Of a DNA stretch of 64,000 bases, positions 1 to 64,000 are shown piece after piece. This DNA is from Acetobacteraceae bacterium (GTDB taxonomy: Bacteria > Pseudomonadota > Alphaproteobacteria > Acetobacterales > Acetobacteraceae), in NCBI GenBank assembly GCA_965276815.1, contig CBDIBE010000010.1, positions 623,734-687,733 of the forward strand, given 5' to 3'. Both the position numbers and the translations under genes were made by a program. The notes under the pieces were generated by a model, which did no database searches, had not been told where the DNA came from, and saw only the letters and a list, made by a program, of their open reading frames with translations. Numbering within the stretch: position 1 is the first letter of the stretch; each line of letters starts with the position of its first letter.

Positions 1-1067
1 TTGCCGATGCGCTGGCCGCTATTCGCGTCGAACAGGTGCAGCTTGCCGGGGCGGAACCCTATCGTCACGGCATCGCCCGGTCGCAGCGCGCATTCACTGT
101 CGAGGCGCATGATGAGTTCCGGCCCGCAGGTGGCCGCCGTGACCAGCGTCTCCTGGCCGGTGGATTCCACCAGCGAGACGCGCGCGGGAATGCCGTCGGC
201 GGCGAGGACCACGTCCTGCGGCCGGATGCCGGCCACGACGGGGCTGCCACTTGGAACTGCCGCGGCGTCGATCGCGACTTCGGCTTGCGGCGCCGTGCTG
301 CGGAACAGGCATCGGCCGGCCTCGGCGATCAGAGTGCCGGGCAGGAAGTTCATGGTCGGCGTGCCGACGAAGGCGGCAACGAAGCGGTTGGCCGGACGGG
401 CATAGATTTCGGCCGGGGTGCCAAGCTGCATCAGCTCGCCGCCGTTCAGCACGGCGATGCGGCTCGACATCGTCATCGCCTCGATCTGGTCGTGCGTGAC
501 GTAGACGGTGGTCTTCCCCAGCCGCAGGTGTAGCCGGATGATCTCGGAGCGCATATGGGCGCGCAACGTCGCGTCGAGATTGCTCAGCGGCTCGTCGAAT
601 AGGAACACCGCCGGGTCGCGGATCATCGCCCGGCCCAGCGCGACCCGCTGCTGCTGGCCGCCGGAGAGCTGGGAGGAGCGGCGATCGAGCAGCGCCTCGA
701 TCTGCAGCAGCCGCATGACTTCCTCGACCTTGGCGGTGCGCCGCCGCTTCTCGACGCCGCGCTTCTTCAACGGATATTCAAGGTTTTGCCGCACCGTCAT
801 GTGCGGATAGAGCGCGTAGCTCTGGAACACCATGGCGACGTTGCGCTGCGCCGGGCCGACTTCGTTGACGCGCCGGCCGTCGAAGAAGACGCCGCCCGAG
901 CTTGGGCTGTCGAGCCCGGCGATGATGCGCAGCAGCGTGGATTTGCCGCAGCCGCTCGGGCCCAGCAGGGTCAAGAACTCGCCCTCCTGCACGCCGAGTG
1001 ACAAATCCCGCACCACCGCGAGCGGTCCATAGGTTTTGCGCACATTTTGCAGCAGGATCGAAGTCAC
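1..1067 (-). CDS. Sugar-type ABC transporter ATP-binding protein (MalK/UgpC family), partial: C-terminus runs off the window edge
   Basis: The reverse-strand translation has Walker A GPSGCGKST, signature [14 protein letters not shown], Walker B FLFDEPLSNLD and a MalK-like C-terminal regulatory domain. The start is a GTG 2 nt after the permease stop. The ORF track omits it because it has no in-window stop. Confidence 0.85.
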   Translation of the reverse strand, partial: MTSILLQNVRKTYGPLAVVRDLSLGVQEGEFLTLLGPSGCGKSTLLRIIAGLDSPSSGGVFFDGRRVNEVGPAQRNVAMVFQSYALYPHMTVRQNLEYPLKKRGVEKRRRTAKVEEVMRLLQIEALLDRRSSQLSGGQQQRVALGRAMIRDPAVFLFDEPLSNLDATLRAHMRSEIIRLHLRLGKTTVYVTHDQIEAMTMSSRIAVLNGGELMQLGTPAEIYARPANRFVAAFVGTPTMNFLPGTLIAEAGRCLFRSTAPQAEVAIDAAAVPSGSPVVAGIRPQDVVLAADGIPARVSLVESTGQETLVTAATCGPELIMRLDSECALRPGDAVTIGFRPGKLHLFDANSGQRIG

Positions 1068-1069
1068 TG

Positions 1070-1897
1070 TCAGCCCTTCACCGAGCCGGCGCCGAGACCT
1101 TGGCCGAAATAGCGCTGTACGAGGGCGAACAGCAGCAGGATCGGCAGGGTGATCACCACGCCAGCCGCCATCAGCAGGTTCCAGTCGATGTCGAAGGACT
1201 GCTTGACCAGGCGCATCACGCCGGGCGGCAGGGTCATGATGGAGTCCCGGTTCAGGAACACCAGCGCGTACAGATATTCGTTGTAGGCCATGATGAAGGT
1301 GAAGACGGCGGTGGCCAGGATGCCCGGCAGCACCTGCGGCACGACGATCTCGAACATGACGGCGAAGCGGCCGGCGCCGTCGACCCGGGCCGCCGCTTCG
1401 ATATCTGGCGGAAGGGCGGTGATGAAGCCGCGCAGCAGCCAGAGCGCGAATGGCAGCGCGAAGCTGATGTAGGTGACGATCAGGCCCCAGAGCGAGTCTG
1501 CAAGCCCCGCCGAGGCGATCACCACATAGAGCGGCACCAGCAGCACCACCGCGGGCAGCAGATAGGTGAACAGGACCAATCGCCCGATCAGCGCCCGGCC
1601 GGGGAATTGCAGCCGGGTCAAGGCGTAGGCGCCGGAAGTGGCGAAGATGATTGCGATCCCGGTGCTGACGAAGGCCACGAAGACGCTGTTGCGCAGCAGC
1701 ACCGGGAAATCGGTTTGCAGCAGCAGATGCTGGAAGTGCTCGAAGGTGATGCGGGTGGGCAGCAAAGCGGGCGGATAGGCGGTCGTCTCGTCCCGCGGCT
1801 TGACCGAGGTCAGCACCATCCACAGCAGGGGGAAGCAGACGAGCAGGACCGCCGCCCAGACGATGACGTCGCGGCAGATGCGGCCGAGCAGCCTCAC
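1070..1897 (-). CDS. Carbohydrate ABC transporter permease (MalG/UgpE type)
   Basis: 275 aa with 6 TM helices and the EAA-loop region (DIEAAARVDGAGRFAVMFEIV). It overlaps the upstream permease by 4 nt. Confidence 0.85.
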   Translation of the reverse strand: MRLLGRICRDVIVWAAVLLVCFPLLWMVLTSVKPRDETTAYPPALLPTRITFEHFQHLLLQTDFPVLLRNSVFVAFVSTGIAIIFATSGAYALTRLQFPGRALIGRLVLFTYLLPAVVLLVPLYVVIASAGLADSLWGLIVTYISFALPFALWLLRGFITALPPDIEAAARVDGAGRFAVMFEIVVPQVLPGILATAVFTFIMAYNEYLYALVFLNRDSIMTLPPGVMRLVKQSFDIDWNLLMAAGVVITLPILLLFALVQRYFGQGLGAGSVKG

Positions 1898-2817
1898 CGC
1901 CGCTCGCTCCGGTCATAGGCGCCGGCATAGAGCCAGAACAGCACTAGGATGACCGCGAGCATCAGCATGGCGATGGCGGCGCCGCTGCCGATGCTCAGTT
2001 CTGGGAAGACCTGCTTGTAGATCAGCAGCGGCAGGGTCTCGGTGCTCACCTGCGGGCCGCCGCCGGTCATCATGGCGATCAGGTCGAAATCCTTGAAATC
2101 CCAGATGGCGCGCAGCAGCGTGACCATGGCGAGCACGGGCGCGAGCTGCGGCAAGGTGATCTCCCAGAAGCGCTCCCAGGCGGACGCGCCGTCGATGCGG
2201 GCGGCGTCGTAGAGCGCCAGCGGGATGGATTGCAGCCGCGCCAGGACCGCGAGGGTGACGAACGGGAAATTCTTCCAGCCGGCGACGAGGATGACGCTGA
2301 TCATGGCATTCGGCGACTGGCCGAGCCAGTTGATCGGGCTGGGAAACAATCCGGTCTGGTCGAGCAGGTAATTCAGGTAGCCGTACATGTCGTTGAACAG
2401 CCATTGCCAGACCAAAACGGCAACGACGGTGCTGAGCAAATACGGGAACAGCACCAGCGCGCGCGCCAGCGGCCGGAACACCAGCTTGCCGTGCAGTGCC
2501 AGCGCGAAGCCGACGCCCAACCCGACTTGCAGCACGAGGCAGCCGAACGTCCAGATCAGCGAGTTGCCGAACGCGCTCCAGAACTCGCCCGACTGCAGCA
2601 GCGACGCGTAATTGGCGAGGCCGACGAGCGGCCCGGCGAGCGTCAGGGTGTTCATCCGATGCAGGCTGATCGCTACCGTCTGGCACAGCGGGTAGGCGAT
2701 GAGCACGAGGAACAGCAGGATGCTCGGCGACAGCAGGAGGTAGCCGAACGCGGCGTCCCGAGTGGTCATGTCGGGCGCCCATCCCACCGGCTCCCGCTCG
2801 ACGACGGCTCGATCCAT
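1894..2817 (-). CDS. Carbohydrate ABC transporter permease (MalF/UgpA type)
   Basis: 307 aa polytopic membrane protein with the ABC TMD signature (AARIDGASAWERFWEITLP). Confidence 0.85.
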   Translation of the reverse strand: MDRAVVEREPVGWAPDMTTRDAAFGYLLLSPSILLFLVLIAYPLCQTVAISLHRMNTLTLAGPLVGLANYASLLQSGEFWSAFGNSLIWTFGCLVLQVGLGVGFALALHGKLVFRPLARALVLFPYLLSTVVAVLVWQWLFNDMYGYLNYLLDQTGLFPSPINWLGQSPNAMISVILVAGWKNFPFVTLAVLARLQSIPLALYDAARIDGASAWERFWEITLPQLAPVLAMVTLLRAIWDFKDFDLIAMMTGGGPQVSTETLPLLIYKQVFPELSIGSGAAIAMLMLAVILVLFWLYAGAYDRSERR

Positions 2818-2818
2818 C

Positions 2819-4129
2819 TCAGCTCTTGAGCAGGGCCGCGATCCGGTCGGCGCCGCGCGAAGCGGCCGCCTGCGGGGCCATGCCGCCGACGATGACGTCC
2901 TGCAGCGCCTCCACCATCACCCGCGCGTTCAGCACCTTGCCGGCGGACACGTTGATCTTGTGGTCCGGCGACTCCTTCAGCAGCGAGCGGCCCTTCGCCG
3001 TGGCCTCGATCATCCGCTCCACGTCTGGGCGATAGCGCTTGATGATCGGGTTGTCGAAATACTCGGCCGAGGTCGCGATCGACTTCAGGTTCGGCAGATT
3101 ATGGCTGGGCGTCGCATGGAGGAACTTGATGTAGTTGTCCTTCTGCATCAGCGTGAGCGCCACTGCTTTCGAGAGCCCGAAATCCTTGGCCGCTTTCGGG
3201 ATGACGAGCGACTGGAAATCGCCGGCGAACGTGTCGCGCCCGCCTTTGCCCATCGGATAAGGGACCATGGCGATCTTGTCGGCAATCTTCGGGTCGTCGG
3301 TCCCGACGTTGATCAGCACGCGGCCCGAATACGGCGCCGATGCGGCCCGGCCGCCGACGAACCCGTTGATCGTTTCGGTATACGCGTAGGATACCGACCC
3401 GGCGGGCGAGAACGGCATCAGCTGCTTGACGAAATCGAAGGCGGCGACGGTCGCCGGCGAGTTGAACGCGACGCTGCCATCGGGCGCGAAAACGAAGCCG
3501 CCGGCGCGCCAGATCGTCTGCAGCAGCAGCTTGTCGCCCATGCTGGTCTTGCCGCAGGGATAGATGGTGCCGAAGATCCCGTGCCCGGTGGTGCGCTTGG
3601 CGGTCGCGAGCATCGCGTCCCAATCGGCAAAGCCATTCGCGCCGGACTCGACGAGGTCGGTTCGATACCACAAGCAGCCAGTGGTGGTGGAGTTGACGAT
3701 CACCAGCCCGGCATGCTGGCCGGTTTTGGCGTCCTGCAGCAGCTCGAGCGAGTTCGGATAGAAGTCGGCGGCGCCGATCGTGTTGATCACATCGTCCATC
3801 GGCTGCAGCAGGCTCTGCTGATTGAGCTGCATGACGAATTCGGGCGGCATGTGCGAGATCAGGTCGGGCGCCGTGCCGGTTGCCAGGCCCGCCGCGAGCT
3901 TCGGCAGCAAATCCTCCTCCAGGAAGGCCTGGACGGTGACCTTCACGCCCGGATTGGCCTTTTCAAACCCATCGAAGATCGCGCGATAGACCACCTCCTG
4001 CTCGGGGCCGCGCTGCGTGGTCCAGAAAGTGAAATTTCGCGGTGTCTGGGCGCGGACGATCATGGGGGCAACGACCGCACCGGCAGCGCCCAGCAGCAAC
4101 GCGCGTCGTCCGCTATGTCCCTTCGGCAT
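2819..4129 (-). CDS. Extracellular solute-binding protein, family 1 (sugar/polyol-type ABC substrate-binding protein)
   Basis: 436 aa with an N-terminal signal peptide (RRALLLGAAGAVVAPMIVRA). Size and composition are typical of a family-1 SBP. It is the first gene of the SBP-TMD-TMD-ATPase operon on the minus strand. Confidence 0.8.
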   Translation of the reverse strand: MPKGHSGRRALLLGAAGAVVAPMIVRAQTPRNFTFWTTQRGPEQEVVYRAIFDGFEKANPGVKVTVQAFLEEDLLPKLAAGLATGTAPDLISHMPPEFVMQLNQQSLLQPMDDVINTIGAADFYPNSLELLQDAKTGQHAGLVIVNSTTTGCLWYRTDLVESGANGFADWDAMLATAKRTTGHGIFGTIYPCGKTSMGDKLLLQTIWRAGGFVFAPDGSVAFNSPATVAAFDFVKQLMPFSPAGSVSYAYTETINGFVGGRAASAPYSGRVLINVGTDDPKIADKIAMVPYPMGKGGRDTFAGDFQSLVIPKAAKDFGLSKAVALTLMQKDNYIKFLHATPSHNLPNLKSIATSAEYFDNPIIKRYRPDVERMIEATAKGRSLLKESPDHKINVSAGKVLNARVMVEALQDVIVGGMAPQAAASRGADRIAALLKS

Positions 4130-4190
4130 TTAAGGTCTCCTTTTCAGTTTCGCTGCTGCCCGTTCGACAGCCGTTTGCCGCCCGCGGCGC

Positions 4191-5114
4191 TCAACATTCG
4201 CGCAACTGGGCCAAGACACGCTCGAGGCGGCCGTATTCCAAAGCGGGCAGCTTCATTGCCGGCGGGCGCACCGCGTCGCATTCGAGGCGGCCGAGCAAAT
4301 GCAGGCACGCCTTCAACCTTGTTGTCGCCCTTCCGCCGGGGCTCTCGCGGTAGATCGCGACCGCGAGAGGATACAGCGCCTCGTGCAAGGCGCGGCCGCG
4401 CGCCCAATCGCCGGATTCGGCGGCGTTCCAGAGCGAAACGACAAGCTCCGGCACGATCGCCGCCAGGCTGACTTGGGTGCCGACGCTGCCGATCAGCCAG
4501 CTCGTCAGCAGGTGCTCGTCGCCGGAGCCGAGCATCGCGACGTCTGGCCGGACCGCGTTCACCGCGCGCCGGTTCGCCTCATAGGTCGCCACCTCCCAAC
4601 TGCCATCCTTGATGCCGATGACCCTTGGATCCGAGGCCAGTTCGGCCAGGCGTTCCGGCGAGTACGGCATTGCCCCAGCGCGGACCGAGGCTTGATACAG
4701 CACGAGCGGTAGGCCGCAGGCATCGACGATGTGGCGGTGGTGGATCGCGGCCGTGTCCTCGTCCTGGAACAGACCCCAGCCATTCGGCGGAAAGACCAGC
4801 ACCGCGTCGGCGCCTGCCGCCTCGGCGTCGCGCGCCAGGTCGGCCGCCGCCAGGCTGCATTCGGCGTTGACGCCGGAGGTGAGGAACACGCTGGGGCGGA
4901 TGGCGGCGCGGACCACTTCGATCACGCGGCGCGTCTCCGCACGGCTCAGCATGAAGTTCTCGCCCGCATGGCCGTTGATCAGCAGGCCGGTTATGCCTTG
5001 GGTGCCGGCGACCTGAGCCACGTGCCGGGCCAGCGCCGCCTCGTCGATCGAGAAATCGGGCCGCATCGGGCAGACGGTCGCCGCATGCACCCCGGCCAGC
5101 GGCGACGCGCTCAA
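4191..5114 (-). CDS. DapA-family class I aldolase/deaminase (dihydrodipicolinate synthase / N-acetylneuraminate lyase superfamily); candidate pyrroline-4-hydroxy-2-carboxylate deaminase-like enzyme
   Basis: 307 aa with DapA-like fold motifs (GLLINGHAGE, VIGIKDGS) and a TTG start. It is translationally coupled to the upstream FAD oxidoreductase. Confidence 0.75.
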   Translation of the reverse strand: MSASPLAGVHAATVCPMRPDFSIDEAALARHVAQVAGTQGITGLLINGHAGENFMLSRAETRRVIEVVRAAIRPSVFLTSGVNAECSLAAADLARDAEAAGADAVLVFPPNGWGLFQDEDTAAIHHRHIVDACGLPLVLYQASVRAGAMPYSPERLAELASDPRVIGIKDGSWEVATYEANRRAVNAVRPDVAMLGSGDEHLLTSWLIGSVGTQVSLAAIVPELVVSLWNAAESGDWARGRALHEALYPLAVAIYRESPGGRATTRLKACLHLLGRLECDAVRPPAMKLPALEYGRLERVLAQLREC

Positions 5115-6228
5115 GTGGCCACGCCTTCGCGCGCCAAGAGCCGGTCGATTGGGAACAACGGCAGCGCCGGCTCGTGGCCGAGGAGCGTGTCGGCGAGCAG
5201 TTTGGCGAGATACGGGCCGCTCGTGTAGCCGGAATGCACGCTGCCGCAGACATAGGCGCCGGGGACGCCCGGCACCGGGCCCGCGGCGGGCAGCGCGTCC
5301 GCAGTCTCCGCCTCCAGCCCCGCCCAGGCGCGGACCATCCGCGCATTCCGCAGCCCGGGGATCGCGTGGCAGGCGAGCCGCGCATTGCCGACCAAATTAT
5401 CCGGCAGCAACTCGGCGCCGCCGCGCACGCGGTCGCCGCGCCCCTGCCAGCCGCCGCCGATCACCACGGTCCCGTGCGGATATTGCTTGAGCGACAGCAG
5501 GCCGCTCGCCACGCCGACGACCGTGCGCATCACCGGTGCGATCCGTTCGGTGACCGAAAGCTGGTTCACCCGCACCGTGATCGGCAGCGAAACACCTAGC
5601 CAGCCCATCATCTCCTCGATCCAAACCCCGCCCGCCAAAACGACTCGCCGGGCCCGCACCGGACCCGCCGCGCTTCGGACATCGAAGCCGTTTCCCCTCG
5701 TTTCTAAGCAAGTCACGGGCCGCTGCTCGTGCAGCGCCACGCCGGCCTCCAGCAATGCCGCGCGGAACGCCAGGCCGGTCAGGTAGGCGTTCGCGAACCC
5801 ATCGACCCGGCAATACCCGGCCAGCCGCACATGCGAGGATAATCCGGGCTCGACGCGCTGCGCCTCGGCGCGCCCGATCAGGCTGATCGGCGCGCCAGCT
5901 TCCCGCCGCTTGCGGGCGCGCAAGCTCAGCAGCTCCTCCTCCTGCTCGGTGAAGGCGAGCGACAGCCCGTCGCACACCACGACGCCGACATCGTGACCCA
6001 GCCAGTCGCGCGCGCTGGCCCACATGGCGTGCGCCCGCAGCGCGTAGGGGATCAGGGCGACGCGGGTCATCTGCAAGGTCAGCGTGCCGGCGTTGACGCC
6101 CGACGCCTCGCGGCACAGGCTGCCGCGCTCCAGCAGCGTGGTGCGCATGCCGCCGCGCGCGCACATCAGGGCGACCGTGCTGCCGATGACGCCGCCGCCG
6201 ATCACGGCAAGGTCGAACTCGGTCACAG
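5111..6228 (-). CDS. FAD-dependent oxidoreductase, beta subunit of an HcnC/LhpB/OoxB-like heteromeric dehydrogenase
   Basis: It carries the DAO-family Rossmann motif DLAVIGGGVIGSTVAL. The real start is probably a GTG near 6226 (VTEFDLAVIGGG). The track ORF extends to 6415 with an Arg/Pro-rich spurious N-terminus that overlaps the alpha subunit. Confidence 0.75.
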
Positions 6229-7620
6229 CGGCGCGGGCAGCGGCACGGGGATGTCGTCGTAGCTGAATGGGCCGAGCAGGTCTTCCAGCGGGACCGGATG
6301 CAGCGGCGGACGCATGGTCCATCGCCCGGCCGCGGCGCGCGAGCCGAGGTGGCGCGCCATCAGCTCGGCAGCGGCCTCGCCGCAGCTCCGGCCCTGGCAG
6401 GGCCCCATGCCGCACCGCGTAAAACTCTTCAACTGGTTGACCTCACGCGCCCCGGCCGTGATTGCGGCTTCGATCTCGGCCCGGGTCACATCCTCGCATC
6501 GGCAGACCACGGTTCCGTCGGGAATGGCGTCGAGCATGCCAGGCCGGAAACGGGTCAGGCGCGAGATGGCGTCGGCGAATCGCGTCGCGCGGCGATAGGC
6601 GTGTTGCAAGCGCCGGATACCCGCGACCGTGCGCCCGGCATCGATTGCAGCCGCCCGGCCGGCGATACGGCCGGCCAATGCGGCGGGAAACGCGCCACGG
6701 ACGCCGGCGCCGTCGCCTGCGGCATAGAGACCACGGATCGAGGTGCGCCCCGCCGGGTCGAGCGTCGGCACCCAACCGCGACTTGCTGCATCGAATTCGT
6801 GGGCCGCGTGCAGGAGGCGCGGTATGTCCGAGGACGGCGACAAGCCGTGGCCGACGGCCAGCGCGTCGCAGTCCATCCAGCGTTCCGACCGTCCATCGGG
6901 CTTGCCGTCGGCATCCACGCTGCCGATCCGGACGCGGCGGACCGCGCCAGCGCCTTCCACCTTCAGGACGGTGTGGCGGAACAGAACGGGGATGCGCCGC
7001 CGGGCCAGGGCGGCGGTCCAGCCGAGGCCTTGCGCCAGTAGCGCCGGGCGGCGGCCGAGCGAGGGCAGGGCGGCCAGCCACTCCGTGCGGGAAGCGAGAT
7101 CCACGACCGCCGCCACCTCGATGCCGGCCCCGGCCAGCTTGGCCGCCACCGCGACCAGCAACGGGCCGCATCCCGCAACCACCACGCGCCGACCCGGCGA
7201 CATCGCATTCGCCTTCAGCAGCACCGTCGCGCCAGCGAGCCCGATCACCCCGGGCAACGTCCAGCCGGGAAACGGCACCACCCGCTCATACGCCCCGGTC
7301 GCCGCGACCAGACGTGGCGCCTCGATCGTTTCCGGTCCCGACGGGCCCAACGCATGGATGCGGAAGCCTGGCTCGACCGACCAGACCGCCCGTCCGGGCC
7401 GGAAATCGACCGGAGCGGCGGCGAGCGTCCGGCGCAAATGCTGGCCGCGGCGCAGATCCGGGTCGGTATGCAGCGGCGCGTTGGCGGGCGCCCGATAAAC
7501 CTGGCCGCCCGCGGCCGCGGCCCGGTCCAGCAGGATCACATGCAACCCCACGCGCGCCGCCTCGATCGCCGCCCAGCTCCCGGCCGGGCCGGCGCCGACC
7601 ACAGCCAGATCGCACTTCAC
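6223..7620 (-). CDS. FAD/NAD(P)-binding oxidoreductase, alpha subunit (HcnB/LhpF/OoxA-like) with a C-terminal BFD-like [2Fe-2S] domain
   Basis: 465 aa with the N-terminal motif DLAVVGAGPAGSWAA and a second Rossmann region VVVAGCGPLLVAVAAKL. The C-terminus has the Cys cluster CRCEDVTRAEIEAAITAGAREVNQLKSFTRCGMGPCQGRSC. A GTG start overlaps the stop of the small subunit. Confidence 0.8.
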   Translation of the reverse strand: MKCDLAVVGAGPAGSWAAIEAARVGLHVILLDRAAAAGGQVYRAPANAPLHTDPDLRRGQHLRRTLAAAPVDFRPGRAVWSVEPGFRIHALGPSGPETIEAPRLVAATGAYERVVPFPGWTLPGVIGLAGATVLLKANAMSPGRRVVVAGCGPLLVAVAAKLAGAGIEVAAVVDLASRTEWLAALPSLGRRPALLAQGLGWTAALARRRIPVLFRHTVLKVEGAGAVRRVRIGSVDADGKPDGRSERWMDCDALAVGHGLSPSSDIPRLLHAAHEFDAASRGWVPTLDPAGRTSIRGLYAAGDGAGVRGAFPAALAGRIAGRAAAIDAGRTVAGIRRLQHAYRRATRFADAISRLTRFRPGMLDAIPDGTVVCRCEDVTRAEIEAAITAGAREVNQLKSFTRCGMGPCQGRSCGEAAAELMARHLGSRAAAGRWTMRPPLHPVPLEDLLGPFSYDDIPVPLPAPL

Positions 7621-7889
7621 AGCGTCACGCGCATCCCGTCAGAAACGCTCATCAGGCAGGATTGGCGCGCGACACCATCCACCCGCACCAGGCACTCCTG
7701 GCAAACGCCCATGAAACAGAACGCACCGCGCGCCCCGCCGCGTGGACTGTCGCGCAGGTGCAGCTTGCCAGCCGCCATCAGCACGGCAGCGAGCGTCTCC
7801 CCTTCAAAGGCATCGATGTCATCGTCGTTGACCCACAGGCTGACCCGGCAGCCGCGCCGCGCGTCTCGCGTCAATCGGACCGCCGTCAT
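7617..7889 (-). CDS. Small (2Fe-2S)-binding subunit (HcnA/LhpE-like gamma subunit)
   Basis: 90 aa with the Cys motif FCFMGVCQEC...SC. It is the first gene of the 3-subunit dehydrogenase operon. Confidence 0.7.
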   Translation of the reverse strand: MTAVRLTRDARRGCRVSLWVNDDDIDAFEGETLAAVLMAAGKLHLRDSPRGGARGAFCFMGVCQECLVRVDGVARQSCLMSVSDGMRVTL

Positions 7890-7998
7890 GCAAACCCCTG
7901 TCAGTTAGCCCAGCGATATACAGAGGCAGTGCCGGCGCGCAATCCCTGCCTGGCATGTTGCTTGCTTCTCATCACACGCCGCATCAGGACGGCACGAG

Positions 7999-8815
7999 GA
8001 TGATCGTCATGCGGTTTGCGGGGTGGTTCAGGGCCGTTTTGCTTTTGGTATTGGGGCTGACTGGGATGGCGCATGGCGCGACGCTCGACGAGATTCTCAA
8101 GGCCGGCGAGATCCGGGTCGGCGTCAACCCGACCCTGCCGCCGCGGGCGATGTATGACGACAAGAACCAGATCACCGGTTTCGAGCCGGCGGTCGCCGCC
8201 GACATCGCCAAGCGCCTCGGCGTGAAGCTCACTCTCGTGCCGGTGGGCTCGCCGGACCGCATCCCGTTCCTGGCCGCCAACCGGATCGACATCGTCATGG
8301 GCGCGATGAGCCGGACCGCCGACCGGGCCAAGGTGATCGACTTCACCGTCCCGCTGCATTCGGAGAATTATGGCATCATCACCCGCGCCGATACCGGCAT
8401 TTCCAGCCTGGCGGACCTGAACAAGGACAGCGTCACGCTGGTCCAGGTGCGCGGCACCACCATGATTCCGGTGCTGCAGAAGCTGGTGCCGAACGCCAAG
8501 CTGCTGCTGCTCGACAACTACGACGACCGCGACCGCGCCATCGTGCAGCACCGTGCGGCGGCCTCGGTAGATGGCATCGACACCGCCACTTTCCGGCTGA
8601 AGAACTACGCCAGCACGGATTGGAAGCTGATCGCGCTGCCCGAACTCGGCGTCACTTGGTCGTGCCTCGGCATTGCCAAGGGCAATTACAGCCTGCGCGA
8701 CTACCTCAATGTCGCCCTTTACGAGATGCAGACCGGCGGTGAGGTCGAGGCGATGTGGGAGCAGTGGTTCGGGCGGCCGATGGACACCAAAGTGCCGACC
8801 ACCCCCTGGTTCTAG
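7999..8815 (+). CDS. Amino acid (polar, family 3) ABC transporter substrate-binding protein, copy 1
   Basis: It has a signal peptide (MRFAGWFRAVLLLVLGLTGMAHG) and the family-3 SBP fold motifs (IRVGVNPTLPP, GFEPAVAADIAKRLGVKL, IDIVMGAMSRT). The track start at 7955 is probably an N-terminal over-extension. Confidence 0.8.
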
Positions 8816-8821
8816 AAGTTC

Positions 8822-9499
8822 ATGGCCTACACGCTGCAATGGGGTCAGGTGACGCCGTATTTCGGCTACCTGCTCGGCGGTGCCTTGGTTTCGCTTTACT
8901 TGGCCTTGATCGGCTTCGCCGGCGGTTTCGTGATCGGGCTGCTCAATGCGAGCGCCATGCGCATGCTGCCGCGAACCGCCGGCCGGGTCGCCGCGGCCTA
9001 CGTGGTGTTTTTTCTCAATACGCCGTTGCTGGTGCAGATCTTCTTCATCTTCTTCGGCCTGCCCGATCTCGGCCTGGTGCTTGACCCCTATACCGCGGTG
9101 CTGATCGGCATTGCCCTCAACGAAGGCGCCTATCTCACGCAGACGCTGCTCGGCGGCTTCAACGCGGTGCGGCGCGAGGAGCTGGACGCGGCGGCGACGC
9201 TGGGCCTGTCCGGGCCGCAGACCCTGCTGTACGTGATCTTGCCGCAGGTCTGCAAATCGGTGTACCCGGCACTGTCCAACCAATACATCCTGATCACGAT
9301 GACGACCTCGATCGCCGCCATATTCGGCATCGAGGAGCTGACCGGGCGCGCCTACAACGTCAACGCCGAGACCTTCCGCTCGCTGGAGATCTTCTCGCTG
9401 GCGGCGGTGGACTATGTCGGGCTGACGCTCGTGGCGAGCCTCTTGCTGGCCCTGGCCGGGCGCTGGTTGTTCGGGCTGCGGCTCAAACTTTCGATCTGA
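8822..9499 (+). CDS. Amino acid ABC transporter permease (His/Gln/opine-type)
   Basis: 225 aa with 5 TM helices and the ABC TMD EAA-like loop (LDAAATLGLSGPQTLLYVILPQ). Confidence 0.85.
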   Translation: MAYTLQWGQVTPYFGYLLGGALVSLYLALIGFAGGFVIGLLNASAMRMLPRTAGRVAAAYVVFFLNTPLLVQIFFIFFGLPDLGLVLDPYTAVLIGIALNEGAYLTQTLLGGFNAVRREELDAAATLGLSGPQTLLYVILPQVCKSVYPALSNQYILITMTTSIAAIFGIEELTGRAYNVNAETFRSLEIFSLAAVDYVGLTLVASLLLALAGRWLFGLRLKLSI

Positions 9500-10218
9500 T
9501 GGCGGATCTGCTGCATGGGATCGTGCTAGAAGCGCCGCGCTTCTTTTCATACTACAACATGCTGCTGTTTGGGCAGGCGTTGCTGAACACGGTCGGGTTG
9601 TCGCTGATCGGTGGAGCGATCGGCTTCGTCGCCGGCGGCCTGCTCGCCGTCATTCGCACGAAGCGGCTGGGGGCGCCCCTGCCGCTGCGCTTGCTCGCCA
9701 CGCTCTATGTCGAAATATTCCGGCGCATACCGTTCCTGGTGAAGCTACTCTGCGTGTTCTTCGGCTTCCAGTATATCGGGCTGCAGGCGCCGCTGTTCGT
9801 GGTGGCGCTGGTGACGGTGTCCTTGTCCGCCTTGGCCTTTGCGGCCGAGCTGGTCCGCGCCGGGCTGCAATCCGTGCACGCCAACCAGGTGGATGCGGCC
9901 GAGGTGATGAACTTCAGCCGGGTGCAGATCCTGCTCAGGGTAATGCTGCCGCAGTCCTGGCCGGTGATCCTGCCGCCGGCCGTCGCCTATCTGGCTGGGT
10001 TCGTGAAATCGACCTCGATCGCGTCGCAGGTGGGCGTCATGGAGCTGACCTACGCCGCCAAGATCATGAACTCCAAGGGCTTCTCGGCGATACTCTGTTT
10101 CGGCACCGTGCTCGTGTTGTATTTTGCCGTCTGCTATCCGCTGAGCCTGTCCGGCGCGTGGCTGGAGCGCCGTCTCGACCGCGGCCGCCGGCCGTTCCAG
10201 ATCGTCCAGACCCCGTAG
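9499..10218 (+). CDS. Amino acid ABC transporter permease, second TMD
   Basis: 239 aa. It is a paralog of the preceding permease (VDAAEVMNFSRVQILLRVMLPQ), with stop/start overlap. Confidence 0.85.
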   Translation: MADLLHGIVLEAPRFFSYYNMLLFGQALLNTVGLSLIGGAIGFVAGGLLAVIRTKRLGAPLPLRLLATLYVEIFRRIPFLVKLLCVFFGFQYIGLQAPLFVVALVTVSLSALAFAAELVRAGLQSVHANQVDAAEVMNFSRVQILLRVMLPQSWPVILPPAVAYLAGFVKSTSIASQVGVMELTYAAKIMNSKGFSAILCFGTVLVLYFAVCYPLSLSGAWLERRLDRGRRPFQIVQTP

Positions 10219-10226
10219 GAGTGACA

Positions 10227-11171
10227 ATGACAGCAGCCCACACCGCACCCGGCATGCAATACCTCGCCGGCGCCGTCGACTGCCACATCCACGCCTGCCC
10301 GCATCTCAACGGCAGGTCGGTCACCGTCTTCGAGGCGGTGCGCCAGGCCGCGGCTTCCGGCATGCGGGCGATTGGGCTGATGGACAATTTCTGCAACAGC
10401 GCCGGCTACGCGGCGCTCGCCAATAGCGAGCTCGGTCATCTCGGCGTCGACGTGTTCGGCGGCCTGATCATGCAGCCCACCGCCGGCGGCATCACCGCGG
10501 CGGCGGCGCAGGCGGCGCTGGGCTACGGCTATGGCCCGGGGACCGCGGCGCGCTTCATCTCGCTGCCGACGCATCACACACGCTATATCGCGACCCGTGA
10601 GGGCCGCAGTCCGGCCTTCCTTGAGACTACTTTCGGCGTCCCCGCCAACGGCATCGTCCCCGACCCGGTGCCGGAGATCATGGACATGGTCGCCGAAGCC
10701 GACGCCGTCTTCGATTGCGGCCATGTCTCCGGCCCCGAGGCCGTCGCTCTCGCCGAGGAAGCCCGCCGCCGCGGCCTGACCCGCATCCGCACCCACGGCA
10801 ACCGCTATGCCCCAGACGAGATCCGCGCCATCGTCGCCGCCGGCGGTGTTGTAGAATTCTCCTTCTTCATCTTGACCCATGCCGTCACCGTCGAGCTGAC
10901 CCATGTCGATCAGGAGAAGCACAAGGTGACCGGCGGCGGCATCACGATCGGCGACATGGCCGAGCGCATCCGCGCCGCCGGCCCCGCCCACGCGATCCTC
11001 TCCAGCGATTGCGGCGTGTTCCTGCTGCCGCCGCCGGTCGAGGGGTTTCGCGAGTTCCTGCTGCTTGCCGAGAGCGCCGGATTCACGCCGGCGGAAATCC
11101 GCCTGATGAGCAGTACTAACCCGGCCAAGCTCTTCCGGGTCGGCGACCGAAGCCTCGCCTTGGCCGCTTGA
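10227..11171 (+). CDS. Metal-dependent hydrolase of the amidohydrolase/TIM-barrel superfamily (H-x-H motif DCHIHACPH)
   Basis: About 315 aa. There is an AGGAG RBS 6 nt upstream of ATG 10227. The protein has Asp/His-rich metal-ligand positions. It is embedded between the permeases and the second SBP. Confidence 0.6.
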   Translation: MTAAHTAPGMQYLAGAVDCHIHACPHLNGRSVTVFEAVRQAAASGMRAIGLMDNFCNSAGYAALANSELGHLGVDVFGGLIMQPTAGGITAAAAQAALGYGYGPGTAARFISLPTHHTRYIATREGRSPAFLETTFGVPANGIVPDPVPEIMDMVAEADAVFDCGHVSGPEAVALAEEARRRGLTRIRTHGNRYAPDEIRAIVAAGGVVEFSFFILTHAVTVELTHVDQEKHKVTGGGITIGDMAERIRAAGPAHAILSSDCGVFLLPPPVEGFREFLLLAESAGFTPAEIRLMSSTNPAKLFRVGDRSLALAA

Positions 11172-11188
11172 ACGAAAAGGGGACCATC

Positions 11189-11992
11189 ATGACACGCACC
11201 ATCCGCTTCGCCCTGTTCGCTCTCCTGCTCATGCCGCTGGGTGCGCAGGCGCAGGTTCACACGCTGGACCAGGTGCTATCGGCGAAAACGCTGACCGTCG
11301 GCATCAACCCGACGCTGCCGCCGCTCGCCTCGTTCAACGACAAGAATGAAATGGTCGGCTACGACGTCGATATCGCACAGAAGCTCGGCGCGATGCTGGG
11401 TGTGCCGGTGCAGCTCGTGCAAGTCGGCTCGCCCGACCGGGTCCCCTACGTCGCCACCGGCAAGGTGGACATCGTGATGGGCGCGCTGACCCGCACGCCC
11501 GACCGCGCCAAGGTGATCGACTTCTCGGTGCCGATCCAAACCGAGGCGCTGAGCGTGCTGACCACGGAAGGCAAGCCGTATACGAGCTGGCAGGACCTCA
11601 ACAAGCCGGACGTGACCCTCGTGCAGGTCCGTGGCACGACGCCGATCGACTTCATCAAGGTGAATGTGGCCTCGGCCAAGCTGCTGCTGCTGGACAACTA
11701 CCCCGACGCGATCCGCGCCCTCGCGCAGGGGCGTGGCGACGCGATGATCGACGTGGTCGACTACGTCGGCAACTTCACCAAGAACTATCAGGTGAAATGG
11801 AAGATCTTGAAGGAGCCGATCGGCTCAGTCGACTATGACTGTATTGGCGTCGCCAAGGGCAATGACACGCTGCGGCGCTGGCTGAATGTCGCGTTGTTTT
11901 CGTTGAACCAGTCCGGCTTCATGGGCGACACGTATAAAAAATGGTTTGGCATCGACATGGTCGTGCCGGTGAAGGCCGATCCTTATTTCTAA
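11189..11992 (+). CDS. Amino acid ABC transporter substrate-binding protein, copy 2 (paralog of 7999..8815)
   Basis: It has a signal peptide (MTRTIRFALFALLLMPLGAQA) and the same family-3 SBP motifs, for example KTLTVGINPTLPPLASFNDKN, GYDVDIAQKLGAMLGV and VDIVMGALTRTPDRAKVIDFSVP. Confidence 0.8.
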   Translation: MTRTIRFALFALLLMPLGAQAQVHTLDQVLSAKTLTVGINPTLPPLASFNDKNEMVGYDVDIAQKLGAMLGVPVQLVQVGSPDRVPYVATGKVDIVMGALTRTPDRAKVIDFSVPIQTEALSVLTTEGKPYTSWQDLNKPDVTLVQVRGTTPIDFIKVNVASAKLLLLDNYPDAIRALAQGRGDAMIDVVDYVGNFTKNYQVKWKILKEPIGSVDYDCIGVAKGNDTLRRWLNVALFSLNQSGFMGDTYKKWFGIDMVVPVKADPYF

Positions 11993-12011
11993 GCCTCATC
12001 CCGCCAGTCAT

Positions 12012-12764
12012 CTCGAGCTGGCCGGCGTCTCGGCCGCTTACGGCACGCAAGCGGTGCTGCGCGAGGTCAGCCTGTCGGTGCCGCGCGGGACGGTGCTGGG
12101 GCTGATCGGCCCGTCAGGTTCGGGCAAGTCCACCGTGCTGCGGGTGCTCGCCGGGCTGCTGCGGCCGAGCGCGGGGACGGTCCAGGTGGATGGCGAGCTC
12201 GTCGATTATGGCGACCGCCGGTCGGTCCGGGCAGTGCGGCGGCGACTCGCGATCGTGTTCCAACAATATAACCTGTTCCAGAACATGGACGTGCTGCGCA
12301 ACGTGACGCTTGCCCCCGTCAAGGTGCAGCGCCGCCCACAGCGAGAGGCCGAGGCGGAGGGGGTGGCGTTACTGCAGAAGGTGGGGCTCGGGGACAAGCT
12401 CCGCGCCCATCCTGCGGAACTGTCCGGCGGTCAGCAGCAGCGCGTCGCCATCGCGCGGGCGCTGGCGCTGCGGCCGGAGATCCTGCTTTTGGACGAGATC
12501 ACCTCCGCGCTCGATCCCGAGCTGGTCGGCGAGGTGTTGGACACCATCCTTCTGCTGGCCTCGGAAGGCATGACCATGCTGCTCGTCTCGCACGAGATGG
12601 GGTTCGTCGGCGACGTGGCGGCGCAAGTGGCCTTCATGGACAAGGGCCGCGTCGTGGAGACCGGTCCGCCGGAGGCGGTGTTCGTCACCCCGCGAGAGCC
12701 GCGCACGCAGGAGTTCCTGGCCCGCGTGCGGCGCGAGCCCCGCCACAGCCTGGCCAAGGCTTAG
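12012..12764 (+). CDS. Amino acid ABC transporter ATP-binding protein (GlnQ/HisP family)
   Basis: It has Walker [10 protein letters not shown], signature [14 protein letters not shown] and Walker [12 protein letters not shown]. The N-terminus [11 protein letters not shown] lies upstream of the track's GTG. There is no canonical ATG in frame after the upstream stop, so the start is uncertain. Confidence 0.8.
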
Positions 12765-12968
12765 TTTTCGGCCGCTCGCCAGCGAAAGTCGGCGGATGCG
12801 CCCGGAATGACGGACCGTTCGGAAAACTTTACACCGCCGAACTCGCGGCACCCAAGTGCGTCCATAAGACATTGATGTTGCGCGTTTTAGCTTTGTGGCA
12901 CGAGAGGTGCATTGACGATTCTGTGACGCGTTTTATATTGTCACACAACGCGTGCAGGAGTGAGCCGA

Positions 12969-13601
12969 ATGAACGTCAAGACCGCATTGTTGGCGACAAT
13001 TGCAGCCGTCGGAATTTCGGGTGTTGCGAACGCCGTGCCGATTGCGGCCGGAAGCCAATTGAACATTGCTGGTTTCGATCGCGCTCAGCCCGATCTCGGA
13101 ACCACGACGCTCGATATGGCCACCGGCCTGGACTTCACCACCGGCGATGGCCCGACGCCTGGCACGCCGGGCGTCCTAAGCGCGGCGAACGGCAGCGGAA
13201 CCTTCGCCACCCTGGGTAGCTGCTCCACCTCGTGCGGGACGATCCAGGACATACTGAGCTTCTCGGGCTTTACCAGCACGGCGGGTGAGGTTGTGGCCAC
13301 CCTGCCGGGCGGCACGGTGACCCTGGACCTCAACGCCCCGTTGAGCATCACCGGGATCGCGGCCAACCCCGGCACCGGTCAGCTCGCCACGTTGCTCGTA
13401 TCTGGCACCGGCGAGTTCCATCTTGCCGGTTTCGACACCACGCCGGCCTCGTTCACGCTGACCACACAGGGCAGCTCGATCACGACGTTCTCGGCTTCGG
13501 CAGTCGGCACCACGTTGGCAGTGCCCGAGCCGATGTCGCTGGCTCTGCTGGCCAGCTCGCTCGGCGCTTTCGGCGTGGCCCGGCGCTTGGGCCGCGGCTA
13601 A
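12969..13601 (+). CDS. PEP-CTERM sorting-domain secreted protein (copy 1)
   Basis: There is an AGGAG RBS before ATG 12969 and a signal peptide MNVKTALLATIAAVGISGVANA. The body is Thr/Gly/Ser-rich. The C-terminus AVPEPMSLALLASSLGAFGVARRLGRG is VPEP, then a TM helix, then an Arg cluster. Confidence 0.8.
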   Translation: MNVKTALLATIAAVGISGVANAVPIAAGSQLNIAGFDRAQPDLGTTTLDMATGLDFTTGDGPTPGTPGVLSAANGSGTFATLGSCSTSCGTIQDILSFSGFTSTAGEVVATLPGGTVTLDLNAPLSITGIAANPGTGQLATLLVSGTGEFHLAGFDTTPASFTLTTQGSSITTFSASAVGTTLAVPEPMSLALLASSLGAFGVARRLGRG

Positions 13602-13616
13602 CGGTTTATTTCAGCC

Positions 13617-13657
13617 AAGCTCCGGCTGCCCGCGAGGGCCGCCGGAGCTTTTTTATT
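13617..13657 (+). terminator. Rho-independent terminator after PEP-CTERM gene 1
   Basis: The GC stem AAGCTCCGGC...GCCGGAGCTT is followed by TTTTTTATTT. A partial duplication (GGAGCTTTTTTATTTA) follows immediately. Confidence 0.6.
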
Positions 13658-13774
13658 TGGAGCTTTTTTATTTATCGAGGCCGCGACCGCGTTCCACGCG
13701 CGTGAAGATCGCGAAAGTTTCACACGAACAGAACACGCCTTCGTTATGGTCCGGGCAATCAATGAGGGATCACC

Positions 13775-15259
13775 TTGATGTTTGCAGGGCGGCTACAGGC
13801 GCGGTTTTCGATTGTCGTCATGGTGCTTGCCGGTGTTGCCGGCCATGCTCAGGCGGCCGTGGTTAATCAATGGGTGCAGTTCGCGCCCAACAACACCGTG
13901 CTGCTCCGCGCTATTGAGAGCGACCCCAGCAATGGCTGCCCAGCCGCCTCGGTCGACGGCAATCCAGTCACGCTGACGCAACGCGGCACCGTCACCACCC
14001 CGGCAGAGGCGCCGCAGACCTACTATCCCGTCCTGATGTGTGAGGCCTCGCTGTCCGCTTTCGGGCATACCTCGGCCAATATCGGCGGTGTGACGCTCAA
14101 GATGCCGGTGACCACGCCGCACCGGATCCTGTTCCTCGGCGACACCGGGTGCCGGGTGACCGCATCGGTGTCCAGCACGCAGAACTGTGACGATCCGACG
14201 CAGTTCCCGCTGCAATTCCTCTCCAACTATGCGGCCAGCTTCAAGCCCGACCTGATCGTCCACGTCGGCGACTTCCTCTACCGTGAGCAGCCATGCCCGG
14301 CCGGGTTTGCCGGCTGCGCGGGCAACCCCGCCTTCGACAACTGGGATAGCTGGAACGCCGACTGGTTCGGCCCGGCGAAGAACCTGCTCGCGGCCGCGCC
14401 GATCGCGATCACGCGCGGCAACCACGAGAGCTGCAACCGCGGCGCCCATGGCTGGTTCCGCCTGCTCGACGCCCATCCCTATAACCAGGCGGCCGTCGAC
14501 TGCATCGGCCAATACGCGCCCATGGTCGGCGCCCCCGGCACGAAGACGACCTATATCGGCCAGTATGACTACACCGCGCCTTACGTGGTGAACGCCGGGC
14601 AGGTCTCGTTGCTGATGTTCGACTCCAGCGACTCCAACACCACCGCGCCGGACAACACGTCCCTGACCCAGGCGACGAACCCGACCTACCCGTCGATGAC
14701 GCTGCCGCAAATCTACGCGGCGCAGCTGAACGCCGTCCTGCCCTCGCTTGCCAGCACGAACGTGTTCTACATCACGCATAAATCCAGCTTCGACGTCCGG
14801 CCCGCCCTGATCAACGGCGCGCTCTCCGGCGGCGATGCGACGCAGCAATATGTGTTCAACGGTGTGAGCCCGAACGGCGGCGTGCCGCCGCAGATCAAGC
14901 TGCTAATCTCCGGCCACGACCATCAGTTCGAGGCGGTGAACTTCGCCAACACGAATTTCGCGCCGCAATTGACGACCGGCAACGGCGGTACTCTGCTCGA
15001 CAACAATAACGGCAACCAGCCGCAGGGCTTCTCGCCCGACACCGCGCCGGGCAACCAGGGTGCGGCATACGCCCTGCCTGGGCTCTCCGGCACGCCGACC
15101 ATCACCATCCAGTCCGACGCCGACCAGGCCGAATACGGCTTCACCGTCATGGACGCGGTGACCGGCGGCTACGTCGCCAACATCTACAACATGGCGTCCG
15201 GCAAGCTGGCGCGCTGCGTAACGCAGCTCAGCCCGCGCCAGATGATCTGCACGCAGTAG
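13775..15259 (+). CDS. Secreted calcineurin-like metallophosphoesterase
   Basis: It has a signal peptide (VMVLAGVAGHAQA). The metallophosphoesterase motifs are present in order: GDTG, GDFLYRE, GNHE, GHDHQFE. A GC hairpin sits at about 15276-15297 downstream. Confidence 0.75.
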   Translation: MMFAGRLQARFSIVVMVLAGVAGHAQAAVVNQWVQFAPNNTVLLRAIESDPSNGCPAASVDGNPVTLTQRGTVTTPAEAPQTYYPVLMCEASLSAFGHTSANIGGVTLKMPVTTPHRILFLGDTGCRVTASVSSTQNCDDPTQFPLQFLSNYAASFKPDLIVHVGDFLYREQPCPAGFAGCAGNPAFDNWDSWNADWFGPAKNLLAAAPIAITRGNHESCNRGAHGWFRLLDAHPYNQAAVDCIGQYAPMVGAPGTKTTYIGQYDYTAPYVVNAGQVSLLMFDSSDSNTTAPDNTSLTQATNPTYPSMTLPQIYAAQLNAVLPSLASTNVFYITHKSSFDVRPALINGALSGGDATQQYVFNGVSPNGGVPPQIKLLISGHDHQFEAVNFANTNFAPQLTTGNGGTLLDNNNGNQPQGFSPDTAPGNQGAAYALPGLSGTPTITIQSDADQAEYGFTVMDAVTGGYVANIYNMASGKLARCVTQLSPRQMICTQ

Positions 15260-15408
15260 CGTCTCGGATCAGAAGCTCGCCGGCCTGAGCCGGCGAGTTC
15301 CTGGTCGGCACGCGGAAAACAACTCAGTACAATTCGCTTCGCGGCGGCGCCGGTTGCGGGTAAATCCGAGACCGGCGCCTTCCGGCTGGGCGATGAGGAC
15401 TACGACCA

Positions 15409-16431
15409 ATGCTGCACGGTCACGACCACGACGGTCACCATCACCATGACCACGACGATGATGGGGATGACGTCCCTGTCAGTTCGCCGGGCTCAAGGCG
15501 GCTCCGGGTCGCGCTGCGCTTTGCTTTTGCGGGAGTGATCGTGGCCGCCGCGGTGTTCGCATCGGCCTCGGTGATGGTGGGTGCGGGGGAGGCCTCGGTG
15601 ATCACCCGCTTCGGCGACCTGTCGCGCGTGCTGACCAAGCCGGGTCTGGCCTGGAAGCTGCCGACGCCGCTGGAAAGCGTCATCCCGGTCGATCTGCGGC
15701 TGCGCACCACCTCCACCGGCCTGCAGGATGTCGGCACCAAGGACGGGCTGCGCATCCTCGTGCAGGCCTATGTCGCTTGGCAGGTGCCCGCCGACCCCGC
15801 CCATATCCGGCAGTTCGTGCGCGCCGTGCGCAACGACCCGGACGAGGCGGCGCGCCAGCTCCGCAGCCTGGTCGGGGCGGCGCTGCAGGTGACGGCCAGC
15901 AGCTTCGAGCTTGCCGACCTGGTCGACACCGACGCGGCGCGGCGCAAGCTGCCCGAATTCGAGCAGCGCTTGCTCGCGCAGATCGGCCCTTCCGCCTTGG
16001 ACGTCTACGGCGTGCAAATCCAGCAGGTCGGGATCGAGCGGCTGACCTTGCCGGACGCGACCTTGGCCGCGACGGTCGCCCGCATGCGCGCCGAGCGCGA
16101 GACCGTGGCCGCCGCTCGCACGGCGGAGGGGCTGCGCGCGGCGGCGGAGCTGCGCTCGGCGGCGGCGCGCGACTCGCGGATCACCGTGTCGAACGCGCGG
16201 ACCGAGGCGGCCGATATCGAGGCTAAATCGCGCGAACAGGCGGCGGCGATCCAGGCGCACGCCTATCAGGCCGACCCCGACCTCTACACGATGCTCCGCT
16301 CGATGGACACGCTGGGCAGCGTGGTCGGCCCCAACACGCGGTTGATCCTGCGCACCGACGCGGCGCCGTTCGACGTGCTGGTCAAGCGGCCCGGCGCGGC
16401 CCCCGATCCGACGGCGGGCGCCAGCCGTTGA
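15409..16431 (+). CDS. SPFH/band-7 domain membrane protein (HflC-like) with an N-terminal His/Asp-rich tract
   Basis: The N-terminus is MLHGHDHDGHHHHDHDDDGDD, followed by one TM helix and then an SPFH domain (VITRFGDLSRVLTKPGLAWKLP...). The stop overlaps the next gene's start (ATGA). Confidence 0.75.
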   Translation: MLHGHDHDGHHHHDHDDDGDDVPVSSPGSRRLRVALRFAFAGVIVAAAVFASASVMVGAGEASVITRFGDLSRVLTKPGLAWKLPTPLESVIPVDLRLRTTSTGLQDVGTKDGLRILVQAYVAWQVPADPAHIRQFVRAVRNDPDEAARQLRSLVGAALQVTASSFELADLVDTDAARRKLPEFEQRLLAQIGPSALDVYGVQIQQVGIERLTLPDATLAATVARMRAERETVAAARTAEGLRAAAELRSAAARDSRITVSNARTEAADIEAKSREQAAAIQAHAYQADPDLYTMLRSMDTLGSVVGPNTRLILRTDAAPFDVLVKRPGAAPDPTAGASR

Positions 16432-17504
16432 GCGCCGCGGCGCACCCGGCCGAAGGACCGATCGCGCAGTCGATCGCGACCGGGTTCAAGGTGCTGTTCG
16501 CCGCGATCGCCGTGCTGGCGGTCGCCTGGGCCGCATCGAACTGGCGGCAAGTGCCGGCCGATGCGCAGGCGGTCGTGCTGCGGTTCCGCCGGATCGTCGC
16601 GGTCAAGCAAGCGGGGCTGACCCTGTCCTGGCCACGGCCGATCGGCAGCGTGGAGCTCATACCCGGCGAACAGCGGCTGCTGACGGTGCGCACGCAGTCC
16701 ATCGCCCGCGTTGGCGGCATGACCGATGTGTTCACCGCAGCCAACGAAGCGAACTTGCCCGAGGGCAGCGCCGAATACCTGACCGGGGATGGTGGCGTGG
16801 TGCTGCTGGGCGCCACACTCAGCTACCGGGTGACCGACGGCGCCGCGTACTACCTCGCCCAGACGCATGTCGCCCCGGCCTTGCAGCGGTTGTTCGCGGC
16901 GAGCGCCGTCGACGTGCTGGCCACCCGCAAGCTGGACGACGTGATGGTGGCCGAGCCGGTGCGCGCCAACGCCGACCTCCAGCGCACCGCGGACGCCGAG
17001 GCGAGGCGGCAGGCGTTGCGGGGCGACCTGGTCGAGGCCGTCAACAAACGCCTGGCGGATCTCGCCGCGCATGGCGCGTCCCTTGGCGTCGAGGTCGCGC
17101 GGATCGATTTGGAGCCGTCGCTGCCGCCGCAAGCCAAGATCGCCTACGACCAGGTCCTCGTCGCCGCGCAGATGGCCGAGCAGGGCATCGCCGACGCGCG
17201 CACCGAGGCCACACGCACGCTGCAAGTCGCCGACCGGGAGCGCGACCGGTTGCTGGAAGCCGCCAAGGCGTCGGCGAATGAGCGGGTGGACGAGGCGCGG
17301 TCGCGCACGGCGGCGATCCTGGCGGTCCGCGCGAGCATGACGCCGACGACGCGGAGCGCCGTGCTCGATCAGGTGTATCGCGACCAGCTCGCGGTGCTGC
17401 TGCAGAAGGTTGGCCGGGTCACCGCCGTGGATCCGCGCGGCGGAGCGCAGGTGATGCTGCCGGCGACGATTCCGCTCCCCGCGGCACCGAGTTTCAATCG
17501 ATGA
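16428..17504 (+). CDS. SPFH/band-7 domain membrane protein (HflK-like partner)
   Basis: 358 aa with one TM helix and an SPFH domain (VVLRFRRIVAVKQAGLTLSWPRPIG) plus a coiled-coil C-terminus. It is translationally coupled on both sides. Confidence 0.75.
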   Translation: MSAAAHPAEGPIAQSIATGFKVLFAAIAVLAVAWAASNWRQVPADAQAVVLRFRRIVAVKQAGLTLSWPRPIGSVELIPGEQRLLTVRTQSIARVGGMTDVFTAANEANLPEGSAEYLTGDGGVVLLGATLSYRVTDGAAYYLAQTHVAPALQRLFAASAVDVLATRKLDDVMVAEPVRANADLQRTADAEARRQALRGDLVEAVNKRLADLAAHGASLGVEVARIDLEPSLPPQAKIAYDQVLVAAQMAEQGIADARTEATRTLQVADRERDRLLEAAKASANERVDEARSRTAAILAVRASMTPTTRSAVLDQVYRDQLAVLLQKVGRVTAVDPRGGAQVMLPATIPLPAAPSFNR

Positions 17505-19471
17505 GCGTCACCGTCTCTGGCTCGCCGATCTTCGTCTCGCGGCGCGCCTCGCTGCTGGAGAGCGCCGAGCGGGCGATGCTGGCGATGCGCCTGACGGTGG
17601 CGATGGTGGCGGCCGGGCTGCTGCTGCTGGCGGTGCTGTGGCAGGCGGTGGTGCCCGGGCAGCAGGCGCTGTCGGACCTCATTGCCGGGGCCGCGGCCTT
17701 GCTCGTCGCGGTTCCCGTCATCACCTCGGCCTGGCACAGCCTGCGCCATCCAAGCCTGCATGGGGTGACCGACCGGCTGATCGCGGTGGCGCTGATCGCC
17801 GCCTGGGCGAGCGGCGACCTGATGACCGCGGCGGTGCTGCCGATCATCATGATCATCGGCCACGTGCTCGAGGAGCGCAGCCTGATCGGCTCGCGCGAGG
17901 CGATCGAGGCGTTGGCCAGCCTGACCGAGACGCACACGCGACGGCTCAACCCGGACGGTTCCTCCGAGGTGGTCGCGACCGCCGATCTGCGACCCGGCGA
18001 CGTGATCGAGCTGCTCGCTGGCGCCCGAGTGCCGGCGGATGGCGTCGTGCGGGCTGGAATGGCCAGCCTGGATATGGCGTCGCTGACCGGGGAGAGCGTG
18101 CCGGTCGATGTGGCGGAGGGTGATTCGGCGCTCGCCGGCTCGATCAACCTCGACGGGCGGCTCGAGCTCGAGGTGAGCCGGATCGGCGCGGAGACGGCAC
18201 TCGGAAAGATCATTGCACTGATGCGCACGGCCGAGCGCGCCAAGCCCCCGGTGGCGCGGCTGCTCGAGCGCTATGCCGGGCATTACCTGCTGCTGGTCCT
18301 GATGATCGCGGCCGGCACCTGGTTCGCGACCAACAACACGGCGGCGACGCTGGCCGTGCTGGTCGCGTCCTGCCCTTGCGCTCTGGTGCTGGCCGCGCCG
18401 GCCACCGCGATCGCTGCCATCGCCGTCGCGGCGCGGCACGGCATCCTGATCAAGGGCGCCGCGTTCCTCGAGCAATTGGCCGAGGTGAATTCGGTTATCT
18501 TCGACAAGACCGGCACGCTCACCACCGGCGAGCTGACCTTGATCGCGTTCCGCCCCTGCAACGGCGCCGATCCGCAAGCCGCGCTGCTTCTGGCAGCGGC
18601 GCTCGGTTCGGCGAGCAACCACCCGGTGAGCCGTGCGGCGGCCCGGTTGGCGCCTGAGCCGGTGCGGCCTGGCTTGGCAGAAGTGCGCGAGGCGAGCGGC
18701 TTCGGCGTCGCCGCACTGGCCGACGGCCAGGATGCAGCGCTTGGCCGCCCGGACTTCTTCCGCAATCTCGGCGTGTCGGCGCCCCCGCCGCCGCCGCATG
18801 ACGGGCCGATCGCCGGATTGAGCCTTGGCGGCGTGTTCCTGGGCTGGCTGTTGTTTGCCGACCGGCCGCGCCGGGAGGCCTCCGGCGCACTGGCCGAGCT
18901 GCGCGCGATGGGGCTGGAGCGGCAGGTCCTGCTGACCGGCGACCGCGAGGCGGTCGCGCATCGGATTGGCGCCGAGCTGGGCATTGCCGACATCAGCGCC
19001 GAGGCGCTGCCGGAACAGAAGATGGACCGGGTGCTGGGAGAGATCCGCTCCGGCTACCGGCCGCTGGTGGTCGGCGACGGCATCAACGACTCGCTGGCGC
19101 TCAAAGTGGGCGCGGTCGGGGTCGCGATGGGCGCGCGGGCGACCGACGTGGCCTTGGCATCGGCCGATCTGGTGCTGATGACCAGTGATCTGCGGCGGCT
19201 GGCGACCGCGCTGCGCCTCAGCCGGCGTTGCCGGCGGACCATTCACGTCAATGTCGCGATCGGGCTCGGCTGGACGCTGCTCCTCATCGCGCTGGCGGCG
19301 AGCGGGACGCTGGGGGCGGAGGGCGCGATCATCGCGGCGTTGCTGCATAATCTGAGCACCTTCCTCGGTCTCGGCAACGCTGGCCGGCTGCTGCTGTTCG
19401 ATGAGCCGCATGCGCCACCGGCTGACATGGAAACGTCGCACACGGCCGCTATCGCCTCTGCTATCGGCTGA
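17501..19471 (+). CDS. P1B-type heavy-metal translocating P-type ATPase lacking an N-terminal metal-binding domain
   Basis: 656 aa with TM CPC motif VASCPCALVLAAP, phosphorylation site DKTGTLTTG and hinge VVGDGINDSLAL. There is no HMA (GMxCxxC) domain. TM8 carries HNLST instead of the CopA-type MxxSS. Confidence 0.8.
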   Translation: MSVTVSGSPIFVSRRASLLESAERAMLAMRLTVAMVAAGLLLLAVLWQAVVPGQQALSDLIAGAAALLVAVPVITSAWHSLRHPSLHGVTDRLIAVALIAAWASGDLMTAAVLPIIMIIGHVLEERSLIGSREAIEALASLTETHTRRLNPDGSSEVVATADLRPGDVIELLAGARVPADGVVRAGMASLDMASLTGESVPVDVAEGDSALAGSINLDGRLELEVSRIGAETALGKIIALMRTAERAKPPVARLLERYAGHYLLLVLMIAAGTWFATNNTAATLAVLVASCPCALVLAAPATAIAAIAVAARHGILIKGAAFLEQLAEVNSVIFDKTGTLTTGELTLIAFRPCNGADPQAALLLAAALGSASNHPVSRAAARLAPEPVRPGLAEVREASGFGVAALADGQDAALGRPDFFRNLGVSAPPPPPHDGPIAGLSLGGVFLGWLLFADRPRREASGALAELRAMGLERQVLLTGDREAVAHRIGAELGIADISAEALPEQKMDRVLGEIRSGYRPLVVGDGINDSLALKVGAVGVAMGARATDVALASADLVLMTSDLRRLATALRLSRRCRRTIHVNVAIGLGWTLLLIALAASGTLGAEGAIIAALLHNLSTFLGLGNAGRLLLFDEPHAPPADMETSHTAAIASAIG

Positions 19472-19522
19472 GTGACGTAACGTTCCTGGTCCATCGTGCC
19501 GGGTTTTTGGAAGGGTATTTTT

Positions 19523-20197
19523 ATGAAGTCGAGCCATTGGGTCTTCGGGACGGCGCTTGCCACCGGTTTGGCCGCTTGGAGCGCGCAAGCGGGCGCCGCG
19601 GTGATGTTGACGACGAGCCTCTCGGCTTTTGAGGCCGCAGCCGGGCCCGCCCCGGTGATCAACACCCAGACCACCGGCCTGTTTGATCCGTTCGCGCTTG
19701 AGCTGCCGACGACGACTGCGATCCCGCTCGCCGACGGGTTCACGATCGGGCTCTCCTCGGCGGCGCAGGTGACGCAGCCGCAAGATGGCTATCCTTACCT
19801 GCTCAGCGACGGGTTCTCCGGCGATCTATTCATTCCGCAGGATGCGACGGGCAACCAGATCTCGACCGAGACGCTCTTCACCAGCGGCGCCGACGCGCTC
19901 GGCTTCGAGGTGGTGCCGTTCTCGAGCGACATCGGCGGGCCTTATAACATCACGGTGACGCTTGGCACGGGACAGAGCACGACGATCAGCCTGCCCGGCG
20001 CGGATTTCAACAACGGCGAGACCACGCCGGCCTTCTTCGGCTATGTCGGCGGTCCGGAGACCTCGCTGACCATCACCGCCACCGACCCGAACGGGCTTGC
20101 CTTCGGCAATTTCTACGAAGTGCCGGAGCCGGCCTCGCTGGTGCTGGTCCTGACCGGTGTCGGCCTGGTCGCCGGCCTGCGGCGCAGGAACGCCTGA
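19523..20197 (+). CDS. PEP-CTERM sorting-domain secreted protein (copy 2)
   Basis: It has a signal peptide MKSSHWVFGTALATGLAAWSAQAGA. The C-terminus is EVPEPASLVLVLTGVGLVAGLRRRNA. Confidence 0.8.
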   Translation: MKSSHWVFGTALATGLAAWSAQAGAAVMLTTSLSAFEAAAGPAPVINTQTTGLFDPFALELPTTTAIPLADGFTIGLSSAAQVTQPQDGYPYLLSDGFSGDLFIPQDATGNQISTETLFTSGADALGFEVVPFSSDIGGPYNITVTLGTGQSTTISLPGADFNNGETTPAFFGYVGGPETSLTITATDPNGLAFGNFYEVPEPASLVLVLTGVGLVAGLRRRNA

Positions 20198-20199
20198 TC

Positions 20200-20559
20200 G
20201 CCTCCGCCCGCACTCTGGCCGCGCTCGCGGCGCTCGCGGCTACGCCCGCCTATGCGGATGGCGGGCGAGACGAGGCGCCGCTTCGCCTGGCTGGGGTTGT
20301 TGTGGCCGGCCCGGTGCGGCAGGCGATTTTTGTCACGCCGGATGGGGCAATGTTGCTTGTGGACGAGGGTGGCCGGCTGGGCAGGTTCACCGTGCGCGCC
20401 ATCCGCCGCGGCGAGGTGGAGCTGGCGGGAACCGGGGGCAGCACCGTGCTCTCGCCTTCGCCGGACGCGATCTTGCGCGATGAGTTGCGGCCGCCTCCGG
20501 CCAACGTGCCGCTCATCGATCCTTTCCGCCGCGAGGCGGAGACGGAGAACGATCAGTAG
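20200..20559 (+). CDS. Small hypothetical secreted protein (start uncertain)
   Basis: The open frame begins right after the PEP-CTERM stop and has a signal-like N-terminus (LIASARTLAALAALAATPAYADG). The first ATG is at 20302. There is no recognisable domain. Confidence 0.3.
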   Translation, partial: ASARTLAALAALAATPAYADGGRDEAPLRLAGVVVAGPVRQAIFVTPDGAMLLVDEGGRLGRFTVRAIRRGEVELAGTGGSTVLSPSPDAILRDELRPPPANVPLIDPFRREAETENDQ

Positions 20560-20658
20560 CTTTGCCGGAACCTCACGCCGATCTAACCACGGCCTCACGG
20601 ACCCTGCGTTAACCGTTTGCTAAGCTGAGTCGCTTACTCATGGTAGTTGCAAGCGCCC

Positions 20659-22533
20659 ATGTCGGTCAAAATCAACGAAAACCCCGTTGTCCCGTTTTCT
20701 GCACAGCCGATTGCGCTGTCGACGCGGTTTGCGGTGACCGGTTCGGGAAGCGACCCTGCCTATCTCGTGGTCGATGGCCTCGATCGCGACGAGTACACCG
20801 TGAATGCCACGGGGGCGACGGGTGAGCTGACTGGAGATGGGAGGAGCTTGGGCTTCACCTCGCTCGGCGGCGACGCGCGCGGGGCCGGCATCGTCTTCAC
20901 CTACCAAGTTTCGACCGGACGCTACTACAGCGCGAATTTCGGCTACCTCGACCAGCTCGCCTACACGCCATCGACGAGTGTGGGCGATGTGACCGACCTG
21001 TGCTTCTGGGGCACCAACAACCTGTCTCTCGCGAACGAGTATGGCGGCAATGCCGAGTCGATGATGCAGGTCGATGCGTCTGGCTATCTCGGTTCGGTCA
21101 CGGTCGCGACGGAGCCGGGCTATAGCGCGACCGTTCCCGCGCAAGCCACCCCGGGCTCGATTGCCGCGGTTGCCGAGACCTTTGTTGGCCAGAGCTGGAA
21201 CATTAATGGCTGTTGGGTTTTGACCAGTGTGATTTCCGCCGAGGCCGGGGCGTCGCTTCCCGTCCAGAGCACGGCTGACATCGCTGGGCAGGCCAATGGC
21301 GAGTGGTTCGTCGCCTATGATGGCCCGGCCGGCGAAACCGGGAATTGGCAGTCGCTGGTCACGACCGGCGAGATGGTCGGGTTCGAGACGTCGAGCGGAA
21401 CCGGGCACATCACGACAATCGTTTCCGGTTCCGGCAGTTCGGCGATGGTGGTGGACAACGCCGCGTTCGAGAGCGCCTACGGCCAGGTGGTCAACTCGGC
21501 CAATGACGGCTCGCCGGATGACATTACGATCTCAGCGCCGCATGCCGCTTCGCAGGAATTCTCCGGCGTCAACGCCGACACGGTGGTGATCTACGAGCTC
21601 GACACGCCCGTCGTGACGACGAACAGCACCGGCCTCACGCTGACGCCGGACAGCGCGGACAGTCTCGGCTCGCTGTTCTCGGCGGCGGATCCCGAAGGCA
21701 AGACCGTCACCACCTATCAGTTGTACGACACGGACCCCGGCGGCGCGCTCGTCGTCAGCGGGACGGACTTCAACGCGAATTCGACCTCGACGGCCGTGAC
21801 GGTGAGTTCGCTCGCGCAGGTGAGCCTACAGGCTGGGGCCGCGGACAATACCGGCTCGATTGATGTCCGGGCATCCAACGGCTCTTACTGGGGAGACTGG
21901 ACGTCGCTCGGCGTCACCGTCGCAGGATCGGCGCCGGCGTCCTCCCCTGGGACGCCCGCGCCCAGCACGGCAGACAATTTCAATTGGACCGATATCGTGA
22001 CCGACTCATCCGGCAGCGGTGCGGGCGAGGCGTATTCCGGCTCGGTTGCCGGCATCCAATCGGAATATACTTGGTCTGGAGCGGATAGCGCCGCCATCGC
22101 GGCCCAGGTCGCAAATGTCTACCTCGTGGGCGGCCCGGGCGGGGACGCGCTCGAGGCTTATGCGGGCAGCAACGTGCTGGATGGCGGCACCGGGTCGAAC
22201 TTCCTGATCGGCGCGACAGGCGCTGACGGCGGAACCGACACCTTCTTTGTCGATGGCCGCGGCGACGCCCCGTTTTGGGACAGCTTGGTCAATTTCCACG
22301 AGGGCGATGCGGTGACGTTGTGGGGCTTCGCGCCGGGAAGCACGATGGCCTGGGCACCCAATGCGGGCGCACCGGGCTATCAGGGTGCGACGCTTGACGT
22401 CTCGCTGGCGAACGCCACGACCGGGTCGGTCACTTTCGCCGGGATCAGCTTGTCACAGGCGCAAGCCAATTTCGTCACCAGTTCCGGCACCTCCGGCGGA
22501 GTGCCTTACCTTGAGGTCCAATTCACTGCGTGA
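20659..22533 (+). CDS. Large Thr/Ser/Gly-rich extracellular protein with C-terminal RTX-like (GGxGxD) calcium-binding repeats; candidate type I secretion substrate
   Basis: About 624 aa with no N-terminal signal peptide. The C-terminal region is GGPGGDALEAYAGSNVLDGGTGSNFLIGATGADGGTDTF. Confidence 0.65.
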   Translation: MSVKINENPVVPFSAQPIALSTRFAVTGSGSDPAYLVVDGLDRDEYTVNATGATGELTGDGRSLGFTSLGGDARGAGIVFTYQVSTGRYYSANFGYLDQLAYTPSTSVGDVTDLCFWGTNNLSLANEYGGNAESMMQVDASGYLGSVTVATEPGYSATVPAQATPGSIAAVAETFVGQSWNINGCWVLTSVISAEAGASLPVQSTADIAGQANGEWFVAYDGPAGETGNWQSLVTTGEMVGFETSSGTGHITTIVSGSGSSAMVVDNAAFESAYGQVVNSANDGSPDDITISAPHAASQEFSGVNADTVVIYELDTPVVTTNSTGLTLTPDSADSLGSLFSAADPEGKTVTTYQLYDTDPGGALVVSGTDFNANSTSTAVTVSSLAQVSLQAGAADNTGSIDVRASNGSYWGDWTSLGVTVAGSAPASSPGTPAPSTADNFNWTDIVTDSSGSGAGEAYSGSVAGIQSEYTWSGADSAAIAAQVANVYLVGGPGGDALEAYAGSNVLDGGTGSNFLIGATGADGGTDTFFVDGRGDAPFWDSLVNFHEGDAVTLWGFAPGSTMAWAPNAGAPGYQGATLDVSLANATTGSVTFAGISLSQAQANFVTSSGTSGGVPYLEVQFTA

Positions 22534-22571
22534 CGAGCGGACGCAAGCGCGGATGAGAAACTGACATAGGA

Positions 22572-22690
22572 TCACATCTTCTCTTTTAAGCCCGCCTTCA
22601 GCAGCCACCAATTCACCGGGAAGGCGGTCAGGAAACCGCAGATCATGGCGAGCTCATCATGAACCAGAACAGCCAGCTCGGGATCACCCC
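22572..22690 (-). pseudogene. C-terminal remnant of a DUF4396-like small membrane protein
   Basis: The frame ends ...DPELAVLVHDELAMICGFLTAFPVNWWLLKAGLKEKM*, resembling the DUF4396 C-terminus (PVNxWLI). There is no room for the rest of the gene because cueR ends at 22684. Confidence 0.3.
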
Positions 22691-23070
22691 GCCAACTCCT
22701 CGATGATCGGGCAATCCGGCCGCTCATCGCCGCTGCAGGAATCGGCGAGGTGGCGGAGCGTCCGGCACATGGCTTGGATCTGCTCCGCCTTGGCCTCGAG
22801 CGCGGCGACATGCGCCAAAGTCAGCCGCTTCACGTCGGCGCTGGCCCGGCGGCGGTCGCGCCACAGCGCCAACAGCTCGCGCATCTCGTCCATGGAGAAG
22901 CCGAGATCGCGCGCCCGGCGGATGAACCGCAGCGTGTGGATGTCCGCCTCGCCGAAGCGGCGATAGCCGGCGCCGCTTCGCTCGGCGGCCGCGAGCAGGC
23001 CGACGCTTTCGTAGTAGCGGATCATCTTGGCGGAAACGCCGCCGGCCTGCGCGGCCTGGCCGATATTCAT
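22684..23070 (-). CDS. cueR: MerR-family Cu(I)-responsive transcriptional regulator (CueR/HmrR type)
   Basis: It has the MerR HTH (MNIGQAAQAGGVSAKMIRYYESVGLL) and the C-terminal metal-binding loop CSGDERPDC. It overlaps the copA stop. Confidence 0.85.
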   Translation of the reverse strand: MNIGQAAQAGGVSAKMIRYYESVGLLAAAERSGAGYRRFGEADIHTLRFIRRARDLGFSMDEMRELLALWRDRRRASADVKRLTLAHVAALEAKAEQIQAMCRTLRHLADSCSGDERPDCPIIEELAG

Positions 23071-25229
23071 GGACGCCAGCTCCGCAGCAGCAGCGCGCTG
23101 CCGACCACGCTCACGCTCGAGAACGCCATCGCGGCCCCGGCGACAACAGGGCTCAGCAGGCCGAACGCGGCCAGCGGAATGCCAACCAAATTGTAGGCGA
23201 ACGCCCAGAACAAGCCTTGCCGGATGCGCCCGTAGGTGCGGCTGGAAATGTCGAGCGCCGCCGGAACCAGCGCCGGGTCGGCGCGCATCAGGGTGATGCC
23301 GGCAGCGGCCTCGGCGACGCCGGTGCCATTGGCCACTGCGATCCCGAGATCGGCTGCGGCCAGCGATGCCGCGTCGTTGACGCCATCGCCGACCATCGCC
23401 ACCGCACCCCGCGACCGCAACCCGGCGATGACGGCCGCCTTGTCCGCGGGCAGCGCCTCGGCGTGGACGTCCGTGATGCCGACGCTGCGCGCCGCCGCCT
23501 CCGCCGCACCCCGGTTGTCCCCAGTCAGCAGCACCACATCCATCCCACGGCCCCGAAGCCGGGCGACGGTGTCAGCTGCGCCGGCCAGCGGGGCGTCGCC
23601 GAAGCCGAGCAGGCCCAGCAACCGCCCGTCCGCGGCGAGGTAGGAAACGGTGCGCCCATCGCGCCCGAGCGCCGCCGCATGTTCGCTCAGCTCGGCCACG
23701 TCGATCGCTTGTTCGCGCATCAGCCGGGCGCTGCCGAGGAGGAGCGTTCTTGCGTCCACACTGCCTTCGATCCCCCGGCCGGGCAGCGCACGCACGCCGA
23801 CAGCTTGCGGCACGTCCGACCCGGCGCGAGCGGTGACCGCCCGGGCGAGCGGATGCTCGCTGCCCATTTGAAGCGCCGCGGCCAGGCGCAGCACGGTCTC
23901 GGTGTCGGAGCCCGTTGCCGCCTGTAGCGCCAAGAGTTGCGGGTGGCCTTCGGTCAGGGTGCCGGTCTTGTCGAAGACGACGATCCGGATTGCGCGCGAA
24001 CGCTCGAGGGCAGCCGGGTCACGGATGAGGATGCCGTGCCGGGCGGCGACGCCGGTGCCGACCATGATGGCGGCCGGCGTGGCCAGCCCCAAAGCGCAGG
24101 GGCAGGCGATCACCAGGACGGCGACGGCGTTGACCGCGGCCGGCTCGATCCCCGCGCCGGCGAGCAACCAACCGAGGAAGGTCACCACCGCGACCGCCAC
24201 CACCACGGGCACGAATACCGCGCTGACCCGGTCGACCAGGCGCTGCACCGGGGGTTTGGCCGCCTGCGCGTCCTCGACCAGCCGGACCATGCGCGCGAGC
24301 TGGCTCTCCGCCCCGGTCGCCGTAACTTCGGCGACGAGCAGCGCCTCGCCGTTGAGCGCGCCGCCGATCACGCGGCTGCCCGGCGGCTTCGGGACGGGCA
24401 GACTCTCGCCGGTGAGCAGGCTTTCATCGGAGCTGCCGTTGCCTTCGCGCACGATGGCGTCGGCGGCGATGCGCTCGCCGGGCCGGATCACCAGGAGGTC
24501 GCCCGCACGCAGCGCCGTCACGTCGACCTCGCGTTCGGCGCCTTCGCGGCGGATGCGGGCGCGCTCGGGCCGCAGGCGCTCGAGCGCGCGGATTGCCGAG
24601 CCCGCTTGAAACCGGGCGCGCGCTTCCAGCCATTTGCCGAGCCGGACCAGCGCCACCACCGCGGCCGAGGCCTCGAAATAGAGCGCGCCGCCGTGCCCCG
24701 AGGCGAGCTGCCACAGGCTTAGCCCGAAGGCGGCAGAAGTCCCGAGGGCGACCAGCGTATCCATATCGCCCGACCCGGCCAGCAGCGCCTTCCAGGCCCC
24801 GCGATAGAACCGCGCGCCAAAGACGAACTGCACGATCGCCGCCAGCCCGAATTGCGCCACGCCCGGCAGGGTCAAATCGACGCCAAATGGCATCAGCAGC
24901 ATTGGGAGGAGCAGCGGCGCCGCGAAAGCGAGCGCCAGGGCCGCCATAATACCATCGCGTCGCCCCGTCCGGACCGGCGGGGCGGTTAGCGAACTCGCCT
25001 CGTATCCCGCGCGCCGCACGGCTTCGACCAATTGCTCTGGCCGCACCCCCGCCTCAGCGGCGATATGTGCTCGTTCGGTCGCCAGGTTCACCTCGGCTGA
25101 GACCACCCCAGGCACGCCCAGCAACGCCCGCTCGACCCGGCGCACGCACGCCGCGCAACTCATGCCGCCAATCCGCAAGTTGCTAGAACCGGCCGCGCCG
25201 GCCTGTCGATTAATGATGCCCTGATCCAT
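23067..25229 (-). CDS. copA: Copper-translocating P1B-1 ATPase
   Basis: One N-terminal HMA domain (GMSCAACVRRVE), CPCALGLATP, DKTGTLT, GDGVNDA and a C-terminal MxxSS-type TM. Confidence 0.9.
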   Translation of the reverse strand: MDQGIINRQAGAAGSSNLRIGGMSCAACVRRVERALLGVPGVVSAEVNLATERAHIAAEAGVRPEQLVEAVRRAGYEASSLTAPPVRTGRRDGIMAALALAFAAPLLLPMLLMPFGVDLTLPGVAQFGLAAIVQFVFGARFYRGAWKALLAGSGDMDTLVALGTSAAFGLSLWQLASGHGGALYFEASAAVVALVRLGKWLEARARFQAGSAIRALERLRPERARIRREGAEREVDVTALRAGDLLVIRPGERIAADAIVREGNGSSDESLLTGESLPVPKPPGSRVIGGALNGEALLVAEVTATGAESQLARMVRLVEDAQAAKPPVQRLVDRVSAVFVPVVVAVAVVTFLGWLLAGAGIEPAAVNAVAVLVIACPCALGLATPAAIMVGTGVAARHGILIRDPAALERSRAIRIVVFDKTGTLTEGHPQLLALQAATGSDTETVLRLAAALQMGSEHPLARAVTARAGSDVPQAVGVRALPGRGIEGSVDARTLLLGSARLMREQAIDVAELSEHAAALGRDGRTVSYLAADGRLLGLLGFGDAPLAGAADTVARLRGRGMDVVLLTGDNRGAAEAAARSVGITDVHAEALPADKAAVIAGLRSRGAVAMVGDGVNDAASLAAADLGIAVANGTGVAEAAAGITLMRADPALVPAALDISSRTYGRIRQGLFWAFAYNLVGIPLAAFGLLSPVVAGAAMAFSSVSVVGSALLLRSWRP

Positions 25230-25256
25230 TTGACCTCTCCGGCGACGGATATGGGG

Positions 25257-25290
25257 CTTCCCATCGTGGGAAGGTCAAGGGCTTGACCTT
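25257..25290. promoter_or_regulatory. MerR/CueR-type operator in the divergent copA-copZ promoter region
   Basis: Two overlapping perfect palindromes are present: CTTCCCA-tcg-TGGGAAG (7-3-7) and AAGGTCAAG-gg-CTTGACCTT (9-2-9). On the copA strand the arrangement is -35 TTGACC, a 19-bp spacer containing the 7-3-7 dyad, then a CATATC -10-like element and a GGAGAG RBS. This is the classic MerR 19-bp spacer architecture. Confidence 0.65.
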
Positions 25291-25337
25291 GCCATTGTGG
25301 GAGGGTGCAGAACCGCGCCAAGAACCCGGAGAGTCCT

Positions 25338-25535
25338 ATGCAGACATTCAAGGTCGAGGGTATGACCTGCGCCCATTGCGAACGCGCGGTCACGGACGCG
25401 ATCCACGCAATCGACAAGCTGGCCAAGGTCCGGGTGGACCTATCGGCCGGGCTCGTCACCGCCGAAAGTGACGCCGGCCCAGCCAGGCTGGAGGCCGCGA
25501 TCGCTGCTGAGGGATATCAGGCCAGCCTGGCCTGA
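25338..25535 (+). CDS. copZ: Heavy-metal-associated copper chaperone
   Basis: MQTFKVEGMTCAHCERAVTDAI: HMA fold, 66 aa. A GGAGAG RBS precedes ATG 25338. The track's GTG 25305 is probably an over-extension. Confidence 0.85.
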   Translation: MQTFKVEGMTCAHCERAVTDAIHAIDKLAKVRVDLSAGLVTAESDAGPARLEAAIAAEGYQASLA

Positions 25536-25538
25536 CCC

Positions 25539-26474
25539 TCAAACCACGCTGTCCGGCCGCAGCATGCAGTCGCGCGCGGTCTCCGGCGTCTCTAGCTGCA
25601 CGGTCGCGTGTCCGATGCCGAAGCGCTCCCGCACCTCGTGGGTGATCCGGAGCAGCAAGGCCCCGTCATTGGTCTGATCCTGCCGCACCAGGTGCGCGGT
25701 CAGCGCCGTCTCGGTCGTGCTCATGCCCCAGATATGCAGATCGTGCACTTCGCTGACGCCGGGCAGCGAGCGCAGGTAGGCGTCGACTTTGGCCTGATCG
25801 ATCCCCGGCGGCACCGCGTCAAGGGAGAAGTTCACGGAGTCGCGCAGCAGCGACCAGGTGCCGACCAGGATGACCACGCTGAGGACGAGGCTGACCACCG
25901 GGTCCACCCAAAGCCATCCGGTCCACAGGATCACGAGGCCTGCGACGGCGACGCCCAGCGTGAGCATGGCGTCGGCCGCCATGTGCGTGAAGGCGGCGCG
26001 GATGTTCAGATCGCCCTTCCGGCCAGACATGAACAGCCAGGCGGTAACCCCGTTCACGAGGACGCCCACCAGCGAGACGATGACGATCACCAAGCCGCCG
26101 GTCGGCGCCGGGTCGATCAGGCGCTGGATCGCCTCCCAGGCGATCCCGCCGGTCACGACTAGCAGCACCATCGCGTTCGCCAGCGCCGCCAGGATCGAGG
26201 AGCGGCGCAGGCCGTACGTGTAGGTCCCTGTCGGGCGTTTCTGGCTGAGCCAGGCGGCGAGCCACGCACCGAGCAACCCGGCCACGTCGCCCAGATTGTG
26301 CCCGGCATCCGCCAGCAGCGCCACCGACTGCACTGAAATGCCCCAAAACGCCTCCGCCGCCACGTAGGCGGCGTTCAGCCCGACTCCGATGGCGAAGGCG
26401 CGGCCAAAATCCACCGGCGCATGATGATGCCCGCCGGGTCCATGATCGTGGTGATGCGCGTGATCGTGCGGCAT
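25539..26474 (-). CDS. Cation diffusion facilitator (CzcD-like) with a His-rich N-terminus
   Basis: 311 aa with the N-terminus MPHDHAHHHDHGPGGHHHAP, 6 TM helices and a CDF signature in TM2 (SVALLADAGHNLGD). Confidence 0.85.
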   Translation of the reverse strand: MPHDHAHHHDHGPGGHHHAPVDFGRAFAIGVGLNAAYVAAEAFWGISVQSVALLADAGHNLGDVAGLLGAWLAAWLSQKRPTGTYTYGLRRSSILAALANAMVLLVVTGGIAWEAIQRLIDPAPTGGLVIVIVSLVGVLVNGVTAWLFMSGRKGDLNIRAAFTHMAADAMLTLGVAVAGLVILWTGWLWVDPVVSLVLSVVILVGTWSLLRDSVNFSLDAVPPGIDQAKVDAYLRSLPGVSEVHDLHIWGMSTTETALTAHLVRQDQTNDGALLLRITHEVRERFGIGHATVQLETPETARDCMLRPDSVV

Positions 26475-26509
26475 GCGCCCGTTATAGACGTTGCTCGGGC
26501 GGACCGTAA

Positions 26510-29500
26510 CTACTCGCCGGCTTGGGTTTCGGGTTGGCGCTTATGGAACAGGCGTGCGCTGCGTTGCGACAGGAACTCGAAGGCGATGAACAGGACCGGC
26601 ACGAAAATGATGCCGAGCAGGGTCGCGAACACCATCCCCCCGAACACCGTCGTGCCGATCGAGACCCGCGCGCCAGCGCCGGCCCCGGAAGCCAGCACCA
26701 GCGGCAGCACGCCGAAGATGAAGGCGAGCGCCGTCATCATTACGGCGCGGAACCGGGCTTGCGCGCCGTCCAGCGCCGCCTGGCGCACGCTTTCGCCGCT
26801 TTCGAGCCGCGTCTTGGCGAATTCCACGATCAGGATCGCGTTCTTCGCTGCCAGGCCGACCAGGAGCACCAGCCCGATCTGCCCATAAATGTCCATCGCC
26901 AGTCCGCGCACGAGGAGCGCCACCAGCGCGCCCAGCGCCGCGACCGAGACGGACAGGATCACCGAAACCGGCAGCGAGAAGCTCTCGTATTGGGCGACCA
27001 GGAACAAATAAGCGAAGATGAGCGAGAAGATGATGGCGTATGCGCCGGTGCTGCCCTCGAGCTGCTGCTGGTATGACAGGCTGGTCCAGTCATAGCCATA
27101 GCCCTGCGGCAGGAACTGCGCCGCAAGCTGCTCCATCGCCGCGATCGCCGTGCCGGAGCTCCCGCCCGGCGCGGGTTGCCCGATGATCTCCACGGCCGGA
27201 TAGAGGTTGTAGCGGGTGACCGTATCGGGGCCGAGCGTGGTGGACACGGTGACCAGGCTGCGCATCGGCACCAGCGCGCCATTCGCGCTCTTGACGTAAA
27301 GGTTTTGGATGTCGGCGACCGTCCCGCGGTATTTGGACTGGTCCTGCACGATCACCTGGAACACCTGGCTCTGCAGGTTGAATTGGTTGACGTATTGCGA
27401 GCCGAGATGCGCCTGCATCTCGGCAAAGATCTCCGAAGGCTGCACGCCCATCAGCGCGGCACGCGTGCGGTTCACCGTGACTTCGACCTGCGGCTGGTTG
27501 GCTGTGAAGGTCGTGAAGACGCTGCTCAGCGCGGGGTTCTGGTTGGCGCGATAGATGAAACCCCGCGCGGTCGCGGCCAGGTCGCTGATGCTCTGGCCGG
27601 CGCGTGCCTCGAGCTCGAAATCAAAGCCGCCGGTGCGGCCGACGCCGGGGATCGCCGGTGGGTTGAACGCCGCGATCGAGGCGGAAGGCAGCGCATTCAA
27701 GCCTGGCTGCAGCGCCGCGATAATGCCGGTGACCGATTCCCGGGCAGAGGTTCGGACGCTCCAGTCCTTCAGCACGACGATGAGCGCCCCGGAGTTGGCC
27801 TCGTTGGTGCCCGAGATCAGGCTGAAACCCGACAACTCGATAACGTTCGCGACGCCTTCATCCTTGCCGGCCAAGGTTCCCACTTGGTGCACCACGGACT
27901 GCGTCCGCTCGAGCGACGCGCCGTTCGGCAGCGTGATGTTGACGAAGAAATAGCCCTGGTCCTCCTCGGGGATAAAACCCGAGGGTACGATGCGGAACAC
28001 GAACCCGGCCAGCACGCAGACCGCCGCGAGGCCGATCAGCCCCACGACGAGCCGCCGTCCGAGCCAGGCGACGGCGCCGCCGTAGCGGTCCCGGACCCAA
28101 TCGAAGCCGTTATTGAACCAGCGGAACAAGGTGAAGCGCTGCCGCTTTGGCGGCCGCAGGAACAGCCGGCAGAGCGCCGGGCTGAGGGTGAGCGCGTTGA
28201 CGGCGGAGATCAGCACCGAGGCCGAGATGGTGACCGCGAACTGCCGATAGAGCTGGCCGGTGATTCCCGGCAGAAAGCCCACCGGCGCGAAAACCGCCAC
28301 CAGGACGAGCGTCGTCGCGATCACCGGGCCGGTGATCTGGTCCATCGCCCGCTCGGTCGCCTCGGCGACCGGCATCTTCGGGTTTTCCTCGAGATTGCGG
28401 GTGACGTTCTCGACCACCACGATCGCGTCGTCGACGACCAGCGTGATCGCCAGCACGATCGCGAACAGGTTGACCGTGTTGGCGCTGAACCCGAACGCGT
28501 AAAGGATCGCGAACACGCCGATCAGCGAGACCGGGATCGCGACGACGGGGATCAGGGTGGCCCGCCAGTCCTGCAGGAACAGGAACACGACCGCGACGAC
28601 GATGAGGAACGTCATGGCCAGCGTGATGACGATCTCGTGCACCGTGGCGGTGACGAATTTCGTCGAGTCGTAGACGATCTCGTATTTCAGCCCAGCCGGG
28701 AACGACTTGGCGAGCTGCTCCATCTGGGTGCGGACGGCCTGCGCGACCTGCAGCGCGTTGGAACCAGGAAGCTGGTAGATCGCCAGCGTCGCCGAGGGCT
28801 GGCCGTTGAGCGCGGAATAGGCGGTGTATTGCTGGGCGCCGAGCTGCACGTCGGCCACGTCGCCGATCCGGACCAAGCCGCCATTCGCGCTCGCCTTGAT
28901 GACGATGTCCTTGAACTGCTGCACGGTATTCAGCCGGCCCTGAGCGACGATGGTGAGCTGCTGCTGTTGCTGAGTGGTGATCGGCGGCGCGCCGACTTGC
29001 CCGGCGGCGGCCTGGATGTTCTGTCCGGCGATCGCGGCCACGACGTCCTGCGAGGTGATGCCGAACGCGGTCATCTTCACCGGGTCCATCCATACCCGCA
29101 TGGAGTATTTCAGGTCGGATAGGTCGGTCGCCTGGCCGACGCCGGGAATGCGCGCCAGCGGGTAGGACAGGTTGATGTCGGTGTAGTTCGAGATGAAGAT
29201 CTGGTCGTATTTGTTGTCCGGCGAGTAAAGGTTCACCGCCAGCACGAAGTCGCTGGATTTTTTCGCGACCGTCAGGCCCTCGGCTGAGACCGTCGCCGGC
29301 AATTGGGCCGTCGCCAGCGAGACGCGGTTCTGCACGTCGACCGCGTCGATGTCCTGATTGGAGCCGAGCTCGAAGGTCACGGTCAGCGAGTAGGTCCCGG
29401 CGCTGGAACTCGTGCTGCTGTAATAGAGCGCGTGCTCGACGCCGTTGACCTGCTCCTCGACCGGTTCGGCGATCGTCTGCTGGATGACGTTGGCGTCCGC

Positions 29501-29656
29501 ACCCGGGTAACTCGCCGAGACGGCCACCGTCGGGGGGGCGAGGTCGGGGTATTGGGCAATCGGGATGACCCAGAGCGAGACCAGCCCGGCGATCAGGATC
29601 ACCAGCGCGATGACGATGGCGAATTTGGGCCGCGCGATGAAGAAGCGGGAAATCAA
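26510..29656 (-). CDS. RND efflux permease, HAE1/AcrB-like
   Basis: 1048 aa. The N-terminus MISRFFIARPKFAIVIALVILIAGLVSLWVIPIAQYPDLAPPTVAVSASYPGADA is closer to AcrB than to CzcA. Confidence 0.85.
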   Translation of the reverse strand: MISRFFIARPKFAIVIALVILIAGLVSLWVIPIAQYPDLAPPTVAVSASYPGADANVIQQTIAEPVEEQVNGVEHALYYSSTSSSAGTYSLTVTFELGSNQDIDAVDVQNRVSLATAQLPATVSAEGLTVAKKSSDFVLAVNLYSPDNKYDQIFISNYTDINLSYPLARIPGVGQATDLSDLKYSMRVWMDPVKMTAFGITSQDVVAAIAGQNIQAAAGQVGAPPITTQQQQQLTIVAQGRLNTVQQFKDIVIKASANGGLVRIGDVADVQLGAQQYTAYSALNGQPSATLAIYQLPGSNALQVAQAVRTQMEQLAKSFPAGLKYEIVYDSTKFVTATVHEIVITLAMTFLIVVAVVFLFLQDWRATLIPVVAIPVSLIGVFAILYAFGFSANTVNLFAIVLAITLVVDDAIVVVENVTRNLEENPKMPVAEATERAMDQITGPVIATTLVLVAVFAPVGFLPGITGQLYRQFAVTISASVLISAVNALTLSPALCRLFLRPPKRQRFTLFRWFNNGFDWVRDRYGGAVAWLGRRLVVGLIGLAAVCVLAGFVFRIVPSGFIPEEDQGYFFVNITLPNGASLERTQSVVHQVGTLAGKDEGVANVIELSGFSLISGTNEANSGALIVVLKDWSVRTSARESVTGIIAALQPGLNALPSASIAAFNPPAIPGVGRTGGFDFELEARAGQSISDLAATARGFIYRANQNPALSSVFTTFTANQPQVEVTVNRTRAALMGVQPSEIFAEMQAHLGSQYVNQFNLQSQVFQVIVQDQSKYRGTVADIQNLYVKSANGALVPMRSLVTVSTTLGPDTVTRYNLYPAVEIIGQPAPGGSSGTAIAAMEQLAAQFLPQGYGYDWTSLSYQQQLEGSTGAYAIIFSLIFAYLFLVAQYESFSLPVSVILSVSVAALGALVALLVRGLAMDIYGQIGLVLLVGLAAKNAILIVEFAKTRLESGESVRQAALDGAQARFRAVMMTALAFIFGVLPLVLASGAGAGARVSIGTTVFGGMVFATLLGIIFVPVLFIAFEFLSQRSARLFHKRQPETQAGE

Positions 29657-29803
29657 ATCCTGTTACTCACGCTCAGCCATGCAAGAGTGATCAACGCACC
29701 CGTCATCGCGAGCTGCGGAGCGGCGTGGCGATCCAGCGCGACACGAAACGACGCGGGCATGGATCGCTTCGTCGCTCCGCTCCTCGCAACGACAATCAGG
29801 GTA

Positions 29804-30904
29804 CTAGGTCCCATTGGTGGTGGCCGGCGGCGCGGGCGGGGCGGTGCTGGCGTCCACGGCCTCGCCGGGATGCACCTTCTGGATGCCCTCGGTAATCACC
29901 CGTTCGCCGCCCTTCAGGCCGGATTGCACGATGTAGTTCTGCCCGATCTGCCGGCCTAGCTTGATCCGTTGCTCCTGAACCTTGTTGTCCTGGCCGACGA
30001 TCAGCACGAACGGCCCGTTCGCGTCATTCTGCACCGCCTGGACCGCGACGACCGGCGCGTTCTGTGGCTTCGCCGGCGCGACCTCGACGCTGACGAAGGA
30101 GCCCGGGATCAATGTGCCGTCAGAGTTAGCGAAGCGGCCCCAGACGGTGAGCGTTCCGGTCGACGCATCGACCTGGTTGTTCAGGAACTCGATCGTGCCG
30201 GCTTCCTTGTAGATCGAGCCGTTGGAAAGCTGCAGGTGCAGCGCGACCGTGGCGGCGAGCTCTTGGGCGGTCTTGCCGGTTTGCTGCTCGATGGAGAGCA
30301 TCTCGGCGTCGGTGGGGGCGAAATAGACGCGGATCGGGTCGATCTGCACGATGGTGGCGAGCGGGCCCGACGATGAGTCGACGAGGTTGCCCGCGGTGAT
30401 GTTGGCGCGGCCGATCCGCCCGGTGATCGGCGCGGCAACCGTGGTGTAACTCAGGTTTATGGCGGCCGCCTCCAGCGCGCCGCGCGCCGTGTCGACCTGC
30501 CCCGATGCCTGGTCGCGCGCCGCCGTGTCTTGCTGGATCTGCTGCTGGCTGATCGCCAGATTGCCCGCCTGGGTGTCGCGCTGCAGGTTCATCTGCGTGT
30601 TCTGCAGCGTGGCTTGGGCCTGCGTGAGCGAGCCTTGCGCCTGCAGCACCGCGGCCTGGTAAGGTCCTTTCTGCAGCTCGAAGAGCAGTTGCCCCGCCTT
30701 GACCGTGCTGCCCTCGGTAAAGTCCACCTTGTCGATGAAAGCCTGCACGCGCGCGACCACGTTGACCATTTGGATCGCTTGTACCTGGCCGACAAAAGTC
30801 TGCACCGGTGCCACGTTCTGGACTTGCACGGGCGCGACGACGACGGCGGGGGCGGCACCGGCCAGAAGGACCAACGGCAGGATCGCGACTCTCGGCTGCT
30901 TCAT
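29804..30904 (-). CDS. RND periplasmic adaptor (membrane fusion protein, AcrA-like)
   Basis: 366 aa with a lipoprotein-like N-terminus, coiled-coil hairpin and beta-barrel regions. It lies upstream of the RND gene. No outer-membrane factor gene is in the window. Confidence 0.8.
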   Translation of the reverse strand: MKQPRVAILPLVLLAGAAPAVVVAPVQVQNVAPVQTFVGQVQAIQMVNVVARVQAFIDKVDFTEGSTVKAGQLLFELQKGPYQAAVLQAQGSLTQAQATLQNTQMNLQRDTQAGNLAISQQQIQQDTAARDQASGQVDTARGALEAAAINLSYTTVAAPITGRIGRANITAGNLVDSSSGPLATIVQIDPIRVYFAPTDAEMLSIEQQTGKTAQELAATVALHLQLSNGSIYKEAGTIEFLNNQVDASTGTLTVWGRFANSDGTLIPGSFVSVEVAPAKPQNAPVVAVQAVQNDANGPFVLIVGQDNKVQEQRIKLGRQIGQNYIVQSGLKGGERVITEGIQKVHPGEAVDASTAPPAPPATTNGT

Positions 30905-31051
30905 TGGGTTCCCTGCAACGCGTTTCCGGTTTGCACAGGGGGCAAGCTAGGCCGTTATCCGACCGGTCAGCAATATTCACTTCGCGCCCAGCCCGGTTCC
31001 GGCTACATCGCGAGCACGGCGCTGGCCGCCCCCGTTCGAGTGTGAGGCGTT

Positions 31052-32950
31052 TTGGACACACTGCAGCAATTCGCCGGGCCAACGACCCCGATTGGCGCCG
31101 GCGTCGACCTCCGGCGTGGCATCCGGCTGCTCCGGCTGCTGGCATTCCTGTTCGGCGGCGGGGCGCTTGCACTGGTTGTGCTGCTTGCCTTGTTCCCGAC
31201 TTTGGACATGGCGGTCGAGGCGCGGTCGAGCGGGCTGGCCGGCATTACGCTCGCCGGACTTCTGCTGGCGCTCTCGGGCATAATGGCGGCGCTGCCGATC
31301 GCGACGTGCCGCCTGGCCTGCGCGGAAGAGCGCCGGCGGCAGCGTCTGCCGCGTCTGCTCCGCTTCCGCCCGGTCGACCCGGCGCGGCGGCTCTCCTGGA
31401 TGGCACGGCGTCCGCAGGGCATCATCATCCCGGTGATCTGCGTGGGCGCCGGCATTGCGGTCTGGCTGCTGCGTCCGCAGATGCCCGGCGCTTTGGCGCC
31501 GCAAGCGATGATCCTCGGCGCCGGGGCCATCGTGCTCGGCTTCCCGCTCCTGGTCGCGCAGAAGCTGATGGCCGCCGTTCCGCGTCACGAATTGGTGGAG
31601 GCCGACGCGCTTTCGGCCCTGCTGCGAGTGCCGGTGATCATCGTGCCGCTGGCCGGCGTGGTGGACATCGGGGCCGCGGAGGGGTTCGGCTACGCCCGTC
31701 CGGTCATGGCCGTGCTCGCCGTGTTTATCGGCGTTGTCGCGGCCGAGTTGGGCTTGCGCGCACTCGGCAATTGGTTCCTGCCGCCGCCAACGCCCGCCGA
31801 GGCGAGGGCTTCCGTCACCAGCCTGGCGGCGCGTCTGCTGCATGACGGGTCGGTCGGCGAGGGCCTGGCCGCACCGATCCGGGCGCAGCTCGGCATCGAC
31901 TTCTCGCGGAGCTGGGCGCTGCGCTACGCGCGTTCGGCCGCGCTGCCGGTCGGGCTGGGGTTGGCGCTGCTCGCCTGGGGTCTGACCGGAGCGGCGCTGA
32001 TCCCGCTGGACCAGCGCGGCGTGTACGAGCGGTTCGGCAAGCCGGTCGCGGTCTGGCAGCCCGGCGCGCATCTTGGCCTGCCCTGGCCGCTCGGCCGGGT
32101 CCGTATGGTCGAGCTTGGGGTCGTGCACACAATGACCCTTGGGGGCACCGAGCCGCCGGACACCGTGTCGCGCGCCGAGGATCCGCCGCCGGACTCGGCG
32201 AACCGGCTTTGGGACAAGGTACATCCGGCCGAGACTTCCTACATCATCGCGTCGGTCGAGACCTCGGGCGCGCAAAGCTTTCAGAGTGTCGATGCCGACC
32301 TCAAGGTGCTGTATCGCACGGGCCTGGACGACGCATCGGCGCTGCGGGCCGCTTATGGGGTGACATCGGCGGACCAGCTCGTGCGCAGCGAGACGGGGCG
32401 GCTGCTCGCCCGGGTGTTCGCCGGGCGGCTGTTGAATGACGTGATCGGCACCGACCGCGAGACGCTGGCCGAAAATTTGCGCCGGGACCTGCAGGCCGAG
32501 CTGGACCGGCGCCACAGCGGCATCGAGGTCATGCAGGTGGTGATCGAGGCGATCCATCCGCCGCTCGCCGCCGCGCAGGCCTATCACAACGTGCAGGCGG
32601 CCGAGATCGTGGCGAACACGGCCATTTCGACGGAACGCGGGCGCGCCGTGGCCAGCGCGGCGATGGCGCGCCAGACGGCGACCGGGATTACCGACGCGGC
32701 GAAGGGCGCGGCTTCGTCCACGGTTGCCGACGCGAACGTCCTGCTGCGCAACTTCACCGCTGACCAGCAGGCCGCAGCGGTGGGCGGCGAGGCGTTCCTG
32801 CTGGAGCGCTATTTTGCCAATTTGAGCATGGCGCTGCTGAAATCGCCGCTGGTCATCGTCGACCATCGCCTGCAGGGTCCGACGGCGCCGGTGATCGACC
32901 TGCGCTCGTTCGGCGCGCCGGGCGTTACCCGGTCAGGCGACGAGGACTAG
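31052..32950 (+). CDS. Polytopic membrane domain fused to a C-terminal SPFH/band-7 (HflK-like) domain
   Basis: 632 aa. The first ~300 aa have about 8 predicted TM helices. The remainder is an SPFH domain (QRGVYERFGKPVAVWQPGAHLGLPWPLGRVRMVEL) with a coiled-coil tail. Confidence 0.7.
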   Translation: MDTLQQFAGPTTPIGAGVDLRRGIRLLRLLAFLFGGGALALVVLLALFPTLDMAVEARSSGLAGITLAGLLLALSGIMAALPIATCRLACAEERRRQRLPRLLRFRPVDPARRLSWMARRPQGIIIPVICVGAGIAVWLLRPQMPGALAPQAMILGAGAIVLGFPLLVAQKLMAAVPRHELVEADALSALLRVPVIIVPLAGVVDIGAAEGFGYARPVMAVLAVFIGVVAAELGLRALGNWFLPPPTPAEARASVTSLAARLLHDGSVGEGLAAPIRAQLGIDFSRSWALRYARSAALPVGLGLALLAWGLTGAALIPLDQRGVYERFGKPVAVWQPGAHLGLPWPLGRVRMVELGVVHTMTLGGTEPPDTVSRAEDPPPDSANRLWDKVHPAETSYIIASVETSGAQSFQSVDADLKVLYRTGLDDASALRAAYGVTSADQLVRSETGRLLARVFAGRLLNDVIGTDRETLAENLRRDLQAELDRRHSGIEVMQVVIEAIHPPLAAAQAYHNVQAAEIVANTAISTERGRAVASAAMARQTATGITDAAKGAASSTVADANVLLRNFTADQQAAAVGGEAFLLERYFANLSMALLKSPLVIVDHRLQGPTAPVIDLRSFGAPGVTRSGDED

Positions 32951-33039
32951 ACCTTTATCGGCCTGACTGTGGTCGGGCCGATAAAGGTCTAGCTTTATTT
33001 GAGACAGCGATTCACGTCCTGACCGATTCCGGTCAGGAC
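32948..33039. repeat. REP-like palindromic element (copy A) plus a second perfect hairpin; acts as a bidirectional terminator between convergent genes
   Basis: Copy A at 32948-32991 is CTAGACCTTTATCGGCC-N12-GGCCGATAAAGGTCTAG, a 16-bp perfect inverted repeat that begins at the TAG stop of the upstream gene. The second hairpin at 33016-33039 is GTCCTGACCG-attc-CGGTCAGGAC. Confidence 0.7.
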
Positions 33040-33048
33040 GATCGCGGT

Positions 33049-34200
33049 CTAAGTTCCGCCGCTCCGGATCGCCACGGCGAAGCTCTCGATCTCGGCCGGG
33101 CTGAAGCGCAGCTCCCGCAAGATGGTGTCGGCGTCTGCGCCGGGTTCGGGGGCGAGGCGGTCGAGGCGGCCGCATGCTTGACCGTCGAGCCGGGCCGGGA
33201 AGGGCAGATGCCGGACGCCGTCGATCTCGCACACCAGGCCGCGCGCCTGCACATGCTCGGTGCGCGAGGCGTCGTGCGGCGTGAGGACGGTCTGGAACGG
33301 CACGTCGTGGCCGGCGAAGCGGCGGCGCCATTCTGGCTCCGTGCAGCGCGCCATGACGGCGGTGATCAACGCGTGCACCTCGTCGCCATGGGTCCGGCGG
33401 TCCGGCTCTTCGGCCAAGCGCGGGTCGGCGAGGCGCGGTTCGAGGTCCCGCGCGGCCGAGACGAACGCCTGCCAGAAACGGTCCTCGACGATGCCGAGCG
33501 CGATGCGCTTTCCATCGGCGGTCGCAAACACATCGTTCGTGGGATGCAGGTGCAGCCGGTCCGGTGCGTCCTCGTCGAGGCCGGTCCGCACCGTCGTATA
33601 GGACAGAGACGCCTCGAACAGGCTGAGGTCCAGCGTGGCGCCCTCGCCGGTCGTGCGCGCTCGCAGCACGGCGGCCAGGACGGCGATCGCGAGGTAGGAG
33701 GCGCCAGCCAGGTCGGCGACGGGGAGGCCGGAGCGGTGCGGCTCGGCGTCGGCCCAGTGGCCTTTCAGGCTGAGCGCACCGGCGGCGGCGAGGTAGTTGA
33801 AATCGTGCCCGGGCTCGTCCCGCCAAGGCCCGGTCTGGCCGTAGCCGGAGAGCGAGGCGTAGACCAGGCCGGGCTTGATCGCGCGCAGGGCCGCGGCGCC
33901 GATGCCGAGCCGGTCGGCGACGCCGGGGCGGAAACCTTCGACGGCGATATCGGCCCATTCGGCGAGTCGGGCGACGAGGGGGCGGGCAGCCGGGTTCTTC
34001 AGGTCGATGCAGAGGCTGCGCTTGTTGCGGTTGGCGACCGCGAACATCTCCGTCGGGAAGCGCCGGCCGAATTCGCCGCCCGGTGGCTCGACCTTGATCA
34101 CGTCGGCGCCGAGATCGGCCAGGATCACCGTGCCGAATGGGCCGGGCAGCAGGGCGGTGAAGTCGAGCACCCGCAGCCCGGTCAGCAGGCCTGCGGTCAT
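33049..34200 (-). CDS. CoA-transferase family III (CaiB/BaiF/Frc-like)
   Basis: 383 aa. The N-terminus is LRVLDFTALLPGPFGTVILADLGADVIKVEPPGG and the catalytic-Asp region is AVANRNKRSLCIDLK. Confidence 0.85.
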   Translation of the reverse strand: MTAGLLTGLRVLDFTALLPGPFGTVILADLGADVIKVEPPGGEFGRRFPTEMFAVANRNKRSLCIDLKNPAARPLVARLAEWADIAVEGFRPGVADRLGIGAAALRAIKPGLVYASLSGYGQTGPWRDEPGHDFNYLAAAGALSLKGHWADAEPHRSGLPVADLAGASYLAIAVLAAVLRARTTGEGATLDLSLFEASLSYTTVRTGLDEDAPDRLHLHPTNDVFATADGKRIALGIVEDRFWQAFVSAARDLEPRLADPRLAEEPDRRTHGDEVHALITAVMARCTEPEWRRRFAGHDVPFQTVLTPHDASRTEHVQARGLVCEIDGVRHLPFPARLDGQACGRLDRLAPEPGADADTILRELRFSPAEIESFAVAIRSGGT

Positions 34201-34849
34201 GACGGGCCCCGCAGCCGGATGAGCGCGTCTGCCGCGACTGCGCCGAGTCCCGCGGGGCGGACGATGACCGGGTTCATCTCGATCTCTTCGATGGTGTCCG
34301 CATTGTCGGCGAAAAATTGCGAGAGACGCGCGACCAACTCGGCCAGCGCGTTCAGATCGCCTGGCGGCTTGCCCCGGATGCCCTCCAGCACGCGGGCGCC
34401 GCGCTGGGTGGTGATCGCCCGCCGCGCGGTCGCGGCGTCGGTGGGCGCCAGGCGGACTTTGGACTCATCCAGCAGCTCGACGAGCACGCCGCCGGAACCG
34501 ACCACGACGACCGGCCCGAAGGTCGGGTCGTGCCGGCAGCCGACGATCCATTCCGCGACCCCGTCGGTCACCATTTCCTCGATCAGCCGGACGCCATCGG
34601 GGACGCGCGTCGCGAGTTCCGCGGCGACCGCCGGCGCTTTGGCCGCGGGGATGCCGGTCCGTACGAGGCCATGCTCGGTCTTGTGGGGATAGCGATCGGA
34701 GGCGATCTTGACCGCGCAGATACCGTCCGCCGGGTCGCGGCGGGGAATGGTGATGCCGGCTTGGGCCAGCAGCGCTTTGGTGTCCGCCTCGTGCACGATG
34801 GTGCGGCCGGCGGCGATCCAGGTGCTCAGGATTTCCATCAAAGCAGCCC
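34197..34849 (-). CDS. Acyl-CoA synthetase (NDP-forming), ATP-grasp beta-domain subunit
   Basis: About 216 aa (MEILSTWIAAGRTIVHEADTKALLAQAGITIPRR...). Its ATG overlaps the alpha-subunit stop (TGATG). It is the real C-terminal part of the track ORF 34197..35945, whose upstream part is out of frame. Confidence 0.7.
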
Positions 34850-36229
34850 CGAGAAGCGGGCAATCGCGCGCAGCCCGGTGAGCGCGCGTGCCGGCGAGTC
34901 GAAGACCGGGAAGGACGCGGCCATGAAGGCGGCGCGCGGCTCGGGCGTCAGGTCTTCGGGCGCCGTCCAGACCACGATGAGGGGTTTGCTGGCGGCGGCG
35001 GCCGACTGCATCAGCATGGCGGCGAATTCGGCTTGGTGCGAGAAGGTGATGATCACGATCAGCGCGTCGATCTCGCCGCTGTCCAGCACCAGGTCGATGG
35101 CGCGGCGGAACATGCCGGGGCTCGAAAGGGCGACGCCGGTCATGTCCACCGGGTTCCGCACGGCGGCGAAGTACGGCAGGGAGGCGCTGATCGTCTCCTG
35201 CACCCTGGCGCTGAACCGGGGGATTTCGAAGCCGGCCTGCTCGAACAGCTCGCAAGCCTCGACGGCCAGGCCGCCGGCGATCGACACGATCCCGACGCGC
35301 AGCCCCCCGAGCCGGCGTCCCAGCGACAGCGCCGCCGCGGCGTCGACGGCCTCGGTGTGGTCGCGGGCGCGGACGATCTGCAGCTCCTCGAACACGCCGT
35401 CCACGACGCGGTCGTCGCCGGCGATGGCGCCGGTATGGGTCACGACGGCCTCGCGCGCCGCGGCCCCGCTGCCGGGCTTTTGGATGACGAGGGCCTTCTG
35501 GCCTCGCATCGCCCGTGCCAGGGCGACGAAGCGGGCGGGGTCGCGGATCTGTTCGAGGTAGCAGAGCACGATGCGGGTTCCGGGGTCGGCCGCGAACCAC
35601 TCGAGCGCGTCCGCGGCGGTAACGCTGACCTCGTTGCCGGTGGTGACCAGCGCCCGCACCCCGACGCCCATGCGGGTCAGCCGCTTCGACATGGCGCCGG
35701 AGATGGCGCCGGACTGCGCGACGATGCCGACCGAGCCGTCCTTGGCGCCCATGGTCATGGCGCTGAAGGTGATGAAGGCGGAGCGGGACGGGAAGGTGAA
35801 GCCCTCGCAATTCGGGCCGAGCAGGCGGAAGGGCGCATTGGCCAGCCGCTCTTCCAACACTTCCTGCAGCCGTCGCCCCGTCTCGCCGGCCTCGGCGAAG
35901 CCGGAGGTCATGGAGGCGATCACCCGGACATGGCTCGCCTCGCACTCGTCGAGTGCTGCCATGAACCCGTCCGCCGGCACCATGACCACGGCGACGTCGA
36001 GGGGTTCGGGCACGTCGGCGAGGCGCGGCACTGTGGGCAGGCCCAGGATCTCGGGCGCGGTGCGGTTGATCGGGTAGATGCGGCCGGGAAAGCCGCCTTG
36101 CAGCATGAGCTTGACCAGGAGATGGCCGAGCTTGCCCGGCGTGCTGGAGGCGCCGATGACGGCGACGCTGCGGGCATTGAGCGCGGCGTCCAGCGCTTGC
36201 GGGCCGGTGAGACGGAGCGGCTTGAGCAT
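34838..36229 (-). CDS. Acyl-CoA synthetase (NDP/ADP-forming), alpha subunit with CoA-binding and succinyl-CoA-synthetase-like domains
   Basis: 463 aa (VAVIGASSTPGKLGHLLVKLMLQGGFPGRIYPINR...). This is the acetate-CoA ligase (ADP-forming) family fold. Confidence 0.8.
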   Translation of the reverse strand: MLKPLRLTGPQALDAALNARSVAVIGASSTPGKLGHLLVKLMLQGGFPGRIYPINRTAPEILGLPTVPRLADVPEPLDVAVVMVPADGFMAALDECEASHVRVIASMTSGFAEAGETGRRLQEVLEERLANAPFRLLGPNCEGFTFPSRSAFITFSAMTMGAKDGSVGIVAQSGAISGAMSKRLTRMGVGVRALVTTGNEVSVTAADALEWFAADPGTRIVLCYLEQIRDPARFVALARAMRGQKALVIQKPGSGAAAREAVVTHTGAIAGDDRVVDGVFEELQIVRARDHTEAVDAAAALSLGRRLGGLRVGIVSIAGGLAVEACELFEQAGFEIPRFSARVQETISASLPYFAAVRNPVDMTGVALSSPGMFRRAIDLVLDSGEIDALIVIITFSHQAEFAAMLMQSAAAASKPLIVVWTAPEDLTPEPRAAFMAASFPVFDSPARALTGLRAIARFSGLL

Positions 36230-37767
36230 CAGGCGGCGTGCTGGTTGCGCAGCGCTTGCCGGTTCACCTTGCCGGATGGCGTTTTCGGCAGTTCGGTGAC
36301 GAACTCGATCACGCGGGGGTATTCGTGCTGGGCGAGGCGGGTGCGGGTGAAGAGCTGCAACTCTTCGGTCAGCGCGTCGCTCGCGGGGCGGCGCGGGACG
36401 ATGTAGGCCTTGACGACTTGGCCGCGCAGTTGGTCCGGCACGCCGATCACCGCGGCCTCCGCGACCGCGTCATGCTTGAGTAGGGTATCCTCGATCTCCT
36501 TGGCGCTCATGGTCCAGCCGGCCGAGATGATGACGTCGTCGGCGCGGCCGCCATGGTAGAAGTAGCCTTCCTCGTCGGTCCAGCCGAGATCCTTGGTGCG
36601 GACCCATTCGCCGCCGCGCTGGACGACGATTTCGCCGATCTGGAGGGGCGGCGTGTCGTTGCCGTTCGCATCGTGGACGGCGACGAGCAGGCCGGGTACC
36701 GGCTTGCCGAGCGAGCGCGGCTTGACTGCGATGTCGCGGGCGCCGGGATAGTTCACCAGCAGCACGCCGACTTCCGTGGTGCCGTACATGCTGCAGGCGC
36801 GCTGGCCGAAGGTCTCGATGATGAAATCCTCGGTCGCGGTGTCGGTGGGTTCGCCGGTGTAGGTGAGTTTCTCGATGAAGTAGCGGTGGCTGGCGGCGAC
36901 GCCGCTGTTCTTCATCAGCCGGTAGTGGGTGGCGGCGGCGGAGAGGTTGGTGATGCGGTCGCGCTCCATCGCTTCGAGCAGGCGCGCCGCGTCGAACGGG
37001 CCGGCCCAGGCCCAGATGCTGACGCCGAGCGCGAGCGGGGCGATGGTGCCGTGCCAGAGTCCGTGGCCCCAAGCGGGCGAGGAAGGGCAGAGATAGCGGT
37101 CGCCGGGTCGCACGCCGGTGCCGTAAAGGGCGGCGATCATCACGGTGACGACTGCGCGGTGCCGGTGCTTGACCGCGTCCGGCAGCTCGCGGGTGGTGCC
37201 CGAAGTGTATTGAAACATGGCCATGTCGGCCGAGCCGGTGCTGGGCGTGAAGCTGTCGCCGGCGGCCGCCAGTGACGCCATGAAGGCGTCGTCAGCCTGG
37301 ATGACCTCGGTGCCGGCGAACCCGGCCGAAATTGCCATCTTGTCGGGCGCCGACACCAGGATCTTGGGCTGGCAGTCTTGTACGCGGAGCGCGAGCCCGT
37401 CGCGTCCGAACAGCGTGTAGAGCGGGACGGCCGTCGCACCCGACTTCATGGCGCCGAACAGGCAAGCATAGAAGGCGAGCGACGGGTCGAGCATAATGGC
37501 CACACGGTCGCCGGCCACGACGCCTCGCGCCTGCAGGAAATTGGCGACGCGGTTGGACCAGAGCGCCACGTCTTCGGCCGTGAGAACGAGATCCGGCCTG
37601 GATTTCGACAGGACGGTGATAGTGAGCCCGCTTGCCACGTGCCGGTCGATGCACTCATGGGCGATGTTAAGGCGCTGTTCGGTTCCGTCGAACAGCGCCC
37701 AGAGCCCGGCGCGCGAGAAATGCGCCTGGGCTTCGACGTAGCCGGAGAACTCGGTCAGTTTCTGCAC
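36229..37767 (-). CDS. AMP-dependent synthetase/ligase (acyl- or aryl-CoA ligase)
   Basis: 512 aa with the AMP-binding motif FQYTSGTTRELPDAV and the C-terminal lysine motif PKTPSGKVNRQAL. An ATGA overlap joins it to the downstream gene. Confidence 0.85.
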   Translation of the reverse strand: MQKLTEFSGYVEAQAHFSRAGLWALFDGTEQRLNIAHECIDRHVASGLTITVLSKSRPDLVLTAEDVALWSNRVANFLQARGVVAGDRVAIMLDPSLAFYACLFGAMKSGATAVPLYTLFGRDGLALRVQDCQPKILVSAPDKMAISAGFAGTEVIQADDAFMASLAAAGDSFTPSTGSADMAMFQYTSGTTRELPDAVKHRHRAVVTVMIAALYGTGVRPGDRYLCPSSPAWGHGLWHGTIAPLALGVSIWAWAGPFDAARLLEAMERDRITNLSAAATHYRLMKNSGVAASHRYFIEKLTYTGEPTDTATEDFIIETFGQRACSMYGTTEVGVLLVNYPGARDIAVKPRSLGKPVPGLLVAVHDANGNDTPPLQIGEIVVQRGGEWVRTKDLGWTDEEGYFYHGGRADDVIISAGWTMSAKEIEDTLLKHDAVAEAAVIGVPDQLRGQVVKAYIVPRRPASDALTEELQLFTRTRLAQHEYPRVIEFVTELPKTPSGKVNRQALRNQHAA

Positions 37768-37957
37768 ACTCTTCCCCCCAAACGCTCTTGGGCTACCATA
37801 ACGGGCAGAAGCGGCAATAGGAGGTGTCGTTCGCCGATGTTAAACTGACCATAACGGGCCGATCATTGCCGTGCGGTGTCTCTAAATCGTCCACTGTATA
37901 CGCTGACGAAATTGTGCCACCATAATTGCGCTACCCCAATCCGCTTGGAGCGATCTC

Positions 37958-38347
37958 ATGGGCCTCTTCAGCTCGATTAAGGATAAGATTTTCCATCACG
38001 CCGCGGCGGCAGAGGCGGCGCCCGGATCTCCCGCGGCGGCGAGTCCGGCTGCTGCGGCGGCCGGAGGAAGTGCCCCGAGCGCCCCCGGCGCGGAAGTCGA
38101 TGTTGGCGCCGTACTCAGCCAGATGGCAGCGCAAAAGGGCGGCGGCGGCAATTACGAAACCTCGATCGTGGACCTCCTCAAGCTGCTCGACCTCGATTCC
38201 AGCATGCAAGCGCGCAAGGAATTGGCCGACGAACTTCACGTGGCCGGCGCCGATGGCAGCGCCGAGAAGAATATCGCGCTGCACCATGCGGTCATGCAGA
38301 AGCTGGCCGAGAACGGCGGCAAGGTGCCCGACAGCATGCGCGGCTGA
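37958..38347 (+). CDS. DUF3597-like hypothetical protein
   Basis: 129 aa. The N-terminus MGLFSSIKDKIFHH is conserved, with an Ala/Pro-rich linker and a conserved C-terminal domain. Confidence 0.6.
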   Translation: MGLFSSIKDKIFHHAAAAEAAPGSPAAASPAAAAAGGSAPSAPGAEVDVGAVLSQMAAQKGGGGNYETSIVDLLKLLDLDSSMQARKELADELHVAGADGSAEKNIALHHAVMQKLAENGGKVPDSMRG

Positions 38348-38415
38348 TCTTTCAACAGAACGGCATTGTGGCCCGCAGTTGGCCAGGCCACGATGCCGCG
38401 GTTGATTGCCGGGCG

Positions 38416-38870
38416 TTAGGCGGCCTGCTCCATGGCGACGCTCTTGCCGCGGATGAGCTGGGCGGCGCGGATGACCTCGATCTCGTCGCGGCCGAATAGG
38501 CCGTTCTCCCCGCATGCGGGTTCAGCGCGCCGACGGCGATGGCGGGCCAAGGAAATGGCGTCGCAAATGCGCGGGCCATCGATCTGTTTGATCGCCTCGC
38601 GCAGCGAGAGGTGGCCGGTCACGCGCGACATCCACTTCCCGTCGAGCGCGTTCATTTCGGAAATGTGTCCGTTATGGCCGAGCAGGTGCGCGAACATCTT
38701 GTGGTCGTCGGCGAATTGCCAGCCGCCCTGATAAAGGGCGGCTTTGTTGAGCGGCGCGAAAGTGATGCCGTCGACCAGGCCGGCCTTGGCGATCTCGATG
38801 GCGGCTTTCAGCGTCTCCAGGGTCTGCGCCCATAATCGTCGACAGTTTGAGCGGGGTAGGCGATGAGCGG
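38416..38870 (-). pseudogene. PdxA-family (4-hydroxythreonine-4-phosphate dehydrogenase-like) gene remnant, truncated at both ends and frameshifted
   Basis: The fragment covers only the middle of the protein: FAPLNKAAL...GHNGHISEMNAL...TGHLSLREAIKQI. The NPHAG motif lies in a different frame (ORF 38352..38579: AVGALNPHAG). There is no N-terminal ~120 aa and no start codon, and it abuts the livF stop. Confidence 0.65.
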
Positions 38871-38871
38871 C

Positions 38872-39609
38872 TCAGCGGCTCGCGGCGACCGTCTTGCCGC
38901 CCAGATAGGCGGCGCGCACATCTGCATTGCCCCATAGCTCGGCCGGTTTGCCGCTGACCAGCAGGCTGCCGGTTTCCAACACATAGCCGCGATCGGCGAC
39001 GCTCAGCGCCATGTGGGCGTTCTGTTCCACCAGCAGCACCGTGGTTCCCCTGGCGCGGATGTCGGCCACGATGCGGAACACTTGCTGCACGATTAGGGGG
39101 GCGAGGCCGAGGCTCGGCTCGTCGAGCAGCAGCAGTTTCGGCTGCGCCATCATGCCGCGGGCGACGGCGACCATCTGCAATTGGCCGCCGGACAGGGTCC
39201 AGCCGAGCGCATCCTCCAATCGCTTCAGATCCGGAAAGAACCCGAACATCTCGTCGGTGTCGCGCTCCAGTACGCGGCGGCGGACGCCCTTGCGATTGCT
39301 GCCGCCGAGCAAGATGTTCTCGCGCACGGTCAGCCCCGGGAAGACCCGGCGACCCTCGGGGACGTGGGCGACGCCCATGCGGACGATGCCCTCCGGCTTC
39401 TGCCCGAGCAGTGATTTTCCCGCGAAGTTCAGCGTTCCCGACACGTTTGGCACCAGGCCGGAAATGGCGCGCAAGGTCGTCGACTTGCCGGCGCCGTTGG
39501 CCCCGAGGAGCGCGACGATCTCGCCTTCCTCGACCTGCAGCGACAGGCCTTTCAGCACCTCCGCGGCGCCGTAGCCGGCGTGCAGCCCCGCGAGTTCAAG
39601 CAGCGGCAT
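38872..39609 (-). CDS. livF: Branched-chain amino acid ABC transporter ATP-binding protein
   Basis: 245 aa with Walker A GANGAGKST, signature LSGGQLQMVAVARG and Walker B LLLDEPSLGLAP. Confidence 0.85.
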   Translation of the reverse strand: MPLLELAGLHAGYGAAEVLKGLSLQVEEGEIVALLGANGAGKSTTLRAISGLVPNVSGTLNFAGKSLLGQKPEGIVRMGVAHVPEGRRVFPGLTVRENILLGGSNRKGVRRRVLERDTDEMFGFFPDLKRLEDALGWTLSGGQLQMVAVARGMMAQPKLLLLDEPSLGLAPLIVQQVFRIVADIRARGTTVLLVEQNAHMALSVADRGYVLETGSLLVSGKPAELWGNADVRAAYLGGKTVAASR

Positions 39610-41371
39610 CGCGCGGCTCTCCGAGATAGGCGGCGATCACGTCGGGATGGGCCAGCACGTCGCGCGGCCGCCCGTCGGCGATGCGGCGGCCGAAGTTCAG
39701 CACGGTGATGTGGTCCGCCACCTGCTCGACCAGGTTCATGTCGTGGTCGACGATCAGGATGGTCAGGCCATGGCCCTTGAGGCGCCGCAGCAGCAGGCCG
39801 AGCTCGTGTTTTTCGGTCAGGTTCAGCCCTGCGGCCGGCTCGTCCAGCAGCAATAGATGCGGGTTGCCGGCCAGCGCCCGGGCAATCTCGACATAGCGCT
39901 GGTAGCCGTAGGAGAGCGTACCGACGAGTCGGTTGGCGTCGGCGCGCAGGTCCACGAAGTCGAGGGCGGCGAGCGCGCGGGCGACGACGAGGGTCGGGTT
40001 CTCGGCGATGTCGTTGCCGGGTCGCTCGGCGCCGACCATGACGTTTTCCAGCACCGTCATGCCGCGGAACACGCGGATGTTCTGGAAGGTGCGGGCCAGA
40101 CCGAGACGCGTGCGGGCGTGCGGTGGCAGCCCGGTGACGTCGCGCCCGGCCAGGACGATACGCCCGGCGGTTGGGCGATACAGGCCGGTGGTGACGTTGA
40201 TAAAAGTGCTCTTGCCGGAGCCGTTTGGGCCGATCAGCGCGTGCACGGTGCCGCGGCGCACGGCGATGTCGACGCCGTCCAGCGCTTTGAGGCCGCCGAA
40301 ATGCTTGGCGAGGCCGGTGATCTCAAGGGCTTTTTCATCCGACTCCGCGCCGGTCTGCGAGAGCAGCGGCAAGCGCGGCACGGCCGCCGTGCTCGCGGGG
40401 CCCGCCCGGCGCAGGCGCTTGGCCACGAACCCCCATAATCCGTCGGGCAGGAACACCATGATGAGGATGACCGCGGCGCCGTAGACGGCCAGGTAGACGT
40501 TGCGCAGGAAGCGCAGCCACTCCGGCAGGATCACCAGGAGGGTCGTGCCCAACAGCGCGCCGAACGGCGACTGCACGCCGCCCAGCAGCGCCATCGTCAG
40601 CAGGACGATGCTCTCGTTGAAGGTGAACTGGTCCGGGCTGATATAGGCGAAGGCGCCCGCGAACAGCCCGCCGCCCAGGCCGCCCAGCACGGCGCTGATG
40701 GCGAAGGCGAGCACCTTGGTGCGGAAGATGTCGATGCCGCAGATGCTGGCCGCGATCTCGTTGTCTCGCACCGCCTGCATCGCCCGGCCCAACCGGCTGG
40801 CCTTCAGCCGCCACGCGTACCAGACCACAGCGGCGAGTACCGCCAGGCACAGCGCGAGATATCGGTCGCCATGCTCCAGCAACAGGCCGGGCACGTGCGG
40901 GCGCGGGATGCTCTGTATTCCGTCCGGCCCGTGCGTCAGCCCGATCCAGTTGGCCAGGACCAGGGTCAGGATCTCCTGGAAGCTGATCGTCACCATCGCC
41001 AGGTAGTGGCCGCCGAGCCGCAGGCTGGCCAGGCCGAGCGCGATGCCGAACACGCCGGCGGCCGCCATGCCCAGCAGCAACGCTACGAAGAACGGCAGCC
41101 CGTAATCGGTCGCGCCGAGCCCCACCCCGTAGGCGCCCAGGCCGAAGAACGCCGCCTGCGCCAGCGAAATCTGCCCGCAATAGCCGAGCACGACCACCAG
41201 CCCGGTCACGCCCACCGCGTAGGTCGCCGCCTGCATGACGATGTTCAACACATAGCCGGATTGCGGCAGGAACCCGGCGAGCGCGATGATCGCCAACACC
41301 GCCACGGCGAGCGCCGGCAGCCCGCGCCATGCCCGCACCTCGGGGAGCACCGGAATCGTGGCGGCGCTCAC
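39596..41371 (-). CDS. Fused branched-chain amino acid ABC permease (LivM-like) and ATP-binding (LivG-like) protein
   Basis: 591 aa. The first ~330 aa are polytopic TMD. The C-terminal ~250 aa carry Walker A GPNGSGKST, signature LSYGYQRYVEIARA and Walker B LLLDEPAAGLN. Confidence 0.8.
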   Translation of the reverse strand: MSAATIPVLPEVRAWRGLPALAVAVLAIIALAGFLPQSGYVLNIVMQAATYAVGVTGLVVVLGYCGQISLAQAAFFGLGAYGVGLGATDYGLPFFVALLLGMAAAGVFGIALGLASLRLGGHYLAMVTISFQEILTLVLANWIGLTHGPDGIQSIPRPHVPGLLLEHGDRYLALCLAVLAAVVWYAWRLKASRLGRAMQAVRDNEIAASICGIDIFRTKVLAFAISAVLGGLGGGLFAGAFAYISPDQFTFNESIVLLTMALLGGVQSPFGALLGTTLLVILPEWLRFLRNVYLAVYGAAVILIMVFLPDGLWGFVAKRLRRAGPASTAAVPRLPLLSQTGAESDEKALEITGLAKHFGGLKALDGVDIAVRRGTVHALIGPNGSGKSTFINVTTGLYRPTAGRIVLAGRDVTGLPPHARTRLGLARTFQNIRVFRGMTVLENVMVGAERPGNDIAENPTLVVARALAALDFVDLRADANRLVGTLSYGYQRYVEIARALAGNPHLLLLDEPAAGLNLTEKHELGLLLRRLKGHGLTILIVDHDMNLVEQVADHITVLNFGRRIADGRPRDVLAHPDVIAAYLGEPRDAAA

Positions 41372-42246
41372 GCTTTCTCCGCGATCTTCTCGCCGAACAG
41401 CCCTTGCGGCCGGATCAGCAGGAACAGCAGCAGCACCGCAAACGCGATGGCGTCCTTGTATGGCACCGAGATGAACGCCGCGCCGAACGTCTCGACCATG
41501 CCGAGCGCCAGCCCGCCGAGGATCGCGCCTGGGATGTTGCCGAACCCGCCGATGATGTTGGCGGCGAACGCCTTGAGCGAGATCAGCGCGCCCATGCCGA
41601 CCGAGACGAACAGCACCGGCGCCACCAGAATGCCGGCGAGCCCGCCCAGCGCCGCGCTATAGGCGAAGGTGATCAGGATCATGCTGGCCACCGGGATGCC
41701 GAGCAGGCTCGCCATCTCCTTGTCCTGGCTGGTCGCCTGCAGCTTTTTGCCGAGCAACGTCTTCTCGAAGATCAGGAATTGCAGCACGACCAACACCGTG
41801 ACGGCGACGATGATGGACAGGTACTGGCTGTCCATGAACACGCCGCCGACGTCGAAGCCAGGATTTTCGAACAGGCCCGGCAGCACCGCCGGGCTGGGGC
41901 CGTAGAGGAACAGCACCGTGTTGGACAGGAATATGCTGGCGCCGATGGTGCTGATGATCACCGGCAACTGCCCGCGATGCCGGAGCGGCCAGTAGGTGGC
42001 GCCGGCGAACAGGACGCCGAAGCCTGCTATCAGCACGACGGCGACCGGCAACGCGACGTAGTACGGAATGCCGATTTGGGTCGCCAAAATGACCATCGCG
42101 TAGGCGCCGAGCATGCTGAATTCGCCCTGCGCGAAGTTCACCACGTTGGCGGCGCGGATCAGCAGCACGAAGCCCAGGGCCACCAGCGCGTAGATCGCGC
42201 CGATGCCCAGGCCGGTGAACAACAGTTGCGGGACGAGGTCGATCAA
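41368..42246 (-). CDS. livH: Branched-chain amino acid ABC permease
   Basis: 292 aa LivH-type TMD. Confidence 0.85.
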   Translation of the reverse strand: MIDLVPQLLFTGLGIGAIYALVALGFVLLIRAANVVNFAQGEFSMLGAYAMVILATQIGIPYYVALPVAVVLIAGFGVLFAGATYWPLRHRGQLPVIISTIGASIFLSNTVLFLYGPSPAVLPGLFENPGFDVGGVFMDSQYLSIIVAVTVLVVLQFLIFEKTLLGKKLQATSQDKEMASLLGIPVASMILITFAYSAALGGLAGILVAPVLFVSVGMGALISLKAFAANIIGGFGNIPGAILGGLALGMVETFGAAFISVPYKDAIAFAVLLLFLLIRPQGLFGEKIAEKA

Positions 42247-42259
42247 ACGCCGAGCCTGA

Positions 42260-43396
42260 TCATTCCTTCACGTCGATCCGGCGTTCGAAGACGATCTTGC
42301 CATTCTCGTTCTTGACGATGTTGTAGCCGCGCAACCCGTCGCCGTTCGCGTCGAAATTGTATTCGCCCTCGGCGCCGGCATAGCCCTTGACGCCGAGCAA
42401 GGCGGTGCGGATCTTCTGCGGCTCGAGGCTGCCGGCATTGTTGATCGCGAGCCCGAGCAGGTTGACGGCGTCGAACGTCCATGAGGATTGGTTGTCCGGC
42501 AGGGTCTTATAGGCCGCCAAATATTTATCGCCGAACGCCTTGCTGGCCGGGGTGGCGTCGACGGCGTAGTCGGCCACGCCGTACGTGCCATACAGCGCCG
42601 CTTGCGCCAGGTTCAGCGCCGTCGTGTTGGTGATGGAGGGCGACCCGACCCAGGGAATGCGCACGCCGAGCTGGCGCAATTGGCGGGCGAAGATGCCGAG
42701 ATCGCTTTCGAACGTGAAATATGTGCCCAATATGTCTGCGCCCGATTGGCGGACGGCGAGCACCACGGCCGAGAAATCCGAGGCCTGGTTGGTGTAGCCC
42801 TGCTTGAGCACCGGGGTGATGCCTTTGGCTTGCAGCGCGTCCTCCAGCGCCTTGGCGCCATTCGTCCCGAAGGCGTCGGTCGAAAATACGACAGCCCATT
42901 TCTGCTTCTTGAGGTCGTCCAAGCCGAACTCGGCGATCACCTTGCCGGAATAGCTGTCGTTGGGGCGGCAGCGGAACAGCCAGGGATTGCCCTGATGGGT
43001 CAGCGTCGGATCGGTGCCGCCGATCATCATCGGCTTGCCGACCTTCAGCACGTCGGGCGCCATGGCTTGCACCTGCGTGCTGCGGATGGAGCCGATGAAG
43101 GCCGGGATGTCGGCCTGCGAGGCGAGGCGGCTGAAGGCGAGCACGGCGCCGGGATTGGTGGTCTGGTCGTCCTCGACCACCAGCTCCATCTTTTTGCCGA
43201 GCACGCCCTTCTCGTTGACCATGGCGAGCGCCAGGTTGGCGCCCTGCAGCTGGAACTTGCCGGCTTCGGCGGCTGGGCCTGTGGAGGGAAAGACGCAGCC
43301 GATGCGAATGGTGTCGGCGGCGCGGGCGATGTGCGGCGCGGCGAGCAGGGCGGCGGCGCCGAGCCCTAAGCCGCGTCTGGTGATGGTTGCAGACAT
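42260..43396 (-). CDS. Leu/Ile/Val-binding-protein-family periplasmic substrate-binding protein (Tat signal)
   Basis: 378 aa with a twin-arginine signal (TRRGLGLGAAALLAAPHIARA) and the type I PBP fold. Confidence 0.85.
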   Translation of the reverse strand: MSATITRRGLGLGAAALLAAPHIARAADTIRIGCVFPSTGPAAEAGKFQLQGANLALAMVNEKGVLGKKMELVVEDDQTTNPGAVLAFSRLASQADIPAFIGSIRSTQVQAMAPDVLKVGKPMMIGGTDPTLTHQGNPWLFRCRPNDSYSGKVIAEFGLDDLKKQKWAVVFSTDAFGTNGAKALEDALQAKGITPVLKQGYTNQASDFSAVVLAVRQSGADILGTYFTFESDLGIFARQLRQLGVRIPWVGSPSITNTTALNLAQAALYGTYGVADYAVDATPASKAFGDKYLAAYKTLPDNQSSWTFDAVNLLGLAINNAGSLEPQKIRTALLGVKGYAGAEGEYNFDANGDGLRGYNIVKNENGKIVFERRIDVKE

Positions 43397-43606
43397 TAAC
43401 TTCCTCTCCTGAGTCGGGCCTTCGCCCTGATGCGCCGGAGAGAACCATAGGGCCGCCGGGGCGGCAACCCGGAACAGCTCGGAGCGACGCCAAGGTTTGC
43501 CTACGCTGGACCTATCCAGGCACCCTGGTCGTGTCTACCAATGCCTGATGTCGATTGACGGCGTGTTTGCCTCGAGGTTGCCGGCCTTTGGGAGGCGCGA
43601 GCACAA

Positions 43607-44371
43607 GTGATCGCGAGCGTAACCTCGCAGTTGCCGATCCTGGCGGTGGCGTTCGGGATGGTCGGAATTGCCGGGCTGATCCGTGGCTTTACCGGGTTCG
43701 GCTTCAGCATCGCCGCCGTCCCGCTGTTGAGCTTGGTGATGCCGCCGGCGCAGGCCGTGCCGATTGTTCTCCTGCTGCAGTTCCTTGTCAGCCTCAGCGG
43801 GCTGAAGGAGGCGGTCCGCATTTGCCACTGGCACTCCATCCGTCTGCTCGCAATAGGTGCGGCAGCAGCCACGCCGATCGGGATGTGGGGGCTGGCGCAT
43901 TTGGCCGCGGCTCCCGTGCGCCTGGCCATTGCCGCGATCGTGCTTATTGCGGTCGCGGTCCTGGCGCGCGGCGTCCAGCTCCGCGGCCACCCACCGCAGA
44001 GGGCGGTGTTTCCGGTCGGCATCCTGTCGGGTCTGTTCAATGGCCTCGCCGGCATGCCGGGGCCGCCGGTCATCGCCTTCTATCTTGCCGCGCCGGTCAG
44101 TATCGATGTGGCGCGCGCGTCCATGATCGTGTTCTTCCTGATCACCGCGGTGGTCGGGCTGATCCCGGCGGCGATTTTGCGAATCGTCACGGAGACGACG
44201 ATTGTCGCCGCGCTGGTCGGCTTGCCTGCGGTATGGCTGGGTTCGCGCTATGGCGCGGTGCTGTACCGGACGAGCTCTCAGGCAAGTTACCGCCGGGTCG
44301 CCCTCGCATTGCTGGTCATTACGGCGCTACTGGCGGCTACCAGGGCTATTGTCGATCTAATGCAAAGCTAA
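43607..44371 (+). CDS. TSUP-family (TauE/SafE-like) anion exporter
   Basis: 254 aa, 8 TM helices, GTG start. Confidence 0.7.
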   Translation: MIASVTSQLPILAVAFGMVGIAGLIRGFTGFGFSIAAVPLLSLVMPPAQAVPIVLLLQFLVSLSGLKEAVRICHWHSIRLLAIGAAAATPIGMWGLAHLAAAPVRLAIAAIVLIAVAVLARGVQLRGHPPQRAVFPVGILSGLFNGLAGMPGPPVIAFYLAAPVSIDVARASMIVFFLITAVVGLIPAAILRIVTETTIVAALVGLPAVWLGSRYGAVLYRTSSQASYRRVALALLVITALLAATRAIVDLMQS

Positions 44372-44546
44372 GGGGCGTCGCTCTGCACGATAAGTGCGAC
44401 CATGCGTCACAGGTAACGCGGCTGACCGCGCGGTCAAGGCATGCTGATTGCTTGGCCGTGATTCGGGTCGAGGACTACCTGCGCAGTGTTTAAGGTGGCC
44501 GCAAGGGTTATCCTCGGCGAGTGCGGCAGCGGCAAGGGCGGTGGTG

Positions 44547-45995
44547 ATGAGTCAGTATAGCATTGTGATCAAAGGCGGGACGGTCGTGACCGCGGCGGAC
44601 AGCTTTCGTGCCGACGTGGCGATCGACGGGGAGCGGATCGCGGCGATCGGGAGCGCGCTGGCCGGTGATCGGGTTATCAATGCGGGCGGGTTGCTGGTGA
44701 TGCCAGGGGGCGTCGACACGCATTGCCACATCGAGCAGCTTCAGCCCGGCGGAATGGCCGATGAGGAAAGCTTCGTCACCGGCAGCCGCTCGGCGCTGGC
44801 GGGCGGGACGACGTCGGTCGTGACCTTTTCGACGCAGTTCAAGGGTGAGCCGATCGGCCCCGCGCTCGCCGAGTATCGTCGCCGTGCCGGGCAGGCGATG
44901 GTGGATTACAGCTTCCACCAGATCATCACCGACGCCACGGACCAGGTGGTGTTCGAGGAAATTCCGCAGATCGTCGCGTCCGGGATCCGCAGTCTTAAGG
45001 TTTTTCTTACCTATGACCCGTTATACCTGGATGACCGGCAGTATTTGCGGGTGCTGGCGGCGGCGCGGCGGACCGGGGCGCTGGTGACGGTGCATTGCGA
45101 GAATTACGAGGCGATCCGCTGGCGCACGGCGGCGCTGCTTGCCGATGGGCGGACGGCGCCGAAATACCATGCGTGGTCGCGCCCGAGCATGGTGGAGCGG
45201 GAGGCGACGCACCGGGCCATTGCGCTGGCCGAGCTGGTGGATCAGCCGATCCAGGTGTTCCACCTCTCCTGCCCGGAGGCGGCCGAGGAAATTGCGCGGG
45301 CGCAGGCGCGGGGTGTCAAAGTCTGGGGCGAGACCTGCCCGCAATATTTTGTTCTGTCCGCATCCGATATGGATCGTCCGGGCTTCGAGGGGGCGAAGTT
45401 TATGTGCAGCCCCTCGCCGCGGGACACGGCGGCCAGTGAGGGACTTTGGGCGGAAATCCGCCGCGGCGTGCTGGACGTGGTGTCCTCCGATCATAGCGGC
45501 TGGAGCTATGAAGGAGAGCGGGGCAAGCGGGTCAACGGTGTCGACGCCCCGTTCCGCGACATCCCGAACGGCGTTCCGGGCCTGGCCACGCGGCTGCCGA
45601 TCCTGTTCAGCGAGGGCGTCGGTAAGGGACGGATCAGCGCCGAGCAATTCGTGAGATTGGCTGCGTCCAATCCCGCGCGACTATTTGGGCTGTATCCGCA
45701 AAAAGGCACGATTGCCCCCGGCGCCGACGCGGATCTCGTCTTATGGGACCCGGCCAAGCAGGTCACCATCACCAACGCTTTGCTGCAGCAGGCGATCGAC
45801 TACACGCCTTACGAAGGCAGGCAGGTCACTGGCTGGCCGGTGATGACGCTGCGCCGGGGTGAGGTGGTCATGCAGGATGGGCGCGTGCAGGCGGAGCCAG
45901 GCAGCGGCCGCTTCCTGCCGCGCGGGCCTTACGAGCTGATCCGTCCGACCGGCCGTGTGCCCGACGGCTTCGACGCGAGCGCCTTCCTCGTCTAA
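44547..45995 (+). CDS. Cyclic amidohydrolase: D-hydantoinase/dihydropyrimidinase family
   Basis: About 482 aa with MSQYSIVIKGGTVVTAADSFRADVAIDGERIAAIG and the metal ligand motif GGVDTHCHIEQ. The track's N-terminal extension from 44448 is probably spurious. Confidence 0.8.
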   Translation: MSQYSIVIKGGTVVTAADSFRADVAIDGERIAAIGSALAGDRVINAGGLLVMPGGVDTHCHIEQLQPGGMADEESFVTGSRSALAGGTTSVVTFSTQFKGEPIGPALAEYRRRAGQAMVDYSFHQIITDATDQVVFEEIPQIVASGIRSLKVFLTYDPLYLDDRQYLRVLAAARRTGALVTVHCENYEAIRWRTAALLADGRTAPKYHAWSRPSMVEREATHRAIALAELVDQPIQVFHLSCPEAAEEIARAQARGVKVWGETCPQYFVLSASDMDRPGFEGAKFMCSPSPRDTAASEGLWAEIRRGVLDVVSSDHSGWSYEGERGKRVNGVDAPFRDIPNGVPGLATRLPILFSEGVGKGRISAEQFVRLAASNPARLFGLYPQKGTIAPGADADLVLWDPAKQVTITNALLQQAIDYTPYEGRQVTGWPVMTLRRGEVVMQDGRVQAEPGSGRFLPRGPYELIRPTGRVPDGFDASAFLV

Positions 45996-46034
45996 CCTGC
46001 ATACGTGGCCTGCGGGCGGTGACAGGGAAGCGGC

Positions 46035-47456
46035 GTGAACACCATCTGGCCATCCCTGCTCCAAATCCGTTCGGAGATCGTCTACTCGACCGGGCTGGTG
46101 ATCGCGCTGTGCATTACCGTGCACGTGCTGCTCCGCAAGCGGGAGGTGGCGACCGCGGCGGCCTGGATCGGGTTCGTCTGGTTCGCGCCGGTGACGGGCG
46201 GGATTCTGTACTTGATGTTTGGGGTCAACCGTGTCCGCCGCCGCGCCCGCCAGAGCCGGCCCGCTGGCGAGCGGCGCGACTCGCAGACGGAAACCCTGCC
46301 CGGCGGCGAGGAAGAGCTGGGCGCGTTGGAGCGCGGGGTCGGGCGAATTACCGGGCGCCCGCTCGTCTCCGGCAATTCGGTGCAGATCTACGACACGGGC
46401 GACGAGGCCTATCCGCCGATGCTGCAGGCGATTGCGGCGGCGCGGCGCAGCGTGGGCCTGTCCTCTTATATATTCCGCGACGATGAATGGGGCGGCCGGT
46501 TCATTGCTGCGCTGATCGAAGCGCGGCGACGCGGGGCCGAGGTGCGGGTGTTGATCGACGGGATCGGCGGGGGCTGGCTGCTGTCGCGCACCTACCATCA
46601 GCTCCGACGCGCAGGCGTGCCGGCGGAGCGCTTCTCTCACTCGCTGCTACCCTGGCGGATGCCGTTTCTCAACCTGCGCACGCACAAGAAGATCTTAGTG
46701 ATCGACGGCGCGGTCGGGTTCACGGGCGGCATGAATATCGCCGACGAGAACGTGATGGCGACCCGGCCGAAGCAACCGGTGAAGGACACGCATTTCCAGG
46801 TCGAGGGCCCGGTGGTCGCCCAACTCACCGAAGCCTTTTTGCAGGATTGGGCCTTTGCTACCCGGGAAAACCTCGGTGGCGATGCCTGGTTCCCGGCGCT
46901 GCCGGAGGGCGAGCGCTCGCCGGCGCGGGTGATCGATTCCGGGCCTGACGAAGACATCGAGAAGATCGAGTTTGCCGTGCTCGAGGCGGTTTCCTGCGCG
47001 CAATCGAGCGTCGAGTTGATGACGCCGTATTTCTTGCCGGACGAGCGGCTGATCACCGCGCTGTCGCTCGCTTCCATGCGCGGCATTGCGGTGGATGTCG
47101 TGGTGCCCGAGCGGAGCAATAAGCGCGTGGTGGACTGGGCGACGCGCGCCAATATTGGCCCGCTGCTGGACAGCGGTGTGCGGATCTGGTGCTGCCCGCC
47201 GCCGTTCCGGCATTCCAAATTGATGACCGTCGACAGCGAGTGGTGCTTGATTGGCAGCAGCAATTGGGACATCCGCTCGTTCCGGCTGAACTTCGAGCTG
47301 TGCATCGAACTGTATGACCGCGGTCTCGCGGCCAACCTGGCGGAGGTGATGCGGCAATGCCGCGGGCGGGCGCTGACGCATGCGGATTTGGATCGCCGTT
47401 CGATACCCGCCCAGCTGCGCGATGCGGCATCGCGCTTATTCCTGCCGTATCTGTAG
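46035..47456 (+). CDS. cls: Cardiolipin synthase (phospholipase D superfamily, two HKD motifs, N-terminal TM helices)
   Basis: HKD motif 1 is HKKILVIDGAVGFTGGMNIADEN and HKD motif 2 is HSKLMTVDSEWCLIGSSNWDIRS. There are two N-terminal TM helices. The start is a GTG. Confidence 0.85.
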   Translation: MNTIWPSLLQIRSEIVYSTGLVIALCITVHVLLRKREVATAAAWIGFVWFAPVTGGILYLMFGVNRVRRRARQSRPAGERRDSQTETLPGGEEELGALERGVGRITGRPLVSGNSVQIYDTGDEAYPPMLQAIAAARRSVGLSSYIFRDDEWGGRFIAALIEARRRGAEVRVLIDGIGGGWLLSRTYHQLRRAGVPAERFSHSLLPWRMPFLNLRTHKKILVIDGAVGFTGGMNIADENVMATRPKQPVKDTHFQVEGPVVAQLTEAFLQDWAFATRENLGGDAWFPALPEGERSPARVIDSGPDEDIEKIEFAVLEAVSCAQSSVELMTPYFLPDERLITALSLASMRGIAVDVVVPERSNKRVVDWATRANIGPLLDSGVRIWCCPPPFRHSKLMTVDSEWCLIGSSNWDIRSFRLNFELCIELYDRGLAANLAEVMRQCRGRALTHADLDRRSIPAQLRDAASRLFLPYL

Positions 47457-47721
47457 TGCATGACAAGAGATTGGGACCGAGTCGGCGAGCGGGGTGGTTC
47501 TCCTGAATGGAGCCATGAGGTGAATGGGTTTGCGTCAAGAAGACCGGTATTGACCCGGCGAATGTTCGATCCGGGACACTAGGTCTTGTTTGGGCGAGCA
47601 CTACCTTGCCGGCAATCGACCCGGTTTCGCCGCAAACTGCTCTGAAAAGTCGCATTTGGCGGTGAAACGTACTTGATTTACGTGGCTTTGTGGATTAGCT
47701 GCCAGTCGGAGGAGTGCAATT

Positions 47722-48168
47722 ATGTCTGATCAGACCAACAGCGGTATTCTAGAGTTAACGGCGAAGATTGTCTCGGCGCATGTCTTTAGGAATCAAATTG
47801 GTACGGACGCGTTAGTGTCGCTTATTCAGTCGGTCTACCGTTCGCTGTCCACGGTCGGGCAGGTCGAAGCCCCTCCCGTCGTGCAGACTCCGGCGGTGCC
47901 AATCAAGAAATCGGTTTTCCCTGACTATATTGTTTGCCTGGAAGACGGAAAGAAGCTGAAGATGCTGAAGCGGCATCTGCAGACCAGCTATGGTCTTACG
48001 CCTGAAGCGTATCGAGCTAAGTGGAGCTTACCCGCCGATTATCCGATGGTGGCACCCAGCTACGCTGCCACGCGCTCGACTCTGGCCAAGCAAATCGGCC
48101 TCGGGCGCAAGCCGGCGCCGGAACCGGTCAAGCCGCCGCCGCGCCGTGGCAGAGCTGGACGCGCATAA
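47722..48168 (+). CDS. mucR: Ros/MucR-family zinc-finger transcriptional regulator
   Basis: 148 aa with the C2H2-like zinc finger CLEDGKKLKMLKRHLQTSYGLTPEAYRAKW. It is preceded by a ~265-bp lower-GC leader. Confidence 0.85.
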   Translation: MSDQTNSGILELTAKIVSAHVFRNQIGTDALVSLIQSVYRSLSTVGQVEAPPVVQTPAVPIKKSVFPDYIVCLEDGKKLKMLKRHLQTSYGLTPEAYRAKWSLPADYPMVAPSYAATRSTLAKQIGLGRKPAPEPVKPPPRRGRAGRA

Positions 48169-48253
48169 CCCGCTTTTGCTTTAGGTTGATCTAACCGATT
48201 CCCGTAAAGCCGACCTTGCTCTAGACAGCCGATCCAAAACGGATAGGCGAGCC

Positions 48254-49114
48254 ATGGGCGTGCTAGTGGAGATTGCGTTCCAATCGCTCGCTTATGCGAG
48301 CGTGCTCTACCTGATCGCGGTTGGACTTTCGGTGACGCTAGGTTTGATGGGGTTCATCAACCTGGCCCACGGCATCTTTGCAATGGCCGGCGGATACTTG
48401 GCGGCAGTGGCGATTTCGGGTTACGGCGTGCCATGGCTCCTCATGCTGATCGTGGCGCCGCTCGTCGTCGCGGTGATCGCCGGGTTGCTCGAGCGCTTGC
48501 TGTATGCCCGGCTTTATGGGCGGAGCGAGCTCGACCAAGTCCTGTTATGCATCGGGCTCATCTTCATCGCCGGCGCGCTCATCCGGTTGCTATTCGGCCC
48601 GTTGCTGCAGCCCGTGAATTTGCCCGGCGTACTGCGGCAGCAAGTCGAACTCGGGCCGTTCAGCTTCTATGCTTACAAGCTCATGGTGATTGGCATTGGC
48701 GGACTGACCGCTGCCGGCATTCTCCTCGGTTTGGAACGGACGCGGGCGGGAGCGATCATCCGGGCCGCGGTCGAGAACCGCGGCATGGCGGAATCGGTCG
48801 GTTTGCGGACGTCCTCGATCTTCACGGCGACTTTCGCCCTCGGCGGCGCGCTCGGCGCGCTCGGCGGCATCCTCGGTGCGGACGTGTTCGGGCTCAACCC
48901 GGCCTATGCTTTCGATGTTCTGGTCTATGTGCAGATTGTCGTCGCCATCGCCGGGCTTGGCACGTTGCGCGGATCATTCGTCGCCGCCCTGCTGATCGGC
49001 TTGGTGCAGACGCTCTCAGCCTATTATCTGCCGGCGCTAGGTACGATCATCCTCTTCCTTGCCGTATTTCTCTTGCTGCTGGTGCGCCCGCGCGGTCTAT
49101 TCGGGCGGGTTTGA
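48254..49114 (+). CDS. Branched-chain amino acid ABC permease (LivH-like)
   Basis: 286 aa TMD. Confidence 0.85.
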   Translation: MGVLVEIAFQSLAYASVLYLIAVGLSVTLGLMGFINLAHGIFAMAGGYLAAVAISGYGVPWLLMLIVAPLVVAVIAGLLERLLYARLYGRSELDQVLLCIGLIFIAGALIRLLFGPLLQPVNLPGVLRQQVELGPFSFYAYKLMVIGIGGLTAAGILLGLERTRAGAIIRAAVENRGMAESVGLRTSSIFTATFALGGALGALGGILGADVFGLNPAYAFDVLVYVQIVVAIAGLGTLRGSFVAALLIGLVQTLSAYYLPALGTIILFLAVFLLLLVRPRGLFGRV

Positions 49115-49117
49115 CGC

Positions 49118-50092
49118 GTGAGCCCGCACCGGACCTTCCACGAGGCGCTTCGCCGCAAGCATCGGTTCCGGTTTGCAGAAATCCTGCCGCTTGTGGCGTT
49201 GCTCGCGGTCCCGCTCCTGGGCTCCGATTATTACGCGCTCGGGACCCAGATCGTCGTTACTGTCATCTTCGCGCTCTCGCTCGACTTGCTCGTTGGCTAT
49301 GCGGGGATCGTGACGCTTGGGCATTCCGTGTTCTTCGGGCTGGGCGCCTACGCGACCGGCATTGCCTCGGTGCGTGGCTGGGGCGAGCCGCTGAGCGGCC
49401 TGCTGATCGGCGCGGCCGCGGGTGCTGCGGCCGGTGCATTGCTGGGCGCCGTCGTGCTGCGCACCGCAAAATTCACACTGCTGATGCTGACGCTCAGCTC
49501 CGTGTTTCTGGCGAGCGAAATCGCCAACAAGGCGACGTGGCTGACCGGCGGTGTCGACGGCTTGGTCGGCGTCAACACTTGGCCGGTGCTTGGTCTGTTC
49601 GAATTCGATCTGTTCGGCCGGCTCGCCTATGCTTATGCGTCGGCGATCCTTGTGCTCGCCTGGTGCGGCATGCGCTGGCTGGTGCACGCCCCGTTCGGCC
49701 AATCGATCATGGCGATCCGCGACAATCCGGGCCGGGCGACCGCGATCGGCATCCAGGTCCACCCGCGTCTGGTGCTGGTCTATGCGATTTCGTGTGGCTT
49801 GGCCGGGCTGGCGGGCGCTCTGCAGGCGGAGATCAACCAGTTCGCCGGGCTCAAGGATATTGGATTCGAGCTGTCGGCGACCATCCTCGTCATGCTCGCC
49901 CTAGGTGGCGCCGGGCGCCTCTATGGCGCGGTGGTTGGACCCGTTGCCTATCTCATCGCGCAGGACGTCTTGTCGAAAGACAATCCGGTGCTCTGGCAAC
50001 TCTGGCTGGGCGTGCTGATCGTACTCGTCGTGCTGTTCGCACCCGGCGGCATCCTCGGCATCGTCGACTGTGTCGCGAGAGTGCGGGGTTGA
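49118..50092 (+). CDS. Branched-chain amino acid ABC permease (LivM-like)
   Basis: 324 aa TMD. Confidence 0.85.
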   Translation: MSPHRTFHEALRRKHRFRFAEILPLVALLAVPLLGSDYYALGTQIVVTVIFALSLDLLVGYAGIVTLGHSVFFGLGAYATGIASVRGWGEPLSGLLIGAAAGAAAGALLGAVVLRTAKFTLLMLTLSSVFLASEIANKATWLTGGVDGLVGVNTWPVLGLFEFDLFGRLAYAYASAILVLAWCGMRWLVHAPFGQSIMAIRDNPGRATAIGIQVHPRLVLVYAISCGLAGLAGALQAEINQFAGLKDIGFELSATILVMLALGGAGRLYGAVVGPVAYLIAQDVLSKDNPVLWQLWLGVLIVLVVLFAPGGILGIVDCVARVRG

Positions 50093-50831
50093 TAGCGGCG
50101 CTCACGCTCGAGAGCTTGGTTATGCGGTTCGGCGGGCTGGCCGTGACCAATGACGTGTCGCTCAGCCTGGAACAGGGCGCCCGCCACGCTCTCATCGGCC
50201 CGAACGGGGCTGGCAAGACGACGCTGGTCAATTTGGTGGCCGGGCATTTGCGGCCGCACAGCGGCACGATCCGCCTTGCTGGCCGCGACGTGACCACGCT
50301 GCCGCCCCATCGCCGGACGCGGCTCGGCCTGGTGCGCAATTTCCAAGTGACGAACCTGTTTGCGAGCTTCTCAGCCTTCGAGAATATCGCCCTTGCCGTG
50401 GCCGAGCGCGACCGGAGCGGCTTGTCGCTGCGCGGGCGGCGGGGCTTTGCCGCCGGCGTGGCGGACGAGGCCGAGGCGATCGGGCGACGGATCGGGCTCG
50501 GCGAGGTCGGGACCACACTGGTCCGTGATCTCGCCTACGGGCAGCAGCGCTTGGTTGAGCTCGCCGTGGCGCTGGCATTGCGGCCGCGCGTGCTGGTGCT
50601 CGACGAGCCGGCCGCCGGGCTGCCGGCCGCGGATCATGCCGTCATCCTCGGCGCGCTCGACGCGCTGCCCGCAGAAGTGGCCGTCCTGCTGATCGAACAT
50701 GATATGCAACTCGTCTTCCGCTTTGCCCGCGAGATCACCGTGCTGGCGGAGGGCCGGGTGATCGCACGGGGCAGTCCCGACCTCGTCCGCGCCGACAGGC
50801 TGGTGCGGGCCGCGTATTTGGGATCGCGCGC

Positions 50832-50835
<4 letters not shown>
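50092..50835 (+). CDS. Branched-chain amino acid ABC ATP-binding protein (LivG-like)
   Basis: It has Walker A GPNGAGKTT, signature LAYGQQRLVELAVAL and Walker B LVLDEPAAGLPA. The frame is the tail of track ORF 48433..50835. The start is TTG 50092 or ATG about 50122. Confidence 0.75.
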
Positions 50836-51530
<695 letters not shown>

Positions 51531-51553
51531 GCCGTGGCAGACCGGGGGGTGGG

Positions 51554-52126
51554 ATGACGAAGCGGCGGATCATCGTGGGCATCAGCGGCGCGTCCGGCGT
51601 GATCTATGGCGTCAGCATGCTGCGGAAGTTGCGGCAGGCCGGGATCGAAACCCATCTGGTGATGAGCCGGTCAGCGCAGGTCACGCTCGGTTATGAGACC
51701 GATCTGAAAGTTGCGGATGTGGTCGCCTTGGCCGACAAGTCCTACGCGCAGACCGATATCGGCGCCGCGATCTCCAGCGGCTCGTTCCGGACCTTGGGCA
51801 TGGTGATCGCGCCCTGCTCGATGCGCAGCTTGGGCGAGATTGCGACTTGCGTCAGCTCGTCGCTGCTGACCCGGGCGGCCGACGTGGTGCTGAAGGAGCG
51901 GCGGCTTCTCGTGCTGATGGTGCGCGAGACGCCGCTGCATCTCGGCCATTTGCGCGCGATGGTCGCCGTGACCGAGATGGGAGCGATCATCTATCCGCCG
52001 GTCCCGGCGCTTTATGCGAAACCGAAGACGATCGAGGAGATGGTGGACCAGTCGGTAGGGCGGGTGCTCGACCTATTCGATATCGACCTGGGCTCGGTGC
52101 ATCGCTGGCGCGACACGGAAGCGTAG
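51554..52126 (+). CDS. ubiX: Flavin prenyltransferase UbiX/Pad1 family
   Basis: MTKRRIIVGISGASGVIYGVSMLRKL...LLVLMVRETPLHLGHLRAM... Confidence 0.85.
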   Translation: MTKRRIIVGISGASGVIYGVSMLRKLRQAGIETHLVMSRSAQVTLGYETDLKVADVVALADKSYAQTDIGAAISSGSFRTLGMVIAPCSMRSLGEIATCVSSSLLTRAADVVLKERRLLVLMVRETPLHLGHLRAMVAVTEMGAIIYPPVPALYAKPKTIEEMVDQSVGRVLDLFDIDLGSVHRWRDTEA

Positions 52127-52129
52127 CGC

Positions 52130-52378
52130 CTAGTACGGCCGGCGGACGACGACCGCTCCGCGCGGGCCTGCGCAGCCGGCGCGATAGGGTCCGGACGCGC
52201 AACCGCCGCCGCGTCCGTAATAGGGCGCATGATAGGGCCGGCGCGCCACGACGGCGCCGTTCGGCCCGGCGCAGCCGGCACGATAGACGCCGCGCGCGCA
52301 AACAATCGCGTTGGCATCAGGTAGGGCGAGCACGAACGTCGCCAGCGCAGCCATCGTTGCTAGAGTTATCCGCTTCAT
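52130..52378 (-). CDS. Small secreted Cys/Gly/Arg-rich peptide with an internal tandem repeat
   Basis: It has a GGGAGA RBS and a signal peptide MKRITLATMAALATFVLALPDANA. The mature ~58 aa contain two copies of YRAGCAGP(N/R)GAVV(A/V)RRPY. Confidence 0.55.
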   Translation of the reverse strand: MKRITLATMAALATFVLALPDANAIVCARGVYRAGCAGPNGAVVARRPYHAPYYGRGGGCASGPYRAGCAGPRGAVVVRRPY

Positions 52379-52526
52379 TTTTGAAAGTCTCCCAATCGCG
52401 GCCGGACCCATCCGGCTGGCACTTACAACGATTTTCTCTCGTGCGGAACCCGGCTTGAGCGTCCACAAATGTTACCACGCCTAGCAACCTGTTGCCTGGG
52501 TTTGCGGCGGCGGCCAGACTTGCGGC

Positions 52527-53320
52527 GTGCAGGCCGAGTCGAGGAGAAGCCATTTGCAATATCTCGAGCCGGAAAATGCAGCGCCGGGCGGCCCCGCCGA
52601 GCCAGTCGCCCGGCCGGGACTGGTCAAGACCCAGCTCGCCGCCGAGACCCTGCGGCTGTACCGCGGCGATTGGGCAGCGTTCGAGCGGTTCTGCCATGAA
52701 CGTGGCTCCCCTAGCTTGCCGGCCACGGCAGGTATCGTCTGCGCCTTTCTCGCGCTTCCCGGCGTTGGCCGTGCCGCCTTGGCGCGCCGGCTCGCGGCGA
52801 TCGATCAGCGTCACCGTGCGTTCGGCTTGCCGCCGCCGGGCCAGGAACCCGGGGTGCGGGATACGCTGAAAGCGTCGCGCAGGGCCACGCCGCGCCGGGT
52901 CCGGCCCGCGCGACCGTCCCCGTCGCAGCTCGAGGCGATGGCGTTGTCCTGTGGTGGGGACCTTGCGGGGCGCCGGGATCGCGCGCTGCTGCTGCTCGCG
53001 GCCGCCGGGCTGGGTCGCGCGGCGCTGGTCGGGCTGCAAGCCGAGACGCTGCGGTTCGCTGAGCGAAGCCTGCAGCTTGGCGGCAGCGGTCCACCCATGG
53101 TTATTGGCCGGACGATGCGGACGGACGTCTGCCCGGTGCGGGCCGTGGAGGAGTGGCTCCATGTCTCCGCCACGCGTTACGGGCCGGTGTTTCGAAAAGT
53201 CGATCGCTGGGGCAATGTCGAGCACGCGGCGCTCGGCACAGACGCGGTCCGCCGCATCCTGGCGCGGCGCTCGGGCACCGCCAAGCCACGAACGGCGCAA
53301 AAACCCGCGTGATTATGGAG
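52527..53320 (+). pseudogene. Tyrosine recombinase/phage-integrase family gene, frameshifted near its 3' end
   Basis: The N-terminal SAM-like core-binding domain (LRLYRGDWAAFERFC...LPATAGIVCAFLA) and catalytic box I (RRDRALLLLAAAGLGRAALVGL, CPVRAVEEWL, GPVFRKV) are in one frame. The H-x-L-R box (RHALRAGV) appears only in a second frame (the start of ORF 53153..). No catalytic Tyr was found. Confidence 0.6.
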
Positions 53321-53899
53321 CTGGCCGCGACGCATGCGCCGGTTGCCGCGGCGCACACGGACTGGCTGCACCACCTGCTGCGGATCGGCGGCCCCCCATC
53401 GGCGATTGCGGCGTTTGGCGAGACGGCGGCCGGGGCCGGGACCATCCCGTGGGATCTCGACCTCGACAGTCTCGAGGAGGACTGGTTCAACCGGCTCGTC
53501 TCGCCGCCGGCGCCGCAGCGGCGCAGCTTGAGCCTCGAGGGCGCGCGAATGCTCGCCGGGCAATTGCGCGAAGCCGTCGCCCGCCGGCATGCGCTGGCCG
53601 TCGCCGAGGTTGGAAGCAGCCAGGCCTGCGCGTTTGACCTGCACGCGCTCGTGCCGGTGCCGGAGGCGATCCTGCTGTTGGGGCCGGATCATCCCGAAGC
53701 CTTGGCATGGCTCTGGACCCACTGGGGCACCACGCAGGCCTTGCGTCATGTCGCGGTGCAGGCCGCGCCGCGCGGCAGCGAGGCGCTGCACATCGAATTC
53801 TGGTCGGCGGATTGGACGCCGTGGCGGGCGCTGACGACGGTGCGCGATCGCTGGCCGGGCCTGCAGTGGCAGGTCACGCCGAGCTACGAGCCGCCGTGA
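53314..53899 (+). CDS. Hypothetical protein (no recognisable domain)
   Basis: 195 aa ORF with genome-typical codon usage, lying between the integrase remnant and the ScpA-like gene. The start is ambiguous. Confidence 0.4.
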
Positions 53900-54690
53900 A
53901 CGACCTCGTTGCCCCGTGGGAAGAAGACGCGCCGGCGCGCGACGCGAGCTCGGCGCCGGTGCTGTCGATCGAGGGGTTCGAAGGGCCGCTCGACTGGCTG
54001 CTCGAGATGGCGGGCATGCAGCGGATCGAGTTGGCGAAACTCTCCATCCTGGCGCTGGTCGAGGCGTTCATGCAGGCCCTCGACGACGCGCTTGCGCAAC
54101 GGCAGGGCACGCCGTTCGACCTGGCGCGCTGGGGCGACTGGACCGTGATGGCGGCGCATATCGCGCTTCTGCGCTCGCGCCTGCTATTGCCGCCCGATGC
54201 GCCTGAGGCCCGTGCCGCCCAGGAAGAGGCTGAGGCATGGCGGCACCAGCTCCTCACCCGCGCGGCGATCCGGTCCGCCGCCGACTGGCTGGCGCGACAG
54301 CCGCAACTTGGGCGCGACGTGTTTGCCCGCGGGCAGCCCGAGACCGGCGCGGCTGGCCAACGCCGGTCGCTCGACATCACCGACCTGTTCCGCGCCTGCC
54401 TCGTCGCGCTGCGGTTGCCGGAGTACGGGAAGGCGTTTCGGCCGCTGCCGCCGAGGCTCTGGCTCATCACCGATGCGATCGGGCGGATCCGCCGCATGTT
54501 GGGGGAGGGGTGGGGCGGCGGTGAGTTGCGGGGCTTGCTGCCGCGCTTGCGGGCGGGGCCTGAACATGAGCTGCGTTGCCGGGCGGCGGTGGCCAGCACG
54601 CTGGTCGCTGGCTTGGAGCTGGCTCGCGAGGGCGCGCTCGGGCTGGAGCAGCGGCGCCCCTGGTATTCGGTCCGCGTCCGCCGGCTCTAG
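53895..54690 (+). CDS. scpA: ScpA-family kleisin (segregation and condensation protein A-like)
   Basis: The N-terminal ScpA signature is LSIEGFEGPLDWLLEMAGMQRIELAKLSILALVEAF and the helix is WTVMAAHIALLRSRLLLP. The start is a GTG. No scpB follows. Confidence 0.7.
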
Positions 54691-54728
54691 ACCGCTATCG
54701 CCCTGACTGTGTCAGGGCGGCGGTCTAG
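54687..54728. repeat. REP-like palindromic element (copy B) that begins at the TAG stop of the ScpA-like gene
   Basis: The sequence is CTAGACCGCTATCGCCCTGACTGTGTCAGGGCGGCGGTCTAG. It shares about 80% identity and the CTAGACC...TATCG.CCTGACTGTG...GGTCTAG framework with copy A at 32948. Confidence 0.65.
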
Positions 54729-54876
54729 CTACTTTTGGTGGCGAGCAACTTTGTCGCATGACTGGCGTCGCTGTCGGGATTCCAGTCAAGGCGACGTTGC
54801 TCTAGCATCAGCGCGGAGACGCGATTTGAGCGGGGCGGCCGTTCCTGGCACGCTAGGCCTCAGGAGGACACGCGCG

Positions 54877-56553
54877 ATGAACGAGATGACGCCCGCAGTC
54901 AGGGGCGATGAACAGGCGATCGTCGGGCTTTGCTCGGACGGGCTGGCGGCGGCCGAGCGGCTGCTCGGCGCGTCGCGCAACGCCATCGCGCAAAAAGTCG
55001 CGCCCGGCGGCAAGCTGCAACCGGCGCTGCTGGACGCCAACCAATTCGCGCTGCACGGCTTCGCGTGGCAATCGACCTATGTCGAGGCGTTGCGGCGGAC
55101 GCTGCACTGGGCGCGGGCGCTGCACGATGACGGGCGGTTTTCCCCGCTCGAGGCGGCGATCCTGCGCGTGGGCTTCGCGGAGTATCTCGGGCAGTTGGGC
55201 GGCGGCATTCCCATGAGCCAGACCGAGCTGGTCCGCCCCGGCGACCTCGGCGTGCCGCGCGATGTCACACTCGCGTTCCTCACCAGCCCGGTGCTGGAGC
55301 GTCTCGCCGACCCGGCGGCGCTCAACGCCGCGCGCGCCCTGATCGCCGAGGCCGCCACCGCAGGCCGGTTCGGCGATCTCGGACCGGAGGACGAGACGAC
55401 CAGCGCGATCCGCGACCAGTTCACGCGCTTCGCCGACACCGAGATTGCGCCGCATGCCCAAGGCTGGCACCAGCGCGACGAGCTGATCCCGATCGCGCTG
55501 ATCGAACAATTGGCGGAGATGGGCGTCTTCGGTCTGACGGTGCCGGAACAGGACGGCGGCGCGGGCCTCGGCAAAATTGCGATGTGCGTGGTGTCCGAGG
55601 CGCTGAGCCGGGGCTATATCGGCGTCGGCTCGCTGGGCACGCGGGCGGAGATCGCGGCCGAGCTGATCGGCATCGCCGGCACCAAGGAGCAGAAGGCGCG
55701 CTGGCTGCCGGCGCTGGCGACCGGGTCGGTACTGCCGACGGCGGTGTTCACCGAGCCGAACACGGGCTCCGACCTCGGCAGCTTGCGGACCAGGGCGGTG
55801 CGGGACGGCGACCATTACGTGGTGACCGGCAACAAGACCTGGATCACGCACGGGTCGCGGTCGGACCTGATGACGCTGCTGGTGCGCACGGACCCGGAGA
55901 CCGATGGCTATAAGGGTCTGTCCATGCTGCTCGCGGAAAAACAGCGGGGCACCGAAGCTGATCCGTTTCCCACGCCGGGGATGAGCGGCACGGAGATCCG
56001 CGTGCTCGGCTATCGCGGGATGAAGGAATACGAGATCGCTTTCGAGGGTTTTCGCGTGCCGGTCGCCAATTTGCTGGGCGGGGTCGAGGGGCAGGGGTTC
56101 AAGCAGTTGATGGAGACCTTCGAGAGCGCCCGCATCCAGACCGGCGCGCGGGCGCTGGGCGTGGCGCAGAACGCGCTCGAGCTGGCGGCTGCCTACGCGC
56201 GCGACCGCTCGCAGTTTGGCCGGGCGATCGTCGGCTTCCCCCGGGTGGCGGCGAAGATCGCGGCGATGGCGGCCGAGACGATGATGGCGCGGCAATTGAC
56301 CTATTTTGCCGCGCATCAGAAGGATGAGGGCCATCGCTGCGACGTGGAGGCCGGGATGGCGAAGCTGCTGGCGGCGCGCGTGGCCTGGTCGAATGCCGAC
56401 AATGCCGTGCAGATCCATGGCGGGAACGGTTACGCGGTCGAGTATCCCATCAGCCGGGTGCTTTGTGACGCGCGGATCCTGTCGATTTTCGAGGGCGCGG
56501 CCGAGATCCAGGCGCAGGTGATCGCGCGCGGCATCCTTGGCCGCCTGAATTAA
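54877..56553 (+). CDS. Acyl-CoA dehydrogenase family protein (long form, about 558 aa)
   Basis: An AGGAGGA RBS precedes ATG 54877. The ACAD middle and C-terminal domains are present (TGNKTWITHGSRSDLMTLLVRTDP; FEGAAEIQAQVIARGIL). Confidence 0.85.
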   Translation: MNEMTPAVRGDEQAIVGLCSDGLAAAERLLGASRNAIAQKVAPGGKLQPALLDANQFALHGFAWQSTYVEALRRTLHWARALHDDGRFSPLEAAILRVGFAEYLGQLGGGIPMSQTELVRPGDLGVPRDVTLAFLTSPVLERLADPAALNAARALIAEAATAGRFGDLGPEDETTSAIRDQFTRFADTEIAPHAQGWHQRDELIPIALIEQLAEMGVFGLTVPEQDGGAGLGKIAMCVVSEALSRGYIGVGSLGTRAEIAAELIGIAGTKEQKARWLPALATGSVLPTAVFTEPNTGSDLGSLRTRAVRDGDHYVVTGNKTWITHGSRSDLMTLLVRTDPETDGYKGLSMLLAEKQRGTEADPFPTPGMSGTEIRVLGYRGMKEYEIAFEGFRVPVANLLGGVEGQGFKQLMETFESARIQTGARALGVAQNALELAAAYARDRSQFGRAIVGFPRVAAKIAAMAAETMMARQLTYFAAHQKDEGHRCDVEAGMAKLLAARVAWSNADNAVQIHGGNGYAVEYPISRVLCDARILSIFEGAAEIQAQVIARGILGRLN

Positions 56554-56759
56554 CGCACGTCAACGCTGATGGCATTTCTAAACCCGTTGATCGAGTGGCG
56601 GTAATTGCGGTGGCGCCACTGATACAACGAGGCGGGGCAGGGGAAAACTTACTCTGACCGCGACATTAGCAACAAATTGATGTGCTTGTTCTGGCTGCGA
56701 CTTGTATCGCCGTCGAGACTGCGCCAGCGTCCCGAACAGCTTCCAAAAGAGGTTTGTAA

Positions 56760-57302
56760 ATGCGTTTGAAGCGTTGTTCTGCCGCCGTCCTGCTGATCCT
56801 GGCAGCCGGCGCGGTTTCACCCGGCCTCGCGTTGGGCGCTCCGATGACCGAAACCTTCGACTTCTCGGCCAGTATCGGGGGAGCAGCCCCCTATCCGACG
56901 GTGAGCGGCAGCGCGACCGTCACATTCGATGTGGCCGTGGACCAGGACGTGACACCGGTCAACGCCTTCTCCTCCAACTTGCCGGCGAGCTACGGCCCGT
57001 TCTCATTCACGTACGAAGCCGCGCTCAACACAATGCTCATCGGCGACGATTGCACCGGCCTCGGGAGCTGCGCCACTGACTCCGGAGCTGACACGGCGTC
57101 CCTCGGCTTCGAGCTCGACGCGGCGGGTGTGCCGACGGGCGGGATCTCTGTTGTTTACGGAAGTGTCAGCGATGCCGCTAATCTGTTCGAAGGCTCCGGG
57201 ACGGTGACCGCCGAGACCGCCATCCCGGAGCCTGCCTCGCTCGCGTTGCTCGGCATGCTCTCGGCGGGATTTGGGCTGATCCGCACAGTTCGCCGGGGCT
57301 AG
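56760..57302 (+). CDS. PEP-CTERM sorting-domain secreted protein (copy 3)
   Basis: It has a signal peptide MRLKRCSAAVLLILAAGAVSPGLALGA and the C-terminus AIPEPASLALLGMLSAGFGLIRTVRRG. It shares an LGSC motif with copy 1. Confidence 0.8.
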   Translation: MRLKRCSAAVLLILAAGAVSPGLALGAPMTETFDFSASIGGAAPYPTVSGSATVTFDVAVDQDVTPVNAFSSNLPASYGPFSFTYEAALNTMLIGDDCTGLGSCATDSGADTASLGFELDAAGVPTGGISVVYGSVSDAANLFEGSGTVTAETAIPEPASLALLGMLSAGFGLIRTVRRG

Positions 57303-57501
57303 GGGGCTTCCGGCCGTCACCCGGCGGCCATTCTGCCGCCGGACACGGTTGCCTATCGATATACTCCGTGGAACATAGCGCCGATCTGCACGTCGATCAG
57401 TGCTCTCGCCTAGGAACTGCCTATGGCTGGCCGCGGATGTCTGGCGGTAACTCGGCGACGTCGTCTTGCGAACAGCGAGCAACACAGTGAGGCACATCAC
57501 C

Positions 57502-58224
57502 ATGGTCGAGATGGTCAAGCCTGTAATCGGGGTCGCGGTGGGCGCCGCGCTCTTGGCTCTCGGGCTACACATGGTGGGGCCTGGCGCGCAGGCCGAGACG
57601 GTTGCCGGGGCGCTGCCGCCGCCGGCGTTGGATGTGCCGGCGAGCGCGCCCGGCCTGCAGACCGCGGTGTTCTCAGGCGGCTGCTTCTGGGGTGTGCAGG
57701 CGGTGTTCCAGCACATTGCCGGCGTGCGGGAGGCCATGTCTGGCTACGCCGGCGGCACGGTCGCCGATCCCAGCTACGAGCAGGTCAGCAGCGGGACCAC
57801 GGGCCATGCGGAGTCCGTCCGCGTCACCTTCGACCCGGCGCAAGTCAGCTACGGCAAGCTGCTGCAGATTTTTTTCTCCGTGGCGCTCGATCCGACCGAG
57901 GTGAACCGGCAGGGGCCGGATTCCGGCACCCAATACCGGTCGGAACTGTTCGTCAGCGGCCCGGAGCAGGAGCGCGTCGCCCGCGCCTATGTGGCGCAAC
58001 TCGACGCCGCGCACGCGTTTACTGCGCCGATCGCCACGCGCATTGATCCGGCCGGCCCGTTCTACCCGGCCGAGGCCTACCATCAGGACTACCTTACGCT
58101 GCACCCCAACCAGCCCTACATCGCGTTCAACGACATGCCGAAGGTCGAGCACCTTGAGGCGTGGTTCCCGCAGAACTGGCGCGGCATGCCGGTCACCATC
58201 GGCAAGCTTGCCGCCGGTAGCTGA
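57502..58224 (+). CDS. msrA: Peptide methionine sulfoxide reductase MsrA, periplasmic (signal peptide)
   Basis: It has the catalytic motif GGCFWG and a signal peptide MVEMVKPVIGVAVGAALLALGLHMVGPGAQA. Confidence 0.85.
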   Translation: MVEMVKPVIGVAVGAALLALGLHMVGPGAQAETVAGALPPPALDVPASAPGLQTAVFSGGCFWGVQAVFQHIAGVREAMSGYAGGTVADPSYEQVSSGTTGHAESVRVTFDPAQVSYGKLLQIFFSVALDPTEVNRQGPDSGTQYRSELFVSGPEQERVARAYVAQLDAAHAFTAPIATRIDPAGPFYPAEAYHQDYLTLHPNQPYIAFNDMPKVEHLEAWFPQNWRGMPVTIGKLAAGS

Positions 58225-58305
58225 CCTTTTGTTCTACCAGTCCATCGGAACCAGATTCGATTCTGATAGCTGGCGGACTTCCCAGGCTTCCCGCCCGCCG
58301 CATTA

Positions 58306-58550
58306 CCAGTAAATGTTCGTGTAGCCGAGCGCCGCGAGCTGGAGCGCGAGGTTGCGGCCGCCGAAACTTTCCGAGTTCCAGCCGGCGGCGACCACCGGCG
58401 CGCTCAGATCGCCATCTGTCAGTTGGTGCATTTCGGCGCGCAAATCGTCCTGCGCGATGTCGGTCAGTTCGCCGCCTTTTCCGACCAAGCGCAGCCCAAC
58501 TGCGCCCGGTATGGAACGGCTCCCGGTTTGACACGAAAATTACTCCCCAA
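58306..58550 (-). pseudogene. Rhodanese-like domain fragment without a start codon
   Basis: The frame after a TAA reads FSCQTGSRSIPGAVGLRLVGKGGE...LAALGYTNIYWY*. The active-site loop is CQTGSRS (rhodanese CxxGxRS). The N-terminal ~40 aa of the domain are absent. Confidence 0.35.
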
Positions 58551-58624
58551 GTCGTCATCACGCCATAGTTGGTGGAACGTGGCTTGCGTTTGCCGCCCGG
58601 AGCGATCATTCTGCAATTTCAGAA

Positions 58625-59236
58625 ATGTCTGAAACTTGTGAAAGAACGGTCGTGGAGCTGCCTCCGATCATCGAGGAGTTCGTGCTGCATTTCGGCGAGA
58701 TGGGCGGCCGTTGGGGCATCAACCGCACCGTCGGGCAGATCTACGCGCTGCTGTTCCTCTCCGACCGCCCGCTGAATGCGGAGGAGATCACCAACCTGCT
58801 CGGCGTATCCCGCTCCAATGTCAGCATGGGCATCAAGGAGCTCGAGGGATGGCGCCTGGTCCGCAAGCGCCACCTGGCGAACGACCGGCGCGACTATTTC
58901 GAGGCGCCGGACGATAGTTGGCAGATCGTCAGGATCTTGGCCGAGGAGCGCCGCAAGCGCGAGGTCGACCCGACCCTCTCCATGCTGCGCGACGTGCTGA
59001 TGCAATGCCCGAGCACGCCCGAGGCGCGGCACGCCCAGAGCAAGATGCGGCAGATGCATGAGCTGATCGAGCTGATTGTTGGCTGGGCCGACGACGTGCA
59101 GAAACTCGACAACGACAGTTTGCGACAATTACTGGCGCTCGGCGCCGGCGTATCCCGCTTCCTCGACATCAAGGACAAGATCTCGGTGATCGTGGGCGGC
59201 AAACGGCGCGCGCCCGATGCGGAAGACAAGGCGTGA
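58625..59236 (+). CDS. GbsR/MarR-like HTH transcriptional regulator
   Basis: 203 aa with a winged-helix region (QIYALLFLSDRPLNAEEITNLLGVSRSNVSMGIKELEGWRLV). It lies directly upstream of cydAB. Confidence 0.7.
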   Translation: MSETCERTVVELPPIIEEFVLHFGEMGGRWGINRTVGQIYALLFLSDRPLNAEEITNLLGVSRSNVSMGIKELEGWRLVRKRHLANDRRDYFEAPDDSWQIVRILAEERRKREVDPTLSMLRDVLMQCPSTPEARHAQSKMRQMHELIELIVGWADDVQKLDNDSLRQLLALGAGVSRFLDIKDKISVIVGGKRRAPDAEDKA

Positions 59237-60660
59237 TCGACGCATTCCATCTGGCGCGCGCGCAGTTCGGCTTCACTGTCGCGTTCCACATCGTCTTCCC
59301 GACGTTCTCGATCGGGTTGGCGAGCTATCTGATGGTGCTGGAAGCGCTCTGGCTCCGCACGCGCGAGCAGGTTTATCTCGATCTTTTCAAGTATTGGATA
59401 AAGATCTTCTCCATCGGCTTTGCGATGGGCGTCGTCTCCGGCCTGGTCATGTCCTATCAGTTCGGCACCAACTGGTCGCGCTTTTCCGATATAGCGGGCC
59501 CGGTGGTCGGCCCGGTCATGGCCTATGAGGTGTTGACCGCGTTCTTCCTGGAGGCCGGGTTCCTCGGCGTCATGCTGTTCGGCATGGACCGCGTCGGCCG
59601 CAAGCTGCACATGTTCGCCACCTGCATGGTGGCGGGCGGCACCTTCCTATCGGCGTTCTGGATCCTTGCGGTCAATAGCTGGATGCAGACGCCAGCCGGA
59701 TACGGCATCGGCCCGGATGGCCGTATGTTCCCGACCGATTATTGGCAGGTCATCTTCAACCCGTCGGTGTTCTTCCGGGTGCCGCACATGGTGCTGGCGT
59801 CCTACCTGATCGTGGCGTTCATCGTCGGCGGCGTCGGCGCCTGGCACATGCTGCATGGCCGCAGCACGCCGGCGGTGCGCAAGATGTTCTCGATGGCGAT
59901 GTGGATGGCGGCGATCGTGGCGCCGCTGCAAATCATGATGGGCGACGCGCACGGGCTGAACACGCTCGAGCACCAGCCGATGAAGATCGCCGCAATGGAA
60001 GGCGATTTCGACGATTCCGGGCCGGACGGCGCACCGCTGATCCTGTTCGGCCTGCCCAACATGGGGCAGGAGCGCACCGACTATAAAATAGAGATCCCGC
60101 ACGCCTCCTCACTCATCCTGACCCATAGTTGGAATGGTAAGGTGCCCGGCCTGAAGGATGTGCCGCCCGCGGACCGGCCTTATGCGCCGGTGATCTTCTG
60201 GACCTTCCGCGTCATGGTCGGCTTGGGCTTCCTGATGTTCGGTCTCGGCCTGTTCAGCCTGCTGACCCGGCGCCGCGGTACGCTGTTCACCAATCGTTGG
60301 TTGCATCGCGCGGCCCTCATCATGGCGCCGGCGCCGATCGTGGCCATGCTGTGCGGCTGGATGACGACCGAGATCGGGCGCCAGCCGTACACAGTCTACG
60401 GCGTGCTGCGGACCATCAACAGCATGTCGCCGATCGCACTCCCGGGCGTGGCGACCTCGCTCGCGGTGTTCGCCGTGGTGTACTTCGTCGTGTTCGGGGC
60501 TGGCATCATGGTCATCCTGCGCCTGATGGCCAACCCGCCGGTGATCGGCGAGCCCGGGCTGGATCCCACCAAGCCGATCCGCTCTGCCGGCATCCATCCG
60601 GGCCTGGCCGGCGCGGTGCCACCCGGCACGGGCGCCCAATCCCCGTTGCCGGCGGAGTAA
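59233..60660 (+). CDS. cydA: Cytochrome bd-type quinol oxidase subunit I (short Q-loop, CioA-like)
   Basis: 475 aa with the N-terminus MIDAFHLARAQFGFTVAFHIVFPTFSIG. The heme ligand region is conserved. It is shorter than E. coli CydA. Confidence 0.85.
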   Translation: MIDAFHLARAQFGFTVAFHIVFPTFSIGLASYLMVLEALWLRTREQVYLDLFKYWIKIFSIGFAMGVVSGLVMSYQFGTNWSRFSDIAGPVVGPVMAYEVLTAFFLEAGFLGVMLFGMDRVGRKLHMFATCMVAGGTFLSAFWILAVNSWMQTPAGYGIGPDGRMFPTDYWQVIFNPSVFFRVPHMVLASYLIVAFIVGGVGAWHMLHGRSTPAVRKMFSMAMWMAAIVAPLQIMMGDAHGLNTLEHQPMKIAAMEGDFDDSGPDGAPLILFGLPNMGQERTDYKIEIPHASSLILTHSWNGKVPGLKDVPPADRPYAPVIFWTFRVMVGLGFLMFGLGLFSLLTRRRGTLFTNRWLHRAALIMAPAPIVAMLCGWMTTEIGRQPYTVYGVLRTINSMSPIALPGVATSLAVFAVVYFVVFGAGIMVILRLMANPPVIGEPGLDPTKPIRSAGIHPGLAGAVPPGTGAQSPLPAE

Positions 60661-60665
60661 GAGCA

Positions 60666-61679
60666 ATGAGCGCTGAAACGATCGCGACGATCTGGGCCGG
60701 GCTGCTGGCTTTCGCCGTCCTGGCCTATGTGGTGCTGGATGGGTTCGATCTGGGTGTCGGCATCCTGTTTGCCGCCGAGCGCGGCAAGGAGGATCGCGAC
60801 ACTATGGTGAACACCATCGCGCCGATGTGGGATGGCAACGAGACCTGGCTGGTGCTCGGCGGCGGCGGCCTGTTCGCCGTCTTCCCCCTCGCATATGCGG
60901 TGATCCTGCCCGCGCTCTATCCAGTGATCTTGGGCATGCTGTTCGGCCTGATCTTCCGCGGCGTTGCTTTCGAGCTGCGTTTCCGCGCCCGTACCGCCCT
61001 GGGGCAGCGGCTGTGGGATTTCTCCTTCTTTGGCGGTTCGCTGGTGGCCGGGTTGTGCCAGGGCCTGGCGCTCGGCGGGATGCTGCAAGGCATCCACGTG
61101 GTGGACCGGCAATATGTCGGCGGCTGGTTCGACTGGCTGACCCCGTTCACGGTGCTTTGCGGTGTGGCGGTGGTGGTCGGGTATGCCTGGCTGGGCACCT
61201 GCTGGTTGATTTGGCGAACGGAGGGCTCCTTGCAGGTGCGGGCGCGGGGCCAGGCGGCGGTGCTCGCTTGGGTGATGCTCGGCTTGATCGTGGTGGTGAG
61301 TATCTGGACGCCGTTCCTGGACCGGCTTTTCATGCATCGTTGGTTCAGCTGGCCGGGCATCCTGCTGACCAGCCCGGTTCCCATCCTGGTCGCGGGTTTG
61401 GCGCTGGCTTTCGCCGCCGGCATCCGGCGCGAGCACCATCTGACGCCATTCCTCTGCGCGCTAGGGATCTTTGTACTGTGCTTCGCGGGGCTTGGGGTGA
61501 GCTTGTACCCGCTGATGGTGCCGCCAGACATCACGATCTGGCAGGCGGCAGCGCCGCGGGCGAGCCAGCTCTTTGTGCTGGTGGGCGCCTCCGTGCTGAT
61601 CCCGCTGATCCTATGCTACTCAGGCTTTTCCTACTGGGTCTTCCGGGGGAAGGTGCAGGCCGGTGCGCACTACCACTGA
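60666..61679 (+). CDS. cydB: Cytochrome bd-type quinol oxidase subunit II
   Basis: MSAETIATIWAGLLAFAVLAYVVLDGFDLGVGILF... is the real frame (the tail of track ORF 60297..61679). It spans about 337 aa. Confidence 0.85.
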   Translation: MSAETIATIWAGLLAFAVLAYVVLDGFDLGVGILFAAERGKEDRDTMVNTIAPMWDGNETWLVLGGGGLFAVFPLAYAVILPALYPVILGMLFGLIFRGVAFELRFRARTALGQRLWDFSFFGGSLVAGLCQGLALGGMLQGIHVVDRQYVGGWFDWLTPFTVLCGVAVVVGYAWLGTCWLIWRTEGSLQVRARGQAAVLAWVMLGLIVVVSIWTPFLDRLFMHRWFSWPGILLTSPVPILVAGLALAFAAGIRREHHLTPFLCALGIFVLCFAGLGVSLYPLMVPPDITIWQAAAPRASQLFVLVGASVLIPLILCYSGFSYWVFRGKVQAGAHYH

Positions 61680-61788
61680 TCCGCTTTGGCGCCGGCTCCT
61701 CTGGTTCGTCGGGTTGTGGGCGGCCGGGGTTCTCGCTGTGGCGGCGATCGCTTGGCCATTGCGGTGGCTATTGGGATCCTAAGTCGGC
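61666..61788 (+). CDS. Candidate CydX/CbdX-like single-TM micro-protein overlapping the cydB stop
   Basis: GTG at 61666, then (M)RTTTDPLWRRLLWFVGLWAAGVLAVAAIAWPLRWLLGS*. This is one hydrophobic helix with a W-x-x-G-x-x-x-A pattern. It is absent from the ORF track because it is only ~40 codons long. Confidence 0.4.
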
Positions 61789-61819
61789 AACTGACGATTG
61801 ATTGAGAGGTCGTTACGCA

Positions 61820-61966
61820 GCTGCATTGGTATCCCAACGCGGATGAATGGCAGTTCTACATCGAAGGCCAAGGCAGCATGGGCGTGTTCGGTCAAAGCGC
61901 AGTGGAGGAGTTTTGCACGATCATCCTCGAGTGGCAGCTGCTCGTTACGATATCCGACGAGTAGAG
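61820..61966 (+). pseudogene. Cupin-domain gene fragment
   Basis: The frame reads LHWYPNADEWQFYIEGQGSMGVFGQSAVEEF...*. It matches the cupin motif 1 region (HWHPNADEWQYVLxGxGRMTVF). It is flanked by non-coding lower-GC DNA, with no start and an early stop. Confidence 0.45.
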
Positions 61967-62611
61967 GCCGACCATTTCTCGCATCGGTCAGCTATCTTGC
62001 GATTGGGCGACGTTTCGCGGCCGACGTGATCCTCATAACATGGAGTGTCGCCGAACCACCTTATACCAAGGCTTGGTGAGGTTAACTCTATCGGCTGGCA
62101 GGTCATCATCCGCGCAGGCGGATGATCCACGCCTTTGCTCCTTGGCGCCGGCCGAAGGCGTGGATGGCACGCCTGCGCGGACCATCACCCTGGATGGGTC
62201 TGCCTCAAGGAGCAATGGTATGACGCGATGGCATGTAACGCATTCAGCGGACGACCCAGCAGTCTCGGTAAGCTGCTCGAACCGCGCGTGAGCTACTGGG
62301 AAAGAGTGTTGCAAGTACAAAATAATCTCGCTGTGAGCGACGCGGCCCATTGCGGTAGGCTAATCTACTGACATGCGACATCGCCCAAGCTGCCGCTGCA
62401 AGCTACGGACTGCGCCGGTGGTGATCTGCGGCAACAAAGCGCGGCGGCGTAGCAGTCCCTGAAGCAAAAACATCATCCAGCACTTGCACGAGCGCTCCTG
62501 TGCATCCACTTGCAGTCGAATGCGTTGACCGAGATCAGGTGTATCGTTCCTATTGCGGTTATCGTGTGCATCGCAAAGATACGCTGATTTTGAGAAGGAG
62601 CAATGACGAGG

Positions 62612-62941
62612 ATGGCAAAAGCAGAAACGACAACCGGGGCGGCACGTGCACCCCGCGGAACCAAGCCGGTGACCCAGGCATTTTTCGCCGCGCTGGATTC
62701 CGTTCCGGAAGCCACGCGATCGGCGGTTGCCAAAGCAGCCCAGGCGATGATCCGCGATGAGCTCAAGAATCGGCGCGATAAACTGAAGGCGGCCGCGGCC
62801 AAGGAAAAGGCGCGCCGGCCGGCTACTGCGAAGCGTGCCCCGAAGCCGGCTCCAGCGCCGGAAGTCGCCGAGCCCGTTGCGGCTGCAGTGCCAACCAAGC
62901 GGCGTTCGCGCAAACAGGCTAACGCGTCGGCCGCTGCTTGA
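62612..62941 (+). CDS. Small basic protein with an Ala/Lys/Pro-rich histone-H1-like C-terminal tail
   Basis: MAKAETTTGAARAPRGTKPVTQAFFAALDSVPEATRSAVAKAAQAMIRDELKNRRDKLKAAAAKEKARRPATAKRAPKPAPAPEVAEP... The start is ATG 62603 or 62612. Confidence 0.5.
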   Translation: MAKAETTTGAARAPRGTKPVTQAFFAALDSVPEATRSAVAKAAQAMIRDELKNRRDKLKAAAAKEKARRPATAKRAPKPAPAPEVAEPVAAAVPTKRRSRKQANASAAA

Positions 62942-63485
62942 CGTTAGCTGATGCCGAGCGCGAGTCCTCGGCATCAGGGCGGGGCCGGGTGGGAGTTCTT
63001 TGGCTACGCCACGACTCGGGCTTCTGATCCACGCTCGAGTCGTGGCCCAATCTGGCCGAGACGGCAGTCCGGGACGCAGGATCCCACTCTCCAGCGTGGT
63101 GGCCTCGGAATGCTATCGTCGACACCGCCTCTGGTGTCAGGCGTCCGATAGAGCGATCCGGGGATCTGCTCCAGACGCGAGGGATGAGCTTTCGATTCGA
63201 GGCCGTAAAACTCCTGCCCGCAATCCCGAACTTGTATTTCTGGTGTCGGTAGCCACGAGCCGGTTTTCCGTGCAAGCCGGTAAACCTGTCCGACTTGATC
63301 GACCGACGGCAGATTGATCAACAAACTCGCTCGTCTGGCGGAGACTCTCGGTGGTCTTCGGCGTCGTTGGGCAGTATCGTCCGGATGAAGCGGCGTGGGC
63401 TACGATGCCGCGTGCAAAACAGGCATCTCTCGCCGACGCATTCGAGACCGCGAGCTGCATGGCCAGACTGGAGGGACATCGTTGT

Positions 63486-64000
63486 CATGAAGGCGCTACT
63501 CCGCACGATTTGGCTCACCGCCGCCTTGGCAAGCAGTGGCTGCGCGTCATTTTTCGTCGCGGACACGACACCGCTCCCGCCAGACCGGCTGGAACCGGTC
63601 GGCGCCGAGCGTATTTCCCGCGGCGGCTACCGGATCGACTCGCTCCCGCCTTCGGCTGAAGCGCCGGACCTGATCGTCATCGTTGCCATGTCCGGCGGCG
63701 GCAAGCGATCAGCGTCATTCGGCTATGGTGCGCTGAAGGGCATGCGGGCGGTCATGGTACCGACCGATGTCGGGCCGCGGTCGCTGCTGAGCCAGGTCGA
63801 CGTCATCTCCGGAGTCTCGGGAGGCAGCTTCCCCGCCGCGTACTATGGTCTGTATCGCGACAAGACGTTCGACCAGTTCGAGACCGATTTCCTGTACTCC
63901 GACACCAACAGCTACATCTACGGCGTCTATCTGCTGCCATGGAACTGGACCTGGCTTGTCGATCCGGAAGTTGGCACGAATGATTTCATGGATCGCGTCT
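63486..64000 (+). CDS. Patatin-like phospholipase lipoprotein, partial: continues beyond the window end
   Basis: The lipobox is LTAALASSGC. The oxyanion motif is SGGGKRS and the nucleophile elbow is GVSGGS. There is no stop in the window, so it is not in the ORF track. Confidence 0.7.

Follow-up and report, generated by a model that had tools for sequence, protein, structure and literature searches.

What compound is metabolized by a bacterial locus in which the genes of a three-subunit flavoprotein dehydrogenase are followed, without a gap, by that of a DapA-family enzyme? Such a locus occurs in a 64,000-nt stretch of Acetobacteraceae DNA, which we call the window. Four intact genes on the minus strand encode a gamma subunit (7617..7889; 90 residues), which is a plant-type [2Fe-2S] ferredoxin-like protein equivalent to HcnA, OdhC, or LhpE (Pfam Fer2_4, E=4.9e-20); an alpha subunit (6223..7620; 465 residues), equivalent to HcnB or OdhA, with an FAD/NAD fold, a C-terminal BFD-like [2Fe-2S] domain, and an SO_alpha_A3 domain (Pyr_redox_2, 5.2e-22; Fer2_BFD, 1.5e-12; SO_alpha_A3, 1.6e-12); a catalytic beta subunit (5111..6226; 371 residues), which is a DAO-family FAD amine dehydrogenase; and a DapA-like class I (Schiff-base) lyase (4191..5114; 307 residues) of an 'NGHAGEN' subfamily of the DHDPS/NAL superfamily, with a DHDPS domain spanning its full length (E=1e-35). 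Each junction is a 4-nt overlap of start and stop codons (GTGA for gamma/alpha, GTGA for alpha/beta, and TTGA for beta/DapA), third-position GC in the four frames is 0.78-0.84, and public gene calls match the 90-, 465-, 371-, and 307-residue products exactly. Thus, the anatomy, coordinates, and translational coupling proposed in a first-pass annotation of this DNA are correct. That annotation also placed the beta start at a GTG codon near 6226, within a longer ORF (5111-6415) in which the DAO match (E=1.8e-44) begins at residue 68. We agree, because GTG 6226 overlaps the alpha stop codon, puts the GxGxxG motif at residues 10-15, gives the 371-residue public gene call, and fits the 370-375 residue lengths of orthologues, which are found at 73-80% identity in many Hyphomicrobiales and Acetobacteraceae. 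Its description of the subunits as non-canonical does not stand, as their domains and lengths match those of HcnA and HcnB (104 and 464 residues) and of orthologues, with differences of no more than ~5-15 missing residues.

By sequence, gamma-alpha-beta belongs to the HcnABC/OdhABC/LhpBEF family of heteromeric flavoenzymes, as first annotated, but lies outside every characterized branch. Gamma is 36-43% identical to HcnA, LhpE, and OoxC (43% to OoxC overall and 51% over a 66-residue local match), and alpha is 31.5% identical to HcnB, 36% to LhpF, and 30-38% to OoxA/OdhA-type subunits. Beta is more divergent, with identities of 21-23% to four proteins named HcnC in their sources, 26% to Pseudomonas aeruginosa LhpB, and 26% to OoxB and to type-1 subunits. 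Its nearest relatives among the references used, at 32-35% identity, are the second beta subunits of clusters with a B1-C-A-B2 arrangement, which is that of the Bradyrhizobium japonicum OdhB1-C-A-B2 octopine dehydrogenase (PMC4575208) and ties these references to BjOdhB2 by gene arrangement rather than by sequence. In neighbor-joining trees of ~22 sequences, beta and its orthologues formed their own clade (100% bootstrap), which joined the OdhB2-type subunits in a superclade (99% bootstrap) far from HcnC, LhpB, and OoxB. The cofactor motifs described for this family (PMC4575208) were mostly found. Gamma contains C58-x4-C63-x2-C66-x11-C78; alpha and beta both contain GxGxxG; beta contains the R-x-W motif as R299-A-W301; and alpha contains a BFD-type motif, C373-x-C375-x27-C403-x4-C408, whose x27 spacer is longer than the published x15-20 (PMC4575208). 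More distant relatives share parts of this architecture. Gamma and alpha align to PH1363 and beta to PH1364 (69 bits) of the archaeal dye-linked L-proline dehydrogenase PDH1 (PDB 1Y56), and alpha aligns to residues 129-566 of SoxA from heterotetrameric sarcosine oxidase (SoxABDG), with the SO_alpha_A3 domain in common. In contrast to these enzymes, gamma is a separate polypeptide, and the folate-binding C-terminal half of SoxA and the delta subunit are missing; scores were far below the SoxA and SoxB family cut-offs (137 vs 1164 and 70 vs 529, respectively).

Enzymes of the DHDPS/NAL superfamily, including DHDPS, N-acetylneuraminate lyase, KDG aldolase, HOGA1, KdgD, and Pyr4H2C deaminase, use a lysine Schiff base for reactions at C3-C4 of 2-oxo acids. 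The DapA-like protein shares with DapA, HOGA1, KdgD, YagE, and N-acetylneuraminate lyase a TIM-barrel DHDPS domain, the Schiff-base lysine (Lys169), and a tyrosine (Tyr140) equivalent to Y133; both residues are invariant in its subfamily. It differs from them in having His49-Ala50 in place of Thr44-Thr45 of DHDPS, so that GTTGE becomes GHAGE, in lacking a Tyr107 equivalent, in a position equivalent to Arg138 that is not conserved, and in a signature of its own (NGHAGEN / FPPxxW / K(E/D)GSWE / SGDEHL). The substitution of histidine for threonine and the missing tyrosine mean that it might catalyze a different kind of reaction from the known members of the family. Its score against TIGR00674 was 104 bits, where the cut-off is 206, which together with these residues rules out a bona fide DHDPS, an identity that the first-pass annotation had listed as evidence against its reading; it scored below every NCBIfam cut-off, and its best solved relative scored just 84 bits. 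The subfamily is small, comprising 86 of 1.84 billion cluster representatives at 50% identity (E<=1e-30). Relatives of the DapA-like protein occur at 456 places among contigs from one genome per species. Neither the beta clade nor the DapA-like clade has characterized members, and our literature search for gamma-alpha-beta in combination with a DapA-like gene found nothing relevant.

We compared 47 related loci carrying beta or alpha and 89 loci carrying a DapA-like orthologue. The DapA-like gene adjoins beta, directly downstream, in 45 of the 47, and on an Acidisoma plasmid the module is a nine-gene cassette with transposase genes flanking both sides, making it a self-contained unit. The pairing is not obligatory, since ~35 Bradyrhizobium loci have the DapA-like orthologue without gamma-alpha-beta. 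A polar amino-acid ABC system accompanies the module in 38-41 of 47 loci (permeases in 41, an SBP3 gene in 40). At least one of hydA (dihydropyrimidinase/D-hydantoinase), DUF6282, or a PTE-like gene is present in 33 of 47, with DUF6282 in 22. A GntR regulator is likewise present in 33. A conserved GntR-type operator, consisting of the elements TTGTATACAA and TGTAAAGC, was found upstream of the gamma gene in 22 of 37 loci (17-fold enrichment).

In the window, the ABC operon is divergent from the gamma gene and lies on the plus strand. The control region between them (7890..8008) contains an imperfect palindrome, AGGCAG..CTGCCT, at 7924-7951; we found no sigma-70 consensus there, and all that remains of the TTGTATACAA and TGTAAAGC element is ATATACA at 7916-7922. 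The operon encodes a periplasmic polar amino-acid binding protein (7955..8815; SBP_bac_3, E=1.7e-32), with a real start probably at 8000 or 8009, ahead of the signal peptide; two BPD_transp_1 permeases (8822-9499 and 9499-10218); a DUF6282 protein (10227..11171; E=2.8e-42); a second SBP_bac_3 binding protein (11168-11992; E=7.8e-32); and an ABC ATPase (listed ORF 12054-12764; ABC_tran, E=2.1e-36), whose domain starts at residue 2 and whose real start is probably slightly upstream. Both binding proteins belong to the His/Arg/opine family, and the best solved relatives of the first bind cationic or acidic amino acids (~100 bits). The DUF6282 protein has an invariant D-x-H-x-H motif and further invariant His/Asp residues, which suggest a probable metal-dependent hydrolase; its profile matches that of the PTE-like neighbor family weakly (probability 40%). 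This divergent operon with DUF6282, the module's conserved partner, was overlooked in the first-pass annotation.

On balance, we think it somewhat probable that the locus is a conserved, widespread bacterial module that catabolizes an amino acid in two steps, oxidizing and then cleaving it. Given the conserved synteny, the divergent ABC system would import an amino, imino, or N-substituted amino acid. Gamma-alpha-beta would oxidize its C-alpha-N bond on the beta FAD and, by analogy with characterized relatives, pass electrons through FMN, the alpha FAD, and the [2Fe-2S] centers to the respiratory chain rather than to NAD or O2; after OdhABC and D-hydroxyproline dehydrogenase, the complex is probably alpha4beta4gamma4 with two FAD, one FMN, and Fe-S centers. 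The product, a 2-imino/2-oxo acid or a cyclic delta-1-imine-2-carboxylate, would go to the coupled DapA-like enzyme, where a Schiff base with Lys169 is predicted to permit a C3/C4 reaction of the kind usual in this superfamily: the compound would either be split into pyruvate and an aldehyde by retro-aldol cleavage or lose a 4-substituent by elimination, as in LhpC and KdgD. This expected C3/C4 chemistry makes an amino or imino acid with a 4-hydroxyl (gamma-hydroxy) group or another 4-substituent the likeliest type of substrate. On this reading, trans-4-hydroxy-L-proline, octopine/nopaline, and glycine are not the substrate. In many relatives, the substrate probably starts as a precursor (a cyclic amide, a lactam, or an N-carbamoyl compound) from which co-clustered amidohydrolases (dihydropyrimidinase/D-hydantoinase, DUF6282, PTE-like, and M20 enzymes) free it. 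Such accessory steps may not apply in the window, where the cluster has no hydA and the module has neither a GntR gene nor the operator.

The module is not the opine, hydroxyproline, or cyanide system that it resembles. We weighed four alternatives. First, gamma-alpha-beta could cleave an opine-like N-(1-carboxyalkyl) amino acid, with the DapA-like enzyme replacing RidA and acting on the 2-oxo acid (a 4-hydroxy-2-oxo acid, for instance), whether released or still bound as an imine. OdhABC and OoxAB-NoxAB have the same three subunits, domains, and types of cofactor motif, with an ABC importer in the cluster (PMC4575208). The affinity of beta for second beta subunits, one of whose B1-C-A-B2 clusters sits on the succinamopine Ti plasmid pTiEU6, also favors an opine, as do the 34-38% identity of alpha to OoxA/OdhA, the resemblance of gamma to OoxC, and the family of the binding proteins. 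The imine deaminase RidA occupies in Oox/Odh operons the slot held here by the DapA-like gene, which fits an imine-product processing role for this enzyme. RidA itself, however, was found just once in the 89 loci, at a Bradyrhizobium locus that lacks gamma-alpha-beta, and no NAD(P)-dependent opine synthase/dehydrogenase gene was seen in six annotated or Pfam-tagged related loci. The module also has the order gamma-alpha-beta and one beta rather than B-C-A(-B2), beta is distant from OoxB and type-1 subunits, and the binding proteins match OccT along just a short segment, at ~25% identity. Moreover, the keto-acid moieties of known opines, pyruvate and 2-oxoglutarate, require no lyase. We therefore regard an opine as rather unlikely.

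Second, the module could complete a hydantoin- or dihydropyrimidine-type salvage pathway, in which a hydantoinase and a carbamoylase or deacylase free a putative D-amino acid, gamma-alpha-beta deaminates it oxidatively, and the DapA-like enzyme decarboxylates or cleaves the 2-oxo acid thus formed, such as oxaloacetate or 4-hydroxy-2-oxoglutarate. In keeping with this idea, 20 of the 47 loci have hydA genes within or beside the module, and these are genuine by TIGR02033 (522-584 bits; cut-off 393). On beta- and gamma-proteobacterial plasmids of Paraburkholderia, Burkholderia, and Pantoea, hydA follows the DapA-like gene in one operon, with a 4-nt overlap in two of these three cases. M20 carbamoylase-type or ArgE/DapE-type hydrolases adjoin several loci, and an alanine-glyoxylate-type aminotransferase adjoins the Pantoea module. 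By contrast, hydA is missing from the other 27 loci and from the cluster studied here, the sole copy in the window being 37 kb away, and a carbamoylase occurs in only 4 loci. Such a pathway, which we doubt, is in part a refinement of the oxidize-then-cleave explanation and not an exclusive alternative to it.

Third, the first-pass annotation matched the locus to a heteromeric D-hydroxyproline dehydrogenase plus a Pyr4H2C deaminase. On such a route, the deaminase would produce alpha-ketoglutarate semialdehyde (KGSA), and either the epimerase and KGSA dehydrogenase would be encoded elsewhere or cis-4-hydroxy-D-proline would be imported directly. The logic is that of LhpB/E/F with LhpC/HypD in P. 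aeruginosa, A. brasilense, and S. meliloti, where a DHDPS-family enzyme acts after the heteromeric flavin dehydrogenase (PMC4575208, PMC4113996); Pyr4H2C deaminase belongs to the DHDPS superfamily (PMC4113996). Real hydroxyproline clusters, such as those of Tistrella and S. meliloti, likewise combine a GntR gene, a polar amino-acid ABC system, an FAD dehydrogenase, and a DHDPS-family gene, like the relatives of our module, and some have no adjacent aldehyde dehydrogenase. As a claim of membership, however, the match fails. The order in a real cluster is beta-gamma-alpha, beta falls in a different clade from LhpB, and LhpF (417 residues) has no BFD/SO_alpha_A3 region. Identity of the DapA-like protein to HypD/LhpC-type deaminases from real hydroxyproline clusters is only 22-25%, below its similarity to ordinary DHDPS, and those deaminases have GSMGD or GMVGE in place of GHAGE. 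No proline-racemase-family gene was found within ~10 kb in any of 89 DapA-like loci or in the window, whereas the real clusters examined have one, and neither a hydroxyproline epimerase nor an aldehyde dehydrogenase was found in any of the 47 related loci. This route is improbable, and two other annotated points hold: plain L-hydroxyproline is not the substrate, and the epimerase, KGSA dehydrogenase, and regulator are absent from the entire window. Finally, oxidation of glycine to hydrogen cyanide is hardly credible. The gene order, alpha architecture, and subunit sizes (104/464/417 residues in HcnABC of Pseudomonas and Chromobacterium vs 90/465/371 here) are alike, but beta does not show the clustering with HcnC that had been named beforehand as contrary evidence, since the HcnC proteins form a clade of their own (100% bootstrap). 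Moreover, P. aeruginosa hcnABC stands alone, without a transporter or DHDPS gene, whereas gamma-alpha-beta sits among genes for import and catabolism and is accompanied by a conserved, translationally coupled lyase.

A sugar-type (CUT1) ABC transporter is encoded directly downstream of the DapA-like gene on the minus strand and comprises a binding protein (4129..2819; SBP_bac_8/SBP_bac_1), two BPD_transp_1 permeases (2817..1894 and 1897..1070), and a MalK-like ATPase, read from translation, which extends from ~1067 to the window edge at position 1. No homologue of this binding protein was found in 88 related loci, and the transporter is a lineage-specific addition, unique to this genome among the loci compared. 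The 61-nt spacer between it and the DapA-like gene contains no terminator and has a good Shine-Dalgarno sequence, and these genes are possibly co-transcribed with the module.

The genes at 4191-7889 encode a separate branch within the HcnABC/Odh/Lhp family of enzymes, hard-wired to a DHDPS-like subfamily that is itself distinct. Four intact minus-strand open reading frames specify a 90-residue 2Fe-2S subunit (gamma, 7889..7617; Pfam Fer2_4, E=4.9e-20), a 465-residue FAD subunit (alpha, 7620..6223; Pyr_redox_2, 5.2e-22; Fer2_BFD, 1.5e-12; SO_alpha_A3, 1.6e-12), a DAO-type catalytic subunit (beta, within the ORF at 5111-6415; DAO, 1.8e-44, from residue 68 of the long ORF), and a 307-residue DapA-like protein (5114..4191; DHDPS, 1e-35). 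The genes overlap by 4 nt at each of their three junctions (GTGA, GTGA, and TTGA). When beta is read from GTG 6226, its GxGxxG motif falls at residues 10-15 and its 371-residue product exactly matches a public gene call, as do the 465-, 90-, and 307-residue products; the 434-residue long form was rejected as a real gene. These ORFs, domains, overlaps, and gene calls bear out the four-gene anatomy and corrected beta start of the first-pass annotation, which had also called the subunits non-canonical; that description does not hold, as their size and domain content are ordinary. Over the first 16 kb, sliding windows of 1 kb have a GC content of 63-73%, and GC3 in the four gene frames is 0.78-0.84. 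Overlapping or antisense ORFs of 513-569 codons at 2762-4471 (+), 6462-8003 (+), and 7901-9550 (-) are not real genes; their low-complexity, Arg/Pro-rich translations and their failure in the third-position GC test mark them as high-GC artefacts.

We compared the dehydrogenase subunits with OoxB-C-A of pTiA6, with the B1-C-A-B2 clusters of Azospirillum, pTiEU6, and Paraburkholderia, and with HcnABC and LhpA-B-E-F on P. aeruginosa contigs. The last two were reached via source-named HcnC and hydroxyproline epimerase entries, using HcnC and LhpA probes that served solely to fetch real, source-named database sequences and their contigs; B2-type references were identified from the architecture of their clusters and were not matched against BjOdhB2. 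Beta was 32-35% identical to B2-type subunits, 26% to OoxB, 26% to LhpB, and 21-23% to four source-named HcnC proteins, and alpha was 30-38% identical to OoxA/OdhA-type subunits, 36% to LhpF, and 31.5% to HcnB. In bootstrapped neighbour-joining trees, which are distance-based and contain few references, the DapA-linked beta subunits formed a clade with 100% bootstrap (97% with a fused form included, to which beta is 35% identical) that joined the B2-type clade at 99%, as its sister and not inside it. The HcnC clade and the type-1 Oox/OdhB1 clade were separate, at 100% each. Clustering of beta within HcnBC, an outcome named in the first-pass annotation as telling against its reading, was thus not what we observed. 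Solved relatives are distant (glycine oxidase, 109 bits; PH1364, 69 bits; SoxA, 52 bits), and among plasmid records only two beta matches exceeded 50% identity, the remainder reaching at most 36% and annotated OoxB standing at 27%. Heterotetrameric sarcosine oxidase was rejected: its alpha subunit has ~965-1000 residues with a folate-binding C-terminal half and is accompanied by delta, whereas the 465-residue alpha of the window matches SoxA residues 129-566 only, scores 137 bits against a soxA cut-off of 1164, and no delta subunit gene is present.

The DapA-like protein is equally set apart. It scored below every curated family cut-off (104.4 versus 206.15 for dapA, TIGR00674; 103 versus 278 for the KdgD type), and its best solved relative matched at 84 bits. 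Catalysis by DHDPS depends on T44, Y107, Y133, and K161, with R138 serving aspartate semialdehyde (residues numbered as in E. coli DapA). When the protein was aligned with DHDPS structures and with its orthologues, Lys169, which is invariant, and Tyr140 proved to be the equivalents of K161 and Y133. By contrast, the GTTGE motif has become an invariant GHAGE in the orthologues, the Y107 position is taken by Asn, Ser, or Gly ahead of an invariant Trp, and the orthologues differ at the R138 position (Arg, Gly, Ser, or Asn). A bona fide DHDPS, the second outcome that had been named as adverse, is rejected by this score and by the loss of all defining residues except the Y133 and K161 equivalents. 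Among 1.84 billion cluster representatives, 86 matched at E<=1e-30, and about ten full-length representatives carried the complete signature NGHAGEN / K(E/D)GSW / SGDEHL; apparent fusion proteins among the representatives were uninformative. GHAGE also occurs in a wider clade, likewise without a characterised member. The literature and structure libraries that we searched yielded no characterised member of either the beta or the DapA-like clade, and we found nothing relevant in the literature on the combination of gamma-alpha-beta with a DapA-like gene.

This combination is widely conserved. Beta orthologues 73-80% identical to that of the window occur in many Hyphomicrobiales, Methylobacterium, and Acetobacteraceae, and scanning a single genome of each species turned up 456 places encoding a relative of the DapA-like protein, some of them on plasmids. 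We compared 89 loci, the window included, of which 47 contain beta or alpha. The DapA-like gene lies immediately 3' of beta in 45 of these 47; 38-41 of them include a polar amino-acid ABC system and 33 a gene for a GntR/FCD regulator. The pairing of gamma-alpha-beta with the DapA-like gene is kept across alpha-, beta-, and gamma-proteobacteria of soil and plants: on plasmids of Paraburkholderia, Burkholderia, and Pantoea, gamma-alpha-beta-DapA-hydA and a zinc-ribbon gene form one operon; an Acidisoma plasmid carries the module as a cassette flanked on both sides by transposase genes; and in Methylobacterium and Roseomonas the module is on chromosomal contigs.

Two variants depart from this arrangement. 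First, in some Acetobacteraceae a fused gamma-alpha-beta protein of 950-971 residues, just 32-37% identical to the split subunits, is encoded next to a DapA-like gene (loci L015, 8108-10960; L021; and L101, 3053-5968), and in L101 the split and fused modules are adjacent. The metagenome contig with the closest beta relative (80%) has its split module adjoining a 971-residue fused gene, which has its own DHDPS-family gene, and also carries GntR, phosphotriesterase (PTE)-like, and DUF6282 genes. Second, about 35 Bradyrhizobium loci have a DapA-like orthologue without gamma-alpha-beta, in a conserved cluster (for example, L040, 2070-10909) where it adjoins two more DHDPS-family paralogues. The cluster has three such paralogues, one of them with Phe where the catalytic Tyr would be, along with a LacI regulator, a polar amino-acid ABC system, two MaoC-like proteins, an acyl-CoA dehydrogenase, and a family III CoA-transferase. 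No NCBIfam equivalog was found for the CoA-transferase, acyl-CoA dehydrogenase, or MaoC hydratase neighbours.

Candidate amidohydrolases are frequent partners. Dihydropyrimidinase (hydA) occurs in 20 of the 47 loci, DUF6282 in 22, a PTE-like hydrolase in 13, and at least one of the three in 33. In the window, the polar amino-acid ABC operon includes the DUF6282 gene (10227-11171, +). Members of this family share an invariant D-x-H-x-H motif and further invariant His/Asp residues, resembling a metal-dependent amidohydrolase. A family profile gave nothing significant against PDB sequences, hhalign against the PTE-like neighbour family gave a probability of just 40%, an AlphaFold2 model from a single sequence was unusable (mean pLDDT 38), and a literature search on DUF6282 returned nothing relevant. 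The frequency of these partners suggests that in many lineages the substrate is freed from a cyclic amide or N-carbamoyl precursor.

By analogy with characterised relatives (PMC4575208), alpha, beta, and gamma would form a dye-linked complex that contains FAD, FMN, and Fe-S centres, oxidises a C-alpha-N bond, and passes the electrons to the respiratory chain. The lyase, following the chemistry of its superfamily, would then bind the 2-oxo or cyclic imine acid so produced as a Schiff base and act at C3-C4. We somewhat favour this general mechanism; lyase chemistry at C3-C4 would point to a 4-hydroxy- or 4-substituted amino or imino acid as the substrate. A fuller and rather unlikely version makes the module the core of a catabolic pathway not yet described: dihydropyrimidinase, DUF6282, and PTE-like enzymes would open a cyclic amino-acid amide (of hydantoin, dihydropyrimidine, or lactam/lactone type), the new clade of heterotrimeric flavin/Fe-S dehydrogenase would oxidise the freed acid, and the NGHAGEN lyase, with His for Thr and a chemistry unlike that of any characterised family member, would capture the imine or 2-oxo product, possibly by direct transimination.

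Among other substrates, an opine-like compound seems unlikely. The module contains every cofactor motif type defined for three-subunit, flavin-containing opine dehydrogenases (PMC4575208), namely two ADP-binding motifs, two [2Fe-2S] motif types, and R-x-W, and its sole deviation is a spacer of 27 residues between C-x-C and C-x4-C in alpha, versus the published 15-20. The Odh/Oox/Nox genes, however, run B-C-A; RidA occurred in just one of the 89 loci, a Bradyrhizobium locus that lacks gamma-alpha-beta; and those related loci that were annotated or Pfam-tagged showed no gene for an opine synthase. A D-amino acid released from a hydantoin is a distinctly poor candidate. The window does encode a dihydropyrimidinase/D-hydantoinase (44448-45995, +; 652 bits versus an NF009941 cut-off of 647) that is 58% identical to the module-linked hydA of other genomes; it stands alone, 37 kb from the module, with a TauE-like exporter gene on one side and a PLD-family gene on the other.

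The canonical D-hydroxyproline route, in which D-hydroxyproline dehydrogenase is paired with the deaminase acting on pyrroline-4-hydroxy-2-carboxylate, is improbable, and the match to these two enzymes asserted in the first-pass annotation was wrong in gene order, clade, and alpha type. The gene order is beta-gamma-alpha in both Lhp and Odh (PMC4575208), whereas the window has gamma-alpha-beta. The LhpBEF genes adjoin a 4-hydroxyproline 2-epimerase gene, and our P. aeruginosa reference locus (L099) reads LhpA-beta-gamma-alpha. LhpF has 417 residues and lacks the Fer2_BFD and SO_alpha_A3 domains that are both present in the window alpha, and LhpB and beta belong to different clades. The DapA-like protein shares with LhpC/HypD the DHDPS-family fold and the Schiff-base lysine (K169), but its identity is just 22.5% with S. 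meliloti HypD (31 bits by BLASTP) and 25% with the DHDPS-family protein of a B. cenocepacia hydroxyproline cluster, and it differs from them in tree branch and motifs. Genes for a HypD-type DHDPS, for a HypH-like aldehyde dehydrogenase, and for members of the proline racemase family are missing from all 89 loci, and epimerase matches on plasmids led only to clusters with monomeric dehydrogenases, not to an LhpBEF-type cluster. HCN synthase is scarcely credible: the order hcnA (small 2Fe-2S), hcnB (FAD plus BFD), hcnC (DAO) and its domains equal those of gamma-alpha-beta, but beta is remote from HcnC in identity and clade, and the P. aeruginosa hcn operon (L100) stands alone without import or catabolic partners, whereas in the window a lyase is translationally coupled to the dehydrogenase genes and ABC importers flank them, a context conserved in relatives.

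Across the whole 64 kb we found no proline-racemase-family gene, no aldehyde dehydrogenase, and no GntR-type regulator like the one that accompanies the module in relatives, in agreement with the earlier claim that epimerase, KGSA dehydrogenase, and regulator are missing. In relatives, the candidate element paired with the GntR regulator, which we label the TTGTATACAA element, consists of a palindrome, (T)TGTATACA(A), followed at a fixed spacing of ~10 nt downstream by TGTAAAGC. This bipartite element occurs upstream of gamma in 22 of 37 loci, at 45-150 nt from the gene (248 nt in one locus) and at 17 times its background frequency in the loci themselves; it fits a GntR-type operator and probably serves the linked GntR/FCD regulator as such. 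Neither the regulator gene nor this element, which was absent from 7890-8008, is retained in the window; an unrelated imperfect palindrome, AGGCAG..CTGCCT, is present at 7924-7951.

Identifying the substrate, which could be done by direct experiment, would correct widespread mis-annotation, since proteins of these clades are publicly labelled 'sarcosine oxidase subunit beta', 'FAD-dependent oxidoreductase', and 'dihydrodipicolinate synthase family protein'. It would also add a branch to the HcnABC/Odh/Lhp family and assign a role to a DHDPS-like subfamily whose catalytic triad is altered, and probably to DUF6282. For knowledge of metabolism the gain would be incremental, adding no new principle: the module is widespread and mis-annotated but conceptually unsurprising.

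Transporter genes flank the module on both sides. The polar amino-acid ABC operon, divergent from gamma, encodes an SBP_bac_3 protein, two permeases, DUF6282, a second SBP_bac_3 protein, and an ATPase; when the SBP_bac_3 proteins were compared with PDB entries, the only matches were to generic binders of polar or cationic amino acids and gave no clue to the ligand. The DapA-like gene is followed downstream by a sugar-type (CUT1) ABC system (1-4129, -), made up of a binding protein, two permeases, and a MalK-like ATPase reaching the window edge; among solved structures the binding protein is closest to E. coli YcjN (64 bits). The intervening 61 nt contain a good ribosome-binding site and no terminator-like site. 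A homologue of this binding protein was found in none of the 88 related loci, and we do not count the sugar-type transporter among the components of the conserved module; it may be the sign of an operon extension specific to this lineage. Elsewhere, an unrelated plus-strand group at 13775-20197 encodes a calcineurin-like phosphoesterase, two SPFH/Band-7 proteins, a P-type ATPase, and a small PEP-CTERM protein.

Follow-up and report, generated by a model that had tools for sequence, protein, structure and literature searches.

The hmtA cluster of Pseudomonas aeruginosa (PA2439-PA2434) encodes three SPFH proteins (PaFlo5-7), PA2436, the P1B-ATPase HmtA and PA2434. It is listed in transcriptome and proteome papers on zinc limitation and is bound by Zur in EMSA (PMC4542158, PMC8531726, PMC11761036, PMC13086221). 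In a znuA mutant, expression of the cluster rose 5.6- to 14-fold (PMC4542158), zinc depletion raised its protein levels (PMC11761036) and Zur shifted the PA2439 promoter (PMC8531726); in one study hmtA mRNA was low and showed no response to zinc (PMC8531726; PMC10393844). E. coli cells over-expressing HmtA accumulated Cu/Zn and were hypersensitive, and the protein was published as a Cu/Zn importer (PMC10393844, PMC11923076). The import evidence comes from HmtA over-expressed alone in E. coli. Triple deletion of paFlo5-7 in PA14 caused only mild phenotypes, with metals outside the assay set (PMC13086221), and no paper in the literature on the hmtA cluster addresses a link between the SPFH proteins and the pump.

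A precedent for the combination of scaffold, His motif and P1B pump is the mycobacterial PacL1-CtpC "effluxosome", in which the gene of the P1B-ATPase is accompanied by that of a small membrane scaffold. The scaffold bears a short metal-binding motif of Asp and His (DLHDHDH) and stabilises the CtpC pump in membrane foci, the motif being needed only at high zinc (PMC9374683). PacL proteins, however, belong to DUF1490, contain Glu/Ala repeats and are found only in Actinobacteria, whereas the proteins considered here are SPFH proteins of proteobacteria; the PacL1 motif is C-terminal, while the tail of the HflC-like protein described below (SPFH1) is N-terminal. Moreover, PacL1-CtpC is a zinc-induced efflux system whose foci arise without flotillin. 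In SPFH-NfeD operons (QmcA-YbbJ, FloA-NfeD) an SPFH protein is likewise encoded with a dedicated membrane partner, but here the partner is a transporter, and none of the inspected loci showed an NfeD gene.

Gene order and conservation of the unit

The window, a 64,000-nt stretch of DNA from an Acetobacteraceae bacterium, contains the following features:

13775..15259, +, metallophosphoesterase with Sec signal (Metallophos; Pfam PF00149, E 3e-10; signal-peptide-like N-terminus)
15305..15333, +, promoter-like site TCGGCA-17-TACAAT 5' of SPFH1 (consensus scan, 9/12 matches; weak)
15409..16431, +, SPFH1, HflC-like SPFH protein, orthologue of P. aeruginosa PA2438 (Band_7; 340 aa)
15415..15471, +, His/Asp-rich N-terminal tail of SPFH1, residues 3-21, predicted cytoplasmic (sequence)
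15523..15579, +, single transmembrane helix of SPFH1 (hydropathy peak at residues 39-57; AF2 helix 27-53)
16428..17504, +, SPFH2, HflK-like SPFH protein, orthologue of PA2437, TTG start (Band_7; 358 aa)
17501..19471, +, HmtA-type P1B-ATPase without HMA domain (Pfam, NCBIfam; 656 aa)
17858-17881, 18086-18097 and 18371-18379, +, ATPase motifs GHVLEERS, TGES and CPC (sequence)
18503-18517, 19073-19093 and 19346-19360, +, ATPase motifs DKTGT, GDGINDS and HNLST (sequence)
19485..19503, +, terminator-like hairpin followed by a T-run, 3' of the ATPase stop (consensus scan; weak)
31052..32950, +, long SPFH protein, displaced, orthologue of PA2439 (60% identity to the in-operon gene of locus L001)

The three open reading frames of an earlier note on this DNA were confirmed on the + strand (340, 358 and 656 aa), and so was the SPFH identity of the first two products (Band_7, E 5e-31 and 8e-10; Pfam). 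The note had placed ATGA overlaps at both junctions; this holds for SPFH2/ATPase (17501-17504), but the 4-nt stop/start overlap between SPFH1 and SPFH2 (16428-16431) reads TTGA, so that SPFH2 starts with TTG, not ATG. In the terminator consensus scan, the number of hairpins in the region did not exceed that in shuffled sequences.

Scanning genomes with an SPFH1 profile resulted in at least 574 confirmed matches, spanning Alpha-, Beta- and Gammaproteobacteria, and 80 loci from species-level genomes were fetched. Based on tblastn of these loci, the order long polytopic SPFH, SPFH1, SPFH2, P1B-ATPase was found in every locus with enough DNA. Three loci reached from the ATPase instead, in the P. 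aeruginosa group, in P. protegens and in the P. cichorii group, had the same order. Of the junctions, 74 of 83 between SPFH1 and SPFH2 and 56 of 82 between SPFH2 and the ATPase showed stop/start overlaps, and the identities of the four genes co-varied over 74 loci (Spearman 0.80-0.86). The four genes alone, flanked by IS elements, are also carried by two plasmids, a conjugative one of B. ubonensis and one of Klebsiella. The synteny is therefore strongly conserved and not fortuitous: the idea that the SPFH genes lie beside the ATPase by chance alone, for which nothing in favour was found, is refuted by an order kept in three proteobacterial classes and on plasmids, and can be practically dismissed. 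The unit, described earlier as three genes, actually has four, a polytopic SPFH protein of about 600 aa always being encoded first, and the three genes of the window are the core of this conserved, horizontally mobile unit.

In the window, the long SPFH gene lies 11.6 kb downstream of the other three, which appear to form a transcription unit of their own. Its product consists of a 6-TM N-domain, TM7, an SPFH domain (Band_7, E 4e-16) and a coiled coil (AF2 model, pLDDT 80.5). The long gene is likewise unlinked from the unit in the relative L092, while a copy 78% identical to that of the window (P0333) remains in the operon in L087.

Judged by sequence, PA2439-PA2435 of P. aeruginosa (PaFlo5-7 and HmtA) are the orthologues of the unit, and the gene order of locus L084 equals PA2442...PA2432. 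The unit is thus the known zinc-starvation-induced hmtA cluster, and not a new find; the earlier statement that such a module was not established has to be withdrawn in view of the zinc-limitation papers (PMC4542158, PMC8531726, PMC11761036, PMC13086221). Gene families and order are alike in the two systems, the CPC, LLHNLST and GDGINDSLALK motifs of the ATPases are identical, and both include an HflC-like subunit with a His/Asp tail. The window differs in the displacement of its long SPFH gene, in lacking PA2436-like and DUF4946 genes, in an ATPase without the His-rich N-terminus of HmtA, and in having Metallophos as upstream gene.

In 8 Pseudomonas loci a Zur-box-like site, GTTATANNGTWAC, occurred once, immediately before the first gene, with only one more match among all 95 loci; no Zur-like operator was found upstream of the Acetobacteraceae-type loci, window included. 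In P. sprentiae, genes for a TonB-dependent receptor (TBDR) and a Fur-family regulator lie next to the unit, together with zigA, COG0523 and znuABC-like genes. Zinc-acquisition genes surround the unit in Paraburkholderia as well as in the P. cichorii group. Its neighbours in the window are efflux genes: a CueR-like (MerR) regulator with an HMA-CopA, an RND pump, and a CDF protein (25539-26474, -) beginning with MPHDHAHHHDHGPGGHHH, as His-rich as had been claimed. In about 33 related loci, among them the window, Metallophos is the immediately preceding gene in the same orientation, and it is a frequent operon head in Acetobacteraceae-type relatives.

Relationships of the SPFH proteins and the ATPase

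All three SPFH proteins resemble E. coli HflK/HflC, SPFH1 being similar to HflC, and SPFH2 and the long protein to HflK, in sequence and predicted fold. The top PDB sequence matches were E. coli HflC for SPFH1 (3.8e-19) and HflK for SPFH2 (4e-6). According to its AF2 model (pLDDT 82), SPFH1 folds like HflC, the nearest chains being those of HflK/C (7vhq, 7wi3; E 1e-17), and the model of the long protein was also nearest to HflK/HflC chains of the FtsH-HflK/C complex. A transmembrane helix, an SPFH domain and a long coiled coil, with a predicted N-in topology and periplasmic body, are common to both systems. However, scores were under the family cut-offs (100.5 vs. 134.4 bits for SPFH1 with TIGR01932 HflC; 57.9 vs. 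159.4 bits for SPFH2 with TIGR01933 HflK), the set comprises three paralogues (K-C-K order) and not two, one with an extra 6-TM domain and one with a His tail, and the genomic partner is a P1B-ATPase rather than hfq-hflX or FtsH.

The His/Asp tract reported earlier on SPFH1 was confirmed as HGHDHDGHHHHDHDDDGDD, and it is a conserved feature, beyond chance: among the 87 SPFH1 proteins of related loci (three duplicate records included), 73 had at least 5 His per 20-residue window, nearly always N-terminal, before the transmembrane helix. Lysine and arginine were more abundant on the N-terminal than on the C-terminal flank of this helix (2.95 vs. 1.15, n=88); the predicted topology puts the tail in the cytoplasm and the SPFH domains in the periplasm. 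In about 13 of the 87 loci no subunit carries a His tract, so that the tail cannot be essential to the core function. Since, in addition, the ATPases of Pseudomonas and Marinomonas bear a His-rich N-terminus of their own, the earlier idea of the tail as a simple substitute for a metal-binding domain does not hold.

The third protein matched E1-E2_ATPase and Hydrolase, with no HMA domain found by Pfam, which agrees with the earlier description of a pump without a metal-binding domain and not of CopA type. Its family signature (CPC, HNxST, GHxLEERS, GDGINDSLAL, no HMA) is kept in all loci checked, with CPC in TM4 (residues 291-293) and H-N-x-S/G-T in TM6 (HNLST, residues 616-620). By this signature CopA-, ZntA- and CoaT-type pumps were ruled out; the motifs place the protein in the HmtA type, and it was 63% identical over 594 aa to P0149, the HmtA orthologue of the P. 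aeruginosa group. The best solved relatives were P1B-2 (ZntA; 4umv, 8.6e-73) and P1B-4 (CoaT/CzcP; 7qbz, 6.4e-72). The window ATPase shares CPC with ZntA, but has Trp at Lys693 in TM5 and His at Asp714 in TM6; it lacks an HMA domain as P1B-4 does and its HNLST aligns with HEGST of sCoaT, but TM4 carries CPC, not SPC, and Asn replaces the Glu of HEGxT.

Possible roles of the unit

With moderate confidence, we propose that an HflK/C-like ring holds the pump and that its His tails bind metal at the cytoplasmic face, in a system for metal scarcity and not for detoxifying efflux. By analogy with HflK/C-FtsH, the three paralogues would form a ring or cage in the inner membrane, with its SPFH and coiled-coil parts on the periplasmic side, enclosing the pump as a client, and a ring of cytoplasmic His/Asp tails would bind Zn/Cu (possibly Ni/Co) near its cytoplasmic mouth. 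As a working assumption, Cu/Zn would be transported inward, as published for HmtA, with the tails as first acceptors; the main alternative on direction is outward pumping that loads exported enzymes. Import by a P1B-ATPase is contrary to the usual mechanism of the family.

The earlier note had instead seen a Zn/Co/Ni-type efflux (resistance) ATPase, to which the His-rich SPFH protein hands over cytoplasmic metal, replacing the missing cytosolic metal-binding domain. P1B-ATPases are usually exporters, for which cytoplasmic His-rich N-termini are typical, and the predicted location of the tail, the efflux genes of the window (HMA-CopA with MerR regulator, His-rich CDF, RND pump) and the exporters ZntA and sCoaT as nearest solved relatives are consistent with this role, as is the help given by the PacL1 His motif to CtpC efflux at high zinc (PMC9374683). 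We nevertheless regard it as rather unlikely, given that zinc depletion, and not zinc excess, induces the orthologous cluster, whose promoter is bound by Zur (PMC4542158, PMC8531726, PMC11761036), that HmtA over-expressers accumulate Cu/Zn and are hypersensitive (PMC10393844, PMC11923076), that zinc-acquisition neighbourhoods occur in Paraburkholderia (Zur-type) and in the P. cichorii group, and that Pseudomonas ATPases have their own His-rich N-terminus besides the SPFH tail. Export for metallation, in which Zn or another metal is pumped outward under a periplasmic SPFH dome and loads Sec-exported apo-enzymes first, is an unlikely reading as well. The clients would be the operon-head phosphoesterases or, in Pseudomonas, the small periplasmic PA2436 and DUF4946 (PA2434) proteins. 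Two unrelated phosphoesterase families with Sec signals, Metallophos (about 33 loci) and an AcpA/PLC-type (6 loci), occupy one position, that of the immediately preceding gene in the same orientation, and in Pseudomonas the products of the additional genes carry signal peptides. A periplasmic location is predicted for the SPFH domains, and outward transport is the normal P1B direction and sensible under Zur control too. Loading of this kind is known for ZnT5-7 (alkaline phosphatase), CopA2/CcoI (cbb3 oxidase) and TerC proteins (exoenzymes). The support is, however, purely genomic: the phosphoesterase link is mostly limited to Acetobacteraceae and relatives, where shared ancestry may explain it, Burkholderiaceae and plasmid copies are without such a gene, the Metallophos protein had no PDB sequence match, and outward transport contradicts the published accumulation phenotype of HmtA.

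The SPFH trio could also be an alternative HflK/C set acting on FtsH or on general membrane organisation, with the ATPase co-regulated and not a client, which we consider very improbable. The trio is most similar to HflK or HflC and is named "protease modulator HflK/HflC" by PGAP; FtsH is a zinc protease, so that a paralogue set for zinc starvation is conceivable. Small biofilm and virulence effects in the paFlo5-7 mutant (PMC13086221) point in the same direction. Against this stand the scores of all three proteins under the HflK/HflC equivalog cut-offs, the strict adjacency, junction overlaps and correlated divergence with the ATPase in all loci, and plasmid copies that carry the four genes without ftsH.

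A scaffold or metal-antenna role of the SPFH proteins is the most reasonable reading. Counting against its scarcity component, the efflux genes neighbouring the unit in the window fit resistance better. Yet, since the orthologues are bound by Zur, respond to zinc depletion by induction and lie beside znuABC/zigA-type genes, the unit most likely serves metal supply or allocation under scarcity, rather than detoxification.

Architecture, conservation and identity of the gene unit

The two SPFH genes and the ATPase gene of the window, together with the predicted signals that bracket them, are arranged as follows:

15305-15333, promoter-like site, 5' bracket of the three genes (consensus match only)
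15409-16431 (+), SPFH1, ORF of 340 aa, Pfam Band_7/SPFH, protein start MLHGHDHDGHHHHDHDDDGDD
16428-17504 (+), SPFH2, ORF of 358 aa, Pfam Band_7/SPFH
17501-19471 (+), P1B-ATPase, ORF of 656 aa, Pfam E1-E2_ATPase and HAD hydrolase domains, no HMA domain
19485-19503, hairpin followed by a T-run, 3' bracket of the three genes (consensus match only)

The junction between SPFH2 and the ATPase gene (17501-17504) reads ATGA, as the earlier note had claimed for both junctions; at the SPFH1-SPFH2 junction (16428-16431) the claimed 4-nt overlap was present, but it reads TTGA, with TTG as the start codon. Rfam had no match anywhere in the window, and hence no riboswitch.

A profile of SPFH1 homologues, run against one genome per species, had at least 574 confirmed matches; the 80 loci retrieved for comparison belong to Acetobacteraceae, Xanthobacteraceae, Stellaceae, Paraburkholderia/Burkholderia, Pseudomonas, Marinomonas and Steroidobacteraceae. 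In every locus with enough DNA, tblastn with the proteins of the window recovered the order LongBand7 (a Band_7 protein of about 600 aa), SPFH1, SPFH2 and P1B-ATPase, and searches that started from the ATPase found the identical arrangement in three spot checks (P. aeruginosa group, P. protegens and P. cichorii group). Stop/start overlaps occurred at 74 of 83 SPFH1-SPFH2 junctions and at 56 of 82 SPFH2-ATPase junctions, and sequence identity to the reference was correlated among the four genes over 74 loci (Spearman 0.80-0.86). The four genes were also carried by a conjugative Klebsiella aerogenes plasmid and, flanked by IS elements, by a conjugative B. ubonensis plasmid. Taken together, these results indicate that the adjacency is not fortuitous and that the four genes constitute one inherited, transferable unit; the synteny in relatives on which the earlier note had staked its reading was thus maintained. 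Two MAG contigs, labelled Comamonadaceae (L037) and Janthinobacterium lividum (L039, close in likeness to L035 and L043), contained units headed by a Metallophos gene that look Acetobacteraceae-type, and may have been mis-binned.

In the window itself, LongBand7 is encoded by an intact orthologue at 31052-32950 (+), 11.6 kb downstream of the ATPase gene and unlinked to SPFH1, with an RND/MFP operon on one side and a CoA-transferase gene on the other; it shares 60% identity with the gene that locus L001 keeps in the operon. A relative with a 93% identical SPFH1 showed the same split over two contigs (L086 and L092, the gene lying at 3556-5412 of the latter), while in the next relative (L087, SPFH1 86% identical) LongBand7, whose product P0333 is 78% identical to that of the window, was still in the operon, pointing to a recent, lineage-specific displacement. 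The upstream regions of SPFH1 and of the displaced gene had no motif in common.

The locus from the P. aeruginosa group (L084) begins with GCV_T, two further genes and three Band_7 genes (665, 343 and 346 aa), and continues with genes for a 144-aa protein, a P1B-ATPase of 660 aa, DUF4946, an 89-aa protein and a LysR regulator. We take this order to match PA2442...PA2439-PA2434...PA2432 of the PAO1 map. The ATPases of the window and of L084 shared 63% identity over 594 residues, and both contain CPCALV, LLHNLST and GDGINDSLALK. The annotations of Pederick et al. agree with L084: PA2439 is of the HflK family, PA2438 is HflC, PA2437 is of the HflC family and PA2435 is HmtA (PMC4542158). By orthology to PA2435 and linkage to the SPFH trio, the unit of the window is of the HmtA type, with the PA2439 orthologue present and unlinked. 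The finding is real and conserved, yet only partly new, since the locus is the hmtA/PaFlo5-7 cluster; what is new is the strict four-gene linkage over three proteobacterial classes and plasmids, together with the conserved His tail, the ATPase signature and the phosphoesterase association described below.

Class of the ATPase

All P1B hallmarks were present in the ATPase (DKTGT, TGES, CPx in TM4, HP in the N-domain and the GDGxND hinge), which scored 492 bits with TIGR01525 against a cut-off of 346. The CPC motif occupies residues 291-293 and HNLST residues 616-620, and the family shares the signature xxCPCALV, H-N-[LVFA]-[SGA]-T, GH[VAI]LEERS and GDGINDSLAL. When aligned with solved pumps, HNLST in TM6 corresponded to HEGST of the P1B-4 pump sCoaT, its His to Asp714 of ZntA, and a Trp in TM5 stood at the position of ZntA Lys693.

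Known subfamilies were compared on their defining features. P1B-1 pumps (CopA/FixI-type, Cu+) have one or more HMA domains, YN in TM5, MxxSS in TM6 and a TIGR01511 score above cut-off; the ATPase has no HMA domain, scored 342.8 against a cut-off of 397 and carries HNLST in TM6. P1B-2 pumps (ZntA-type) combine CPC with a Lys in TM5 and an Asp in TM6 (K693 and D714 of ZntA); CPC is present here, but Trp and His replace the two residues, and the ZntA equivalog models scored far under their cut-offs. P1B-4 pumps (CoaT/CzcP-type) have SPC in TM4, HEGxT in TM6 and no HMA domain; the ATPase likewise has no HMA domain and a motif alignable to HEGST, but it has CPC in TM4 and, in all the loci checked, Asn where HEGxT has Glu. 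The motif alignment thus places the ATPase outside the CopA/FixI, ZntA and CoaT types. The earlier note had named a FixI/CopA2-type pump as the identity that would overturn its proposal, and both the equivalog scores and the alignment rule that identity out.

Nature and topology of the SPFH proteins

SPFH1 is HflC-like and SPFH2 HflK-like. The best PDB sequence match of SPFH1 was E. coli HflC (3.8e-19), and the best fold match of its AF2 model (pLDDT 82) was to the HflK/C chains of the FtsH complex (E 1e-17); HflK/C chains were the best fold matches of the modelled unit proteins in general. Like HflK and HflC, the proteins combine an N-terminal TM anchor, an SPFH/Band_7 domain and a long coiled-coil helix (70-90 residues in the AF2 models). 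In the model of LongBand7, six TM helices modelled with confidence precede a linker and a seventh TM helix; then come an SPFH domain, whose best match was HflK, and a helix of about 90 residues. All equivalog scores nevertheless lay under the NCBIfam cut-offs (134.4 bits for HflC, TIGR01932; 159.4 bits for HflK, TIGR01933), with 100.5 bits for SPFH1, 57.9 for SPFH2 and 61.3 for LongBand7, and the trio of the P. aeruginosa group likewise remained below them. Gene order differs as well: the housekeeping genes form an hflK-hflC pair, located after hfq-hflX in Beta- and Gammaproteobacteria, whereas the unit reads K-like, C-like, K-like and P1B-ATPase in all loci, and the canonical hflK-hflC operon of P. 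aeruginosa is a separate one (PMC13086221). The three SPFH proteins are HflK/HflC paralogues and not the housekeeping pair. In RefSeq plasmid records (L088, L089 and L091) the paralogues carry the PGAP label 'protease modulator HflK/HflC' despite their sub-cut-off scores, which is probably a systematic over-annotation. NfeD was absent from the called genes and Pfam lists of the loci inspected, and the SPFH-NfeD pairing was not found there.

Lys and Arg flanking the TM helix of SPFH1 were more frequent on the N-side (2.95 vs 1.15, n=88), and mostly seven TM helices were predicted in LongBand7. From this charge bias and these counts, the His tail of SPFH1 is predicted to be cytoplasmic and the SPFH bodies periplasmic, as in HflK/C. 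The tail was found in 73 of 87 SPFH1 proteins; it was missing from about 13, mainly of Rhodopila, Acidisoma and Acidisphaera types. The ATPases of Pseudomonas and Marinomonas have a His-rich N-terminus too.

A CDF-like domain in the 6-TM N-terminal part of LongBand7 is possible, and would be new. CDF proteins have a characteristic transmembrane fold, carry an HD/HD-type site in TM2 and TM5, and match the Cation_efflux profile. No CDF fold occurred among the best 50 Foldseek matches (all 40 with E <= 0.001 were SPFH proteins), comparison with the CDF protein of the window gave an hhalign probability of 0.2, no Pfam Cation_efflux match was obtained for LongBand7, and its N-domain helices contained no conserved His/Asp pair.

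Regulation, neighbourhood and proposed function

In eight Pseudomonas loci, the palindrome-like GTTATANNGTWAC occurred exactly once, with a TTTCAC -35-like box on one side and the first SPFH gene on the other; it was matched just once more among all 95 loci.

Positions of GTTATANNGTWAC in the Pseudomonas loci
L065: 1262-1274
L066: 6711-6723
L074: 6782-6794
L080: 6851-6863
L082: 6876-6888
L093/L094: 2884-2896
L095: 2933-2945

Its counterpart in the P. aeruginosa group is degenerate (TTGTTATAAAGTTTC). By its sequence the motif resembles a Zur box, in agreement with the published EMSA of Zur on the PA2439 promoter (PMC8531726), and is a candidate Zur operator. The Zur-box consensus, itself gamma-proteobacterial, gave three weak matches upstream of the first gene, none of them in Acetobacteraceae-type loci; the window and its Acetobacteraceae relatives had no recognisable Zur-like site upstream, and the stretches ahead of the Metallophos gene were conserved only in promoter-like -35/-10 elements. 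In Paraburkholderia sprentiae the unit adjoins genes for a TonB-dependent receptor, TonB-ExbBD, a Fur-family regulator, zigA, a second COG0523 protein, a znuABC-like transporter, DUF2946 and PCuAC, and loci of the P. cichorii group have a cobW/COG0523 gene and DUF1826 at a distance of 5 kb downstream (L095 14386-15594). On the P. sprentiae chromid (NZ_CP017563), the motif GTTA[GC]GTATGCGAAT (15-of-17 identical) was found twice, next to the TonB-dependent receptor gene of the Zur-type island and ahead of the long SPFH gene (L090 about 5560 and L089 about 3790). In P. protegens an operon of bufferin type (BufA1, MbnB-like, HvfC_N) comes immediately after the ATPase gene (L093/L094 9024-10965).

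About half of the loci have a gene for a Sec-signal phosphoesterase directly upstream on the same strand, either Metallophos (PF00149; about 33 loci, among them that of the window, 13775-15259, +), for which the PDB sequence search returned no match, or an AcpA/PLC-type enzyme (PF04185) in six loci (L027 4957-6924, L048, L036, L033, L059 and L040), all of them among those without the SPFH1 His tail; Pseudomonas loci have two small signal-peptide proteins instead. Genes for cardiolipin-synthase-like (PLDc) proteins and cyclopropane-fatty-acid synthase were recurrent near the unit. PEP-CTERM proteins flank the operon, and one follows the ATPase in eight loci (the window, L004, L012, L025, L043, L045, L086 and L087). 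An ORF of about 95 aa ending in ...RREAETE(N/S/T)DQ, downstream in the window and in L086, matches the C-terminus of a 189-aa protein located after the ATPase in L001. In the window these flanking ORFs lie at 12960-13601, 19496-20197 and 20278-20559, and the 628-aa ORF at 20647-22533 had no Pfam match. The neighbours of the unit in the window are efflux genes (22684-30904, - strand), among them the CDF gene whose product begins as the earlier note had stated:

22684-23070 (-), MerR-family regulator, overlapping the next gene
23067-25229 (-), CopA-type ATPase with HMA
25539-26474 (-), ZitB-like CDF, His-rich N-terminus MPHDHAHHHDHGPGGHHH
26510-29656 (-), RND pump
29804-30904 (-), membrane-fusion protein of the RND pump

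In P. aeruginosa, mutation of znuA raises the hmtA cluster 5.6- to 14-fold, and the Zur site of the cluster is weak (PMC4542158); zinc depletion raises its proteins (PMC11761036). A review passage presents HmtA, on over-expression phenotypes, as an atypical Cu/Zn importer and asks for confirmation (PMC10393844); HmtA has also served as the copper-import control in E. coli (PMC11923076). PA2436-PA2439 are seldom mentioned in the literature searched; the 2026 study that named the trio PaFlo5-7 described a patchy, HGT-like distribution and only mild effects when all three were deleted, and mentions HmtA and metals nowhere (PMC13086221). The cluster is thus known, but no paper found addresses the link between scaffold and pump. 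The closest working analogue of the unit is mycobacterial PacL1-CtpC, in which a P1B pump owes its stability to a scaffold bearing the motif DLHDHDH (PMC9374683), although that system is unrelated in sequence and has an efflux role. DUF1490, which marks PacL/CtpC members, was not found, Band_7 being the only Pfam domain in the scaffold proteins, and the likeness is functional only.

The most likely reading, to which we give slightly better than even confidence for its parts taken jointly, is that the SPFH paralogues would form an HflK/C-like ring holding the pump, that the cytoplasmic His tails would bind metal beside it, and that ring, tails and pump would act within a metal-scarcity response. 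Linkage, co-inheritance, fold, conservation of the tail and the operator-like motif in Pseudomonas come directly from the analysis, and the complex, metal binding by the tail, the topology and the transport direction are inferred. The earlier note had taken the ATPase for an efflux pump; efflux genes are its neighbours in the window, the orthologous cluster rises under zinc depletion, and we consider this reading rather unlikely. A comparably low probability is given to outward pumping that would load exported enzymes under a dome, a reading in which direction is again reversed relative to the reported import by HmtA and for which the upstream Sec-signal phosphoesterases would be potential recipients. 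That the trio acts on FtsH or on the membrane in general seems improbable, although the proteins resemble HflK and HflC most: the pump gene accompanies the trio in all loci. Chance adjacency of the SPFH genes and the ATPase is ruled out by the synteny, and its probability is negligible.

Beyond the ring-and-tail reading, a dedicated SPFH cage for a transporter may be tentatively proposed, as a doubtful but specific extension. The three HflK/C paralogues, one with a degenerate CDF-like 6-TM domain and one with a ring of cytoplasmic His tails, would form a periplasm-facing dome over the HmtA-type pump, enclosing a confined space where scarce Zn/Cu might be trapped for uptake or passed on to Sec-exported enzymes, e.g. 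the co-encoded phosphoesterases. If this were true, it would represent a bacterial SPFH client class other than FtsH, and the native behaviour of HmtA may differ from the importer phenotype published for the pump expressed alone.

The analysis corrects the widespread automatic label 'protease modulator HflK/HflC', and the unit offers a compact, strictly linked scaffold-plus-pump system in culturable Pseudomonas and Paraburkholderia; P. aeruginosa mutants of the scaffold half and of the pump half already exist, separately. It bears on the roles of bacterial SPFH proteins beyond HflK/C-FtsH, on metal acquisition or release by P1B pumps without a metal-binding domain, and on whether HmtA is truly an inward-pumping P1B-ATPase.

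Follow-up and report, generated by a model that had tools for sequence, protein, structure and literature searches.

HflK and HflC of Escherichia coli form a heteromeric cage for a dedicated membrane-protein client, FtsH (PDB 7vhp/7vhq/7wi3/9cz2). In Mycobacterium tuberculosis, PacL1 and the P1B ATPase CtpC form an 'effluxosome' (PMC9374683, PMC13043812, PMC13460109). The stability and clustering of CtpC require PacL1, whose DLHDHDH motif binds Zn (PMC9374683), and the combination of CPC with H-N-x-(S/T) has been reported as the hallmark of this mycobacterial Zn exporter (PMC13460109). The window analysed here, 64,000 nucleotides of an Acetobacteraceae genome, encodes three SPFH proteins (TM-SPFH, SPFH_A and SPFH_B) and a P1B ATPase that lacks a metal-binding (HMA) domain, and these four genes are a single module. 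It is apparently novel to the literature, in which no paper describing a three-SPFH/P1B ATPase module was found.

Gene identities come from Pfam and NCBIfam profile searches, and all the genes listed in a first-pass annotation of this DNA were present where it had placed them. SPFH_A (15409..16431, + strand, 340 aa; Band_7, 108.5 bits) is an HflC-like and SPFH_B (16428..17504, + strand, 358 aa; Band_7, 39.6 bits) an HflK-like single-pass SPFH protein, and the ATPase follows at 17501..19471 (+ strand, 656 aa; TIGR01525, 492 bits). Neighbouring genes share 4 nt at both junctions (TTGA for SPFH_A/SPFH_B and ATGA for SPFH_B/ATPase). Upstream lies an exported calcineurin-like metallophosphoesterase (13775..15259, + strand, 494 aa; Pfam Metallophos, E 3.3e-10), whose N-terminus, MFAGRLQARFSIVVMVLAGVAGHAQA, reads as a Sec-type signal peptide; downstream lies a PEP-CTERM-anchored secreted protein (19496..20197, + strand, 233 aa; PEP-CTERM 21.8 bits against a cut-off of 20.7, with a TIGR02595 match). 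TM-SPFH (31052..32950, + strand, 632 aa; Band_7 at residues 317-531) sits 11.5 kb downstream of the rest of the module.

In other genomes TM-SPFH is the first gene of the module: of 61 evaluable loci, 58 have the order TM-SPFH, SPFH_A, SPFH_B, ATPase, with all four genes on the same strand. The loci compared, all from MAGs, belong to Alpha-, Beta- and Gammaproteobacteria, Acidobacteriota and Planctomycetota; carriers include Acetobacteraceae, Azospirillaceae, Stellaceae, Caulobacteraceae, Hyphomonadaceae and Beijerinckiaceae, as well as Luteibacter, Steroidobacteraceae, Nevskia, Janthinobacterium and Bryobacteraceae. The linkage is reciprocal: independently sampled ATPase homologues are accompanied by the same three SPFH genes in three of three cases. 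The linkage of SPFH genes to metal export proposed in the first-pass annotation is thus conserved for the P1B ATPase and not for RND or CDF pumps, and the SPFH genes that seemed to recur beside several efflux systems all belong to one module with one putative client ATPase. No metal-responsive regulator is conserved beside the module across the loci examined, so metal induction of the module is hypothetical. The PEP-CTERM gene is an accessory in a minority of cases; 16 of 82 loci, and 14 of the 58 canonical ones, have a homologue on the downstream side of the ATPase.

The best PDB sequence match of SPFH_A is HflC (E 3.8e-19) and that of SPFH_B is HflK (E 4e-6); TM-SPFH also matches HflK. None of the three reaches the HflK/HflC equivalog cut-offs, SPFH_A scoring 100.5 bits on the hflC model TIGR01932, under the cut-off of 134.4. 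SPFH_B aligns with the C-terminal half of TM-SPFH over 286 aa at 26% identity; the two are HflK-like paralogues, and the predicted structure of that half of TM-SPFH can be superposed on subunits of the HflK/C cage. From hydropathy and the positive-inside rule, all three SPFH domains are predicted to be periplasmic. In SPFH_A, a His-rich N-terminal tail, MLHGHDHDGHHHHDHDDD, is predicted to be cytoplasmic and precedes a TM helix (residues 39-57) and the periplasmic SPFH domain with its coiled coil. The tail holds at least five His in 49 of 65 orthologues (~75%) and fewer than three in 14; a feature missing from about a quarter of them cannot be indispensable to how the core module works. TM-SPFH begins with six hydrophobic helices ahead of Band_7, which bears out the annotated fusion of a polytopic N-terminal domain to the third SPFH protein. 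These are followed by a conserved cytoplasmic linker (FLPPP...GIDFSRSWALRY), an anchor helix (TM7), the periplasmic HflK-like SPFH domain and a long coiled coil. The 6-TM N-domain, unmatched in Pfam, may represent a new family. Its predicted fold bears a weak, non-significant likeness to the membrane domains of CDF transporters such as YiiP and ZnT/SLC30 (Foldseek E of at least 0.15). Several features set it apart from a CDF: Pfam gave no Cation_efflux signal even with matches accepted at E <= 10, hhalign with the CDF encoded in the window was negative, TM2 and TM5 lack the conserved Asp/His of a DD-HD transport site, and the C-terminal CDF dimerisation domain is missing.

The ATPase carries (S/A)CPC in TM4, N584 and W591-T592 in TM5, and H616-N617-x-S-T in TM6, residues that are invariant or nearly so across 66 orthologues. 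Profile searches detected no HMA domain at its N-terminus, and a CxxC motif occurs in one of 67 orthologues. By sequence, its closest solved structures are ZntA and sCoaT (249 and 246 bits), and K693 and D714 of ZntA correspond to T592 and H616. These residues suggest a CtpC/P1B-6-like pump with the CtpC-type motif present in part only: the published N-X18-H-N spacing is not kept, as the invariant TM5 Asn lies 31 residues before the His.

The position of TM-SPFH beside the MFP-RND-CDF genes is a lineage-specific rearrangement. The split is confined to the window and two close relatives (L083 and L084), the latter with the same intervening block, and TM-SPFH is intact despite it (85% and 77% identity to its counterparts in these relatives); the first gene of the module would have moved downstream in these genomes. 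A promoter-like element of ~57 nt, TTCGCG-N17-TAAATC containing an internal dyad, lies upstream of SPFH_A (15323..15378, + strand), and a second copy lies upstream of the displaced TM-SPFH (30966..31023, + strand). The local alignment of the two copies scores 38, a value reached by none of 1000 shuffles (mean 17, maximum 30) and none of 976 random genomic 156-mers (maximum 32), and there is a sigma-70-like site at 15305-15333. The element upstream of TM-SPFH is kept in L083 (score 50) and L084 (score 86); it is missing in the remaining 80 loci and has no match in Rfam. Given a copy before each half, the two halves are probably co-expressed.

The block between the halves (20647..30904) lies outside the module. 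It comprises an RTX-like secreted ORF of 628 aa, a DUF4396 remnant, cueR (22684-23070, - strand; TIGR02044, 167 bits against a cut-off of 147), copA (23067-25229, - strand; HMA domain present), copZ (25305-25535, + strand, divergent to copA), a ZitB-like CDF gene (25539-26474, - strand, assigned by profile search), an RND gene (26510-29656, - strand) and an MFP gene (29804-30904, - strand). The RND pump clears the threshold of the multidrug model NF000282 (1275.8 bits, cut-off 1250) and falls below the CusA/CzcA cut-off (341 bits against 701); it is therefore AcrB-like, as the first-pass annotation had it. The same annotation was right that the MFP/RND pair has no adjacent outer-membrane factor, its flanks being the CDF gene and the divergent TM-SPFH. 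The supposed REP-like element at the end of TM-SPFH is a perfect hairpin (32947..32992; predicted to fold into 21 bp and a loop of 4 nt; dG -41.9 kcal/mol, z = -9.6) that overlaps the TM-SPFH stop codon. As its arms are single-copy within the 64 kb and it is placed between TM-SPFH and a convergent CoA-transferase III gene (33049-34200, - strand, ending at 33049), it reads as a bidirectional terminator and not as a dispersed REP.

We incline, with guarded confidence, to the view that the module builds a dedicated HflK/C-type hetero-oligomeric scaffold around a divalent-metal pump. By analogy, the SPFH proteins most plausibly act as scaffold or microdomain organisers. HflC-like SPFH_A, HflK-like SPFH_B and TM-SPFH would form a joint assembly in the manner of HflK and HflC, a ring or cage anchored in the membrane and facing the periplasm, and the 6-TM N-domain and conserved cytoplasmic linker of TM-SPFH could tether the client in the membrane. 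We infer that this client is the co-encoded CPC/H-N-x-S-T P1B ATPase, which would most likely export Zn2+ or a divalent ion akin to it (Mn, Co or Cd, for example). For a pump without a metal-binding domain of its own, the His-rich tail of SPFH_A might provide metal capture or regulation in trans, and the scaffold may stabilise, cluster or insulate the pump. The copper, CDF and RND genes between the halves would be unrelated passengers.

The first-pass annotation had instead seen a coherent metal-homeostasis island, with a general export microdomain serving CopA, the CDF and the AcrB-like RND pump as well. These genes do lie next to one another in the window and in two of its close relatives, and only 147 bp separate TM-SPFH from the divergent MFP-RND-CDF genes. 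However, copA, cueR, copZ, CDF and MFP genes are found within 10 kb of the module at none of 80 loci from other genomes, and RND similarity there amounts to two weak matches (22-25% identity), so that the expected co-occurrence of the fused TM-SPFH with RND and CDF genes did not hold. The RND pump is of the multidrug HAE1 type, copA and copZ have their own CueR-type dyads in what looks like an ordinary, independent copper regulon, and the element upstream of TM-SPFH is common to the SPFH-ATPase operon and not to the RND operon. GC is 0.65-0.72 throughout, with no compositional sign of a foreign island; with unrelated units side by side and no such signature, the 'island' is a juxtaposition, and a microdomain shared by all these pumps is very improbable. 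What is left of the microdomain proposal is the scaffold for one pump, argued by analogy with HflK/C-FtsH and PacL-CtpC. It is scarcely credible that mere descent or hitch-hiking has left the SPFH genes beside the ATPase, with no functional coupling: gene order alone never proves interaction, but order, strand and tight spacing are kept at 36-58% protein identity in at least four phyla, start and stop codons overlap, and the N-domain family occurs almost exclusively in fused, module-linked form.

In another reading, possible though rather unlikely as a whole, the ATPase would be a low-rate pump that brings Mn, Fe, Zn or Co into the periplasm as a cofactor, not for detoxification, and an SPFH vault would confine the metal over the pump to load Sec-exported apo-enzymes. 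The first candidate enzyme would be the co-encoded dinuclear metallophosphoesterase. This is a frequent accessory gene: of 66 loci with enough upstream sequence, 33 have a Metallophos homologue immediately before TM-SPFH. One also lies directly upstream of the module in three of three loci reached from the ATPase side, and a second phosphoesterase family, PF04185, is found near the module in L002 and L087. The HflK/C-type cages among the matched structures enclose a periplasmic volume, the missing linked metal-sensing regulator fits a housekeeping or assembly role, and metallation of secreted proteins has reportedly been proposed for CtpC-type pumps, from work on CtpC and Mn. However, Metallophos is absent within 10 kb from half of the loci, including nearly all of those outside Rhodospirillales/Acetobacteraceae, so metallation cannot be what the core module does everywhere. 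His-rich cytoplasmic tails are more usual in metal buffering or detoxification systems, and entry of the phosphoesterase into the cage is a supposition. It is more doubtful still that the trio acts mainly in proteolytic quality control, recruiting or restraining an FtsH encoded elsewhere to govern turnover of the ATPase or other membrane proteins. Sequence and fold both place the SPFH subunits nearest to HflC and HflK, the only heteromeric SPFH cage of bacteria with a defined structure among the matches is HflK/C-FtsH, and the PacL literature leaves open whether that scaffold shields its pump from degradation. Yet all three proteins miss the equivalog cut-offs, no ftsH, hflX or hfq gene is linked to the module at any locus inspected, the strict linkage is to the ATPase, and neither the extra 6-TM domain nor the His tail has a counterpart in HflK/C.

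As a dedicated scaffold for a metal pump, the module resembles HflK/HflC most closely in its SPFH subunits, which find their best sequence and fold matches there. Both have an HflC-like and HflK-like pair with N-terminal anchor, periplasmic SPFH domain and long coiled coil, encoded side by side by overlapping genes, and the module is likewise proposed to have a dedicated membrane-protein client. The module differs in having three subunit types instead of two, a 6-TM domain on one subunit and a His-rich tail on another, no hfq-hflX context, and a P1B ATPase in place of FtsH as the linked client. The known HflK/C client is a protease with a large periplasmic domain, and a P1B pump offers almost no periplasmic mass for a cage to hold, which speaks against the scaffold model. 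In stomatin-channel and NfeD-stomatin pairs (for example QmcA-YbbJ, 8z5g; stomatin-AQP1, 9zd2), which are among the fold matches, SPFH oligomers cap or enclose a specific membrane partner; unlike the module, these are homo-oligomeric, cytoplasm-facing rings with other partners and no linkage to a P-type ATPase.

The ATPase shares CPC with ZntA (P1B-2, PDB 4umv), of which Lys693 and Asp714 are replaced by Thr and His, and the TM6 His with sCoaT/CzcP (P1B-4, PDB 7qbz), where HEGST stands in place of HNLST; the SPC motif of P1B-4 and the Glu after its His are missing. In contrast to both, the pump itself carries neither an HMA domain nor a His/Cys-rich region at its N-terminus. PacL, a small DUF1490 protein (~90 aa) with a single TM helix, is confined to the cytoplasmic side, lacks an SPFH domain and forms foci independently of flotillin, whereas the module has three periplasm-facing SPFH proteins; PacL also binds an N-terminal domain of CtpC that the module ATPase lacks, and the N-X18-H-N spacing of CtpC is not shared. 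Common to the two are a membrane scaffold gene upstream in the same operon, a P1B ATPase with CPC and H-N-x-(S/T), and an optional His/Asp-rich cytoplasmic metal-binding motif on the scaffold (DLHDHDH in PacL1, HGHDHDGHHHHDH in the module). With a pump that would likewise be stabilised and clustered, and an accessory metallochaperone activity, the module may be the SPFH-based counterpart of the mycobacterial PacL1-CtpC effluxosome.

By gene order across genomes, the three SPFH genes belong to one module, and its fourth member is a P1B-type ATPase. SPFH_A (15409-16431, +), SPFH_B (16428-17504, +) and the ATPase, which lacks an HMA domain (17501-19471, +), follow each other directly, flanked by genes for an exported metallophosphoesterase (Metallophos; 13775-15259, +) and a PEP-CTERM protein (19496-20197, +). 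The third SPFH gene (31052-32950, +) encodes TM-SPFH, a 632-aa fusion of a membrane domain to an SPFH domain. Searches detect 185 homologues of TM-SPFH, each about 600-650 aa long, and the first two contexts examined both read Metallophos, TM-SPFH, SPFH (340 aa), SPFH (~350 aa), P1B ATPase (~650 aa) and PEP-CTERM. A scan of one genome per species gave 179 relatives, 80 loci of which were compared by tblastn with 13 proteins of the window. Of the 61 loci that extend far enough downstream, 58 have the order TM-SPFH, SPFH_A, SPFH_B, ATPase on a single strand. Median identity to the window proteins is 46% for TM-SPFH, 66% for SPFH_A, 46% for SPFH_B and 69% for the ATPase, the last being 58-82% identical across phyla. 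Sampling from the ATPase side gave the same picture, as three of three homologues, chosen solely for long contigs, carry the complete set. The carriers comprise Acetobacteraceae and other Alphaproteobacteria, Luteibacter, Steroidobacteraceae, Nevskia, Janthinobacterium, Bryobacteraceae and one Planctomycetota MAG. All those found are metagenome-assembled genomes (L003-L082 are mostly labelled Acetobacteraceae), and the 80 loci include no cultured isolate. Three loci deviate from this order: L018 has a truncated gene, and L039 and L062 are from Acidobacteriota. In L039 (Terriglobia) the fusion gene follows the ATPase, whose frame is broken into several ORFs (4800-6970); this ATPase is either a pseudogene or a product of long-read assembly errors, and the variant order was set aside on account of the frame breaks.

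The first-pass annotation had described a metal-homeostasis island and suggested that SPFH proteins organize membrane microdomains for metal export there. Every gene that it named is present by ORF listing and profile searches, and the GC content is uniform across the region. Between the ATPase and TM-SPFH lie a 628-aa ORF (20647-22533, +), cueR (22684-23070, -), copA (23067-25229, -), a divergent copZ (25305-25535, +) and genes for a CDF (25539-26474, -), an RND pump (26510-29656, -) and an MFP (29804-30904, -). Relatives of copA, cueR, copZ, CDF, MFP and the 628-aa ORF occur in none of the 80 loci (tblastn), and the RND has only two matches there, both weak (22-25% identity). The expected co-occurrence of TM-SPFH with RND and CDF genes thus fails, whereas linkage of the SPFH genes to a metal pump, also anticipated, is strong for the P1B ATPase. 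A broader microdomain serving the RND, CDF and CopA is therefore not supported by co-occurrence in these loci, and annotation should keep the copper, CDF and RND genes functionally separate from the SPFH genes.

The neighbouring genes have features of their own. The RND pump is AcrB-like, as first proposed: it passes the HAE1 multidrug model (NF000282, 1275.8 against a cut-off of 1250) and fails the HME model for CzcA/CusA (TIGR00914, 341 against 701). The MFP, this RND and the ZitB-like CDF are arranged head to tail on one strand (25539-30904, -) with only 35 nt from the RND stop to the CDF start, so that the multidrug-type pump and the zinc CDF may be co-transcribed; the order MFP-RND-CDF recurs in L084, the locus of a close relative. 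The copA-copZ intergenic region (25230-25304) contains two CueR/MerR-type dyads, CTTCCCATCGTGGGAAG and TTGACCTTGCCATTGTGGGAGGG, as expected of an ordinary, self-contained CueR copper unit. Downstream of cueR, within an ORF overlapping its 3' end, are the last ~24 codons of a DUF4396 gene (22584-22655, -); the intact gene (227 aa) at the corresponding position of L084 indicates that it was largely deleted in the window. The 628-aa ORF is Ser/Thr/Gly-rich, has a similar ORF at the matching position in L084 and probably encodes a secreted protein; it has no significant Pfam match and a sub-threshold RTX nonapeptide signal near its C-terminus.

In the window the fusion gene is absent from its usual slot between Metallophos and SPFH_A and sits 11.5 kb downstream of the ATPase. 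In two close relatives with 85% and 77% TM-SPFH identity (L083 and L084) it likewise adjoins MFP-RND, and in L084 it is preceded by DUF4396-cueR-copA-copZ-CDF-RND-MFP as in the window. The rearrangement is thus fixed in a small clade, with TM-SPFH still intact. The intergenic sequences in front of SPFH_A (149 bp) and TM-SPFH (147 bp) have a stretch of ~57 nt in common (window 15323-15378 and 30966-31023), and the same promoter-like element precedes TM-SPFH in both relatives (L083 3449-3488; L084 9546-9604). It has the form TTCGCG-N17-TA(A/C)ATC, with a spacer dyad AGCCCGG-TT-CCGGCT, and its alignment score of 38 was reached by none of 1000 dinucleotide shuffles and none of 976 random genomic windows. 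The pattern is found in none of the other 80 loci; it is thus clade-specific rather than a family-wide operator. It could be the operator of some regulator. Rfam gave no match to the element, and a riboswitch or other known RNA in the leaders was rejected, the search at E <= 1 returning two chance-level matches only, elsewhere within 13-34 kb. In the simplest history, promoter and gene would have been duplicated to the new site and the coding part then lost at the old one, which would leave both halves of the module under copies of one control region.

A genuine hairpin (dG -41.9 kcal/mol) marks the end of the TM-SPFH gene, but its first designation as a REP-like element does not stand. The only exact copies of its 14-nt arm in the 64 kb are its own two arms, so it is single-copy in the window, not a dispersed palindromic element, and its location between convergent genes is terminator-like. 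A second perfect hairpin (33010-33045), CGTCCTGACCG-ATT-CCGGTCAGGACG, adjoins the convergent CoA-transferase gene at its stop codon; two strong hairpins therefore separate this gene pair.

All three SPFH proteins exceed the Band_7 gathering threshold (PF01145, 23.6 bits), with 108.5 bits for SPFH_A, 39.6 for SPFH_B and 59.9 for TM-SPFH. SPFH_A is nearest to HflC (E 3.8e-19), and SPFH_B and TM-SPFH are nearest to HflK. None is HflC or HflK proper: SPFH_A scores 100.5 against the equivalog cut-off of 134.4 (TIGR01932), and SPFH_B and TM-SPFH score 57.9 and 61.3 against 159.4 (TIGR01933). SPFH_B and the C-terminal half of TM-SPFH are paralogues (26% identity over 286 aa). Each of the three proteins has an N-terminal anchor with positive charges on its N-side, so that the SPFH domains should face the periplasm, as in HflK/C. 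The N-terminus of SPFH_A forms a His-rich tail, starting MLHGHDHDGHHHHDHDDD; of 65 orthologues, 49 have at least five His among the 45 residues that precede the TM helix, and 14 have fewer than three.

TM-SPFH is modelled with confidence by AlphaFold2 from a 61-sequence alignment (pLDDT 83.8 for the full protein; 89.1, with pTM 0.86, for the N-domain alone). The model consists of six TM helices, a cytoplasmic linker, an anchor helix and an SPFH alpha/beta domain (strands 314-423) followed by a 74-residue coiled-coil helix (505-578). The linker, GIDFSRSWALRY, includes G281-x-D283-F-S-R286-S-W-A, which is better conserved than any other motif in the family. In Foldseek the C-terminal half matches HflK/C (E 1.7e-11), as well as the cage subunits stomatin, prohibitin and erlin. 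For the six-TM N-domain, Pfam gives no match even at E <= 10. In an exhaustive search across 1.84 billion representatives it falls into at least ~150 clusters, and among the matches listed nearly all full-length clusters are fusions of 600-690 aa. Its top Foldseek match is YiiP, at a non-significant E of 0.15. Membership of the CDF family (PF01545) was rejected, since Pfam at E <= 10 and hhalign against the CDF of the window are negative and TM2 and TM5 contain no Asp or His that is conserved; the modelled resemblance is a possible lead at the level of the fold.

The ATPase is of the P1B type (TIGR01525, 492 bits against a cut-off of 346), with DKTGT at 335, TGES at 196, GDGIND at 525 and SCPC at 290. 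It has no HMA domain, and a CxxC motif occurs in only one of 67 orthologues. Its closest solved relatives are ZntA and sCoaT. Invariant or nearly so in 66 orthologues are C291-P292-C293, N584, W591-T592, H616-N617-x-S-T and N626. By published subtype motifs (PMC13460109), P1B-2 pumps combine CPC with a TM5 Lys (K693) and a TM6 Asp (D714), and usually carry an HMA or His/Cys-rich domain at the N-terminus. The ATPase passes TIGR01512 (446 bits) and has the CPC, but T592 and H616, both conserved in 65 of 66 orthologues, occupy the positions of ZntA Lys693 and Asp714, which together with the missing HMA domain excludes it from P1B-2 (ZntA/CadA). Nor is it P1B-4 (CzcP/CoaT), defined by SPC in TM4 and HEGxT in TM6: its TM4 reads (S/A)-C-P-C with an invariant first Cys, and its TM6 H-N-L-S-T, with Asn for Glu in 66 of 66. 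CPC with H-N-x-(S/T) is the hallmark of the Zn exporter CtpC, which clusters with P1B-6, and in such pumps the TM6 H-N-x-(S/T) forms part of the defining motif N-X18-H-N-x-(S/T) (PMC13460109). Compared with it, the ATPase has the CPC and H616-N617-x-S619-T620 but not the N-X18 spacing, as no Asn lies 19 residues upstream of His616 and the invariant TM5 Asn584 is 31 upstream.

Clustering of all flanking ORFs revealed no conserved regulator; the recurrent neighbours are limited to Metallophos, spurious ORFs that overlap this gene, and genes for PEP-CTERM or small secreted proteins. PADLOC models matched none of the seven proteins tested, and an anti-phage defence system was rejected. In two loci a PF04185 phosphoesterase (phospholipase C/acid phosphatase type) lies near the module in addition to Metallophos (L002 4610-6766, -; L087 1-1437, +), which hints at a link with phosphate scavenging.

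The strictly conserved operon of overlapping genes, the one HflC-like and two HflK-like subunits, the pump without a metal-binding domain and the His-rich tail on the scaffold together suggest one membrane machine. Most likely, the module encodes a hetero-oligomeric scaffold of the HflK/C type, with a CtpC-like divalent-metal exporter as its dedicated client. HflC-like SPFH_A and the two HflK-like subunits would assemble around the pump, and the His-rich cytoplasmic tail of the scaffold would supply metal capture in trans; the assembly itself, the transported metal and the direction in which it moves are all predictions from sequence. The main rival is that the module serves to metallate exported enzymes. 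The Metallophos gene speaks for this role: of the 66 loci that extend far enough upstream, 33 carry it immediately before TM-SPFH according to an HMM built from its homologues, and the 33 that lack it are mostly outside Acetobacteraceae. In a more elaborate and rather improbable form, a closed periplasmic SPFH vault over the pump would act as a private chamber for metallation or sequestration, serving exported apo-enzymes, for example the co-encoded metallophosphoesterase. Pumped ions would be released into this protein-walled compartment, and the N-domain would be a degenerate, CDF-derived element gating or docking the pump. If true, this would be the first bacterial SPFH cage with a transporter, not a protease, as client, and a structural answer to how periplasmic enzymes get the right metal. 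The canonical HflK/C role of regulating FtsH would fit the HflK/C-like subunits but is less likely, because ftsH, like hflX and hfq, is absent from every annotated locus and from the recurrent neighbours. The dedicated exporter scaffold remains the preferred reading.

For most bacterial SPFH proteins no client is known, and to our knowledge HflK/C-FtsH is the sole heteromeric SPFH cage that is well defined. The module is a genetically hard-wired candidate for an SPFH-client pair, with a P-type metal pump as the client. Searches of full texts turned up no description of an SPFH, HflK or HflC module with a P-type or P1B ATPase or with metal efflux, and an ATPase or transporter partner is mentioned neither in a survey of prokaryotic SPFH operons (PMC2636767) nor in one from 2026 on the SPFH proteins of Pseudomonas aeruginosa. 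The restriction of the carriers to MAGs may explain why the module is unstudied. If confirmed, it would offer a compact four-gene system for structural work on how an SPFH cage affects a transporter.

The module can be rated as joining two known ideas, an SPFH scaffold with a dedicated client and the effluxosome-like organization of a P1B pump. Functionally, it comes closest to PacL1-CtpC of Mycobacterium tuberculosis, in which the scaffold is encoded upstream of CtpC and is needed for stability and clustering of the pump, and its DLHDHDH motif binds Zn and matters at high Zn (PMC9374683; PMC13460109). The likeness is limited to the His/Asp motif and the operon logic. PacL is a small single-TM DUF1490 protein with cytoplasmic Glu/Ala repeats, whereas the upstream genes of the module encode SPFH proteins of 340-632 aa, and no module protein matches DUF1490. 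As PacL lies outside the SPFH family and forms flotillin-independent foci, the relation is one of analogy, not homology. To this precedent the module adds a three-subunit scaffold, a new six-TM domain and a putative metal-binding tail on the scaffold rather than on the pump. Confirmation would mean that effluxosomes assembled on scaffolds are not peculiar to mycobacteria but have arisen repeatedly from unrelated scaffolds.
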